In this document: piece by piece, positions 1 to 64,000 of the stretch | Numbering within the stretch: the first letter of the stretch is position 1 | Layout: each line of letters opens with the position of its first letter | From: Leucoraja ocellata | Lineage: Eukaryota | Direction of reading: 5' to 3' | Assembly (NCBI GenBank): GCA_036785375.1 | Contig: JAWMAR010000056.1 | Coordinates: forward strand, 4,526,001-4,590,000 | Length of the DNA stretch: 64,000 nt | Program-made: the position numbers and the translations under genes | The notes under the pieces: generated by a model | The model's input: the letters and a program-made list of their open reading frames with translations, nothing else | The model's database searches: none | Told to the model about the DNA's origin: nothing

Positions 1-970
1 AGTGCAGGTGGTGCGCTTTGGTCAGCATGGACAAATTGGGCAGACGTAACCGTTCCCTTGCTGTATGACTCTAGTAGTGTTCACCCCAAGTTTAAACAAC
101 ATGCCGTTCCCACCCGTGCCCCCCCCTGGGTTGATGTCCTTTCCCTTGTTTGAGAGTTCCCTAGACCGGGCTCCATCCATCCTTCAATGTCCAGTGGTGG
201 AAGGACCATAGATTGTGGGTCCTATCCCACAGAGCCTCCATGTTACTGTGTCCATGAGTACACATAGAAAGATCTTGCATTAGCAACACACCTTTCGCTA
301 GCTCAGACCGTCTCAAGTCAAGTCTATTCGTCACATACACATACGAGATGTGCAGTGAAATGAAAAGTGGCAATGCTCGCGGGCTTTGTGCAAAAAAGAC
401 AAACAAACAAACAACCAAACAAACTACAAACAGAATGTAACAGAATCACATATTCCGTCACAGCACAGACCGTCTGCAGGTACTTTGCAGTTCATGATGC
501 ACTTTTGAAAAATGGCCACTGCTGTTATGCGGGAAACGTTTCAACGAACCTCCGTCATTGTAGATAATTGATTAAGAGAAGGAACAGTGTCTATGCAATC
601 ACCGAGCCAGAGGTGGGGTTGGCTGCAGAACAAAAGGGGTAGGTCTGTGACAAGAGGATGAGTAATTAAATAACAAAAGGGATGCAGATGTAAGCAAAAA
701 AAGCTCATAATGGCACTAAATTGGTCACTTAGTAAAGGCCATAAAAGATGCCTGGGGAAGAGGCATGCTCTTGAAATGGGGATTGTCCTCCAGTGTTTGC
801 AATTACTTGACACCTTCTGGGGGCAGGATGAAAGAACTTTTAACCTGAATCTGACCCAGGCACACTCAGTAGCAATAGAAAGGAACTGGGCTCATGTTCC
901 ATTGATCAACCACAATACACAGGAAAATAATAATGGATGCCAGCTCCTGAACAAAGGATCCTCCTGTAAA

Positions 971-980
<10 letters not shown>

Positions 981-1016
<36 letters not shown>
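981..1016. repeat. (CT)n microsatellite
   Basis: Seen directly. Other simple repeats: (AGAT)n about 3516-3540, C-runs 3898-3924 and about 26437-26457, (CA)n about 10513-10531 and 27708-27736. Confidence 0.95.
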
Positions 1017-1018
<2 letters not shown>

Positions 1019-1714
1019 TGCTTCTTCCTGTGTGCGGGATGAAGTATAAATCTGCTTGTAATTCGAAATAATTATTCGCAGATACTTTCCCCCAGAGAAA
1101 AACGGAGTTACTAAACATCACAGTAACATTCCTGGCATCCTACTTAATTTTTTTGGTTTTGACCAATTTCCCATGAGGATAAACAGCTTTCAAAATGGAC
1201 TTGCTTAAGTCTAATTCCCAAAAGGTAGGTATATGCACATTAGTTACATGCGAGGCAAGCCCAGCCAAACTTTTATATGCAAGTTATTTATTTTCCCTGT
1301 AGAGTTTCACATTTTTGCTAGTTTTGTTTTCCTTGCCTTGGAGGTTAATTCTTTTCATCGTGATTCAACAATACATCGCACTTCCCTCTCTGCCCAACCA
1401 GTGCCTATTCTTCCTTTGTTTGTTCAATCTTTGCTGGCAAAGTGTCTGTTTATTGTTCTTCCTTAATTGGCCTTGAGGAGGAGATGATGAGATGCCTATT
1501 TCCAGCTGCTACAGTTCTTGTAGTCCAACACTATCTATTGGAAAGTTCCAATATTTAGACATCTTCCTAGTCAAGGTGTAATGTGCATTGGAGGGAAACC
1601 TGTTGGCGAGTTCCTTCTCTCCAGAGATGCTGCCTGTCCTGCTGAGTTACTCCAGCATTTTGTGTCCATCTGTGGTTTACACCAGCATCTGCAGTTCCTT
1701 CATACACAGTGTTC

Positions 1715-2027
1715 TAGTTTAGTTTGGTTTACAGATACAGAGTGGAAACGGGCCCATCGTTCCACCGAGTCCATGCCGACCAGCGATCTCCGCACACTAA
1801 AACTATCCGACACACATTAGGGACAATTTACAATTTTACAAAGTCAATTAACCTGCAAACCTGTACGTCTTTGGAGTGTGGGAGGAAACCAAAGTTCTCG
1901 GGGAAAACCCACGCAGGTCACGGGGCGAACGTACAAACTCCGTACAGACAGCACCCGTAGTCAGGATCGAACCCGGGTCACTGGTGCTGTAAGGCAGCAA
2001 CTCTACAGCTGCGCCACCGTGCTGCCC
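1715..2027 (-). mobile_element. tRNA-derived V-SINE (HE1-like elasmobranch SINE), full length
   Basis: Head gggcagcacggtggcgcagctgtagagttg with B box ggttcgatcc, V-domain ggagtttgtacgttcgccccgtg..ggtttcctcccac, CR1-type tail with (TAAAC)n. Confidence 0.9.
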
Positions 2028-2581
2028 GTTGTACTTCTTGTTTGTGATGGTTGAGTTTGAGTTTAGTTTATTGTCACGTGTGCTGAGGTACAGTGAAAAG
2101 CCTTAGCTGCGTGCGAACTAGTCAGAGGAAAGACAAGACATGATTACAATCGAGCCATCCACTGTGTGCGAATACACGATAAAGGGAATAACATGAATGA
2201 CGTTTAGTGCAAGATAAATTCCAGTCGGGTAATGAAAGATAGTCTGAGGGTCTCCAATGAGGTAGAGTGTGGCTCAGGACTGCTCTCTAGTTGTTGGTAG
2301 GATGGTTCAGTTGCCTAATAACTGCAGGTTTTGGAGGTGCTATTGAAGTAACTGAGGTGTAGCAAGATGTTGCAAACTGCTACTTTGATGGTAGGGGGCA
2401 TAACCATTCATAAGCAAATGGATGGCTGAGCAAGCAGGCAGAATCCCAACCACTGGCCTCCTGTTACAGCCGCAATGGTTCTTCCAGTTAGGTTTCTTGT
2501 CAGTGGTGATCCTCAGGACTTCAGTGTTGATGGACTTGGTGGTGGTAATGTCACTGAATGACAATTTGTTTCTTCCACCTC

Positions 2582-3040
2582 TTAACGTATGATGAGCGTT
2601 TGAGTACACTGGGCCTGTACTCGCTGGAGTTTAGAAGGATGAGGGGGAGAACCTCATTGTAAATTACCAAATGGTGAAAGCTTGGATAGAGTGGATGTGG
2701 CAAGGATGTTTCCTCTAGTGGGAGAGTCAAGGACTAGAGGTCATAGCCTCAGAATTAAAGGACATTCTTTATGAAAGGAGATGAGGAAGAATTGTTTTAG
2801 TCAGAAGGTGGTGAATCTGTGGAACTCTTTGTCACAGAAGGCTGTGGAGGCCAAGTCAATGGATATTTTTAAGGCAGAGATAGATAGATTCTTGATTGGT
2901 ACTGCTGTCAGAGGTTATGGGGAGAAGGCAGGAGAATGGGGTTAGGAGAGAGAGATAGATCAGCCATGATTGAATGGCGGGCTAGACTTGATGGACCGAA
3001 TGGCCTATTTCTTTTCCTATCACTTATGACCTTACGACCT
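2582..3040 (+). mobile_element. CR1 LINE 3' fragment
   Basis: Same ORF2-end and 3' UTR sequence as the copies at about 7003-7480, 8110-8428 and 15205-15478. Confidence 0.9.
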
Positions 3041-3324
3041 TCTAGTCTGTGGTCTCAGAGGGGTCTGTGGCCCAGTCTATAATTAATTGCTATATTGATG
3101 CAGGAAGGGGGAGACGGAAGGAAGAGTGAGTCATAAGAGACTGCAGATGCTGGGATTTGGATCAAAATCACAAACCATGGAAGAACTCAGCATGTCAGGC
3201 AGCATCCGCGGAGGCAAGGCGGGTGGTTAATGTTTTAGGACGAGAGCCTGTATCAGGACTGAATGTGCAAATGGGTGATAGTGAATATAAAGAGGCGAGG
3301 AGCAGGCCTGAGGTACAAGCTAAC

Positions 3325-3358
3325 AGTCTGAAGAAGGGTCTCCACCCGAAACGTCACT
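3325..3358 (+). ncRNA. Minimal type I hammerhead ribozyme motif in a Penelope-derived repeat
   Basis: agt-CTGAAGA-a-gggt(ctcc)accc-GAAA-cGTC-act: conserved core, stem II, minimal stem III, GUC site and a 3-bp stem I. Confidence 0.65.
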
Positions 3359-3692
3359 TTTTTTTCTCCAGAGATGCTGCCTGACCCACTGAGTTACTCC
3401 AGCATTTTGTGTCTAACTTCAGAGCCATAAGGTGATAGGTGGACACAGATGAGGAGAGGTTGATGGGCAAATGGAAGGAGGTGGGGGAGTGAGGGGTGGA
3501 AATAGCGACAGAGAGAAGATAGATAGATAGATAGATAGATAAATGGAAAGAGTAAGGGAAGGGGAGCTGAGGTCATGTACACGCTCAGCTAGAGAAAAGG
3601 GCATGTGTTAAGAACTGGTACAGTATTGAAGGAAACTAGAACGGAGGAAGTAAAACAATAAAGCATTTAATATGATGAGCTTTGGGTCAATA

Positions 3693-5364
3693 CAGTACCC
3701 TCCATAATGTTTGGGACAAAGACCCATCATTTCTTTATTTGCCTCTGTACCTCACAATTTGAGATTTGTAGTAGGAAAAATCACATGTGGTTAAAGTGCA
3801 CATTGTCAGATTTTAATAAAGGCTATTTTTTATCCATTTCGGTTTCACCATGTAGAAATTACAGCGGGTAGAATTAGAATGTAGAATGTAGAAATTACCC
3901 CCCCCCCCCCCCCCCCCCCCCCCCATTTTCAGGGCACCATAATGTTTGGGACACAGCAATGTCATGTAAACGAAAGTAGTCATGTTTAGTATTTTGTTGC
4001 ATATCCTTTGCATGCGATGACTGCTTGAAATCCGTGATTCATGTCCATCACCAGTTGCCTGGTGTCTTCTCTGGTGATGCTCTGCCAGGCATGTATTGCA
4101 GCCATCTTTAGCTTATGCTCCTTTTGGGGGCTAGTCCCCTTCAGTTTTCTCTTCAGCATATAAAAGGCATGCTCCATTGGGTTCAGATCGGGCGATTGAC
4201 TTGGCCACTCAAGAATTGTCCATTTTTTAGCTTTGAAAAACTCCTTTGTTGCTTCAGCAGTATGTTTGGGATCATTGTCTTGCTGTAGTATGAACCGCCA
4301 GCCAATGAGTTTTGAGGCATTTGTTTGAACTTGAGCAGATAGGACATGTCTATACACTTCAGAATTCATTATGCTACTACCGTCAGCAGTTGTATCATCA
4401 ATGAAGATAAGTGAGCCAGTACCTTCAGCAGCCATACATGTCCAGGCCATAACACCCCCACCACTGTGTTTCACAGATGAGGTGGTATGCTTTGGATCTT
4501 GGGTAGTTCCTTCTCTCCTCCATATTTTGCTCTTGCCATCACTCTGACACAAATTAATCTTCATCACATCTGTCCACAAGATCTTTTTCCAGAACTGCGG
4601 TTGCTCTTTTAAGTACTTCTTGGCAAGCTGTAGCCTGGCCATCCTATTTTTGCAGCTAACCAGTGGTTTGCATCTTGCAGTGTAGCCTCTGTATTTCTGT
4701 TCATGAAGTCTTCTGCAGACAGTGGTCATTGACAAATCCACACCTGATTCCTGAAAAATGTTTCTGATCTGTCGGACTGGTGTTTGGGTTTTTTTCTTTA
4801 TAATAGAGAGAATTCTTCTGTCATCAGCTGTGGAGGTCTTCCTTGGCCTGTCAGTCTCTTTGTGATTAGAAAGCTCACCAGTGCTCTCTTTCTTCTTAAT
4901 ATTGTTCCAAACAGTTGATTTTTGTAAGCCTAAGGTTTGGCTGATGTTTCTAACAGTTTTATTCTTGTTTCTCATTCTCATAATGGCTTCTTTGACTTTC
5001 ATTGGCACAACTTTGGTCCTTATGTTGATAAACAGCAATAAAAGTTTCCAAAGGTGATGGAAAGACTGGATGAAAGACTAGGTGCTGAGAGCTCTCTTAT
5101 ACCTGCATTAAGGAGGCAATTAAACACATCTGAGAAGCCATGTGCCCCACACATTATGGTGCTCTGAAATGGGGGGCTATGTATAAACACAGCTGTAATT
5201 TCTACATGGTGAAACCAAAATGTATATAAATACCCTTTAATAAAATCTGACAATCTGCTCTTTAACCAAACGTGATTTTTTTCTATTACAAATCTCAAAT
5301 TGTGGAGTTCAGAGGCAAATAAATAAATGATAGGTCTTTGTCCCAAACATTATGGAGGGCACTG
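3693..5364 (-). mobile_element. Full-length Tc1/mariner DNA transposon, IR/DR type (1672 bp)
   Basis: TA TSDs at 3691-3692 and 5365-5366, CAGT...ACTG termini, and roughly 220-260 bp inverted repeats. Each repeat has an outer and an inner copy of ccataatgtttgggaca (left 3702-3718 and 3937-3953; right inner about 5141-5160). Confidence 0.96.
3986..5023 (-). CDS. Tc1-family DD34E transposase, unbroken frame, probably inactive
   Basis: N-terminal HTH region, WTD, QQDNDPKH and WPSQSPDLNPME (34 residues between D and E), ending GYATKY*. The likely original ATG is now ATA (5023-5021); the first ATG is at 5002. Confidence 0.9.
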   Translation of the reverse strand: MRTKVVPMKVKEAIMRMRNKNKTVRNISQTLGLQKSTVWNNIKKKESTGELSNHKETDRPRKTSTADDRRILSIIKKKTQTPVRQIRNIFQESGVDLSMTTVCRRLHEQKYRGYTARCKPLVSCKNRMARLQLAKKYLKEQPQFWKKILWTDVMKINLCQSDGKSKIWRREGTTQDPKHTTSSVKHSGGGVMAWTCMAAEGTGSLIFIDDTTADGSSIMNSEVYRHVLSAQVQTNASKLIGWRFILQQDNDPKHTAEATKEFFKAKKWTILEWPSQSPDLNPMEHAFYMLKRKLKGTSPQKEHKLKMAAIHAWQSITREDTRQLVMDMNHGFQAVIACKGYATKY

Positions 5365-6407
5365 TATCTCCTTAATATCCATGTGTGTTGGTTTCAATTC
5401 ATTTTCATGGCGAGGAAGGTTTCATTCCTGCTAAAGCCAGCTTTATCTTTTTTTTGGAGTAGATTATTTTAAGAGGCTTGACTGAAGTAATCAACAGCTA
5501 ATTCCTGCTTAACTGGAAGTGTGCTTGAAGCTTTGGCATACCCTCCCGGACGTGCTCAAATGCAGAAAAATTAAATAAATATTCGAGTGATATCCATCAA
5601 CTTCCAGCCTCTGGGTAGAGGCTTGGATAAAGGGCCGCACTTAGTCATACAAAATATGTGTACATTTCGCAGACCACTTCCTTGATTCATAAATCATGTC
5701 CAAATCTTTTGTTTCAGAATTACTTTTCTGTTTCCATTATAAACCTCCAACAATGCAGCACAGAATTATAATGTCTCATTTACTGTGCATTGATTTTGCC
5801 TGTGTCCTGAACCGATAAATCTCTGTAGCTCTGACCATGGTACACTGTTCCCCCCCACCCCCAGGCCAATCTCTCCTTAACTTCAACACTCTCCTGTTCC
5901 CCTTCCAAGGTGGGACTAACATGGTAAATGGCTCGGGCCTTTGAGAACCAGAAAGCCACAAGGGTTTAGATACATAGTTTGATGAATCATAGAAACATAG
6001 GTGCAGAAGTGGGCCATTCGGCCCTTCGAGCCAGCACCGCTGTTCAATATGATCATGGCTGATCATCCAAAATCAGTACCCCGTACAGAGTTTTTCCCCA
6101 TATCCCTTGATTCCGTTAGCCCTAACTCTCTCTTAAAAACATCCAGTGAAATGTGGACTCCACTGCCTTATATGACAGAGAGTTCCACAGATTTACAACT
6201 CTCTGGGTGAAAAAGTTTTCCCTCATCTCAGTCCTAAACGGCCTACCCCTTAAACTGTGACCCTTGGTTCTGGACTCCCCCCAACATCGGGAACATTATT
6301 CCTGCATCTAGCCTGTCCAATCCCTTAAGAATGTTATATATTTCCATAAGACAGAATTGGTGGAGTGGTGAAGTCGCTTGTTTTCATCGGCATATATATT
6401 AGAGAAG

Positions 6408-6595
6408 TAGTAACTCAGTGGGACAGGCAGCATCTCTGGAGAGAAGGAATGGGGGACGTTTTGGCTCGAGACCCTTTCTTCAGACCCAAAATGTCTCCCA
6501 TTCCTTCTCTCCAGAGATGCCTGTCCCACTGAGTTACTCTAGCATTTTGTGTCTACCTTCGATTTAAACCAGCATCTGCAGTTCTTTCTCACACA
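6408..6595. repeat. Foldback pair of Penelope-derived repeats
   Basis: agtaactcagtgggacaggcagcatctctggagagaaggaatggg and its near-complement at 6497-6540. Confidence 0.75.
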
Positions 6596-7002
6596 GGGAA
6601 GTTGGGATGTCATGTTACAGCTGTACAGGACATTGGTAAGGCTTCATTTGGAGTACTGTGGAGTACTTCATTGAGTGCTACATACGGTTCTGGTTTCCCC
6701 ACTGTAGGAAGAGCATCATTGAACTGAAAAAGATGCAAAAAAGATTAACGAGATGTTACCGGGTCTGGTAGGTTTGAATTTTATGAGGAGGGCGGACAGG
6801 CTGAGTCCATTTTCCCTGGAATCTAGAAAGCTGATTGTGACCAAATTGGGGTGACCTATGGGCATTACATAATCAACAAAGATTCCCCTTTCCACATCTG
6901 GCTTACTTTAGACCTTAGAGATACAACGAAGAAACAGGCACTTCAGCCCACTCAGTCCACACCCGCCAGCGACCACCCCGCACACTAACACTACCCTACA
7001 CT

Positions 7003-7480
7003 CCTCCAGAGGAGGTTTACAAGAATGATCCCAGGAATGAGTAGGTTAACCTATGATGAGCATTTGTCGCCTCTGACCCTGTGCTCGCTGGAGTTTAGAA
7101 GAATGGGAGGGGACCACATTGAAACATACTGAACAGTGAAAGGCATGGATAGAGTGGATGTGGAGAGGATGTTTCCACTAGTTGGAGAATCTAGGACTAG
7201 AAGTTATAGCCTCAGAATTAAAGGATGTTATTTTAGGAAGGAGAATTTTTTTTTGTCAGATGGTGAATCTGTGGAATTCTTTGCCACAGAAGGCTGTGGA
7301 GGCCAAGTCAACTGATATTTTTAAGGCAGAGATAGATTCTTGACCAATACAGGTGTCGGGGGTTATGGGGAGAAAGGAGGAGAATGTGATTAGGATGCTG
7401 AGATAGATCAGCCATGATTGAATGGTGGAGTAGACTTGATGGGTTGAATGGCCTAATTCTACTCCCATTCCTTATGACAT
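7003..7480 (+). mobile_element. CR1 LINE 3' fragment
   Basis: ccagaggaggtttacaagaatgatcccagga..gtggtgaatctgtggaattc-type ORF2 end and 3' UTR. Confidence 0.9.
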
Positions 7481-8957
7481 TTCAGATCAATACACTTCAT
7501 CAAACTGAGTTCCTTGTTTCTTACCATTACAACATTTAAGAAACATTTAGACAGGTTTAGAGGGACATGGGCCATACGTAGGCAGGTGGGACTAGCGTAG
7601 ATGGTACATGTTGGTCGGCGTGGGCAAGTTGGGCCAAAGGGTCTGTGTCCACGCTGTATGACTATCACTCTACGTGGTCAACGGGCGGTGGTCGAGATAT
7701 TCCAAATTTCTACGTTCAGCAAATTGCAGTTCAGCACCAAAACAGTTCGATGGTTCACTTGTCTAATGGATTTAAATTGAATATTGCAGGAAAATTTGCT
7801 TAAAGCTGACCTGAGTTAAGGGAAATGGGAAGGAGGGATACAGTTCTCTCCCATTTCTGCGGATGCTGCCTGACTTGCTGAGTATACCAGCATTCCTGTT
7901 GTTATTTTTGATTTGCGGCATCTTCAGTTTTTTTTCATTTTTGAGTTACACAAACATTTGTCTGAGATCTCTTTCTTGCCTGCCTGGGAATGTTGCGATC
8001 TTGCCATATGTGAGACATTTTATTGTTTAAATTACAAAATCCTGATTCATTTTCCAAGGTCTTTCATATTATTCATCTCATTAGCATCTGTGGTGTCGGA
8101 AGGAACGGCAGATGGATGTGGACAGGATGTTTCCACTAGTGGGAGAGTCTAGGGATCGAGATCAGTGCCGCAGAATTGAAGGGCGTTCTTTTAGGAAGGA
8201 GATGAGGAGGAATTTCTTTTGTCAGAGGGTGGTGAATCTGTGGAATTCTTTGTCACAGAAGGCTGTGGTGGCAGAGATAGATAGATTCTTGATTAGTGCA
8301 GGGGTTATGGGGAGAAGGCAGGAGAATGGGTTCGGAGAGAGAGACAGATCAGCCATGATTGAATGGCGGAGTAGACGTGATTGGCCCAAGTGCCTAATTG
8401 TGTTCCTATTACTTATGATCTTATGATGCTAGTATATACAGATATAATGCAGTATTAACTCAGCAGGTCAGGCAGCATCTCTGGAGAAAAGGAGTAGGTG
8501 ATGTTTCGGGTTGGAACCCTTCTTCAGATCTGTGACATCAGACTGGATAAACCTTCGAGTGACATTACCTAACCGCCAACATTTCTAGTTTACTTGCCGT
8601 ATGGAACATTTTGCCTCACTAAAATAACTTTCCAGATTTGAAAGAAAGCTGCGGTTTTTTTAAGATAAATATTAGTCCAAGCTGCAAAATTTTAGTTGTA
8701 TAGTCAGTTATATTTAAACAAGCATTTCAAACCCTTGTATAAACCTTACAACTCCAAGATTTTATTCTTTTGTTTAGGATTTGAAACAATAGGGAAAGCA
8801 TGGTACATTTTAAACAATAGACCAAGTAAAAACCTGAATAAATAACCAAAATGCTGGAAAAATTCAGCAGGGCAGGCAGCATCTGTGGAGGGAAATGGAC
8901 AGGCTACGATTCTGGTTGGGACCCTTTTTCAAACTGATGGAATGGAGGGGAGGAAGC

Positions 8958-9258
8958 TTTAGACTTTAGAGATACAGCATGGAAATAGGCCCTTCGGCCC
9001 ACCGAGCCCGCGCTGACCAGCGTTCATCCCGTACACTAGCACTATCCTACACATTAGTGACAATTTATTATAGGCCTAACCCAATTATTAACCTATAAAT
9101 CTGAAGGTCCTTGGAGTGTGGGAGGAAACCAGAGCACCCAAAGAAAACCCACGCGGTCACTGGGAGAAGATACAGACTCCTTACAGACAGTAAACGTAGT
9201 CGGGATGAAACCCGGGTCTCTGGCGCTGTAGGGCAGCATCTCTACCACTGTGCCACCA
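8958..9258 (-). mobile_element. V-SINE (HE1-like)
   Basis: Colinear with 1715-2027. Confidence 0.88.
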
Positions 9259-10071
9259 AGCTGGTAGAGAGACGTGAGGGGGAAGATTGCATTTGCAGTT
9301 TTTTTGGGTCATGATTCCAGAATCGGCAGTCACTTGGGTGTCCAGGTAAATAATTGAAACACATTGATTGATTGATATTTTATTATCACGGTGAAATTCT
9401 TTGTTTTGCATACCATACACTAGGTATGCAAAGAGTCACCATGGATAGGGTGTCGATAAAGGTATAACATAGAAACATAGGAAATAGGTGCAGGAATGGG
9501 CCATTCGGCTCTTCGAGCCTGCACCGCCATTCAATATGATCATGGCTGATCATCCAACTCAGTATCCTGTACCAGCCTTCTCTCCATACCCTCTGATCCC
9601 TTTAGCCACAAGGGCCACATCTAACTCCCTCTTAAATATAGCCAATGAACTGGCCTCAACTACCTTCTGTGGCAGAGAGTTCCAGAGATTCACCACTCTC
9701 TGTGTGAAAAATGATTTCCTCATCGGTCCTAAAAGATTTCCCCCTTATCCTTAAATTTCCCCCTTGTCCATAACATGTTAAATGTAATCCCAATGGACTA
9801 CATTCTCAGGTAGGAAGATTTTACTTGCAGCATAACCTTCCTGACTATGAATCTTCCCTTTTTGCTTTAGTGCCGAATATCTGCTATGTTTCCAAACCAT
9901 TCTGTTTGGGAATGAGGAGGGTTGTTTCTGCCAAATCTACTGGCCAGGGAGTAGCTCGATTGGAAATGAGTTTGGATGGCTCTATTGTGAGGCCCGATCA
10001 AAAATAACAGTGCGCATGATTTGACCTGACAACTCATTGGAAATGTCAGTGTGAACCAATGTCTGACCCAC

Positions 10072-10743
10072 TGAGTTTTAGTTTTTAAGTTTCCAGTTTT
10101 AGAGATACAGCGTGGAAACTGGCACTTTGGCCCACCGATTCCATGCCGACCAGCGATCCCCGCACACTAATAGCCCTGTCCCACGATACCAGTTCATTCC
10201 AAGAGCTCTCCCGAGTTTAAAAAAAATCAAACCTGGGGCAAGCACGGAGAATGAACGTAGCAGGTACTTCGGAGCTCGGGGATGTCTCTTAGCGGCTCGT
10301 AACGCTAACGGCAGGTACTCGGGAAGACTCGCTAGCAGCAGGTAAGCACGGGAAGACTCGTGAAGATTTTTCAACATGTAGAAAAATGTCCACAAGAGCC
10401 CCGAGTACCGGCGAGTGGCCATTACCGTAAATCTCCGAGTTCGAATCAGGGCAAACTCGGGAGAGCTCTTGGAATGAACTTGTACCGTGGGACAGGGGTT
10501 TAACACTATCCGACACACACACACACACACACTAGGGACAATTTACATGTATACCAAGCCAAGTGGCCTTCAAGCCTGTACGTTTTTGGAGGGTGGGAGG
10601 CAAACGGAGCTCCCGGAAATAAATCCACGCAGGTCTCGGGAGAACGTACAAACTCCATACAGACAGCACCTGTGGTCAGGATCGAACCCAGGTCCCTGAC
10701 GTTGTAAGGCGACAACTCTACCACTGCGCCACCATGCCGCCCC
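10072..10743 (-). mobile_element. V-SINE (HE1-like) split by the MITE
   Basis: Tail at 10072-10170, body and head at 10501-10743. Confidence 0.88.
10171..10500. mobile_element. PIF/Harbinger-type MITE (330 bp) inserted in a V-SINE
   Basis: Terminal inverted repeats (TIRs) of about 46 bp (ccctgtcccacgataccagttcattccaagagctctcccgagttt / aaactcgggagagctcttggaatgaacttgtaccgtgggacaggg). TAA is duplicated at 10168-10170 and 10501-10503, and removing the insert restores SINE cgcacactaacactatcc. Confidence 0.85.
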
Positions 10744-11822
10744 ACAGTTACTCCACCACTTTGCATCCTTTTTTGTGAACCACTGTCTTTTGGGGGCTTG
10801 GATCGAACCCTGGAATCTGTTTAAATCACAGATGTGTGGAACAAGAATCTTGCAACTGCTTTGCTTGCCTGCTCCTAAAATGACCAATTGGATTCACCAC
10901 ATTAGACTGCCTGCTGATGTTAATAAATTGATTCACAAAGCTGTCATTATTTGCACAAAACAATGATATTGTTAGAAATATGCTACCCATTGTAAAGAAT
11001 GGTTTGATTTGACAATTAGTGAATAAGAATAGATTACCAATATATTAATAAATAGGTTGGTGTACATGCTCTTCATCATTCATGCTCCCACGTTCCATAA
11101 GACATGCAGGTGTGTAGATTAATTGGCTTCTGTAAATTGCCACTGGTGTATAGGATGTGAAAGTGGGATAACATAGAGCGAACGTCGACTAACATAGATA
11201 CCAGCGATTGATGGTTGCCATGCTATGTGGACCACAGTTCCTGTTTCCACGCTGTATCTCCAAACTAAACTACACTAAATTTAAAAAGTGGAGGATAAGA
11301 TGGGGAAGTAGCTTTTCCTCTTTCATAACTGCTCATTTCCCTCCAATTTCTATTTCTCATTTCGGAGTTCCAGCACCAACAGTATTGCACTTTTTGTACA
11401 CTTTAAATTGCCTTTGATCCAACCAGCAGATGTGTTGTGATTAACATGAATGCTGTAAACCACAGTGAGTAGCTCCAGATTGTATATTAGGGAGTAAATA
11501 CCGAGCAAGGGCTCCAGATTCTAACATATCAGCAATAACAAGTACTTTTATTTAGTTCTGTAATCATTGCTGTTTAAGGGCAATAAACATAGCAATCTGT
11601 GATCGTACTTGGCCGGGACAAAAATGGGCTCCTGTGTACTATTAAACACCTTAACTAGTGGTCTTAATGTTTATTCAAGAAAGAAGCTATTTAATTCCTC
11701 GCACACCCTATAATTGCCCAGCATATAAATGTTTATCGCTCCGTTAAGAACCTCTATGTATGCCACCTGATTCATTTAGTATTTTTTTTCTCCTGTATTT
11801 ATTGTTTGAACTCGTATCTTAG

Positions 11823-11852
11823 GTTCCGTTTACTGAACTATGACCAGCTACC
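11823..11852 (+). other. gli2: 5' UTR part of the gli2 ATG-containing exon (30 nt)
   Basis: A pyrimidine-rich tract and the acceptor tatcttag| end at 11822. The 30-nt distance to the ATG matches my recall of the human GLI2 exon. Confidence 0.75.
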
Positions 11853-11970
11853 ATGGCAGCCCAAGCACAGACCACTGCCTCTGAAAAGAAGGAAGGCAAG
11901 AGCTCCATCATTGAAGGGGATGTCTTCACAGAGACCAACAAAAAGTCGTCAGCCTCTGCAGCATCACGAG
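11853..11970 (+). CDS. gli2: GLI2 (GLI family zinc finger 2, Hedgehog effector), first coding exon, 39 codons + 1 nt (phase-1 intron)
   Basis: ATG in strong Kozak context (gctaccATGG) with an in-frame upstream TGA, and donor GAG|gtacgt at 11970/11971. The peptide MAAQAQTTASEKKEGKSSIIEGDVFTETNKKSSASAASR aligns with my recall of human GLI2 METSASATASEKQEAKSGILEAAGF and zebrafish Gli2a (..STEKKELKPSVLDGSSFTDLPKKPSPTTASR). It fits GLI3 less well. Confidence 0.88.
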
Positions 11971-12004
11971 GTACGTAGGAAAGCTTTGTTTTTTTTCCTC
12001 TGCA

Positions 12005-12620
12005 GTTTGCGGGCTGTGGACATTGCCGGCATTTGCTGCCCACCCCTGTCCTTCCTTCAACTGAGTGGCTTACCAAGTCATCTTAATTCATAAATTCACA
12101 AGGTCTGGGAGCAGAATTGGGCCATTCGGCCCATCAAGTCTACAAAACCGTTCAATCGCGGCTGAGCTATCCTTTCCCTCTCAACCCCATTCTCCTGCCT
12201 TCTCCCCATAACCCCCTCACACCCATTACTGATCAAGAATCTACCATTCCCCGCCTTTAAAAATATCCATTGACTTGGCCTCCACTGAGGTCTGTGGCAG
12301 TGAATTCCACAGGGTCACCACCCTCCAACTAAGGAAATTCCTCCACATCTCCTTTCTCAGAAGACGATGAAGTCAAACAAAATACACTGGATATGAAGCT
12401 GCATTGAACGAGACCAGGCAGGGACAGCAGTTTTCATTCATTAATGGACGTTAGTGAGCCAGATGAGGTTTAAAGAGCAGCCCTGCAGTTTCATAGTCAT
12501 GATTAGTTTATTTAATTCCAGATTTGCGTAATGAACTGATTGTAAATTGCTGAGCTTTCATGGTGGGATATTGAACTCGTGCCTCCAGGTCATTAATCTA
12601 GGCCTCTGGATTATAAATGC
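12005..12620 (-). mobile_element. Old tRNA-type SINE remnant split by a CR1 fragment (about 12086-12360)
   Basis: The blocks caactgagtggctt..ggacgttagtgagccagatg..ggtgggatattgaactc..aggcctctggatta resemble a common shark SINE (recall). It starts about 35 nt after the gli2 donor. Confidence 0.5.
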
Positions 12621-12834
12621 AGACAGGTATCTGCTGGGAACCTGCACTATTTACATGAGAACCTGTACTGAATCACCCCCTCAAAATGTACAGAAAAAAA
12701 ATAGTACTCTCATTCAGATGTGATAATGGCATTTAAGGGGCCGTGACAGGGGCGCATGGATATGCAGAGAATGGAGGAGTATGGATTATGTTTGGCATGG
12801 GGGGGTTAGTTTACCTTGGCATCCTGTTCACCAT

Positions 12835-13350
12835 GGCGTTGTGTTCAGTTCTGGGCACCATGTTGTCGGAAAGACGTCAAGCTGGAAAGGGTACAGTGAA
12901 GATTTACGAGGGTGTTGCCAGGACTCGAGGGTCTGAGCTATTGGCAGAGGTTGAGTAGGCTAGGACTCTATTCCTTGGAGGATGAGGGTGATCTTATAGA
13001 GCTGTATAAAATCATGAGAGGAATAGATCGGGTAGATGCGCGGAGGCTCTTGCCCAGAGTAGGTGAATCGAGGACCAGAGGACATAGGTTTATGGTGAAG
13101 GGGGATTGATTTAATAGGAATCTGAGGGGTGATGGGTGTATGGAACAAGCTGGTGATGGGCGTATGGAACAAGCTGCTAGTGGAGGTAGTTGAGGCAGCG
13201 ACTATCTCAACGTTTAAGAAACAGCCAGATAGGACAGTTTTAGAGGGATATGGACCAAACAAGGGCAGGTGGGACTAGTGTAGCTGGGACATGTTGGCCG
13301 GTGTGGGCCAGTTGGGCTGAAGGACTTGTTTCCACGCTGTGTGACTCTAT
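12835..13350 (+). mobile_element. CR1 LINE 3' fragment (tail type resembling the SINE tail)
   Basis: LPGLEGLSY..LGLYSLE..GDLIELYKIMRGIDRV and a tail gggctgaaggacttgtttccacgctgtgtgactctatg. Similar pieces at about 17326-17600, 20700-21005, 25395-25510 and 27900-28240 (-). Confidence 0.88.
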
Positions 13351-14397
13351 GTTCAGCACGGCCATTGGGGGCCGAAGGGGCTGTTACTGTTCTGTACTGT
13401 CCTCTGTTTCATGTTCTGTTTATCCAGCACATGCCCTATTTATTAGACAGGAAACAGCCAGAAGCTGCCAGAGTGCGAGGCAGTACTGAAGGGGAGTTGT
13501 GTTGAGTATAAACACTAACGTGGGCTGCAAGGGCGAAAACACATGTTTCTGGATTATTTATTTTCTGTACAGTTTAATGAATGGTGTGCTCGAATACAGG
13601 TTGCAATTTGGCATCGCTCGTTTCTCTGAGGAATCCTCTGTCTGCGCAACGGGTTCATGTTTGACCCAAGTGGGCGGAGTATTGAAGAAGGTGGATTTCT
13701 GGTCCCAGTGCAGTCACCATCCGGCGACGGACTTTACTCCTGTGGGTTGCCAATCAGCTGAGTCCTGCTGAGATTAAAGGCAACAAAACCAAATGATGCT
13801 AACTTCATGGCTAACATTTTGTATTCACGTCTAGGTTTCCCGGATTCCACATGATTATGGAGTAGTAATTTTGAATTCTCTTTTAAGCAGAGGTAATTGC
13901 GTAAGGCATGTATTTATTTATTCCAGATCCTATAGAATGGGATAGGTTTTGTACGCATTGCACTCAGAGTTTGCTCTTGACTTGGGAAAAAAAACCCAAA
14001 CACTATAAACAACCCAGCGCTGTATATATTGTTTGTTTGGGCCTGGTTTCATGCCAGCGATGAAGTGAATCATCTGAAGCTTTTGGCCAGCTGTGAGCTG
14101 GAAAAGTTGTTACTTCCTGATATACACTTGAAAGGATGTTAATCTTTGGAAATGTTCTTGATTTTGGGATGACCCCTTTTCCCTCAGAGAGCGTGCAGAA
14201 TGTTTTCTTTGGTGGGAACGGCAAAAGAGCTCAGCCTAAACATCTCTTTGGAGACCGGGCTTGGTCATCATGTCTTGTAACCATGTGAACAATGTAACAA
14301 TGATGTGGTTGACTGATGTCGGGAAGCAGTCATTCATTTCTCTTTGCCTGTTTCGCAACCCCCTTGTAGTTATCTCAACTAATACAGTACCTTAGCG

Positions 14398-14585
14398 TGG
14401 AGAAACTCAGCGGGTGCAGCAGCATCTATGGAGCGAAGGAAATGGGCAATGTTTTGTGCCGAAACCCTTCTTCAGACCCAAAACGTTGCCTATTTCCTTC
14501 GCTCCATAGATGCTGCTGCACCCGCTGAGTTTCTCCAGCATTTTTGTGTGCCTTCGATTTTCCAGCATCTGCAGTTCCTTCTTAA
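14398..14585. repeat. Foldback (inverted) pair of Penelope-derived terminal repeats
   Basis: Arms 14398-14455 and 14479-14537 are complementary with two G-U pairs. The remains of the hammerhead core lie in the loop. Confidence 0.85.
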
Positions 14586-15805
14586 CCAGCACTTTAGCAT
14601 GGCAGCTTATTATCGAATTTCCATTACAAAGGAAAAAAAAAACCCTCTTTGGAAGAACTCAGTGATTCAAGCAGCTTCCGTGGGGGGAAGAAAGGAATTG
14701 TTGATACTACTGTTCGAGGATCTGGGTCAGGACCCAGTATTTAAGGTCCAGCAGTTTGTGTTTTGCTCCAGATTCCAGCATCCACAGTCTCCTGCATTTC
14801 CATATTCTGTTACAACATAGAAGGAAGCCACTTCAGCCTGCTCGCATTCGTCCCAAATTTTCGCCCTATAAACTATTATTCCCACCAACCTGCCCCATAT
14901 TGTACCCAACAGCGACACACTAGGGGCCGACCGATCCACACGTCTTTGGGATGTGGGAGTAAACTGGAGCACATGGAGAAACAGATGTCGACACGGGGAG
15001 AACAAGCAATCTCTGAGACAGCTGCCGAGGGGATGCTTGAACCTGCGCAGTTTGAGTTGAGAGTAGCATCGACTAACTATACCACAGTTCCATCATGTTG
15101 GAACAGACAGGGCTTTCTTCGTTGCATCTGTTTTGGACAGGTATGGGTATAGTGAAGATTATGTTCCTCTCTATGCTATTTCTGGAATAGTGAATTCTCT
15201 GCTAGGATACTGAAAGGCTTGGATAGAGTGGACGTGGAGACGATGTTTCCACTAGTGGGAGAGCCTACGACTAGAGGTCATAGCCTGAGAGGTCAAAGGA
15301 CGTTCTTTTCGGAAGATGAGGGGGAATTCATTCAGTCAGAAGGTGGTGAATCTGTGGAATTCCTCGCCCCAGAAGGCTGTGGAGGCCAAGTCATTAGATA
15401 TATTTAAGGCAGAGATAGATAGATTCTTGACGAGTAAGGGGGTCAGAGGTTATGGGGAGAAGGCAGGTGAATGGGGTCCTTCAGTCTGAAGTTTTTTTGT
15501 GTCTATCTCCAGTTTAAACCAGCATCCGTAGTTCCTTCCTACAATATTTCAGTGCCATTGTGCTGAAATGAATCTGCCCACCCCCACAGGTAGCAAATCT
15601 CAGACCACAATCAGGCTTGGCCAGGTCGGTGGTTGGGCGAGCTCCACCTCCCTGCTTGAGTGCAACCCCGGGTGCTCATCCATTGAGGAAAAGGCAGCCC
15701 AATTGTGTGGCATGCCATCCCAAACTGAACCATTCACTCCTCCACTATTGGTACACAGTGGCTGCAGTGCGCAGCATTCCAGTTCTTTACCTAGGCTTTC
15801 TTGCA

Positions 15806-16395
15806 AACGGGATGTAATGCTGAGGCTCTATAAGGTGTTGGCCAGGCCATATTTGGAGCGCTGTGAGCAAATATGGGCCCCATATCTGAGGAAGGATGTG
15901 CTGTTTCTGGAGAGGGTCCAGAGGAGGTTTACAAGAATGATTCCAGAAATGAGTGGATTAGCATATGATGAGCGTTTGACAGCACTGGGCCTCTACTCGC
16001 TGGAGTTTGGAAGGTTGAGCCGGGACCTCATTCAAACATACAGAATGATGAAAGGCATAGATAGAGAGGATGTGGAAAGGATGTTTCCACAGATGGGAGA
16101 GTAGCACCAGAGTTCAAACCCTCAGAATTAGAGGGCACTCTTTTAGAAAGGAGGTGAGGAGGAACTTCTTTAGTCAGAGGGTAGTTAATCTGTGAAACTC
16201 ATTGCCACAGAGGGTTGTGGAGGTCAAGTCAGTGGATATTTTTAAGGCAGAGTTAGACATATTCTTGATTAGAACAGGTGTCAAGGGTTACGGGGAGAAG
16301 GCAGGACAATGTGATTAGGAGGCATAGATCAGCCATGATTGAGTGGCAGAGTAGACTCGATGGGCCGAATGGCCTCATTCTTCTCCTATAACTTG
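15806..16395 (+). mobile_element. CR1 LINE 3' fragment
   Basis: DVMLRLYKVLARPYLE..LERVQRRFTRMIP plus a 3' UTR ending gggccgaatggcct. Confidence 0.92.
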
Positions 16396-16845
16396 TGTGA
16401 GGCTCATCTATTGAAGACAAGACAGCCCACTTGTGCAGCATGCCATTCCAAACCTAAACATTCATTCCTCCACTATGGGTACACAGTGGCTGCAATGTGT
16501 AGCGCTTCAGTTATTTGCTCTTAGGTCTTTCTTGCAACGGCACTTCTAAAGCTGTTGCATCTGGAGGTTCTCTTCCAAGCCACACCTTATGCTGATTTAG
16601 AAATATATCACTAATCCCTCACTGTGTCTAAGCCTAAATCCTGCAACTCCCATGCTATCGACACTCTTTTGCCTCGTGTCCGGCCATCTTCCATAGCACG
16701 TCTTTCCGGTCGGTCAGTGACGGTTGACGGTCGGTGGTTGCAGAATTGGCTGCTTTAGTCGATCACTGTGGTACAGTTTCTGTCGTCAGCATTGCCCGGG
16801 AAGCGCCACGTGGAGGCTTCTGCTTGCATCCCACTATCGACATCG

Positions 16846-17192
16846 AAACATAGAAACATAGAAACATAGAAAATAGGTGCAGGAGTAGGCCATTCGGCCC
16901 TTCGAGCCTGCACCGCCATTCACTATGATCATGGCTGATCATCCAACTCGGTATCCCATCCCTCCATACCCCCTGATCCCTTTAGCCACAAGGGCCACAT
17001 CTAACTCCCTCTTAAATATAGCCAATGAACTGGCCTCAACTACCTTCTGTGGCAGAGAATTCCAGAGATTCACCACTCTCTGTGTAAAAAATGATTTTCT
17101 CATCTTGGTCCTAAAAAACTTTCCTCTTATCCTTAAACTGTGACCCATAGTTATTGACTTCCCCAACATCGGGAATAATCTTCCTGCACCTA
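16846..17192 (-). mobile_element. Young CR1 subfamily with a (TTTCTATG)n tail
   Basis: Near-identical copies at about 9467-9754(-), 19354-19589(+), 34639-34725(+), 43600-43932(-), 44478-44527(+) and 55322-55416(-). Related copies at 5987-6350(-) and 46885-47175(-). Confidence 0.92.
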
Positions 17193-18119
17193 GGAAGAAA
17201 GACAGCACCGGTTTAAGACTTCCAACACTGCCTCCTCAAGTGCATTTAAGGACCACTTGCTGGCCTGGCAAGTGGTCCAGATGCCCATAAATTAATATAA
17301 ATACTAAAACAATTGACCAAATTATCCTTTAAGGTGAGGGGGGGAAAGAATTAATGGGAACCTGAGTGGTTACTTTTTTTTTTACACAAAGGGTGGTGGG
17401 TGTATGGAACAAGCTGCCGGAGGAGGTAGTTGAGGCTGGGACTATCGCAACATTTAAGAAACATTTACGCAGGTGCATGGATCGGATGGGTGTAGAGGGA
17501 CATAGGCTAAAAGCAGGCAGGTGGGACTAGTGTAGGTGGGACATGTTGGTCGGTGTGGGCAAGTTGGGCCAAAGGGCCTGCTTCCACACTGTATGACTAT
17601 AACTAATGTTTTAATGGCACAATAAGTCCCATATTTATTTTTTTCAACTTTTGTCAGCCCCCTCTCTCTCTGCCTATCTAATACCTTGGAATATATTTGC
17701 CCTTCCAATCATGCTGTATCCCTGACACTCTAACAATCGCACATCCCAGATTTCTAACATTTCCCATCACACTTCAGACGCTTCTCAACTCTCCATTGGC
17801 CATAAATGAGGCCTGATCTCGACACCGCAATCATACCTCCACTCTTGGCCGTCTTCCTTCCCAAGGTTCCACCCGTCCCCTGACCCTTCCTTGCCTGTAG
17901 TTTCCCCCGCTGCTCCAGTCCTGCAATGCAGAGCTCCTCCTCCTCCACCCCAGCCCCAGACTCTGCTTGTCCATCACGCCATAGCCCTGTCTACCTTTGC
18001 TTTCTCCGTGCGTTACTCCCATACAATCGGCATTTTTGTTTGCCTCCCTCACCCGTAGCCTAACCTCTGGACCCATGCCCAACTTAGGGGCAACACCAAG
18101 TCCCGGGTTAGATCGTGAC

Positions 18120-18388
18120 CAGTTGCTGCCTTACAGCACCCGAGGCCCGGGTTCGATCCTGACTACGGGTGCTGTCTGTGCGGATGTTTGTACATTCTCG
18201 CCGTGAACGCGTGGGATTTTTCTGGGCGCTGTGGTTTCCTCCCACATTCCAAAGACGTGCGTGCAGGTTTGTAGATTAACTGGCTTCGTAAATTGTCTCT
18301 AATGTGTAGGCTTAGATAGGGTGACCGTTGGTTGGCGCGGACTCAACGGCCTGTTTCCACGCGCTATCTCTAAAAACTAAAACTAAAT
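18120..18388 (+). mobile_element. V-SINE (HE1-like)
   Basis: B box, V-domain and tail present. A similar + copy lies at about 20100-20365. Confidence 0.85.
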
Positions 18389-19269
18389 TATATATAGGTT
18401 GACCAGGCTATAACACTAGATCCATCTCTAATTAGACTTCCTACATCATTGACAGAATGATGGGGCTTCTAATCACTAGATAATTTCAATCAGTCCTCCC
18501 TACTACAGCTACCTGATAGATTGCTGGCACCAAAGGTCATGCACCACAACAGACTTCACCGTGTTGCTACCTTAATTAAACGCAATTGGAAGCTGATTTC
18601 CTCCTTTAATAATGTTTCAAAAAATGGATTATTTTTGGAAAGTAAAAAAGAAACCAAGCGGTGGGTCATGTGGGTTTATGTTTTTTGATCAGCACTTATT
18701 ATTTTTATCATGTTTGAAGATGTCAGATGAGAAATGATAAAAGTCTGGTGTAATAAAGTTTAAAGAGTCAGTCGTTCTGAATTCAGGACCAAATCCGCTG
18801 ACCATTATGTAAAAAATAGTAATGAATTACTCGATTGGCCGGCTTGCAGTAAAATTGTATCCTAATCCAAGAAAATGCATACAATCTCCCCGAATGTGTT
18901 GCAGGTGCTGATTGAAAGGCATCTTTGAAGTGGAAATTTGAATCCTTTTTTTCTCTCTTAACTTTTTTCGTTTTGATGTTCTAATGAAGAGCCTGCTAGC
19001 CTGACCCATCGAGGTAATGACTAGTACTTGATTGATCATAAGAAAGGGGTTTCGGGAACTGCTGGAGAGCAGCAGGCTTTCTTTACAAAAGAAGAATTTA
19101 ACAAGTGAAGCTGGCAGGTTATTAAGTGTGCACACATTTTATTTATTACATCTTTGCGCTTGTTGCGGCTGCCACACACATCCGTGTAATAGTGACAGGC
19201 ATGCACGCTGCAGAGCTAGTCGTTGCTTGCAGTGCTCTTTGACGTATTTCTGAGGGGCATAAGGTGTTC

Positions 19270-19870
19270 AGCTCAGTTTAGTTTATTGTCACCTGTGCCG
19301 AGGTACAGTGAAAAGCTTTTGCAGCGTGCTAACCAGTCAATAGAAAGACAATAGAGTGGTGAATCTCTGGAACTCTCTGCCACAGAGGGTAGTTGAGGCC
19401 AGTTCATTGGCTATATTTAAGAGGGAGTTAGATGTGGCCCTTCTGGCTAAGGGGATCAGGGGGTATGGAGAGAAGGCAGGTACGGGATACTGAGTTGGAT
19501 GATCAGCCATGATCATATTGAATGGCGGTGCAGGCTCGAAGGGCCGAATGGCCTACTCCTGCACCTAATTTCTATGTTTCTATGTTTCTAATACATGATT
19601 ACAATCGAGCCATTTACAGTGTATAGATACATGATAAGGGAATAACGTTTTGTGCAAGGTAAATCCAGTAAAGTCCAATCAAAGATAGTCTGAGGGTCAA
19701 CAAAGAAGTAGATAGTAGTTCAGCACTGCGCCCTGGTTGTGGTCGGATGATTCAGTTGCCTAATAACAGCTGGGAAGAAACTGTCCCCGAATCTGGTGGT
19801 GTGCGTTTTCACACTTGTATACATGTTGCTTTACGGGAGTGGGGAGAAGAGGGAATAGCCAGGGTGCGAC
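19270..19870 (-). mobile_element. Rex1/Babar-type LINE 3' fragment containing a CR1 insertion (19354-19589, AATA duplication)
   Basis: A GYSLLSPL..RFGDSFFPAVIRQLN-type end and the tail ttcactgtacctcggcacaggtgacaataaactaaac. Other copies at about 2056-2328(-), 35335-35612(+), 41070-41385(+), 52310-52570(+), 53060-53480(-), 54360-54680(+) and 63020-63290(-). Confidence 0.8.
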
Positions 19871-21305
19871 TCGGTAAACACCTCCCTTGGTACAGGATCA
19901 AGTGGTCACTGTGGTAGCTCTGCTGCTGGAAAGCCCAATGGACAATCTGCCAAAAATTGATGTTTTGCTCTTTTTCTGGGAAAACTACACTACCGTGTGG
20001 CGAAAAAAAATCCGTGGAGATTCAAATCATTTGCTTTCAATTCAAATGAAACAAGGACATCACTGGCAGAGCCAGCATTTTTCATCTATCCCATTACTGG
20101 AGTGGCATAGTGGTAGCGTTGTTGCCTTACAGTGCCAGGTCCGATCCTGACTACGGGTGCTGTCCGCACAGAGTTCGTACGTTCTCCCTGTAACCGCATG
20201 GGTTTTCTCCGTGTGCTCCGGTTTCCTCTCACGCTGCAAAAACGTACAGGTTTGTAGGTTCATTGACTTCTGTAAATTTTCCGTAGGATGGTGCTAGTAT
20301 ATGGGGTGACCGCTGATTGGTGCAAACTCGATGGGCCAAAGGGCCTGTTTTGCACTGTATCTCTAGAAAGTGAACTGAGGAAATAGATCCGCGTAAATTG
20401 ATAGGTCTACAGTTACACCTACATGCAACAGCAAAGAAGGATAAGCAATCTTCTTACGCGGGAAGGAACTGCAGATGCTAGTTTAAACCGAAGATAGACA
20501 CAAAATGCTGGAGTAATTCAGCGAGTCAGGCAGCATCTCTGGAGAAAAGGCTGACGTTTTGGGTTGAGACCCATCTTCGGACCTGATCTTTCATGACAAT
20601 TCAACTGTGTCACAATCATCATTACTGAGCTTAACTTCTCATTACACAGTTGTTTAGTTACGTGAACTTGGCACAGGGAGCATTGGCAGTCAGAAACTTT
20701 TTCCAAGGATGGAAGTATCAAATACAAGACGGCATAGCTTTAAGGTATGAGGTGCAAAGTTTAAAGAAGATGTGTGGAGCAAGTTGGATTACACAGAGGG
20801 TGGCGAGTGCCTGGAATGCGCTGCTGAGGGTGGGAGGTAGATATGACAGTGGCATTTAAGAGAATTTTGATTAGGGCATGGATTTGCAGGGAATGGAGGG
20901 ATATGGATTATGTGCATGCAGATATGAGTCGGTCTTGGCATTAGTTCGGCACTGATATTGTGGACCAAATGGCCTATTCCTATGCTGTACTGTTCTATAT
21001 TCTATATCATATGAATTCCCCTGGCCACTGTGATGGAATTTATATTCATTTCCTAGATTAATGAACCAAGGCTCAAAACACTAGTTTAATAATGTTACCT
21101 CAATTCATCCATATCCATTGAATGGCTCCAAGACATTTTCCCTCCCTATGTCGCAAGTAGGGATTCTGTTCACAATTGTCATACTATAACTATGGTTGTT
21201 AGTTTCAATAGTATAACACACTCAAAATTGCTTCACACACTTCACTGATGACAACTAGATTCTGAGCCAATAATAGAAGAAAGAGGTTTGCCCTTTTCCT
21301 TTTGA

Positions 21306-21603
21306 GTTTAGTTTAGTTTAGAGATATAGCGCGGTAACAGGCCCTTCAGTCCACCAAGTCCGTACCGACCAGCGATCCCCGCACATTAACTCCTATCCTA
21401 CACACACTAGGGACAATTTTGCATTCTGCCAAGCCAATTAACCTACAAACCTGTACGTCTTTGGAGTGTGGGAGGAAACCGAAGATCTCGGAGAAAACCC
21501 ACGCAGGTCACAGGGAAACATACAAACTCCTTGCATACAGCACTCATAGTCAGGATCGGGGCTCTGGTGCTGTAAGGCAGCAACTACCGCTGCGCCACCG
21601 TGC
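21306..21603 (-). mobile_element. V-SINE (HE1-like)
   Basis: Colinear with the other copies. Further - copies at about 23727-24017, 37780-38100, 39388-39652, 47395-47662 and 57015-57311. Confidence 0.88.
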
Positions 21604-22942
21604 ATTGTAACCAATATGAAAGGTTGTTGGTTTTTAAATCAGTGCATGATACTCTTCCTCTTAACGTAGCACATGATATTTCCAATGAAAGATATAAGCT
21701 GTGTTAGTACAAAGTACACTTGATGTTCAGTAAGGGAACAGCAAATTCTCGGTCCAGACAGCACTGGCAAAGCTCACATTGACAGATTAATTTCAATCAC
21801 TAATGAAAATTGGTTATTCCTCTAAACATATTAAGAATTACCTCCTCGTGACCCTCCTGGAGGGCTGGGGCCACATTCCTGGGTTTAAATGACACAGTCT
21901 TACCAGGTTTCAGTCGATTCTATAGATGTGCACACAGTCATTGAACACACACTGATAAATTAATCCTGAAAAAGATCACTCAAAGGCCACCCCCACCCAA
22001 CCTAAAGAAAACTCTTTTACTGATTCAATATTTCAATCCGAGTCTTTTTAAATGTGGTCAGGGCAAACAACAATTTTGCAATTGCAGAGACATAAATATC
22101 TTGTCATGTATTTGGTGAAGAGAATAAAATATGCATGAAGACTTTTTCCACTTCACTTCTGTCCTGAAGGATGTGGGTGCTCTCAAATATTGTTAAAATA
22201 CAACCTTATTACCTTCATGTCACAGTGTAATTTACTATTACAGTGTTTCTCAGGCTGCAGATGCAGAATGAGAACGTGTTCACTGCTCTGTTCCTTCAGT
22301 CATTTCAGCACCTCTCCGGCAGTCAGCTGCTATTATATCAGGGTTAGTTTACTTTCTTGTCCATTGTAATTTATTTGCACCAATTTGCTCACTATCAAAG
22401 GACACACATATTGTTCAGTTTTAATGTGTTATTTACACATAAAACAACCTATTTACAACTGTGAAAGTGCCGCGGGGAGAATGAATGGTCTTCTGCTCCC
22501 ACCTATCTGTTATATCGGAGTTTAACAATCTGTTTTGCTAATAGAATCATTTATCACACTGCGGTAATTTATTGTGCGTTAGCTGTACGGGTCTCTTTCC
22601 CTCTGATCAAAAGAAACAGAATAGGTTTAATGAACTCAAGAACATTGTTTAACCCATTGCATGACTCAATTCTGCCAGATGAAAATTTATGATTATTATA
22701 TTTGCAGGGTGGGAGGAGAAGGAAGTACAAATTAATGACATATGCTTGAATTTTAATACTTTTGAGTTGAATTTATTTTTGTTATAAGCCCCTATCCTAT
22801 ATTGAGGCAGTACAAATCGTTTGGTAATAAATTCTAATTGTCTTAAAATAATCAAAGATATTGGCCAGGTCAAGAAAAATGTTGAAGACAATTGGGAGAA
22901 TTGTTGGAAGTGCCGGCTATTCATCAAAGACTTTTCCTTCAC

Positions 22943-23125
22943 GTTACAATACAACAATACAATACAATACAATACAATTTATTTGTCGTTTGGACCCCGT
23001 TGAGGTCCAAACGAAATGTCGTTTCTGCAGTCATACATACAAAACGAAAAAGACCCAAGACACAACACAATTTACACAAACATCCTTCACAGCGCATCTT
23101 CTCCTCGCTGTGAAGGAAGGCAAGG
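22943..23125 (-). mobile_element. 3' end of a related non-autonomous retroelement with a (TTGTA)n tail
   Basis: It shares the tgccttcc-hairpin-ggatgttt block with 50144-50193 and ends in a stem-loop plus aataaa. Confidence 0.6.
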
Positions 23126-24234
23126 TTACAACTGTGAATCGTGGCTGGAGTTTTCATCAAATGCATTCTTCTCTGCAACCATCTTGTCTAATAAAACAAT
23201 ATTTAAAAACTCATAAATGAAACGTTAAAAAAAAAGACAAAATTGCAGGGCGGCACAATGGAGCAACTGGTGTAGCCGTTGCCTCACAGTGCCAGAGAAC
23301 CCGTGCTCCAGAAATTCATAGTTGAGATTATTGTTGCATAGTCTTCAAGAGTCTCATGGTTGTTGGGAAGAAGCCTTTCTTGAAGGAGTTTTTCAGGCTC
23401 CTGTGCCTTCTTCCTGATGGTAGTAGCAAAATGAGAGCATGGTCAGGGTCTTTTATGATATTGGGTGCCTTTTTGAGGTGCTGCCTCTTATAGATGTCTT
23501 TAGTGGTGGGGTGGTCAGTCCCTGAGATTCACTCAGATTTACCAGCAGTTAACCGAATAACTGGAGCCATGAAGTCCAAATATTTGGCACATAGCGCAAC
23601 AACTAAATCTGCTGCCCTGCAGCTCTAGAGACCCTGGGTTCTAGACTGACCTCAGGTGCAGATTGTGTGGAGTTTGCACGCACACTGAATTTCCTTCGGG
23701 TGCCTCTCACATCCCGAAAGCATAAGATTTTAGAAATACAGGCACTTCAGCCCGTCGAGCCGCCACTGACCAATGATCATCCCCGTACACTAACACTATT
23801 TTACATATTTGGGACAATTCACAATTTTTTCCGAAGCCAATTAACCTATAAACCTGTACGTCTTTGGAATGCGGGATGAAACTAGAGTTCCTGGAGAAAA
23901 CCCACGTGATCACGGTGAGAACATACAAACTCTGTACTGACAGCATCCGTAATCAGGATCGTACGCAGGTCTCTGGCGTGCAGGGCATAAAATCTACCGC
24001 TGCACCACCGTGCTGCCCCAAACGATGGTGGGATAATTGGCCACTGTAAATGGCCCCGGTGTATTGTCAAATGGTGAATTCTGGGACATTTGATGAGAAT
24101 GTGGGCATTATAGGATTAATGTAGGGTTCGTGTAAATAGGCAGCTGATGTCAATGGGAGGACAGGCCTGTTTCCGTGCCGCAAGTCTCTATAATTCTCTG
24201 TGACTCTAAAGCAGCATGGATCTCTGTATATCTC

Positions 24235-25302
24235 TGGTGGCTCAGCGGTAGAGTTGCTGCCTTACAGCGAATGCAGTGCCGGAGACCCGGGTTCAATCCC
24301 GACCACGGGTACTGTCTGCACGGAGTTTGTACATTCTCCCCATGACCTGCGTGGGTTTTCTCCGAGATCTTCGGTTTCCTCCCACACACCAAAGACGTAC
24401 AGGTATGTAGGTTATTTGGCTTGGTGTATGTGTAAATTGTCCCTAGGATAGTGTTAATAACCATATAACCATATAACAATTACAGCACGGAAACAGGCCA
24501 TCTCGGCCCTACAAGTCCATGCCGAACAAATTTTTTTCCCCTTAGTCCCACCTGCCTGCACTCGTACCATAACCCTCCATTCCCTTCTCATCCATATGCC
24601 TATCCAATTTATTTTTAAATGATACCAATGAACCTGCCTCCACCACTTCCACTGGGAGCTCATTCCACACCGCCACCACTCTCTGCGTAAAGAAGTTCCC
24701 CCTCATATTACCCCTAAACTTCTGTCCCTTAATTCTGAAGTCATGTCCTCTTGTTTGAATCTTCCCTATTCTCAAAGGGAAAAGCTTGTCCACATCAACT
24801 CTGTCTATCCCTGTCATCATTTTAAAGACCTCTATCAGGTCCCCCCTTAACCTTCTGCGCTCCAGAGAATAAAGACCTAACTTATTCAACCTATCTCTGT
24901 AACTTAGTTGTTGAAACCCAGGCAACATTCTAGTAAATCTCCTCTGTACTCTCTCTATTTTGTTGACATCCTTCCTATAATTTGGCGACCAAAATTGTAC
25001 ACCATACTCCAGATTTGATCTCACCAATGCCTTGTACAATTTTAACATTACATCCCAGCTTCTATACTCAATGCTCTGATTTATAAAGGCTAGCATACCA
25101 AAAGCTTTCTTTACCACCCTATCTATATGAGATTCCACCTTCAAGGAACTATGCACGGTTATACCCAGATCTCTCTGTTCAACTGTATTCTTCAATTCCC
25201 TACCATTTACCATGTAATGTGTGGGGATTGCTGGTCAGCACAGACTCGGTGGGCCGAAGGGCCTGTTTCCACGCTGCATCTCTAAACTAAACTAAACTAA
25301 AA
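24235..25302 (+). mobile_element. V-SINE (HE1-like) split by the CR1 at 24459-25214
   Basis: Head and body at 24235-24458, tail at 25215-25302. Confidence 0.88.
24459..25214 (-). mobile_element. Young 5'-truncated CR1 LINE with an open 223-aa ORF2 C-terminus, inserted in a V-SINE
   Basis: RDLGI..LYKALVRSNLEYGVQFWSP..LERRRLRGDLIEVFK..FFTQRVVAVWNELP, (TTATATGG)n tail, TAAT duplicated at 24455-24458 and 25215-25218. Confidence 0.95.
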
Positions 25303-27004
25303 CTCCCACTTGTCAAACTGTCAATCAGCAGACTGAACCTTCACCAGTCTAGTGCAAGTACAGAGGGCCCATTGAATTGAGCAGGAGGATAAGTTTAGAG
25401 GGATATGGGCCAAACACAGGCAGATGGGACTAGCGTCGATGGGACATTCTGATCGGTGTGGGCATGTTGAACCAAAGGGCTTGTTTCTACGTTTATGACT
25501 ATGACTCTAAATGGGTGCAGGAAGAAAGATACATGTACTATAGTCTTTATTTGATTTAACTGTAATTGTATTGGTTGTTTTTTGTTGATTCTAATTTTTA
25601 TTAATGATCTCAATTTTTTTTTTACATTTTATATTTTTTTTATGGTCCTTCATTGATTTTAAATGTTTGTAGCTTCTAAAGATGTTCACAAACATTCAAT
25701 GGCAGTGACAGTGTTGGCCATCGGTCAGTCTGAGACCTGAGCTCACCAGCTGTTAAAACCGTTTTATCAGCACAGCTCGCTACCTTGAGCTGAGAGATGC
25801 CCAATGGTGTATTTCTCTGCCCTGGAACATGCCTGTGGGCTGTGCTTATTTTCCTGGAGCACAATGGAAGAAACTGCTTGACCCTAGAAACAGACAAGCC
25901 ACTGGTCTGAAGAAGGGTCTCGACCCAAAACTTCACCCATTCCTTCTATCCAGAGATGCTGCCTGTCCCGCTGAGTTACTCCAGCATTTTGTGTCGATCT
26001 TCGATTCCCTCCTCCTTTTCCTGGATTTACATGTTCCCCCATTGCCAGAACACATAGGAGCAGAATTAGGCCATTCAGCCCATCAAATCTACTCTGCCAT
26101 TCAATCATGACTGATCTTTTTTTCCCCCTCAACCCCATTCTCCTGCCTTCTCCCCGTAATCTTTGACACTCTTCCTAATCAGGAACCGCCTTGAAAGTAC
26201 CCAGATATCTTGTCCTCCTCCACACCCATCTGTGGCAACACATTCGACAGATTCACCGCACTCTTGGTACAGGGTATTTATTGATCATCAGTGTATGGAG
26301 AAATCCAGGCCAGTTCTGGGAGTCCGGCAATCCTAAATTTAATGGTTATCTTTGTTTATATTACAGTGGACATTTATTTTGTGTATACCCTGCCGAATAG
26401 GCAAGTTCAGGAAGCACTTACTGACTATTCTGAGATCCCCCCCCCCCCCCCCCCCCCGACAAACTGTAAAGACAAGCAAATCATCCGGTTTATTTCCTTG
26501 AAATAGATTTTTCATGACTTTCTCATGGTCATCTGGTCAGAAGCACATTTTTCACGGCCATTCCATTTGGCTGCAGTCATCTAGAGCAGCGTTTAAAGTT
26601 CTATCATCAAAGTCTAGTCCCCAGAGCTATAGAATGCACAAGGAAAGACACCAAACATGGACCTTCCATCACTTTACATTCTCATTTGGGGACAAGAGTT
26701 GAGGGGTTATAAAATCCACAGTGTTGGTTCATGCATTCATCTGAAGTTCTTAATTTATGTGAAGATTTTAACAGATGGAGTAGTGATTTTACTGAAATAG
26801 TGACATTTCTGTCTTCCTCGACCTTTGCCATTGGTATCTCTTCTTTAAAAGAGGGGAGTGAACTTTATCTTCCAAGAGAGCTCACTTTTAACTGAAATTT
26901 CCAAATTGGGACTGGACCCGTCAAACGTGTCCAGTGTTTTCCTTCTTACTCTCATTCACATCAGAATGGTTACCCGCAGATGGTAGCGAATAGTAATATC
27001 GGAT

Positions 27005-27292
27005 GGGACACAAGGTGCTGGAGTAACTCAGCAGGTCAGGCTGCATTTCTGGTGAATGTGGCTAGGTGACGTTTCAAGTGTGGGATTCTTCTTCAGACTG
27101 AAGAAGGGTCCAACCCGAAACATCACCAATCCATGTTCTCCTGAAATGCTGCCTGACCCACTGACTGAAGCAGGCTCCCTCCTCGAAACGCCACCTCTCC
27201 ATGTTCTCCCTGAAAGTTGCCTGACCCGCTGAGTTACTCCAGCATTTTGTGTCTTTATTTTGGAAAACCTGCATCTGCATTTCCTCGTGTCT
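27005..27292. repeat. Head-to-head plus tandem Penelope-derived repeats
   Basis: A cttcag-a-ctgaag junction at about 27091-27103 is followed by two tandem plus-strand units. Confidence 0.75.
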
Positions 27293-29651
27293 CAAGAAAT
27301 GGAGAGGATTTGGCTGGAACTGAAACCCATTACTTTTGTTTCTCGTTAATCAGTATTGAAACCTGAAGCACAAAATCTTGCAACCATGAGATATATGAAA
27401 TACATGTCATTAATTATATCTCAAGTAACACGGTAGTTTTTGCATCCTTAAGTCAAACACCTGGGTTCAGTATGTTGTTATTTGTTGCTGGGGATCTAAA
27501 GGGGTATTTGTCAGGTATTAAAGAAGTACAAAGAGAATTAGGGCAGAAATGAAGGCACCACTAAGCAGGCAAACGTCCTCATATTAGGGACAATTAGTTC
27601 AGCTCCAGTGAGAAAGAGTAAATTATATGTGTTTCACCAGTAAGCCTGTTAATATAAGGAAACTGAAAGATATCATTGGGTTTCTCTTTATTTGATGAAT
27701 TATTTTAACACACCCACACACACACACACACACACAAGATGTGGCTATCAGGGCAAATGGAACCAAACAAAGTGCCAGAACAACACACAATTAAATTTAG
27801 TTGACTATGGTTCAGGAGACATATTCTGGGGAAAGATAGCAAAAGAGAACGAATGGCACTAGCAGATTACATGGAGTTTCACACAACAATCCAATGATAG
27901 TCTAACAGTGCAGAACCAGCCCCTTAAGCCCAGCTTGCCCAGGCTGACCAACATGTCCTACCTTCACTCAGCTACCTGCCTGTGTTTGACCCATATCCCT
28001 CTAAAACGATAACTATCTAAATGTTTCATAAATGTTGCGATAGGACCTGCCTCAACTCCCTCCTCCAGAAGCTTGTTCCAAACACCCACCACCCTTCATG
28101 TGAAAAAGTTACCCCTCGAGTTCCTATTCAATCTTTCCCCCCTCACCTTAAACCTATGTCCCCTGGTTCTCAATTCCCTTACTCTGGTCAAGAGACTCTG
28201 TATGGTTTACCTGATCTATTACTCTCATGATTTTGTACAATTAAAAAAAAAAAAAAGTTTGTTTCACTACTTAAAGTTAAATTTTTCAAATGCTGTCACA
28301 TTTATGTTTAAACATGTCTCCGGATCAACAATTCAACCTCCAAGTATGGGTCATAAAATGTAACCACAGTGCTAACGCACCCTCGTTTGACATCAATCCT
28401 CTTAGCTTGCCAGCTTTGTTCTTTTGGCAACCTTCTTGCCTTGGTCCTTGATTGTACACAGTCAAGGATAAAATTGAGTTGACATCCTGAAGGTGTGCCA
28501 CATGAAAAGATTTTGGGTTGAAGACTTACTTCTCACCATATGAAGCCTGTGAAAACCAGACTTCCCCCCCAGGCTAGGTGTGGATTAACCCTTCATTTAT
28601 TTTGTTCCTCTTCTTGGGCTTTGTGGTGTAATTTATTACTTCACTGGTGGGCAATAAGGGGCCTTGCAGTCTATTTTGTAGTCTGGCCCTCCTTAGTGAC
28701 ACCAACCTGGCTGACCTCTCTGTGTTTTACCATGACTTTCTGCGAGTTACAAGACATATTTGAACAGATAGTCATCAAAAATTGAAAACAAATGCTCTGA
28801 AAATAGACCCTTGCCATTGTTGCAGTGGAGAAGCTGGGAATAGCTTTGGATAAATTCATGACCAAACGCAGGCACGGGCGGGGGTCAGAAATTTTAATGA
28901 TCTCATCCAAACAACTTCTAAAGCTCGACAACTGCCTTTAGTGCCCTCGATCGGGAAAGGGGGATAATTAACCCAGGTTCCTCTTCCTGATTGATATCCT
29001 GCAGCTCTTGCTGGAAAGGGGGATTATGTGGCCATCAATTAAGGATAGAATTGGCTTGGCAATGTGGCCCATTATCAACGGGTGCTCATAAAAACCTCCA
29101 GCTTCACACCTCTACTAAGTAAGCCTAAGAGCAGTTCAAAAAGTATCAAAGAGTATGTTTGAACGTTGTTTTCCTTGGATAATGTTAGATGATGAGTTGG
29201 AACATGTGACAATTGAAATAAAGTCGGAATAAATACTGCTTTTTAGAGTTTAGCAAAAAATAAATATCAATGGAGCAGGAAGGTGTTATTACAGTTGATA
29301 ATCTGGTTTGGAACTGCCGATAGACCAAGCAAACAAACAACTCCCAGTGTTAAATCATTCGGCTCACTGAACTGCTGTTACCTGTCAAATACATCAGCTT
29401 TCCGTGCTTCTGGGGAACAAGGAAGGGAGAGTGGAAGGGCGGAAATAATCAACTGGTTTGCAATGGTGAACCTTTGCCTAATGTAAAATACATCGAGAGG
29501 CTTTAACCATACAAACATTGTCCTCTGCTGTAAGATTTTTCGAGTTTTATTCGAACATAATATCATGGTACTCAACCATTTCTGTAGCCTCGTACCCAGC
29601 CAGGCCTTGTATAGGAACATGAATTAAGGGTGTATCACTGATTGTATGCTG

Positions 29652-30765
29652 CATTGTCACCTTCCCCTCAGCTAACAATGAACCATTCTACATTTCCTTA
29701 TCACCATCCGCTTTGATCTGTTGTTTTCACACCTTACCCTTCTATAAGGGTAAAAAGGGGGCGCTGTCTTGTGCGCGGCTGCCCTGCCAGCAGTTGTCTG
29801 TCTTTTCACCGTTTTATTTTTATTTTTAGTTAGTTAAAGTGTTTTGTTTGGAGGTCTAGACTTTTTTGTGTGTGGGGGGGGGGGGAAGGGGGAAATTGCC
29901 TTTCAGGGTCCCTACCTGGTCGGAGAGGCAGCTTTTCTCCGGGCTGCAGCTTCGACCCGTCCTCGCGGCCTACCAGCGGGCCTGGAGCGGCGTTTCCTGT
30001 CGCGGACCGCCAGAACCTCGGCTTCGGCGGCGGCACAGCGCTGGAGCGCTATCGTGGAGCGGGCGATGCCTTGCCTGGGTCGCCGCGCTGGAGCTGAGAC
30101 CGCCGGGTAAAACATCGCGGAGCTGCGGGACTGTCGAGCGGCCAGCTGCGGGCGGCGGCGCTGAGCTTTACACCGGGAGCCTGGGATCTCGCGACGAGAT
30201 CGCCAGTTGTGGAGCTCCATCCGGCGTGGCCTTGTCGGCTTCGGAAGCCGCGGCCTCCAGTATGGAGACGGCCGTTCCAGGGTTCCCTTGCCGCTGTGAG
30301 GACTTTCCCGACTCCGGGGCACCACCACCCGGCGAGAACGGTCAGGAACATCGGGCCTCCGTAGAGACAACTGTGGAGGCCTCAATAGGCCCGACTATGG
30401 GTGAACTGGGGTTGGGGACTGGACTTTGTGCCTTCCCTCATGGTGGGAACCATTGTGGGGGGATGTTCTTTGTGTTTAAGACTCTCATTGGTGTTATGCC
30501 TGTATTCTTTTGTGTACTGCAAAATGGCAAAAAGCATTTCACTTCATTACACCTCGGTGTATGTGAATGTGACTAATAAAAACCTTTGAATACTTTGAAT
30601 ATACCTCTATGTCTCCCTCTCCCCTGACTCTGTCTGAAGAAGGGTCTCGACCCAAAACGTCACCCATTCCTTCTCTCCAGAGATACTGCCTGGCCCACTG
30701 AGTTACTCCAGCGTTTTGTGTCTGTTGTTGGTCTAATCTAGCATCTGCAGTTCCTTCCTACACAT
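29652..30765 (+). mobile_element. Penelope-like 3' UTR/terminal repeat split by a GC-rich insertion (about 29746-30600)
   Basis: 29652-29745 and 30601-30765 together match the reverse complement of 42716-42965. Hammerhead-like core at 30634-30661. Confidence 0.75.
29746..30600 (+). mobile_element. GC/CpG-rich non-autonomous retroelement with a Rex1/Babar-type tail
   Basis: It interrupts a Penelope fragment. Layout: short GC head, T-rich tract, G-run, CpG-rich body, then catttcac..gtgactaataaa plus a (ctttgaa)-type tail. Confidence 0.7.
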
Positions 30766-31604
30766 ACCAAACATTCTTTTGTTGAGCAATTGGGCACACT
30801 CACACAGTTTTCATGCAACATTTGCATTTAAAGGATGTTCAATTGCACCAGCTATTATTTAAAAAAAATCAATTTGCAATCATTAGAAAATTGACCCAGG
30901 AATTTCCAAATGAAAGTCACTTCCGCATGTCTGATATCAGCGGGTATCATTCAATGTGCAATAGCTATTTCCACATTTACCAGGGGAAATTATATATTAT
31001 TGGTGTGTTCTGTGATTTTTAATTCATAGTCAAACAAGAAATAAACACCATAGAGGCATCAGTTAAATAGCCCCCCATTCCAATGAAGTATTATTTCCTG
31101 AATCTTTCTGTTTCAGGTTTTTTAAGACTCATCCTTTATGATACCACATTACTGGGTCTTCCATTGCTTATTTGTTAAATTTGTTTGAATTCACAGTAGA
31201 GGTCAATGCTGTGCTACCTACCAGAGCGAGGAGTCCATGTTATGGCATGAGGCATCTCATGGCGATACGATCAGGCTAGTGTACATACTTGTGGGGCTGG
31301 GGATTGGCCAGGCATGTAATGACTCGGGTCCCCCATGCCTAACCTTGCCTCTAATGGCAGCCTTTTCTGTAGTTACTGCATAATCACCATGGTGGGAGCA
31401 CTTTACAATACAGTACTGTCCAGCCTACTGTTTCATGGCAATGATGTAGCCACTGCCATCTTTTCAGGCTGCTGGCTTTTGAAACTGAAGATAAAATGTA
31501 ACTGATGTAACCGCACAAATCAGTGTGAAAACAACCCTATTCGTTTAGCTGTTTTATCACTAATTGCCTATTGCTTTTGTGAATCACCGAATTGAATGCT
31601 TATA

Positions 31605-31895
31605 GGGCGGCGCAGTGGTAGAGTTGCTACCTTACAGCGGCAGAGACACGGGTTCAATCCTGACCACGGGTGCTGTCTGTACGGAGTTTGTACGTTCTCC
31701 CCCGTGACCTGCGTGTGTTTTCTCCGCGATCAGCGGTTTCCTCCCACACTCCAAAGACGTACAGGTTTGGACGTTAATTGGCTTGGTAAAATTTTAAATT
31801 GTCCCTAGTGTGTAGGATAGTTTTAGTGTACGGGGATCGCTGGTCGGCGCGGACTTAGTTGGGCCTGTTTCCGTACTGTATCTCTGAAACTAAAA
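31605..31895 (+). mobile_element. V-SINE (HE1-like)
   Basis: Near full length. Further + copies at about 36657-37325 (split), 39993-40290, 46033-46457 (split), 48248-48490, 49895-51063 (split), 55110-55514 (split) and 58295-58615. Confidence 0.88.
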
Positions 31896-32995
31896 TTAAA
31901 AAAAAACTCAAGCTCTATAGGTTGTGCATGTTAGATCACCAACAAAGAATGAAGTCCAGGTTTTTGCACACCTTGGGTATGCAAAATAAAGAATCTCACT
32001 GTTACATGCCATATGTGATCATAAAATATCAACCATTTTAAGCTTCGTATTTTCAGACCCTGTGCATTCACTATGCATGAGTTCTTGATTCTGTTACGTT
32101 TCAAGGACCCCCTAAGACCACTCACTTTCAGTGTTTCAATCGCCCAGCAGTGACGTGTGATGTGAAATCTACTTAAGGGCATACTTTTGATGACTGTAAT
32201 TAATTTAGTGTAATATGAGCCGCCTTGTATTGTCTGCCGTTCAAGCAGCAATTGCGAGTGAATAGCCTGAAATTAAATTAGCTTGGTGCAGTGGATGTAA
32301 AGTACACACATTTCCTCCCACTGTTGGCAGCAGATGTCAATTTTTACTCGAGATCAAACAGGTTAAAAAGTCCAGTGGATGTGCTAATTTTCACAATAAC
32401 AGCAGGGATCTGTCTTGTTAGCCTTTTAAAAGGAACAGGCTTGATTGACCAGTGCTGTTTTCACACAAGAAATTAAACTTTGTAAAGGTCAAGCGGAAGC
32501 CTGGTCCTTCTAGACAATAAGTGCAGCCTGACCTATCATCGTCCCTGCCCCATATGTTAACAATGAACACAAACCAATGCATTAAAGTTGTACTTGATCT
32601 CCAGAGTTAAACAAAACTTTTATTCATTTGCACATCAACCCTCACCGTACTTCCTGCAGAGAACTTCCTCCGCCTTCAAAGTTACATTTCGTCCTATATC
32701 TCTGTGTAATCCAGCAGTAAAGTAACATGCAATTGAAATTAGCGATCAGGCGATGGGCATCTCGTAGTTTAAATAAAAACAGTAGGTGCTGCAAACTCTC
32801 AGTGGGATGGACAGTGTCGATGGAAAGAGAAACAGATTTAACGTTATGGGTTGCAACCCCGTCATCAAAACTGATTTTCATCTCGGTATTTCATGTTATC
32901 TAAAATGCACGTACGCAAATAGTTGAAGCTGGAAGTGGAGATAATAAGCACAAAGACAGACTCAGTAAATGGAGACTGGTTTATGTTTAGTCCTG

Positions 32996-33195
32996 TGCAG
33001 ATGCAGGTTTAAACCAAAGATAGACACAAAAAGCTGGAGTAACTCAGCAGGTCAAGCAGCAACTCTGGAGAAAAGGAATGAATAGGTGACATTTCGAGTC
33101 TGAAGAAGGGTCTCGACCCGAAACTTCACCTATTCCTTTTCTCCAGAGATGCTGTCTGACCCGCTGAGTTATTCCAGTTTTTTTGTGTCTATCTT
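32996..33195. repeat. Foldback pair of Penelope-derived repeats around a hammerhead core (about 33098-33130)
   Basis: Inverted arms of about 80 bp (aagatagacacaaaaagctggagtaactcagc... / ...gctgagttattccagtttttttgtgtctatctt) flank ctgaagaagggtctcgacccgaaac. Confidence 0.8.
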
Positions 33196-33299
33196 ATGTT
33201 TTGTCCTACTCATTTAAATTCTGTTTTAGTTTTGTGCCAAATAAAATAATAGTCAACTCCCTGACATAAAATAGTAACCGTGACTAATGTTGTTTATTG

Positions 33300-34092
33300 T
33301 GTATTGTTGTTGTTTGTCCTTCGTCGTCGAAGAAGACTTCAGTGTTTCTGTTTGTGGGTCCAGAGGTAACTGGTGAGACCGATTCGGGCCTGGAAGGCTC
33401 GCCCGCGTATGGGACACAGTTGGGTGGGTGCTGCAGTAGAAGTTGAAGTGGCTCGAACCTTGAGCGCGGCACGTCTCCTCTGAGCTTCTGTGTAGCGCTT
33501 CTTCTCAGCTGCACGCGCTCCTGTGGTGATCTTACTTGGCCCAGTTGGGCGGTACGGGTCCTGAAGTCATGACTTGTGCTTGACTTGGATTAAAGTGAGG
33601 TTAAAGTGGATTAAAGTTGTGCAAATTGTCAGCCTCACTCTCTTGTCCAGGCCTAATCAGGATCCAGTGGCAAGACATCGTCAAGGGCTGGCGTTAGGTC
33701 AGGATGCAGTGGAAGGCCACCAGTGGTCTACGTGAACATTGTGCCCTAATTGCGCTCCACGACGCTTCGCTAGGTCCACCTTCCTACCCGTTGGACCGCC
33801 AAATGGTGGTCTCCTCCGCATAGTCCGCCGGATCCAGTCTTCACCTTTCCTGAATAAGGTAATAGCCACAAGGCAGTGGAGGTTTGCATTTGGTGTTTTC
33901 CATCACCCCTCCAGGGTGCCGTATGGAGGACACCTGCGCATTACTTTGTTTAACGTGGCCAGACTGGTGCACAGACAGCTACCCCGTGGTCCTTGACAGA
34001 TCTGGGTCAGGATCCAGTGGCATGGAGTCCAAGACGACCGGAGACCCTTTTCTGCTGCAGCCTTTATCTGCCTTCCTAGCCGTTGTGATGCT
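33300..34092 (-). mobile_element. Internally deleted RTE-clade retrotransposon (5' UTR joined to ORF C-terminus and (CAA)n tail)
   Basis: The minus strand encodes ..SKITTGARAAEKKRYTEAQRRR..LCPIRGRAFQARIGLTSYLWTH* (decayed RTE C-terminal C2H2 motif), then tail cttcgacgacgaaggacaaacaacaacaa. About 500 bp of upstream non-coding sequence carries RTE 5'-UTR-like motifs (ccactggatcctga, gagagtgaggctga). Confidence 0.75.
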
Positions 34093-35115
34093 CCATGTGG
34101 AGCCTTATTAAAGGCCTTACTGAAGTCCACTCAGGCAATGGCTATGACTTTGCCCTGTCAAACCTCTTGGTTACTTCTTTAAAAAACTCAATCAAATTTG
34201 TGAGACACGACTGCCCCCGTACACAGCCATGTTGACCATCCCGAATCACCCTCTGCCTACCAAAATGCTTAAACATCTTATCGCTCAGTATCCTCTCCAG
34301 TAACTTGCCTATCACAGATGTTAGGCTCACGGGTCAAAGGTTGCCAGGCTTCTCCTTGTAGATAGATCTCTGAATGTGGAATTGGAGGTAGACTCAGGGT
34401 GGTGGAGCAAGTGTTGGCATGTTGGCCTCCATCAGTCAATTACCTAATTGAATAAAAGAGTTGCAACGTTATGGTGCAGTTGGACAAGATGTTGGCAAGG
34501 CCTCACTTGAAGTATTGTGTTTAGCTTTGGTTGCCGTGCTATAGGCAAGACAATGTTGATCTGGAAAGAGTACAAAGCCGATTTATGAGATTGTCACCAG
34601 GCCTTGAGGATCTCAGCTATAGGGAGAGGTTGGACTTTATGATCAGCCATGATCATATTGAATGGCGGTGCAGGCTCGAAGGGCCGAATGGCCTACTCCT
34701 GCACCTAATTTCTATGTTTCTATGTTTATTCCTTGAAATGTAGGAGATTGAGGAGTGACCTTGTAGATGTATATAAAACAATAAGGAGCACAGATATTGT
34801 GAATGCTCATGATATTTGTCCCCAGGGAATGGAAGTTAATTAAAAAAGTGAGGACATATTTAAAGAGGGAGAGGAAGGAGACATGAAGAGCATCTTTTTT
34901 GCACAGACGGTGGTGGGTATATGGAATGAACTTGCAGCGAATGTGGTTAAGGCAGGTACAATAGCAACATTTTAAAGACATATGGAGAGATATATGGATA
35001 GGGAAGTTTTAAAGGGATGTGGGCTAAACATAGCTAAATGGATCTAGCATTGATGATAATCTTGGTCGGAATTGGACGAGTTGTCTCCTTGCTGTATCAC
35101 TATTTGACTATGATT
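34093..35115. mobile_element. CR1 fragments in inverted arrangement (RT-proximal part on -, 3' end on +)
   Basis: Minus 34093-34365 reads SLTSVIGKLLE..QHG..SCLTNL..DFSKAFNKAPHG. Plus 34370-35115 reads LERVQSRFMR.. and carries a CR1 tail. Confidence 0.8.
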
Positions 35116-36837
35116 GTAAAGCCTGGCAGATCTGAGGAGTCAGGTTTCAAGTCATGAATTGGGAGGTCTCTACTGTTGAATGTGATGTTTGACTTCCAGT
35201 TCTGTGGATGCCCACTTGAAAACTGAGCCAAGCGCCCAGCTCCTGATGCTGTTCAATGATTTAGCCCCAGGATTGTTTGTGGGCTCAGACTGGTGACACA
35301 TTTGGATATCACGTCTCCAGTAGTACTACATACCTCCTTGATTCAGGGACAGATTGTTCCCCGCTGTTATCAGGCAACTGAACCTTCCTATCACCAACTA
35401 GAGAGCCCTCCGGACCTGCCATCTACCTCATTGGAGACCCTTGCACTATATTTAATCGGACTTTATTGGACTTCATCTTGCGCTAAACATTATTCCCTTT
35501 ATCCTGTATCTGTACACTGTGGACGGCTCGATTGTAATCATATATCATCACGCGACACAAAGCTCTTTGCTGTACCTCGGTACACATGACAATAAACCAA
35601 ATTAAACTAAACTAATTCACAAAGAATGAAGATTTAGGCAATCCTGGTGTAACGATATTGGCACCTTTCAGCTCTGCCAGAACTGAGAGAATCGCGCATG
35701 TGAAGCTGTATACATGTTCATATTATTAAGAGTGCAAATATGAATAAAAATGATAGGTAAAAAGTGCTCACTTCAGCAAAGAAAGGCCCCTTGCTAATTC
35801 CAAATGCTCAGGAGCTGTGTAACTTCAAAGATTAAGTGCAGCGGCACCAGAATACTTTGCATTCAGTTGATTAACTAGACTTCCCAACCTATCGCATCTG
35901 TCTTGGCACAGGCGGGTTTGGTTGCTGTGAGCAGATTGATGTCATTAGGTGTAACTGGCTCTGCCTCTGCGAGCTGAATCTTAGTCCGTGTTCAGCCTCA
36001 GCCTCAGCCTCATCCTGGGAACCACTAACGCCAGCATCACTCTCCAGAGGTCTTCCTGTAACTCCTACACCTCTCCTTTGCCCTTTAGGTAAAGTCCCAC
36101 ATGCAGAGTGCAGAAAGGACTTTGCCACGGTAAAAGTCGTATGATCAGGAATGTTATGATTTTTTTTAATGCAAGCTTTCTGTTATTCTGGAAACCAAAT
36201 CATTTACTCTTCTCAAAGAAAAGCGTCTTGGGAGAAGTATTTATGTAAAAAATAAATAAAGGGTTGGTTGTATTTTCTCATGTTTACTTTGTTTTTATCA
36301 CCCCCGCCTCGCAACAACTGCATTGGCTCAAAGGCATGACGTTAACATTATTTGAAATGTTAAACCTATATATTTAACACCACACGTTTTCCTAATTTCT
36401 AAGTCGATTTGCAGTCCCCTAGTTGGACGTCACCCATTGCAATTATTTTCCGTGCTGGCATTAGTGGTTCCCAGGATGAGGAATACCTTATCCAGAATCG
36501 TGCAGTGCAGAAACAGGCCCTTCGGCCCAACCTGTAAATGCTCGGGATCCTGTAAGTGCTCAAAGGGCGGACCTCGGGTGGTGATCAGCCCTATCACTGC
36601 TCTTCAGAAGCTGAAACAACAAGGTAGTCATAAAGCCACACAGCCCGGAAACAATGGGGCACAGTGGCGCAGTAGTAGAGTTGCTGTCTTGCATCCATTC
36701 CATTCGATCCATTCCAGGGCCGCTGTCTGTAGAGTTTGTATGTTCTCACCGTGACCTGCGTGCGTTTTCTCCCTGTGGTTTGGTTTCCCCCCACACTTCA
36801 AAAACATGCGGGTTTGCAATTTGATTGGCTTCTGTTA

Positions 36838-37220
36838 GATTCAGATTCAGATTCAGATTCAATTTTAATTGTCATTGTCAGTGTACAGTACAGAGACAGC
36901 GAAATGCATTTAGCATCTCCCTGGAAGAGCGACATAGCAAACGATTTGAATAAATAATCATAAGTGTCCGGGGGGGGGGGGGGGGGGTGGTGATTGGCAG
37001 TCACCGAGGTACGTTGTTGAGTAGAGTGACAGCCGCCGGAAAGAAGCTGTTCCTCGACCTGCTGGTTCGGCAACGGAGAGACCTGTAGCGCCTCCCGGAT
37101 GGTAGGAGGGTAAACAGTCCATGGTTGGGGTGAGAGCAGTCCTTGGCGATGCTGAGCGCCCTCCGCAGACAGCGCTTGCTTTGGACAGACTCAATATGGA
37201 GGGGAGCGAGGAACCGGTGA
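36838..37220 (-). mobile_element. Young Rex1/Babar-type LINE 3' fragment inserted in a V-SINE
   Basis: The minus strand encodes ..SIAKDCSHPNHGLFTLLPSGRRYRSLRCRTSRSRNSFFPAAVTLLN.., with a (TCTGAA)n tail and TGTTA duplicated at 36833-36837 and 37221-37225. Confidence 0.85.
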
Positions 37221-38309
37221 TGTTAATTGTCCCTAATGTGTAGGATAGAATGGGTGATCACTGGTCGGTGCAGACTTGGTGGGCCAAAGGGCCTTTTTTC
37301 CAGGACGTATCTCTCAAATTAAAGTCCTTTGGCCCTTGGGTCCACACCAACCATCAAGCACCCCACACGCATCCATTTTATTTTTAGCCTTACCACCATC
37401 CCATCACCTCATCTTCACCACCCCAGATTCTACCACTCACTTACACTCGAGGGGCAACTGACAGTGGCCAATTAACCTGGCAATCTGGAATGTGGGGAAA
37501 CAAATCTGAGCACCCAAGGGAAGCCTGTGTGACAGCAGAGAGAACTTGCAAACAGCACACAGACATGACACCGGGGCACTGGAGCTGCGAGGCAGCAACG
37601 CCGTGAAGAGGCAGAATCTCGGTTTGCGTATTAGATTGCACCATAGTTAAATAACTGCTCCTGAGAGGAATTTATGGATGATTTGTTTGCAATATCTAAC
37701 AATACTCATGCAAACTGAAATGCTGTGAAAGAATGGAAATTTAGCTCAAGAATGGAACTAAATTCATCTTTAAATCAATGGAGAGATACAGCACGTAAAC
37801 AGCCCCATTGGTCCACCGTCTACATTGACCATTTGCACTAAGCTAATCCAACTTTATTATTTCCACATTGTTATCAATTCCCTCCAGATTCTACCACTCA
37901 CATACACACGAGCGACAATTTACAGCAGCCAATTAACCTACCAGCCCACATGTCTTTGGGATGTGGGGGAAATGGAACACCCACAGGGTCATAAGCAGAA
38001 CATGCAAACTCCACACAGACAGCACTTGAGGTCAGGATTGAACCCGGGACTCTGGGTTCAATCCTGTGAGGCAGCAATTCTACAGCTGTGCCACCATGCT
38101 ATCCATTTAAAGTATTTCATCAGCCTTTATCTATTAGAAAATAAATATTCCTTTCCCACAACTCGTCCCTTTAAATCTGTAGATTGTAATTTTTATTTAA
38201 ATGATAGACTTTTGTTAAATGGTTATCTGACCTTGGACTAACTAAATACCTATTACCTGTCCATGCACACTTGACCTGTCATTTTTTTGTCAATCTCCCT
38301 GGCGCCTGC

Positions 38310-38676
38310 ATTTAAAAAGCTTCTTCTATGACTTCAGAGCTTCCCAAAATTCTTTGTAGATAGTGTAGGAAACATGGAATCCAAGTTGCAAGCAGTTTGT
38401 GAACTAACAATGGTCTGATTTAGTTTTGTCAATGTTGCTTAAGATATAAATATTGGACAGGCTTCAAGGATAACTTCCCTGCTTGTCTTTGAAATGGTGC
38501 CATGAGATTGTGTTATCACTCATTTGAGAGCGTTCGGTTTAACATTTCATTTTGCAGAAACTCAGCATTCGGCGCTGGAGTTGTCTGCCTGGAGTTTTGT
38601 GCTCCAGCCTTGTGGAGTGATACTTGAAATATCTCACAGAGGCATCAGTGCTTCCAGCTGAGCCTCAGATGACACT
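38310..38676 (-). mobile_element. Old, decayed Deu-domain-type SINE (SacSINE1/AmnSINE-related)
   Basis: gatataaatattggacagg..cttccctgct..gaaatggtgccatgagat..cggtttaacatttcat..ttttgtgctccag resembles my recall of the shark Deu-SINE. Highly diverged. Confidence 0.55.
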
Positions 38677-41600
38677 GACAGAAGAGACTGGTAACTCACC
38701 TGGGGGTTGTTGTGTTTCAGCCACAATGCAATACTTAAAGGGCTATACTGCCACTGGACCAAATGTACGATCCAAAGCAAAAGAACAGGCCTGTGCTCCA
38801 GCACAACAACGTTTCTTCCTGAAACACAACAACAATTAGGTCAAGCGCTCTGAATTGTACAAACCTCCCTTTTGTGAGATGCCCTTAATGAACATTTACA
38901 AATCGAGCTTGATGGCACTCCGAAGGCTTTTGTGGAATTTTAATTATAGCTTCACCAACAATGCAGATATTCAAAAGACCCACTTGACTGTAATGTAAAA
39001 CCAGAAAAGTTGCATGCCACTTAGAGTTAATCACCTTCATGAAAATGCATAAATTATCCATTAATGGACACAAAACCATCATTTTTTTTAATCCTTGCTG
39101 GCGACCAAGACCTCTGTTTGATTATAAATAATTTATGGCGTTGCAAAGTGTGGTATGCAGCTGCATCTGGGAAGCAGAGGGACTGCTCTCAGGGTCAAAG
39201 AAGTGGCAGAGAAAAATGCACCTTCGGAAGAAAAAAATATCTGCATCCTTTATAGACATCAGGTAATGGGAGTCCGATTCACAGCATCATTAAAAGAAGT
39301 GGCAGCCTGGTGCTATCTGGCACTTGTAGTTTACAGATACGTAAACCATTCCTAGATGAGTATTTGCCCTGAAACCTCTCGAAAACAGTTTTAGAGATAC
39401 AGCGCGGAAGCAGGCCCTTCGGCCCATTGTATCCACACCGACCCGCGATCCCCACACATTAACTCTAGCCTACACACACCAGGGCCAATTTACATTTATA
39501 CTAAATTAACCTACAAACCTGTTCGTCCTTGGAGTGCGGAAGGAAACCAAAGTTCTCGGAGAAAACTCACGCAGGTCACGGGGAGAACAGGCAAACTCCG
39601 TACAGACAGCACCCGTAGTTAGGATCGAACCCGGTTCTCTGGCGCTGTAAGGTGCAAATTATATCTGCAAATATTGTGCTAATCACTTTCTTTGAGCATG
39701 TTGAAGATAGACCATTCAGAGCCAAGGTAGCCAATCTTCCAACCTGGGGGAAAAAAAGCATTGCTAAACACAATCGTGCTTTATTACACTTTTTAAATGT
39801 TGAACATTTTTAGTTACTAATTATAAAAATAGCAAATGAGAAGAGAAAAACTCTTGATTATTAGTCCCCAGCTACCAAACTCTGTACAGTTCTTATCACA
39901 GGCTACTGAAGCAAAGCCCAGAGACTGTGTGAAGATATATGAGCGTGTTTTCAAGACAGAATTGTAGATATAGTCAGAGTCACAGAGTCTGTGGGTGGCA
40001 TAGTGGTTGAGCTGGTAAAGCTGCTTGCTCCGCAGCACAAGAGATCTTGGTTCAATCCTGACCTCAGGACTGTCTGGAGTTTGCACGCCCTCCCTGTGAC
40101 CGCGTGGGTTTCCTCTGGGTGCTCCGGTTTCGTCCCACATCCCAAAGATGTGCGGGCTTGTAGGTTAATTGGCCTCTGTATATTACCCTGAGTGTGAAGG
40201 GAGCGGATGAGAAAGTGGGATAATATTGAACTGGTGTGGACTCAGTGGGCCGAAAGACTGGTTCCACACTGAATCACCAAACTAAACTAAAGTCTGCAGC
40301 AGAGAAAAGGATCTCTCACCCTATCACACCCACGCTAACCTTCTTGCCCATCTACGCTAATCATATATCCTTGCATTAAGTTTGTTTCGTTCTATGCCTT
40401 GTCTGTTCAGGAGCATGGCTAAATGCCTCTTGAACATAGTGACTGTATTTGATTCCACCACCTTGTTCAGCGTGTTGTCCAGATGGCGTGATTGTAATCT
40501 TTGTACAGTCTTTCCGTTGACTGGATAGCACGCAACAAAAAAGCTGTTCACTGTACCTCAGTATACGTGACAATAAACAAAACAAAATAATTCTTTGTGT
40601 CGGAAGGAACTGCAGATGCTGGTTTAAACCGAAGATCGACAAAAGGCTGGAGTAACTATATGTTTTAATTCTCATATCCACATTAAAACTCCAGCCTTCA
40701 CTTAGAATTATTCCGTTTTGTTTTAACACCCCAACCAAGGGAAAACAATCCTGATGATCCACCCTATCTATGACTCTCATCATTTTATATAGCTTCGACA
40801 GGTCACCACTTGGTCTCCTCTGATCCATGGAAAACAAGCCTGGCCTATTCAATCTCTCCCCCGAGCGACCGTTCTTCGATCTGGCCAATATATGGTGGAA
40901 TCAGCCAGAGAAAACCCATTTAGTCACAGAGAGAACATACAAACTCCTTACACACAGCACCCGTGGTCGGGATCGAACCTGGCTCTCTTGCGCTGTAAGG
41001 CAGCAACTCAACTGTTGCGCATCAACACTTGATCACAAAATTTAATTAACACTTCTCGTTGCTACCGTTGAGCAGGAGGTACTGACGCCTGATATCCCAC
41101 ATCACCTGGTTCAGGAACATCTACTTTCCTGCAACTATCAGATTCTTGAACCAACCTGTACAATCCCATTCCTACCTCAGCAATGGAACACCATGGACCG
41201 CCTCTTGCACTAACAGGTCTTATAGTAGTTTTTTTTTTTTGCATTGTCTTTCTTTTCACTGTCCTGTAGAATTTATATGGAATTCATGTTTGTGTGTGTT
41301 GGCTGGGTCTATGTGGCTAGGATGCTGTTGCGAGCAAGGTTTTCATTGTGCCTGCACGTAACTGTACATTGACAATAAACTTGACATCCAGTGAATCGCC
41401 TCTACTCTCTCTCCCAGGCCATCATGTCCTTTCTATACTGTGGTGACCAAAACTGTACGCAATATTCACGTGTGTCTGACCAGTGCTTGTAACATCACCA
41501 CATAACATCCCGACTTTTATATTGGCTGCCATGACGTATGCAGGAAAGTATGTCATATGCTCCCCTTCACCAACCTATCTGCCCATGCTGCCATTTTCAG

Positions 41601-42715
41601 AGGAAACCTAGATCCCTCTGTTCATCAACATCACTTACTGTGCTGCCATTTACCAGACATGTTCTATCCTTATCTAACCTCAAAATGCAGAACCTTTGAA
41701 GTTCTGGAGAGAGACTGCATGGACAAGGATTGCTTTCTTCGGAACACTGAGGGAAGAATTGATTGAAGTTTGTAAAGTTCTGAGAAACCGAACAAAAAGA
41801 CCTATTTCCTTCAGCAGACAGACCAGCAATTAAGCACATCAGTTTATGCTAATTGGGAGACAGATTAAAAGTGGGGAGCCAGAGGAAAAAATGCTGTTTG
41901 CTCAACTCGTGTTGGAGTTCTGAAACTCATTACCTGAGAGGCTGATTGAAATAAGTATTATAATGTGTTTCAGGCGAAGTTGGTTAAATAAATCGGGGAG
42001 AAACAGGCAGTTAGTTATGATGGGGCTATCTTAAATCAGACCTTGCTGGAATTTTTCCCCTTTACCATGTATCTGTACACTGTGGATGGCTCAATTGTAA
42101 TCATGTATTGTCTTTCCGCTGACTGGTTAGCATTGCCTAGAGTGTGTAGGTAATGGATGAGAAAGTGGGATAGCATAGAACCGGCTTGGACAGTGGGCCG
42201 AAGGGTCTGTTTCCACACTGTATTTCTAGACTAAACTAAAGTCGACAGCAGAGAAATGGATCCCACATTATTTCTATCTTGTCCACGACAAACTTCTTGC
42301 CCATCTATACTGATCACATTTCCGTGCATTTGGTCTGTATCCTTGCCTGTGTTGGAGGTTGGCTTAATTCCTCTTAAACGTAGTGACTGAATTTGATTCT
42401 TCCACCTCCTTCACCGTGTTCCACATGGCTTGATTGTAATGTTCAAGAAGGTACTGCAGATGCTGGAAAATCGAAGGTAGACAAAATTGCTGGAGAAACT
42501 CAGTGGGTACGACAGCATCTATGGAGCGAAGGAAATAGGCAACATTTCCGGTCGAAACCCTTCTTCAGCCTGACGTAATCATATGTCATTGTAATCATAT
42601 ACTGTCTTTCTGTTCTCTGGATATATGCTTTTCTCTGTACCTCGGTACACGTGACAATCAACAAAACGAAACAAACTAAATAATAGAGTGCAATGAAGTA
42701 GGGTTCAGAGGTGGA

Positions 42716-43139
42716 GGAAGGAACTGCAGATGCTGGTTTACACCGAAGATAGACACAAAATGCTAGAGTGACTCATCGGGACAGGCAGCATCCCTAGAAA
42801 GAAGGAATGGGCGACGTTTCGGGTCAAGACCCTTCTTCCGTCTGAGAGTCAGGGTAGGGGGAGACACAGAGATAAAGAAGGGTAATGTGTAAATACGAGA
42901 CATCAAAGGAGATGCCGCTCAAGGAAAACAGAATAGATCATTGTTAGCGAGGAGAAGGTGACAACGAAGCATACAGAGATAAAATTTAATCAGGGGAACA
43001 GTTAGACTGGTGGGAGAACAAGGAAGGGGGAGAGAGAGAGAGAGAAAGCAAGGCTTACTTGAGGTTAGAGAAATCAATATTCATACCGCTGGGTTGTAAG
43101 CTGCCCAAGCGAAATACAAGGAGCTGTTCCTCCAATTTG
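42716..43139 (-). mobile_element. Penelope-like element (PLE) 3' fragment: GIY-YIG endonuclease C-terminus, 3' UTR and hammerhead-bearing terminal repeat
   Basis: The minus strand reads KLEEQLLVFRLGSLQPSGMNIDFSNLK*, typical of a PLE GIY-YIG end. It is followed by UTR and then a (mutated) hammerhead core at about 42809-42843. Confidence 0.8.
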
Positions 43140-44529
43140 TATTGAGCACATCTTTTGGGCTGAATGGCCTGCCTTAGGGCTACAAATCTTACGTAAATGC
43201 CATTTTATTTATTTGACCCCAAAAGCTGCAATTTGCCGAGAGACTTTTTCCAGTTATAAATTTTGCTGATTAGCATTTTTGGAATGAAATGCAATAAATT
43301 CAGAGAAAGGTTAAGATGTTTTTTTGTTACAGTGACTGAAGCCAAAATCCCAAGGTTCCAGACGGTGCAGTAATCTGTAATTAAAACTGCATATTTTGTA
43401 AACAGAAAGACTACATTTTGTACTGACTAAGCTAGTGTCAGTAATATTCAAATGCTTGCTCGCTTGTGTGACAAGCTTGATGTTTCCCCCACATTTAGTC
43501 ACCAGTGTGTGTAGGAAGGAACTGCAGATGCTGGTTTAAACCGAAGATAGACACAAAAAGCTGGAGTAACTAAGCGGGACTATGGGTGACATTTCATAGA
43601 TCATAGAAACATAGAAAATAGGTGCAGGAGTAGGCCATTCGGCCCTTCGAGCCCGCACTGCCATTCAATATGATCATGGCTGATCATCCAACTCAGTATC
43701 CCATCCCTGCCTTCTCTCCATACCCCCTAATCCCTTTAGCCACAAGGGCCACATCTAACTCCCTCTTAAATATAGCCAATGAACTGGCCTCAACTACCTT
43801 CTGTGGCAGAGAATTCCACAGATTCACCACTCTCTGTGTGAAAAATGATTTTCTCATCTCGGTCCTAAAAGACTTCCCTCTTATCCTTAAACTATGACCC
43901 CTTGTTCTGGACTTCCCCAACATTGGGAATATTTCGGGTCGAGTCTGAGGAAGGGTCTCGATCCGAAACGTTGTCCCGTTGAGTTACTCCAGCTTTTTGT
44001 GTCTATCTTCAGTTATTCACCAGTTTGTTGGTCTCAGACCTGGTTCCAAGCTGACCGCTAGTATTAGAAGCAAAATACAGCAGATGCGAGAAATCCAAAA
44101 TAAAAATAGAAAATGCTGCCTCTGGTTGTCTGACCTAAATGTTTGCAGCACATCTTGGTTCCACTTGTACTGTTAGGCCTAATAGGAAAGATTCAAAATG
44201 TACAGCAGAGTGAAGCATGACGAGACATTAGGATGCTTTAGGATGAAGCACATAGCTGATGAGTTCTGTGTACAGTTGTCAAGATTTCATTCATAAATTT
44301 TGCTTGACGTTTCTGTTTTATTGTGGTTTACATTCAGGACAAACAGATGTTGTGATATGCGGTGAAGAAGGTAAGCTGCTGCCAAGCTGGTGGCCATGTG
44401 GCTAGTGGCAAGAATTGCTCCCTCAAAGCAGTGAAGTTGTGCCACATTCAACAAATCACCATAAATCATGCTCCTGAGTGCAGGCTCGAAGGGCCGAATG
44501 GCCTACTCCTGCACCTATTTTCTATGCTC

Positions 44530-45118
44530 ATAAATTCATAAAGTGATAGGAGCAGAATTGGGCCATTCGGCCCGTCAAGTCTAATCTGCATTTAATCATG
44601 GCTGAACTCTATCTCCCTCCTAACCCCATTCTCCTCCCTTCTCCCCATAACCCCTGACACCCATTAGTATTAGAATATTTCTATCTCTGCCTTAAAAATA
44701 TCAATTGACTTGGCCTCCACAGCCTTCTGTGGCAAAGAATTCCACAGATTCACCACTCTCTGACTAAATAAATTCCTCCTCATCTCCTTCCTAAAGGAAT
44801 GTCCTTTAATTCTGAGGCTATGACCTCCACTCCTAGACTTTGCCACTGGTGGAAACATCTTCTCCACATCCACTCTATCCAGGCCTTTCACTATTCGGTA
44901 CGTTTCAATGAGGAACCCCCTCATCCTTCTAAACTCCAGCGAGTACAGGCCCAGTGCCGGCAAACGCTCATCATAGGTTAACCCGCTCATTCCTGGGATC
45001 ATTCTTGTAAACCTCCTCTGGACCCTCTCTAGAGCCAGCACATCCTTCCTCTGATATGGGGCCTAATATTGCTCACAATATTCCAAATGCAGCCTGACCA
45101 GCGCCTTATAGAGCCTCA
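44530..45118 (-). mobile_element. CR1 LINE 3' fragment
   Basis: ORF 44670-45041 reads LERVQRRFTRMIPG..FSQRVVNLWNSLP, followed by a CR1 3' UTR. Confidence 0.92.
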
Positions 45119-45769
45119 ATCCTGACAACCACTGCCGAAAACCACAGGGCTTTCTCCTGTTAGCGGATGTGTTCCCCATCACTCCTACACTGTGTATTTG
45201 ATCACTTAGTGAAACAAGGAGGTATTCTTTTTTTACCAGGGTTCCGACAAATTAATAATTCTTGAGGTTTATCATTACAATTTAGAAGGAACCGCTTCTT
45301 GAGATTTCTCCCCAGGAATCATTCCCTGAAGTCCATTATTGTTTATGTAGATTATATAGGACCTGTAATGGTATTCACACATTGGAAACAAAAAGGTAGA
45401 TATAATATCTGTACAGCAGAAGCACTTGTGTCTGTCAGCACTATATTTCACTAAAAATCGTTTGATCAGAAATCACCTCGGGTATTACCTCTAGGTAATG
45501 ACATGGTGTATATGGGAAACTATGTGGATCAGTATATCAAAGTCTTCAGTGATAAATCTAGGGAGGCAGATTTATGCTTGAATATATTCCTGAAGAAGAA
45601 TATAATTCCATTTCTGCCTAAGCTTGGCAATATTGGAATGGGATAACATGCATCTTTATGGGCAACACCTCTCCTCATTTTTAATCCACATATCTATTTC
45701 TACACAAGGATAGACACAAAATGCTGGCGTAACTCAGCGGGACAGCCAGCATCTATGGAGAGAAGGAAC

Positions 45770-45804
45770 GGGTGACGTTTCAGGTCGAGACCCTTCTTCA
45801 GACT
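45770..45804 (-). ncRNA. Minimal type I hammerhead ribozyme motif in a Penelope-derived repeat
   Basis: The reverse complement reads agt-CTGAAGA-a-gggtc(tc)gacct-GAAA-cGTC-accc. Confidence 0.6.
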
Positions 45805-48800
45805 CTTCAGTATTTCTACATATTTGAAATAAAACCATATCCAGCCACAACTCTTTTTGATTGTGGTTTTTAGACAATAGTGTAGTGTACGTTTGATGGC
45901 TAGCTATTGGAAAGGTTCATGTGCAAGATACCTGATCCAAGTTTGATCTTGCACAACGAGGTACATCTCACTGTAACAAAGCTGTTAACTGAAGCCAGAG
46001 CATCCACTAGGAAATCCTCACACACACGCTTCAGGGCGGCACGGTGGAGCAGCGATAGAGTATGCTGCCCTGCAACGCATGCAGTGCCAGAGGCACGTAG
46101 TCAATCCTGACTGCGGGTGCTGTCTGTACGGAGTTTGTACGTTCTCCCCATGATCGCGGGTGTTTCCTCCGAGATCATCATTTTCCTCCCACACGCCAAA
46201 GACATACAGGGTTGTGGGTTAATTTGCTTGGTATAAGTGTAAATTGTCCCCAGTGTGTGTGTTGGACAGTGTTAGACAATAGAGGACAATGCAGGAGTAG
46301 GCCCTTCGAGCCAGCACCGCAGTACACTGTGATCGTGGCTGATCATCCACATTCAGTACACATTAATGGACGGGGATCGCTGGTCGGTGCGGACTCGGTG
46401 GGCCGAAGGGCCTGTTTCAACGCTGTATCTCTAAACTAAACTAAACTAAACTAAACTACAACATGTGGGACACCACTGTTTTACTGAAGAAAATAACAGA
46501 TTATTTTTGCAAATCCTAAAATGACCAGCTTTTGTATATTTATTTTCTTCAATTGGCAATGCAGGCTTGGTGAGGTGGCAGCTTTCGGATTGCTTCTGGG
46601 ACTTTTGTTTACAAATAGTTTTAAATTCCAACTTTTCAAAAGAGATTCCTTTGACTTCACTAAAGTCCATACCCATTACGCATATAATCCTTTCTTCAAT
46701 GCATCATTTTGAGTTTCTTTCTGTTGGACTGTAATTTAATTTGATTGCCATTTAATCCTGATCATTTATTTGAATTGCCAAATTCAGATAAATTCCCACA
46801 AGTACTAGGTTTGTTTTTATATATTATGGTCCTTCCAATGAGGTCATCTAATGAGGCTGTGGTGCACAGACCAGAGGGATAACATTTAGACACAGAAACA
46901 TAGAAAATAGGTGCAGGGGTAGGCCATTCGGCCCTTCGAGCCAGCACCGCCATTCAATATGATCATGCATGATCATCCAAAATCAGTACCCCGTTCCTGC
47001 TTTCTCCCTTGATTCCGTTAATCCTAAGAGCTATATCTAACTCTCTCTTGAAAACATCCAGTGAATTGGCCTCCACTGCCTTCTTTGGCAGAGAATTCCA
47101 CAGATTCACAACTTTCTGAGTGAAAAAATGTTTCCTCATCTCAGCCCTAAATGGCCTACCCCTTATTCTTAAACTTAAATTTAATTCTCATTCATTAGTG
47201 CTGGGGTTGTATGACTGCCCTCAGATTCTGTTTAGTTCATGAGTGCTTGTGGGTCTGATATTTAACCTATTGACCCTTATTAGGTGAATGCATGAACAAC
47301 AGTGGGCAAGGATAGGCTGGGACTTGTGATTCTTCTTCCAATTGAATGTGGAAGTCTTCATTGTAGTAATGCTTGAAAAATGTAGCTTTGGTTTATAGTT
47401 TAATTTAGAGATCCAGTGCAGAAACAGGCCCTTCAGCCCAGCGAGTCAATGCCGGCCAGCGATCCCCACTTTCTTGCAATATCCTGCACCCACAAGGGAA
47501 AGTTATACTTTTACCAGGCCAATTAGCCCACTAACCTGTACTCCCTCGGAGTGTGGGAGGAAACCAGATATTCCGGGGAAAACCCATGCGGATACGGGGG
47601 GAGATTGTACGAACTGACAGCACCCGGATCTCCGACGCTGTGAGTCAGCAACTGCGCCACGGTGACTTTGATGTTTTTAACCAGGCAACTAGATGACTAT
47701 GAGAGCGAAAAGGCAGGAGGTGGTGGCATTGTGGAGGGTGCAGAGGAGATTTATCTGAATGTTGCCTTGATTAGAGCACTTCAGTTATAAGGGGAGACGG
47801 GATCGTTTGGTTTTGACCTCCCTGGAGTTCAGGAGTCTGAAGGATAGCCTGATAGAGAGGTGCAAACTTTGAGGGAGGTAGATAGTAAGAATCTTTTTCC
47901 CTTGGTTGGGAATGTCAAAAAACAAAACTGATAATGGGTAAACGGTCAAAGGTAGGAAGTTTAGAATTGGATCTAAGTGGTATTTCCTGTAGAATGATTG
48001 GAATCTGGAACACAATATCTAAAGAGGTGTTAGAGGCATATCATCTCAAAGCATGTATGAAACACTTGAGTTAGGGTGGCACAGCGGTAGAGTTGCAGCC
48101 TCTCATCTCCGCACACCCTGGTCCGATCCAGACTACTGGTGCTGTCCGTACGGGGTTTTATACCTTCCTCCTGTGACTGCATAGGTTTTCTCCGGGTGCT
48201 CTTGCAAATTGTAAATGGTAGACTGAAGGGCCAGTTTTTGTGTTGTATCACAGCACCAGAGACCCGGGTTCGATCCTGACTACGGGCAACGTCTGTGCGG
48301 AGTTTGTGCATTGTCCCTGTGACCGTGTGGGTTTTTGCCGGGAGCTCTGGTTTCCTCCCACACTCCAGGTTTGTAGGTTAATTGGCTTCAGTAGAAATTG
48401 TAAAGTGTCCCTAGTGTGTGTGTGCCGTATATGCTGCTGTTGTGCGGGGATTGCTGGACTTGTTTCCATGCTGTTCCTCTAAACTAAACTGAGTCATCTA
48501 AACTCTCCTCATTGCAGACTTCCATCCATCTGTTGGTGCATTGCCAACGTACAGATCAGTGGTCTCTAAGGTCAAACTTGAGAAGGACCTAAAAATGTGC
48601 TTCTTGCACAGAGCATAATCAACAACTGGAGTGGCCCTTCAAGAAATGTGGTTGCAAACTGAGCACTGGACCTCTTCATGAGACAATGGGATGTCATAAT
48701 GGAAAGGCGTTAGAATTGATCATCTGAAAGGATAGGATCAAGTGGGTTCAAGGGCTCTCTACATCCAGAGTTAACACATTACCTGGCACTCTTATTGATG

Positions 48801-50069
48801 CACTAAATCTGATAATGTTTGAATGCATGACACTAATAAGTAAACAATGAATTCCCATTGGTATGAATACTCTGAGCAGAGTATGTGGCACAACCCGTTT
48901 AAAATCCATTTGTTGTAGATGAGCCAGCTATTAACATGCAACGAAACACGTTGTAATAATTCAGTAAATAGCGTATGCTTCTATCCGAAGGATCTGATTG
49001 CAGGAAGCCAGGTTGACCTGCCTGCACTTTTCCTGCCATTAGTAATGCCACATGTTATCTCTAGTCCGATCCATTTGAAAACAGAACAATGATCACTTCT
49101 ATCTCTCTGCACATGGGAAAAAAAAAGACCAAGCCCCAAATGTTAAGGGCAGTTGCAAGCAGCATAATGAGTCTCATGCTTGACATATTTATGTGGCTTT
49201 TATGTACTTTTGACTTGAAAAGTATCATTGCCATCCCCTTTTTATCTCGGGTTTAGCTAATAGAGTTCTAAAGAAAATGAAAGCATTAAAATGATACAAT
49301 CAGCATTTGCAGGGAAATTGGAACAACATGTGGACAGAAAGTGATCCATTTTATGGAAGATGTATTGCTGGGAATTACGGCAAAAGTTAAGGCAATCCTT
49401 TTCACCTTACATTAGTTAACAGGAGCGTGGAGTTTCACAAAATGTCCATTAATGCTTAACTTTGAAGGCGAATGATAGAGTTAAGCTTTTGCGGCTGGAC
49501 TTCTACATGGCAAACTCCTGTTAGCTGGCTGTGATGGAACTGTTACTGATTGAGCTAAGTCATGAGTCTGATTCGGCTATTCCCAGCCAAAACAGAGGTT
49601 GGAAATCACTGAGAGCTGTATGTTATGAATCACACTCTAGGGTATTGAGCAAACGGATCAGTAGTTCTGTGATACGTGTGGCATTGAGAAGAGGAATAGA
49701 TTCTGCTTTTTCCACTGCGCGTTTGGACCAGCTCTGAATCACACTGAAAAGTGTTACATTAGAAAGTCTCAATATACTTTCCCCAGTAGATATCATTGTC
49801 AAATTAGGACAAATGGCTTTGGCCAATCCATCATCACATCGCATTTATTTTGTATGAAAAGGGATGAACTTGCAATTAGAAAACCAAATGTTAAGGGTGG
49901 CGTGGCAGTAAAGCTACTGCCTCACAGCGCCAGAGACCCGGGTTCGATCCTGACTACGGGTGCTGTCTGCACAGAGTTTGCACGTTCTCCCCGTGACCTG
50001 CGTGGGTTTTCCCCAAGAGTTTCGGATTCCTCCCACACTCCACAGACGTACAGGTTTGTAGTTTAATTG

Positions 50070-50934
50070 ATCGCCCCCGACAGATGGTTCGACTGCCCAG
50101 ACCGCGGGAGAAATGGATAAAGAGGAAGAAGATTGGACTTTATTGCCTTCCATCACAGTGAGGAATGTGGGGAATCCGCTGTGATGGATGTTTACGTTAA
50201 CTTCCCGACGGGCCGCACGGCCAGAAGGATTCCCGGCGCGACGCGGCTGAGGACTGGGAACGCGACTGGAGGCCTTTATCGAGGCGCCGCGGTCTCGATG
50301 CCTCCCGGAACGCCACGTAGAAGCCCGGGTTGGGGCCCGGCCGGGGCCTTGCGGATAGAAGCATGGGTCGGGCGAAGCGGCCGCTGCTGGAACCCGGATC
50401 GGCACCGCAGAGGCGTGAAGGATGGCGTCAACAGGGGTGAGGCCTCGATGATGCTAGTGGTGAAGACTCGCGACGATGGGGCCTCAGCGGTGGTGAAACC
50501 TCGCGGGTCGAACCGCGGTCGACGTACGATGAGAGAGTGGAGAGCCACCGCGAGGGGGGGGGGGAAGAACAATGGAGGACCCGGCATGGGGGGACCGTCG
50601 TGAGGGGAGAGGGGGGGAACAATGGACAATGGGGGGGGGGACAAAGGACAATGGGGACCTGTCGTGGGGGGAGCCGCTGGGGGGGCGGGGGGGAATGAGG
50701 ACAAAAGGGGGAGCCAGCTTGCTTTGTAACTTTGTCAGCTGCTATATGTATACATTACAAAGAATCTCACCGTGCCTAGTCACATGTGACAATAAAGTAT
50801 TCCTATTCCTATTCCTATCTTTTATGTATTTGTGTCTTATTGCTTTATTCATCATATGGCTGTATGGTAATTCGCATATCACTGTACCTTAATTGGTACA
50901 TGTGACTATTGAGACGTTTGAACTCTTTGAAACC
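50070..50934 (+). mobile_element. Nested non-autonomous retroelements inside a V-SINE (outer 50070-50934, inner CpG-rich 50204-50818)
   Basis: Outer TSD tttaattg at 50062-50069 and 50935-50942. The inner element ends gtgacaataaa(gtattc/ctattc)n and is flanked by ctt. Confidence 0.75.
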
Positions 50935-51977
50935 TTTAATTGGCTTGGTATAAATGTAAATTGTCCCTTGTTTTGTGTAGGATAGTGCTAGTGTACGGGG
51001 ATTGGTGCGGACTTGGTGGGCCGAAGGGCCTGTTTCCACGCTGTATCTCTAAACTAAACTAAATTTCATAGTTACAATCTTTCACTTTATACAGATACAA
51101 TCTTTGCAGCAACCTGTTGTTGTATTTATAGTTGCTTGCATCATCACCATAAACTACCCTGAGCTTCATGCGAACAAGGAATTTCATTTCACCTGGTGTA
51201 TATGACAGTAAACTAACCTGAATCTGATTCAACAAATAATTTATAGTCGATTAATTCCTGTGCAGGTGATCTTTCTGCCTAACAGACAGACGTGAGAATC
51301 AATTAGTAGACATCAAAGTCCCCCGGGCAGCAGTGAGATCATTTGGATTAGCAGTGTTATATGTTCATAAATTCAAATGTTCTCGGAGCAGAATTAGGCT
51401 ATTCAGCCCATCTACTCCGCCATGGCTGATCTATCTTTCCTTCTCAACTCCAATCTCCTGCCTTCTCCCCATAACCCCAGACACCCATACTAAACAAGGG
51501 ATTGTCCGGAGGTAGATGGTAGGAGTGGAGAGGTCTGGTATGGGGGAGTTGCCTAGAACATAAGAACACAAGAAATAAGAGAAGGAATAGCCATTTGCTG
51601 TTCAATAAAATCATTGACTGATCTTTTATGTCATCGCTACTTTCCTGTACTGACCTCATTTTTCTGATTCTCCCAATACCACAAAATACCATCACCCTTT
51701 ATCTTGTATGTATTTTATACTTGGGTAGAGAATTCTGAAGATTCACAGCTCTCAGGGGATGGAAATGTCTTCTTAGCTCATTCCCGAAAAAGCTGGCTAC
51801 TTATTCTGATGTTGTGGCTGTTGGCTTCAGGCTCCCCAGCCAGGACAACCTCAGCCTGCACCTACCATGTCAAGTTTTGTAAGAATTATGTACGTTTCAA
51901 TGAGATCCTCTCTCACTCTGACCTAACTGAAGAATACACACTTGGTTTGTATCAACTTTGCTCCAATGACACTGAGT

Positions 51978-52070
51978 TCCATAGATGCTGCTGCACCCGC
52001 TGAGTTTCTCCAGCATTTTTGTGTCCATAGATGCTGCTGCACCCGCTGAGTTTCTCCAGCATTTTTGTGT
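51978..52070 (+). repeat. 46-bp tandem duplication of a Penelope-derived unit
   Basis: ccatagatgctgctgcacccgctgagtttctccagcatttttgtgt occurs twice, and the region is flanked by ctttgctccaa at 51956-51966 and 52073-52083. Confidence 0.85.
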
Positions 52071-55000
52071 ACCTTTGCTCCAAAGACTAAATTTGTTCAT
52101 CGCAAATATTGCCTTCCTTAAGCCAAAAGTCAAGAGTGTTTTGTTGTCAAAATGGAACAATGAAATCCTTACTTGCAGCAGGAGCACAAGAGGTTTGTAA
52201 ACCCAGTGGGGGGACTAGATGTATTCCAAGCGGAGACCTACCAGAGTCCAATGTAATTATAGAACGGAATTTTTCATGTTGTACCTGTATTCGAATGATC
52301 ATAAATTCACCAACTAGAAAGCGATCCTGACCTACCATCTACCTCATTGGAGACCCTCGGTCTAAATTTAATTGTACTTCACTGGACTTTATCTTGCACT
52401 GAACATCATTCCCTTTATATTGTATCTGTTGTACAGCTTTATTGTCATTGCGTCTATTCTTTCCGCTGACTGGATGGCACGCAACAAAAAAGCATTTTGC
52501 TGTGCCTCGGCCCACGCGACACTAAGCTGAACTAAGCTGAACTACACTAGAAAAATTAAACTAAACTAAAACCAATGTACCGTTGAGTAAGAAACCTAAA
52601 TGTAAATCTAAACCTAATGCACTCTGTGATTTGGAGCTCAACCACAGGGAGGAGCCAGTTGAAGAGAGCCTGATGGTGAATTTTCCTGTGGTGGCCCATT
52701 ACCACAATGGGTCCTGACTCATTTCTTAAAGATCATCAAGGCTCCAACATCGGCTGATTCCAGATATGGATAATGAGTTCATGGATTTATGACTAACATT
52801 CTTCACCGTCAAGATTTAGGCCTTCAGTGGGGGATCCAAAAGCCTTATATTTAAGTTGGATATATTGCCTTCTCCATTTCAGTCAGGGGTGGCATCGAGG
52901 CTAGCTTAAATAGGTTGCTGTAAGATGGAGCCCAGAGCACTCTCATCAAAGAAGAATCATAGTTCTTCAAAGTATTCCCACTGACTGCTGTCCTTGGTGG
53001 GTTCACCCTGGTTCATTTCCCTCATTGAATTGGGGCTTGGTGTTTGTAGTGGTTTATTATTGTCATGTGTACAGTGGAAAAGTTTTTTGTGCTATCCACT
53101 TAAATCAAACTGTAGATTGACACAAAGTAACTCAGCGGGTCAGGCAGCATCGCAGGAGAAAATGAATAGGTGACGTGTTGAGACCCTTCCCCACTATACA
53201 TGAGTATAATCAAGCATTACACAAGTACAACAGGCAACACAAAGAGAAAATAGTGCTGAATACAGTGTTAAACGTTATAACTACAGAAAAAGTGCAGATT
53301 AAAAAAAACTGCAAAGGCTGCAATGAGGTAGGTTGGAAGATTGGGTTCTACATCCTTAGCTTATGTGAGGTCTGTTAACAGCATGTAAGAATCTGTTCCT
53401 GAATCTAGTAGTGCATGATTTCAAGCTTTTGTATTTAATGCCCTACGGGAGAGGGGATGACCAGGGTGTAAATAGGCCTTGATGGTGCTGCCTTAGATGT
53501 TTGGACCTTAGATGGCTTTTACAAAATGCAAGAGCCCATGTATGTCGTGGCTGTCAACAGGTTACTGAGTCTCCTGGCCTCACTCCATCCACCATCTGTG
53601 CCTCAGGTCACAGGTTACACAGTCAATGAACCGCAGCCCTCTGCATCGGTCAGCTGTACTTGTTTTGGCATTCCTCCACGCTCGCTCGCTCGATTCCTCA
53701 AGTTCATTCCAATATTTATTTATTGTTCTATCCACCCAGCATTATCGCACTGTCCAAAACTGGAACATCTTGCATACTGTGGTACATGTTCAAAGAACTC
53801 TGGAGAATAGCGCAGAAGTACAGAGGCACACATTCACACCTTGATGTCTGTCGGCTGTGGGTGAATTGGTAGCACTTTCCCCTCTGGGACAGAGGCTACA
53901 TGTCCCCCTTCCCAAAAGAAAGCACAGAAACATACTGAGGAAGGGTTACAGGGACGACAGCTTAGGTGGAACATGCAGGAAGATGAATTGACGTGTCACC
54001 TTACACTTAAACTGCTCCAAAAGACAATAGACAATAGGTGCAGGGATAGGTCATTTGGCCCTTCGAGCCAGCACCATCATTCAATGTGATCATAACTGAT
54101 CATCCCCAATCAGCACCCCGTTCCTGCCTTCTCCCCATATCCCCTATCGGACTTTACTGGCTTTATCTTGCACTTGGAGGAGATGTTGATTTTAGGATTT
54201 ATATAGAAATGATTTTATTTAATCCAACTTCATTGACGCATTTAAATGGAGAGGTCATCACATGTAATTGCAGAGTTATAGACAGGTAAACACTCATCAA
54301 TATTTAGATAGAGAGTAGCCAGAAGGAACTGCAGGTTTCTTGGACGAGTCACACCAAGGACGAGTCACACCCCGGCCACTCCTTCTTCTCCCCTCTCCCT
54401 TCGGACTAAATGTACAGAAGTGTGAAAATGCACATCTTCAGATTCAGGGACAGTTGCTTCCCAGCTGGTATTAGACAACTGAAACATCCTACCAACACCC
54501 TGAACTACTATCTACCTGATTGAAGACCCTCGGACTTTACTGGCTTCATCTTGCACTATACACTATTCACGTTACTCCATTTATCATTACTCTATTGTAT
54601 TTGTGTATTATCTTTCCGCTGACTGGTTAGCACGCAACAAAAGCTTTTCATTGTACCTCGGTACACATGACAATAAACTCAGCTGCAAGTTTACAAATAA
54701 AGACACTAAATCAGTCTGAAAAAGGGACTTCTACCCGAAACATCACCTATCCACATTCTCCACAGATGCTGCTTGACCCGCTGATTTATTCCCACAATTT
54801 GTGGCATGTTTCACTCATGAATATTTCTGCCTCTCCTGTCTTCTGATAAACGTACCAGATCTGGCAGCATTAGATGCCATTAACCAGCAGGGTTATATAT
54901 TCAAGCAGGAATCACTGGAGGATGGAGAAGCAGGAGACTAGGCAGATATCCGGCCCTTCCTCTCGTCATTCACAACCAACCATGCTCCCTTCTCCTGAGC

Positions 55001-58000
55001 GCAAGTGTCGCACCTGAACTGCTCTCGTATAGAGGATGAATGAACTTGGAGATTCACTGGAGACTAACCTCAAGAACCAGGTGCATGTTATTACTGCAGT
55101 GGTGGAACAGAGGCGCAGCGGTAGAGTTGCTGCTTACAACGCCTACATCGCCAGAGACCTGGGTTCGATCCTGGCTTGTCTGCATGGAGTTTGTACATTC
55201 TCCCCGTGACCACCATGGGTTTTCTCCGAGAACTTTTGTTTCCTCCCACACTCCAAAGACGTACAGGTTTGTAGGTTAATTGGCTTGGTGTAAATGTAAA
55301 AATTGTCCCTGGTGTAGGACATAGAAACATAGAAACATAGAAAATAGGTGCAGGAGTAGGCCATTCGGCCCTTTGAGCCTGCACCGCCATTCAATATGAT
55401 CATGGCTGATCATCACAGGACAGCGTTAATGTGCAGGGATCGCTGGTCGGTGCGGACTCGGTGGGCTGAAGGGCATGTTTCTGCGCTTTGTCTCCAATCT
55501 AAACAAAACTAAACCAGGTGCACGTTATTACTGCAGTGTTAATGTCAGTGCAATGCAATACCTGTAGTTCCGAATTCATATCTGCAAAATGTAAGGCTTA
55601 GAACATGTAGAGATCATGACATGTTGTTGTGCAAGGAAATGTATTCAGAGAGTCAGTTCTCAGACAACCTGCGGAGAATGTCTTATTTCATAAACCATAA
55701 ATAAAGGATGTAGCAGGTAGAAAGGCTGCTGCTGATTGCACTGTGGATGGAGACAGCGTATTAGCTCTGTAGATGTCCAAAGTAATCCTGCATCCTCAGA
55801 CTTTGTAGCAATACCACATCATAGCAGCCACATGTTGAAAACTCTCAATTGGAGTTAAACCCTTCTTTATTTTTGTTTCTATGCTGTTGCACGGTTTATT
55901 AATGGAATAATATTTAGCACTGATGTGTCGTAGCACACACATTTGTTATTAACGAATTAAATGCAAGAAGTGGCTCGATGAGGGAGTAATTCACTTCATG
56001 TAATATGTGTTATCTTTATTATTTTAAAAAAGGATGTTTAGATCTTTTTTGTACGTGAAGAGACAGATATTTTTCTCTGCAATCCCCCTATGGGGACTGT
56101 GTTTCAAAGTACTTAATTATAGTCAATGTTGCATTTAGAAAAACATCCACTTATGAATAGCATTATATCAAAATTAACTTAATCGTTGTGAAGGAAACAA
56201 TTGTGCCTGTCAGCTGCCTGCAGGAGAGAAGTCAGCACCTGTACCGGAGTTGTCAAATTCCTATACATGCCTTTTTAAAAAAAACCTCTAATTGATCCCT
56301 CACACATAAAAGAGACATGTTTAATCTTGCTTTCCTTTATAGTGAAAAACTTTTCACGTTAATTAATGCCTTGAATCCCACTTGTTGCAAATGTTGTGTA
56401 GAGTCCATCTCCACGCCCGGCATACCCTTAATTGTTACCCCCCCCCCTTTTATGTGCACATTATCTGATTGGCAATGATGTGATGGGATTAGTAAGTCTG
56501 ACTTGATATGATCGGCAATGCAAAGTTACAGTCTAAAGGCACTGTGGATGGTGGGAGAATGGGGTAAAGGCAGGGTGCAGTGTAGAGATGCATTGTATTC
56601 CTTCCTCTGTAACTTCTGTGTGGGCCGAAAGTGGTTTTCATGGGTTAGGCCTAAAACACAAGTAATCCTCCAGGAGGAAATTTTAAATCTGTGAATATGT
56701 TCCAAAAAAATGACAGAAGTTATGTTTCCACTCTCGAAAGTTATCTGTGGCCTCCGAAAATCTGAAGAGAGTGCCAGATCTTGGAAACATCGGCATTTTT
56801 GTTCAGACTTTACTCAAAAATAGTTGTTCTGAAGTTGCACAAATGCCTTTCTAAACAAAATGGTTTGGATTATTATTTCAGCATTGTGGGGTTTGGGTCA
56901 GACAGGCATGCAGAAGACACTGGGGGTGGGGGTCACTTGCCGGATGATTGCAAACAATGAATTAAATAACTGTAATGGAAGAGTCTACTTGAATTGAAAT
57001 TGCATTTTTAGCTTTAACAGCAGGGAAGCAGGCATTTCAGCCCACCAAGTCCATGCCAACCATCGATCACCCATTTACACTAGTTCTACCGACTAGTTCA
57101 ATCCATTCCCTGCAGAATGGTCAATTTATAGAGGTCAATTAACCTGCAAGCCCACACGACTTTGGGTTGCGGGAGGAAATCGGAGCACCCAGAGAAAACC
57201 AACGCAGTCACATGGAAAACATGCAAGCTCCACACAGATAGCATCCATAGTCAGGATCAAACCTGTGTCTCTGGCGTGTGAGGCAGCAGCTCTACCGCTG
57301 CGCCACTGTGCACGTGAGCTTTCAGTCGGAAATATAATGGCGTACTCAATGAAATCACAGTCACGAGCAAAATCACAAAGCAGCCAGCATAATTCGCTTA
57401 TCTCTTCTGGAAATAGTTTGTTTTTAGTTTCCTAATGCTAGATTGACTGAGTCAAGAGTCAAGAGTGTTTTATTGTCATATGTCCCGGATGGGACAATGA
57501 AATTCTTACTTGCTGCAGCACAACAGGATATGTGAATATGTAAACATAGTACATAACAGGGAGAAGAGAAAAGAAAGAAAAGAAAAACAAAAATAAACTG
57601 CATTATTTATTGCAGTGGAAATGAAGCATGCCTGCATGCATGTATGTGATGCTAACATGGCTCTCTGACAGCTAGAAAAATGTTTCCTCAAGATTTAAAG
57701 TAATGCAGTGGCAGCTCAGTCATGTTCCAGCTCTACTTCATGCATTTCTCAGCTTAAAGGAGCCTCATTATTTTGTTGGGGTGGATGGTTGATATGATAA
57801 TCCAGCTTGTACAAGGGATGGATTTCCTCTCTGTGAAGTTCATAGTCCTTTTTTTTATATTAAAGGTTATTGGAGTTTTGTGGACAAAATTAATTGACAA
57901 GCTTTTCCACTATGATGTAAAACTCAGTAAAGTACCCATTTTGAATCTGCCTCTGTAGCTATTTTTAAAGGGAATTAAATTATGAACTCATCTTGTGAGA

Positions 58001-58894
58001 ACTTTGGTATCAACACTGCATCGGCTCAGTGGCATATTACGTCGCTCACTGTTGGATAACGTTGAAAGGGCTGTTTGTTTACTTAGGGGACTATCAGATC
58101 TGAGTGTTGGAAATGCTTCTAACAACACCCCTATAATTTAACCTCAATTAATTTGTTTGAAGTTAATTGCACAATTATTTGTAATTTACTGTACAAATTT
58201 TAACTCTTGATGTATAACACTTGAATTAACGAGAAACTTTACAAAGGTACAGGTACTGTACTATCTTAGTAAAACACTTGTTATAATCAGTTTGAGGCAG
58301 CACAGTGGCCCATTTGGTAGAGCTGCTGCCTTACAGCACCAGAGTCGCAGGTTCGATCCTGACCTCGGTTGCTGCCCATGTGGAGTTTGCACCTTCTCAA
58401 TGTGACCGCGTGGGTTTCCTCCGGATGCTCCGGTTTCCTCCCACCCCCCAAAAACGTGCGAGTTTGTAGGTGAATTGGCCCTCTGTAAATTGCCTCTAGG
58501 GAGTGCATGCGAAAATGGGATAACATCAAACTAGCGTGATTGGTTGATCGATGGTCAGCATGGACTCAGTAGGCCGAAGGGCCTGTTTCCATGCTATATC
58601 ACAAAAACTAAAATTGAACAACTCTCTGAAGGGGAATTGACTCTTTTGTAAGTTGGCTGCCATCTTCTCCTTGGTACTATTTTCACTGCGAATGCTCAAC
58701 TGATGCATTGACTGATTGACTGGTGCCCATGAAGGAAGTGTCCCATTTGCCATTTGTCACAACAGAATGCATCAGTGGTCGTTGTGAACTCTTACCAATA
58801 ATTTGCAATTCAACAAAACCAGAAGCATTTGTTTTTAGCCTCAACATATTGGAGGGAACAGTCTATTGACCTAACCTATTTGGACCTAACACTT

Positions 58895-59200
58895 TAATTT
58901 AGTTTAGAGATACAGCGCAGAAACAGGCCCTTCAGCCCACCGAGTCTGTACCGACCAGCGATCCCCGCACGTTAACACTATCCTACACTAGGGACAATTT
59001 TTACATTTACACCAAGCCAATTAACCTACAAACCTGTATGTCTTTGGAGCGTGGGAGGAAACCAAAGTTCTCGGAGAAAACCCACGCATTTCACGGGGAG
59101 AAGGTATAAACTCCGTACAGACAGCACCCACAGCCAGGATCGAACCCGGGTCGCTGGCGCTGTGAGGCAGCAACTCTACCGCTGCGCCACTGTGCCGCCC
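58895..59200 (-). mobile_element. V-SINE (HE1-like), well preserved
   Basis: Complete head to tail. Another copy at about 60400-60714(-). Confidence 0.9.
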
Positions 59201-61759
59201 TTAGCCCTTAACACTAATGAGGTGGATCATTCTTTAATGCCATTTTATAATTTCCCACAACAACCATCATTTGCCCTTTATAATTCAAATGGCCAAGATA
59301 GTGTCAATTAGTGCGGTCTTGAGGTCAGCTTTCTGTTTTTTTTTTTTTGCTGTCTTTCCCAACACCTGGATTGGGATTGGTGAAAATCATTTTGCGTTGG
59401 ACACTCAGAGCCAGCAGAAACTCAGCGGGGATTTGCAGCAAATATATTTCACGATCCATTTTATTTTTAACAGCCAGTAAATCTCAGGGTCTTTGCCAAG
59501 CCATTGCAAAATAGCAATTGTGGAAATATGGAAACTAAGATGCCATACAAGTATGAGAAACTGCAGCCAAATTTTAATTTGGAACTTCAAAATCAGACTG
59601 TTGCCATCTGCTCCAGACCCAGAGCCAAGTTGCTTGACAGCTTGGCTCATTCTTCATTTAAGCCAGCAGTCGTTTAGATCTTTCGTTAACAGAGGAGATT
59701 CATTATACGCGTCACCCCAATTTATTGATGTACATTTTTATGGAACTGCTCGATTCCAATTTTCAAACCTACAGCAGCTGCTGGATCAGTCCAAATGAAA
59801 CCCTACACGTTTCCTGTGTGTGTGGGTCTAGACAATGTGTTCTAGCCTGTTTTTAACTGGAGATCGAGCCAGTCATGTCCTTGCCCACTTCCTGTATATG
59901 CACATTGTCTAGCACACCTTCTACTTGTATAGTGTCCTTAACCTTGCAACAATGTTCCTGGTGCTTCTCTCTAAAACTGATCCATGTAAGGAGATATTAG
60001 AGCAGATGACCTCAAAAACATTGGAACAACCGTGGTCCCACAAACATTTTTGTCTACCTGCATTTCAATGTTCAATATGATCATGGTGGATCTATGCTGG
60101 CCCCAACTTCTTTTCTGGCCAGTTCCCCGAACCCTTAATTCCTTGGTCTTTCAAGTATTTATCCACCTCCACCGTCCTCGGTGGAGATAACTTTAGAGAT
60201 TCACTACCCTCTGACAAAAGGGATTTCAATGCACCTCAGTTTTGCATGTCCGGCTCCTTATTTTTTAGCCTTGTCTTCTCATTCATGAGTCTCCAACTCA
60301 TGAAAACTCATGGAAAAGGGGCTGTACAATGATCTGTAAAAAAATTAACGTGACTGGACACCAAACGTTACAGGACACATTGGACAACTTTCCATTATTC
60401 GTTTGGTTTAGTTCAGTGATACAGCGCGGAAACAGGCCCTTCGGCCCACCGAGTCCACACCGACCAGCGATTCCCACACACTAACACAAGCCTGGTAGGG
60501 ACAATTTACATTTTTACCAAGTGTACAAACCCAAGCCAATTAACCTACAAACCTGCGCGTCTTTGGAGTGTGGGAGGAAATCGAAGATCTCGGAGAAACC
60601 CCTCGCAGGTCAAGGGGAGGATGTACAAACTTCCGTAGTCGGAATCGGACCTGGGTCTCTGGCGCTGCAAGCTCTCTAAGGCAGCAACTCTACCACTGCG
60701 CCACCATGTTGCCCATTGTGTAGACATTGACCATTAAAAAAGTAAACATCGAGAAATAAAAGGAGTAGTCAGCTCTGGGGCCCAACGCGAGTTTGCTTTG
60801 CCCTTCAATGACATTCTGGCTGAAACTTAGTCACATTCCAACCAAGTAACTATATTCTCTGGTACCCTTGGATATGCTCAAAAGCGGAGCATGCACAGTA
60901 CTCTTAGGAGACAGAATTCCAACGATTTAACACTCTCTTTGTGAGGAACATATTTCTCATCTCAGCCCTAGATGGCCGACCCATTATTATGAGCCTTTGC
61001 CGCCCAGTTCCACACTGGATAGTGCCTCAGAATCCCGGATGTCTCAATCAGATCATCTTTTATTCTTTGTAACTCCAGTGAGTGTAACCCACAAAGTGCA
61101 GGTCAGTCTTCATTATATAACTGCCGAGTCCCAGAAATGAGTCTTGTGTATCTTTGCTCAACTGGCTACAATGAGGAGAATAAACTGCCATCTATATTGA
61201 TCAGAACGACATCTAGGTTTGTTATAAGTGGCTTCACCAAATCCCTGCACAAACATCAAGACGTCCTTATCGTTGTACTCACACCCTTGCAATAAAGGCT
61301 GACATGCCATTAGCCTCTCTAACTGTTTACAGTACTTGCATGATTTGTTTATTTTGAGATCTCTGAACCAGCTCACCAAGATCCCTGTGTATACCATTAT
61401 CTACTGCTTTCTCACTGTCGAAAAAAAAAATTACATTTTCAATTATTCCTGCTAAGGCCTCCAATCTCAAATCATACCTCTCCCCTTCACGTTTATCTGC
61501 ATAAAACTATTTTTAAACTCACTGCATGCTTGCCGAAACTCATCTTCACACACAGATTTGTGTGATCAGCGCTGATACTTATTCCTGCAGTGCTTCACCA
61601 GCCACAGCTTATCGTCTGATTCCCACTGTCCTCTGCTTTCTGCCCTGTAACCAACCCTCCATCTTGATAATACACGAAACCCCAACTCCATGTATCCCTT
61701 TTTTGTTAAAACATAGAACAGTACAGGCCAGGAACAGGCCCATCGACACATGACGTCTG

Positions 61760-62265
61760 TGCCGAAAGGCTTTGGCTATGCAGGTAGAGGTGATACCGAA
61801 GGGATACAAGGATGCGAACAGTGGAACTAGTAGCATGATTAGGCTGGGGGAGAGGGGGGAAGGGAGGGAATGCAAGAGTTACTTAAAGGCAAGGGCCTGT
61901 CCTACTGTATGAGGTAATTTAAGAGCTCTCCCGAGTTTAAAAAAAATCAAACTCATGGTAAGTACATAGAATGTACACAGCTGCTACGTTGGAGCTCGTG
62001 GATGTCTCGTAGCGGCTCGTAATGCTAATGGCAGATACTCTAGAAATGCAGTAACTCGTGAAGGGCTCTCGTGGAAAAATGTCCACGGGAGCCCTGAGTA
62101 CCTATAAACGGCTATTACCGTAATTCTCCGAGTTCGAATCAGAGGAAACTCGGGAGAACTCTTGAATTAGCTCGTACAGTGGGACAGGCCCTTTAGAGAA
62201 ACCAGCGTTTATACCGCTGGATTGTAAGCTGCCCAAGCCAAATATGAGGTGCTGTTCCACCAATT
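61760..62265 (-). mobile_element. Penelope-like 3' fragment interrupted by the MITE
   Basis: ttactt(a)aag..ttagagaa..ataccgctggattgtaagctgcccaagc is colinear with 43051-43139. Confidence 0.7.
61892..62192. mobile_element. Second, diverged copy of the same Harbinger-type MITE, inside a Penelope fragment
   Basis: AGGGCCTGTCC...GGGACAGGCCCT termini, interior colinear with 10171-10500, TTA on the right (62193-62195). The left TSD is degenerate. Confidence 0.8.
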
Positions 62266-62700
62266 CATTCATTCATTCATCATCGTTGAAAACATTTATG
62301 ACACAGTGGTGCTGGTTTCCGACAGGAACGGTGACGGACGCACCACACATCTCTGTCCTCCAGTTCCTGCGTACTTCCGCCACTGGAAGTGTAGGATTTT
62401 GGTGTGTGTGCGCGTTTTATCATCATTCCTTACAATGGTACAGTTATGTACAATAGTGATCGCAACTTCTACTGTTGTGCGGATGGCCGTTGGCTCGCTA
62501 GAAGCTCATCCACCCTTTGACAGGTCTTGTTTTTGGCCCTGCTGGGGGTCCACAGCCCCCTCCTCACCTGGCAATCCAAGTGCGGGAGACAGTTTAGTCG
62601 CCAACTATTCAACCATGGGGCAGGTAGCACGCATTACATGGCACCCGTGGCGGGGGGAACTCCCCCCGACCTGACACAGGACCTTTCACCAAGGCACCAG
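62266..62700 (-). mobile_element. Probable non-autonomous RTE/RTE-X-like retroelement
   Basis: (TGAA)n tail, a short ..ELEDRDVW.. remnant and a GC-rich 5' portion. No TSD recognised. Confidence 0.4.
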
Positions 62701-63411
62701 GCATTACTCCAAACAACATGCCAAATGAGACCATGATGATTCTTACTGTGTTTCTCCACCTCATTCTCAATGGACATGCATCACTGGTAAATCAAGCATC
62801 TATTTCCCACTCCTAGTATATGGAGAAATTGGAGGTGAGCCATTCTCTTGAATGTTTGTAGTTCTTACAGTGGAGGTACTCCTGCAGTATTATTAGGTTA
62901 ACAAAAGTTCCAAGGCTTTGACCTGGTAACAAAGAGATTTGGAAAGTTTAAACTGCCCTCGTGGCTCGTGAGGAGATACAATAATTTTTACATGAGGTGC
63001 TCCTGTGGTATGATAAATTCAAGAGTGTTTCATTGTCAGATGTACCAACATTGGAATAATGACATTCTTACTTGCAGCAGCACAACAGGCCTGTAAGCAC
63101 AGCACACATAGAGAATGTATAATAAACACTAAATTAATAACTCTAAAACTGGTGCAAAAATGCCTGAAGTCCTTTGTGCAACCAAAGGCAGTCCATACAA
63201 GTTCACAGTTGAGGTTAGTGTTGTGTAGTGTTCAAAAGCCTGATGGTTGTTGGGAAGAAGCTATTCTTGTACCCGGTGGTCACAGTTTTCTTCACTTTTA
63301 GACTTAAGAGATGTGGTACGGCCCACTGAGTTCATGCCAACCAGCAGTCACCCCATACACTAGCACTATCCCACACACTAGGCACAATTGGTAATTTTAC
63401 CAAAGCCAATT

Positions 63412-64000
63412 ACGGTAGGCGGCACGACTCTCGTCAGCAGCGGCCTCTGCAGCTCGTCTGCGTTTTTATTATTTTTTGTCTATGTTTTTATGTAGTTTTT
63501 GTTATTTTTTGTTGGGGTGTGTGTGTGGGGGGGTGGGGGTGGGGGTGGGAGGGAGGGGGTAACTTTTAATCTCTCCCTGCACGGGAGACCCGACCTTTTC
63601 TTTGTCGGGTCTCCGTTGTCGTTGGGGCTGCAACGAGGAGCGGCCTCCAACAGGAAGACCGGGGGCTCTGGTGCTGACGACTCACCTCACTGTCACGGAG
63701 CTGGCCGAGTCCAGAGCGGGTGGAGCGGTGGTGGAGCGCTGCTGCGGCCTGACCTCCGGAGATTCGGAGGCTGCAACTGCGGGTCTGGCGGACGGCGGCA
63801 CCGGGAGCCCGCGGGTCACTGGAGGGAGACCGCTTTTCAGGGCTCCCGCAACGGCGACTTCTCCCGTCCGAGTTGCGGGGTCGAAGAGCTCCTGGAGCGG
63901 GGCCTTACAGCACCGCCCCGTGCGGCTTGGAATGGCCGCGGGACTCTGCGAGCGCACGCCGGGGGCTCTAACATCAAGAACCTGGTGTGCGACCTTGCAT
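63412..64000 (+). mobile_element. 5' part of a GC-rich non-autonomous retroelement, running off the window
   Basis: It interrupts a V-SINE at gccaatta| and has the same head/T-tract/G-run/CpG-body layout as 29746-30600. Confidence 0.55.

What the first reader, a model, noticed from the sequence alone, without database searches (positions are those of the whole stretch)
3325..54750. Dispersed family of short Penelope-derived repeats carrying minimal hammerhead ribozymes throughout the gli2 introns
Seen: about 15 copies of a 100-150 bp repeat whose 5' part is CTGAAGA-a-[GGG..CCC hairpin]-GAAAC-GTC/GTT. Copies: + 3325, 25903, 27097, 30634, 33098, 43944, 54714; - 6455, 8497, 14443, 20552, 27065, 42537, 42809, 45770. 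At 42716-43139 the same repeat is attached to a GIY-YIG C-terminus, which ties it to a Penelope-like element. Stem II loops differ between copies while the pairing is kept. Established: PLE terminal repeats carry minimal type I hammerheads that are thought to cleave as dimers. Inference: most copies here are ORF-less ribozyme modules, either severely truncated PLEs or a retrozyme-like family. The intact sense copy at 3325 would sit in gli2 pre-mRNA.
Basis: partly seen in the sequence, partly recalled or inferred. Interest (0 to 1): 0.7.

Follow-up and report, generated by a model that had tools for sequence, protein, structure and literature searches.

The report
Penelope retrotransposon tips carrying decayed hammerheads
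These short repeats are copied end-pieces of a known kind of jumping gene (Penelope-like) that litter this whole fish genome, not just gli2; they carry a known self-cutting RNA motif that is broken in most copies and likely harmless to the gene, and their sharp common start likely marks where the jumping gene's RNA begins.

Summary
All 15 named copies exist, but only 3 keep every hammerhead core base plus stem II (3325+, 43944+, 45770-). The repeat is the terminal repeat and 5' leader of an RT + GIY-YIG Penelope-like element (PLE) with the Neptune-type CX4CxxC linker, still present full length. It matches the published minimal hammerhead of fish PLEs. It is not gli2-specific: 0.53 pieces/kb here, 0.44/kb in 800 kb sampled elsewhere, 91,526 exact cores genome-wide. 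I found little stem covariation, no loss of sense copies in gli2, no short-only subfamily and no array of intact cores, so 'retrozyme' and 'cuts gli2 pre-mRNA' are not supported. The ends are informative: short copies are TSD-flanked insertions that start at TCAGT just before the core (56 of 156, against 5 at the cut site), end at two fixed sites, and form inverted pairs with one long and one short arm (55 of 65). Likely they are run-off cDNAs of uncut RNA starting at an initiator that overlaps the ribozyme. This scan has noted the same family and its sharp start many times before.

The parts
3324..3420 (+). solo short copy, subfamily A, intact minimal hammerhead core, stem I 3 bp; starts at -4, short 3' end (+96); upstream of the first coding exon
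6409..6595 (.). head-to-head inverted pair (6409-6485 -, 6483-6595 +), core broken (G12, stem II)
8446..8535 (-). short copy, 15.2-16.2 pair broken
11823..11970 (+). first coding exon of a GLI-family gene (MAAQAQTTASEKKEGKSS...), ATG at 11853; gli2 paralogue label rests on recalled motifs
   Evidence: downstream zinc-finger exon hits PDB 2GLI at E 1.6e-31
14398..14588 (.). head-to-head inverted pair, subfamily B, core broken
20461..20582 (-). solo short copy with tail, core broken (CCGAAGA, G12)
25905..26003 (+). solo short copy, core broken (G12, helix III)
27007..27285 (.). inverted pair joined at the TCAG-T-CTGA palindrome (27007-27101 -, 27093-27164 +) plus a further + piece; cores broken
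30602..30764 (+). copy with 34 nt of upstream UTR and tail; G12 broken
32996..33195 (.). head-to-head inverted pair; + arm has a broken helix III
42440..42573 (-). solo copy with tail, subfamily B type; stem II broken
42711..43144 (-). 5'-truncated PLE: last 29 codons of the GIY-YIG domain (43058-43144), 3' UTR, hammerhead (broken, CGGAAGA), leader and tail
43942..44013 (+). sense copy in the intron with intact core (CUGAGGA, GUU) but an internal deletion and an inverted stub directly upstream
45709..45804 (-). solo copy with intact core, antisense to the GLI gene
54711..54803 (+). older short copy, core broken (CTGAAAA)
1611..1708 (+). piece without the hammerhead; similar pieces at 15495-15543, 40596-40657, 43508-43580, 52024-52075, 53126-53189

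Best explanation
The repeats are short, TSD-flanked insertions of the hammerhead-bearing leader of an RT + GIY-YIG Penelope-like element, likely made when the element's reverse transcriptase primes 95 or 130 bases into an uncut RNA and likely runs off that RNA's 5' end at TCAGT, and they likely do not cut host RNA. Shown: identity with the terminal repeat of full-length elements, target-site duplications, two fixed 3' ends, a fixed 5' edge just before CUGAAGA rather than at the cut site, inverted pairs with one long and one short arm, decay of the core. Inferred: internal priming at the two 3' ends (as shown in vitro for the anole PLE); that TCAGT is the transcription start (about 0.5); that inverted pairs arise when both DNA ends are primed, one at each site, and the two cDNAs are joined head to head; that the ribozyme works, if at all, only weakly, as a dimer or with protein help, in the parent element's RNA.
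For: Parent: L060 is a partial tandem with a 4062-bp unit, hammerhead 163 nt before the ATG; L058 has a 1212-aa ORF with RVT_1 (E 3.9e-6) and GIY-YIG (E 0.0094), both just under Pfam cut-offs, plus CHCKRCNTC linker. Both subfamilies and the intermediate cluster have GIY-YIG-attached members (17 of 85, 24 of 50, 2 of 17). 5' ends: of 156 clean unpaired copies 56 start at -5..+1 of C3 and 5 at +25..+31, the cut site (p 6e-12); upstream flanks are unique in 106 of 116. TSD of 8 nt or more at the junction in 20 of 81 solos against 7 of 1603 controls. 3' ends peak at +90-96 and +123-131. 95 head-to-head pairs among 583 pieces; 55 of 65 classifiable are long+short (32 expected, p 6e-9), 30 of 55 with TSD against 6 of 2153. 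A G precedes the start in 20 of 35 copies starting at A(-3) and 13 of 22 starting at G(-2) (p 2e-4, 4e-3), as expected from a cap or end-of-template C addition. TCAGTCT fits Inr 7 of 7; MTE 9 of 12 (A) and 8 of 12 (B) at +18 (consensus from PMC1475891). Inert copies: core CpGs decay 27% against 22% for other CpGs in A; intact cores 5 sense, 7 antisense in 252 kb of the gene; stem I probability 0.005 for copy 3325 in context; RNA reads of related species run through the module into host sequence with no pile-up of ends.
Against: No direct 5'-end data. Genome-wide the G bias is weaker (G 17,700, A 15,377, T 11,890, C 136,146 before AGTCTGAAGAAGGG) and inverted junctions inflate G. The promoter matches are degenerate and post hoc; MTE in B is only one better than neighbouring registers, DPE is not beyond chance. 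45 of 156 clean solos start further in (+32 and beyond), so ordinary truncation also occurs. Non-CpG catalytic positions in A are less mutated than downstream ones (5.7% against 8.7%, p 4e-4; not in B, p 0.42), which may be selection or an alignment bias, and pair II.1 has 7 double changes that keep pairing. TCAG/T also fits a 3' splice site behind a pyrimidine tract. RNA runs were from related species and ordinary RNA-seq can miss cleavage.
Confidence: 0.8

Rival explanations
1. Independent non-autonomous retrozyme or SINE-like family that replicates through self-cleaved, circular RNA.
For: 105 of 119 unselected modules have no GIY-YIG end within 400 nt; fixed length; own TSDs; about 1.5 million pieces by extrapolation.
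Against: No short-only cluster; ends are not at the cut site; 22 head-to-tail neighbours, none an array of intact cores, 8 from one minisatellite that lacks CUGANGA. Some short copies may still have served as secondary templates; not tested.
Confidence: 0.07
2. Same origin as the best explanation, but the 5' edge is not a transcription start: it is a 3' splice site (CAG/T after a pyrimidine tract) or a stop or fold-back point set by the TCAG-T-CTGA palindrome.
For: In D. virilis Penelope the intron ends at the 5' end of helix I (PMC4209133). TCAG is kept across subfamilies with different UTRs of 93-233 nt. Many inverted junctions use GTC or TCAG microhomology; co-folding favours a duplex of this palindrome.
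Against: No shared first exon upstream of solos and TSDs abut the edge; none of the 15 best-supported joints in RNA reads is a GT..AG skip ending there (178 more not shown). Simple fold-back of one cDNA does not explain a tail on the folded-back arm (short arm is the more complete in 34, long arm in 17, tie 4).
Confidence: 0.35
3. Intact sense copies such as 3325 act as ribozymes in gli2 pre-mRNA and affect its processing.
For: 3325 keeps every core base and has a 3-bp stem I; 91,526 exact cores in the genome could pair in trans through ACGU.
Against: No loop for helix III, so a monomer cannot fold; published minimal hammerheads show no monomer activity and low dimer activity (PMC4209133); nearest intact sense partner is 40 kb away; no strand bias (76 sense, 74 antisense pieces; 5 against 7 intact), though this test is small.
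Confidence: 0.04

Closest known systems
[quoted passage not shown]
   Same: Type I core, extra base between 9 and 10.1, G10.1-C11.1, palindromic 15.2-16.2 with no loop III, thousands of dispersed single motifs attributed to truncated PLEs, opposite-strand pairs close together.
   Different: Stem II 4 bp (7-8 bp and helix I 4-5 bp described for Schistosoma), stem I only 2 bp, GUU cut site in subfamily B; 91,526 exact cores against about 4,000 and 9,000 reported for coelacanth and Xenopus; no cartilaginous fish named in the parts read.
Neptune-type EN+ PLEs: pLTR, partial tandem, inverted 5'-truncated copy, 30-40-bp tail (PMC8557442, PMC3846280; passages read)
   Same: RT then CX2-5CxxC linker then GIY-YIG with internal CxxC; partial tandems; inverted pLTRs with palindromic junction; tail on one end; TSDs of 8-16 nt.
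   Different: Here most insertions are only the 95-135-nt leader with a sharp 5' edge; clade not tested by a tree (Nematis shares the linker).
Poseidon PAc of Anolis (Frangieh et al. 2024, PMC11167929; parts 1-2 of 4 read)
   Same: Two internal RT start sites that match the tail; both DNA strands extended; uncut RNA is the template; no RNA ends at the ribozyme site.
   Different: In PAc the ORF starts at stem II; here the ATG lies 163 nt after C3, behind the tail.
Non-LTR retrozymes (bioRxiv 10.64898/2026.07.22.740005; parts 1-3 of 5 read)
   Same: pLTR-derived, ORF-less, type I hammerhead; monomers dispersed.
   Different: Defined there as tandem arrays with an intact hammerhead in each unit; none found here in 1.23 Mb.

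Membership tests
EN+ Penelope-like element | single ORF with RT and C-terminal GIY-YIG | tested here: met
   L058, 1212 aa from ATG; RVT_1 E 3.9e-6, GIY-YIG E 0.0094 (both under cut-off); L005 passes GIY-YIG cut-off
EN+ Penelope-like element | partial tandem forming pLTRs, inverted 5' copy, 30-40-bp tail | tested here: met
   L060 tandem; 95 inverted pairs; 3' ends about 35 nt apart
Neptune clade | CX2-5CxxC linker before GIY-YIG | tested here: met
   CHCKRCNTC at 1079, CVRCSRC at 1119 of the L058 ORF
Neptune clade | RT phylogeny (versus Nematis) | not tested
   no reference PLE proteins held
PLE min-HHR | CUGANGA and GAAA boxes, NUH site, extra base 9/10.1, G10.1-C11.1 | tested here: met
   subfamily consensus A and B; in individual copies 3 of 15 named, 44 of 219 sampled
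PLE min-HHR | palindromic helix III for dimer folding | tested here: met
   AAACGU with ACGU palindrome in A and B; energy folding does not return the hammerhead dimer
PLE min-HHR | helix I of 4-5 bp | tested here: not met
   2 bp in 111 of 219, 4 or more in 9; a 2-bp helix I is described for the D. virilis variant (PMC4209133)
PLE min-HHR | covariation in stems | tested here: inconclusive
   A versus B differ by U-A to U.G in stems I and II, C to U at site 17 and one loop base, all compatible but one-sided; within subfamilies pairing is near the independent expectation
PLE min-HHR | self-cleavage as dimer or with protein | not testable with these tools
   needs in vitro assay
non-LTR retrozyme | tandem units each with an intact hammerhead | tested here: not met
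   0 such arrays among 22 head-to-tail neighbours in 1.23 Mb; whole genome not scanned
non-LTR retrozyme | unit ends at the cut site; circular RNA | tested here: not met
   5 of 156 start near the cut site; circles not testable in poly(A) reads

The most novel reading that the evidence does not exclude
The hammerhead core doubles as the element's internal Pol II promoter (Inr at TCAGT, MTE across stem II and GAAAC), so the RNA starts three bases before CUGAAGA; the million-odd short copies are strong-stop-like cDNAs of the capped, uncut leader, and the long+short inverted pairs record two priming events by a dimeric PLE protein at one double-strand break. The ribozyme would then be a decapping switch on the first 31 bases rather than a means of releasing the transposition template.
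Probability: 0.3. Interest if true: 0.62.

Novelty: new member of a known kind. Interest (0 to 1): 0.3.

Why it matters
As a family it is ordinary: minimal hammerheads in PLE terminal repeats, dispersed truncated copies, inverted repeats and tails are all published. Its value is as a very large natural record of PLE insertion, a mechanism that is still open: fixed 5' edge, two 3' sites and long+short pairs make testable predictions about where transcription starts, why the ribozyme is kept although the template is uncut, and how inverted pLTRs form. It also shows that some 90,000 intact cores are tolerated in a vertebrate genome.

Tried and rejected
Rfam scan at E<=10: no hammerhead model matched; the miRNA and CRE matches are the inverted pairs folding as hairpins. 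Host-exon capture through CAG/T splicing: rejected for solos, since flanks are unique and TSDs abut the 5' edge; 1 of 45 flanks matched the element itself. gli2 enrichment and loss of sense copies: not found. Short-only subfamily and retrozyme arrays: not found. Other PLE families with a different hammerhead, which would give real covariation: none among 44 descriptor hits. Co-folding as a test of the dimer: uninformative, because the energy model does not score the catalytic junction. Run search: no RNA holder listed for the element itself; the four raw-read runs laid are of two related species, and the strand excess in the two single-cell runs could not be read because library direction is unknown. 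The 5' non-coding exon of the GLI gene was not located, so membership of copy 3325 in the pre-mRNA stays open. Lunse et al. (RNA Biol 14:1499) is not held; seen only as a title in a reference list, and it may list cartilaginous-fish examples. Literature searches for this family in cartilaginous fishes found no paper on it, but the library lacks most subscription journals and Repbase and Dfam, and no supplements were read. Dropped rows: the first 33 kb of the upstream sample were masked as a duplicate; 'clean' means identity >=88% and 3' end >=+85 (256 of 583 pieces).
Full report
Observation. The motif is beyond chance: 13 loose core hits against 5.6 expected, and 44 hits of a full minimal-hammerhead descriptor in 1.23 Mb of this genome, all in this repeat, against 0 in three shuffles. 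Rfam has no matching hammerhead model. Only 3 of the 15 keep the whole core and stem II: 3325 (+), 43944 (+) and 45770 (-). In the first, wider sample 44 of 219 copies that span the motif were intact.

Host gene. The window is G000:C56:4526001-4590000 in a 3.44-Gb genome; a skate or ray is my reading from recalled repeat content and earlier notes, not tested. A GLI-family gene lies on the + strand. Its first coding exon is at 11823-11970 and the next recognisable exon is 147 kb downstream; a zinc-finger exon matches PDB 2GLI at E 1.6e-31. The label gli2 rests on recalled motifs. Copies 3325, 6455 and 8497 lie upstream of the ATG exon, probably in a first intron since that exon has a splice acceptor, but the 5' exon was not located.

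What the repeat is. At 42711-43144 (-) the repeat follows the last 29 codons of an ORF that is 21 of 26 identical to the end of a GIY-YIG ORF passing Pfam's cut-off. Walking through the genome gave full elements: L058 has a 1212-aa ORF with RVT_1 and GIY-YIG (both slightly under Pfam cut-offs) and a CHCKRCNTC linker, the Neptune/Nematis mark (PMC8557442, passages). L060 is a partial tandem with a 4062-bp unit; the hammerhead lies about 120-230 nt after the stop codon depending on subfamily and 163 nt before the next ATG. Subfamily A reads TCAGT CTGAAGA A GGGT-CTCG-ACCC GAAAC GTC ACC, B reads TCAGT CTGAAGA A GGGT-TTCG-GCCC GAAAC GTT GCC. This is the min-HHR of Cervera and De la Pena (PMC4209133, parts 1-2 of 4 read): extra base before stem II, G10.1-C11.1, palindromic ACGU and no loop III. 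Helix I is only 2 bp in most copies (111 of 219).

Not special to gli2. 228 pieces in 431 kb around the gene (0.53/kb) against 355 in 80 stretches of 10 kb from other contigs (0.44/kb; 4.4 +/- 3.5 per 10 kb), about 3% of bases. That extrapolates to roughly 1.5 million pieces; 91,526 exact cores were counted genome-wide, 0 for the reversed control. Within 252 kb of the gene there are 76 sense and 74 antisense pieces, and 5 sense and 7 antisense strict cores; the test is small.

Selection on copies. Stem II pairs are kept about as often as independent mutation predicts in 179 A and 54 B copies (for example II.2: 144 observed, 143.9 expected; II.1: 153 against 146.7). Core CpG bases decay at 27% against 22% for other CpGs in A, 7% against 12% in B. 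Non-CpG catalytic bases are less mutated than downstream ones in A (5.7% against 8.7%, p 4e-4) but not in B (p 0.42); the filter favoured ungapped 5' matches, so this is not clean evidence either way. The four differences between A and B in the motif all keep the fold but are one-sided, which fits selection on the parent elements, not on the copies.

The ends. Numbering from C3 = 0, 3' ends peak at +90-96 and +123-131, the 30-40-bp tail of PLEs. Of 156 clean unpaired copies 56 begin at -5..+1, 5 at +25..+31 where a cleaved RNA would begin (p 6e-12), 27 extend more than 8 nt upstream and 45 begin at +32 or later. Upstream flanks are unique in 106 of 116, and 20 of 81 have a TSD of 8 nt or more at the junction, against 7 of 1603 controls. 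So these are separate insertions of an uncut leader with a natural 5' edge. Only 14 of 119 unselected modules are attached to a GIY-YIG end, but every cluster of four or more has such members. Of 583 pieces, 190 form 95 head-to-head pairs; 92 are of one subfamily, 55 of 65 classifiable pairs have one tailed and one untailed arm (32 expected, p 6e-9), and 30 of 55 are framed by a TSD (6 of 2153 controls). No array of intact cores was seen among 22 head-to-tail neighbours.

Mechanism. Frangieh et al. (PMC11167929, parts 1-2 of 4 read) showed for the anole PLE that RT starts at two internal sites matching the tail, that both DNA strands are extended, that the protein is predicted to be a dimer, and that ribozyme mutants insert normally. 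I infer the same here: priming at +93 or +130 and copying to the RNA's 5' end gives the short copies; priming from both DNA ends gives the long+short pairs; longer copies need read-through tandem RNA or a template jump. Three hints place the RNA start at A(-3): the edge itself; a G before the start in 20 of 35 and 13 of 22 unpaired copies (p 2e-4, 4e-3), weaker genome-wide (G 39% of non-C); and promoter-like sequence in register, Inr 7 of 7, MTE 9 of 12 in A and 8 of 12 in B, DPE not beyond chance (consensus from PMC1475891, passages). D. virilis Penelope has an internal Inr/DPE promoter (PMC2377424, section 15 and passages), and an Inr-like TCACT was noted in a rotifer pLTR (PMC3846280, passages). 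A start at -3 would also explain why helix I cannot exceed 3 bp. The rival is a 3' splice site or a palindrome-driven stop at the same place; in D. virilis the intron ends at helix I.

RNA. Raw reads of four runs from two related species, laid on L060:1330-2330, cover the short module at about 700-7800x per direction and the ORF start at under 70x; 74-92% of laid reads run on into unlike sequence, and no place has a pile-up of molecule ends. The module is thus mostly read as a passenger in host transcripts. These libraries neither map start sites nor exclude slow cleavage.

Comparison and verdict. The family meets the tested features of EN+ PLEs and of min-HHRs except helix I length, and fails the tandem criterion for non-LTR retrozymes (bioRxiv 10.64898/2026.07.22.740005, parts 1-3 of 5 read, which includes one chondrichthyan). 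Searches of the held library found no paper on this family in cartilaginous fishes, with the gaps noted elsewhere. This scan's own notes report the same family and the same sharp edge many times, 69 notes fitting the look-up in this genome alone; I reached my reading before seeing them. New member of a known kind, interest 0.3; the promoter-in-ribozyme reading is the part worth testing.

Noticed in passing
window 41228-44352 and 50506-64000 (continuing to about 82.5 kb in window numbering): This part of the long intron is duplicated about 250 kb upstream on the same contig at 95-98% identity: a segmental duplication or an uncollapsed haplotype.
   Followed up: partly
window 3986-5077 (-): Uninterrupted 363-codon Tc1-type transposase frame (HTH_Tnp_Tc3_2 E 1e-14, DDE_3 E 2e-10), upstream of the first coding exon; possibly a young element.
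   Followed up: partly
window 11970 onward; G000:C56 about 4684900: The intron after the first coding exon is about 147 kb, and the gene spans more than 250 kb before the second zinc finger.
   Followed up: partly
L111:6925-7370: Minisatellite of 66-bp units derived from the leader (+20 to +87), starting at GAAACGTC but lacking CUGANGA, so not a retrozyme.
   Followed up: partly
L058 ORF, L060 2560-2870: The PLE ORF is unusually long (1212 aa) with a Pro-rich N-terminal region and a variable number of 9-residue repeats (GIAAGPDL type) that keep the frame.
   Followed up: no
L065 3581-7836: Long inverted PLE insertion: two 1.8-kb arms 99.6% identical, likely very recent.
   Followed up: no
window, e.g. 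1827-2036, 24242-24445, 59000-59209; 9463-9724, 43597-43893: Two other abundant repeat families: a tRNA-headed SINE-like repeat (families D1, D2, D5, D8; weak tRNA match at 24231) and 3' ends of a CR1/L2-like LINE (D3, D4, D6; ORF pieces such as 24542-25234); names recalled.
   Followed up: no
L060:1330-1670 in runs X22, X23: Single-cell reads cover the ORF end and UTR with a strong excess in one direction (about 750 against 60 at 1466-1499); library direction unknown, so sense or antisense transcription could not be told.
   Followed up: no
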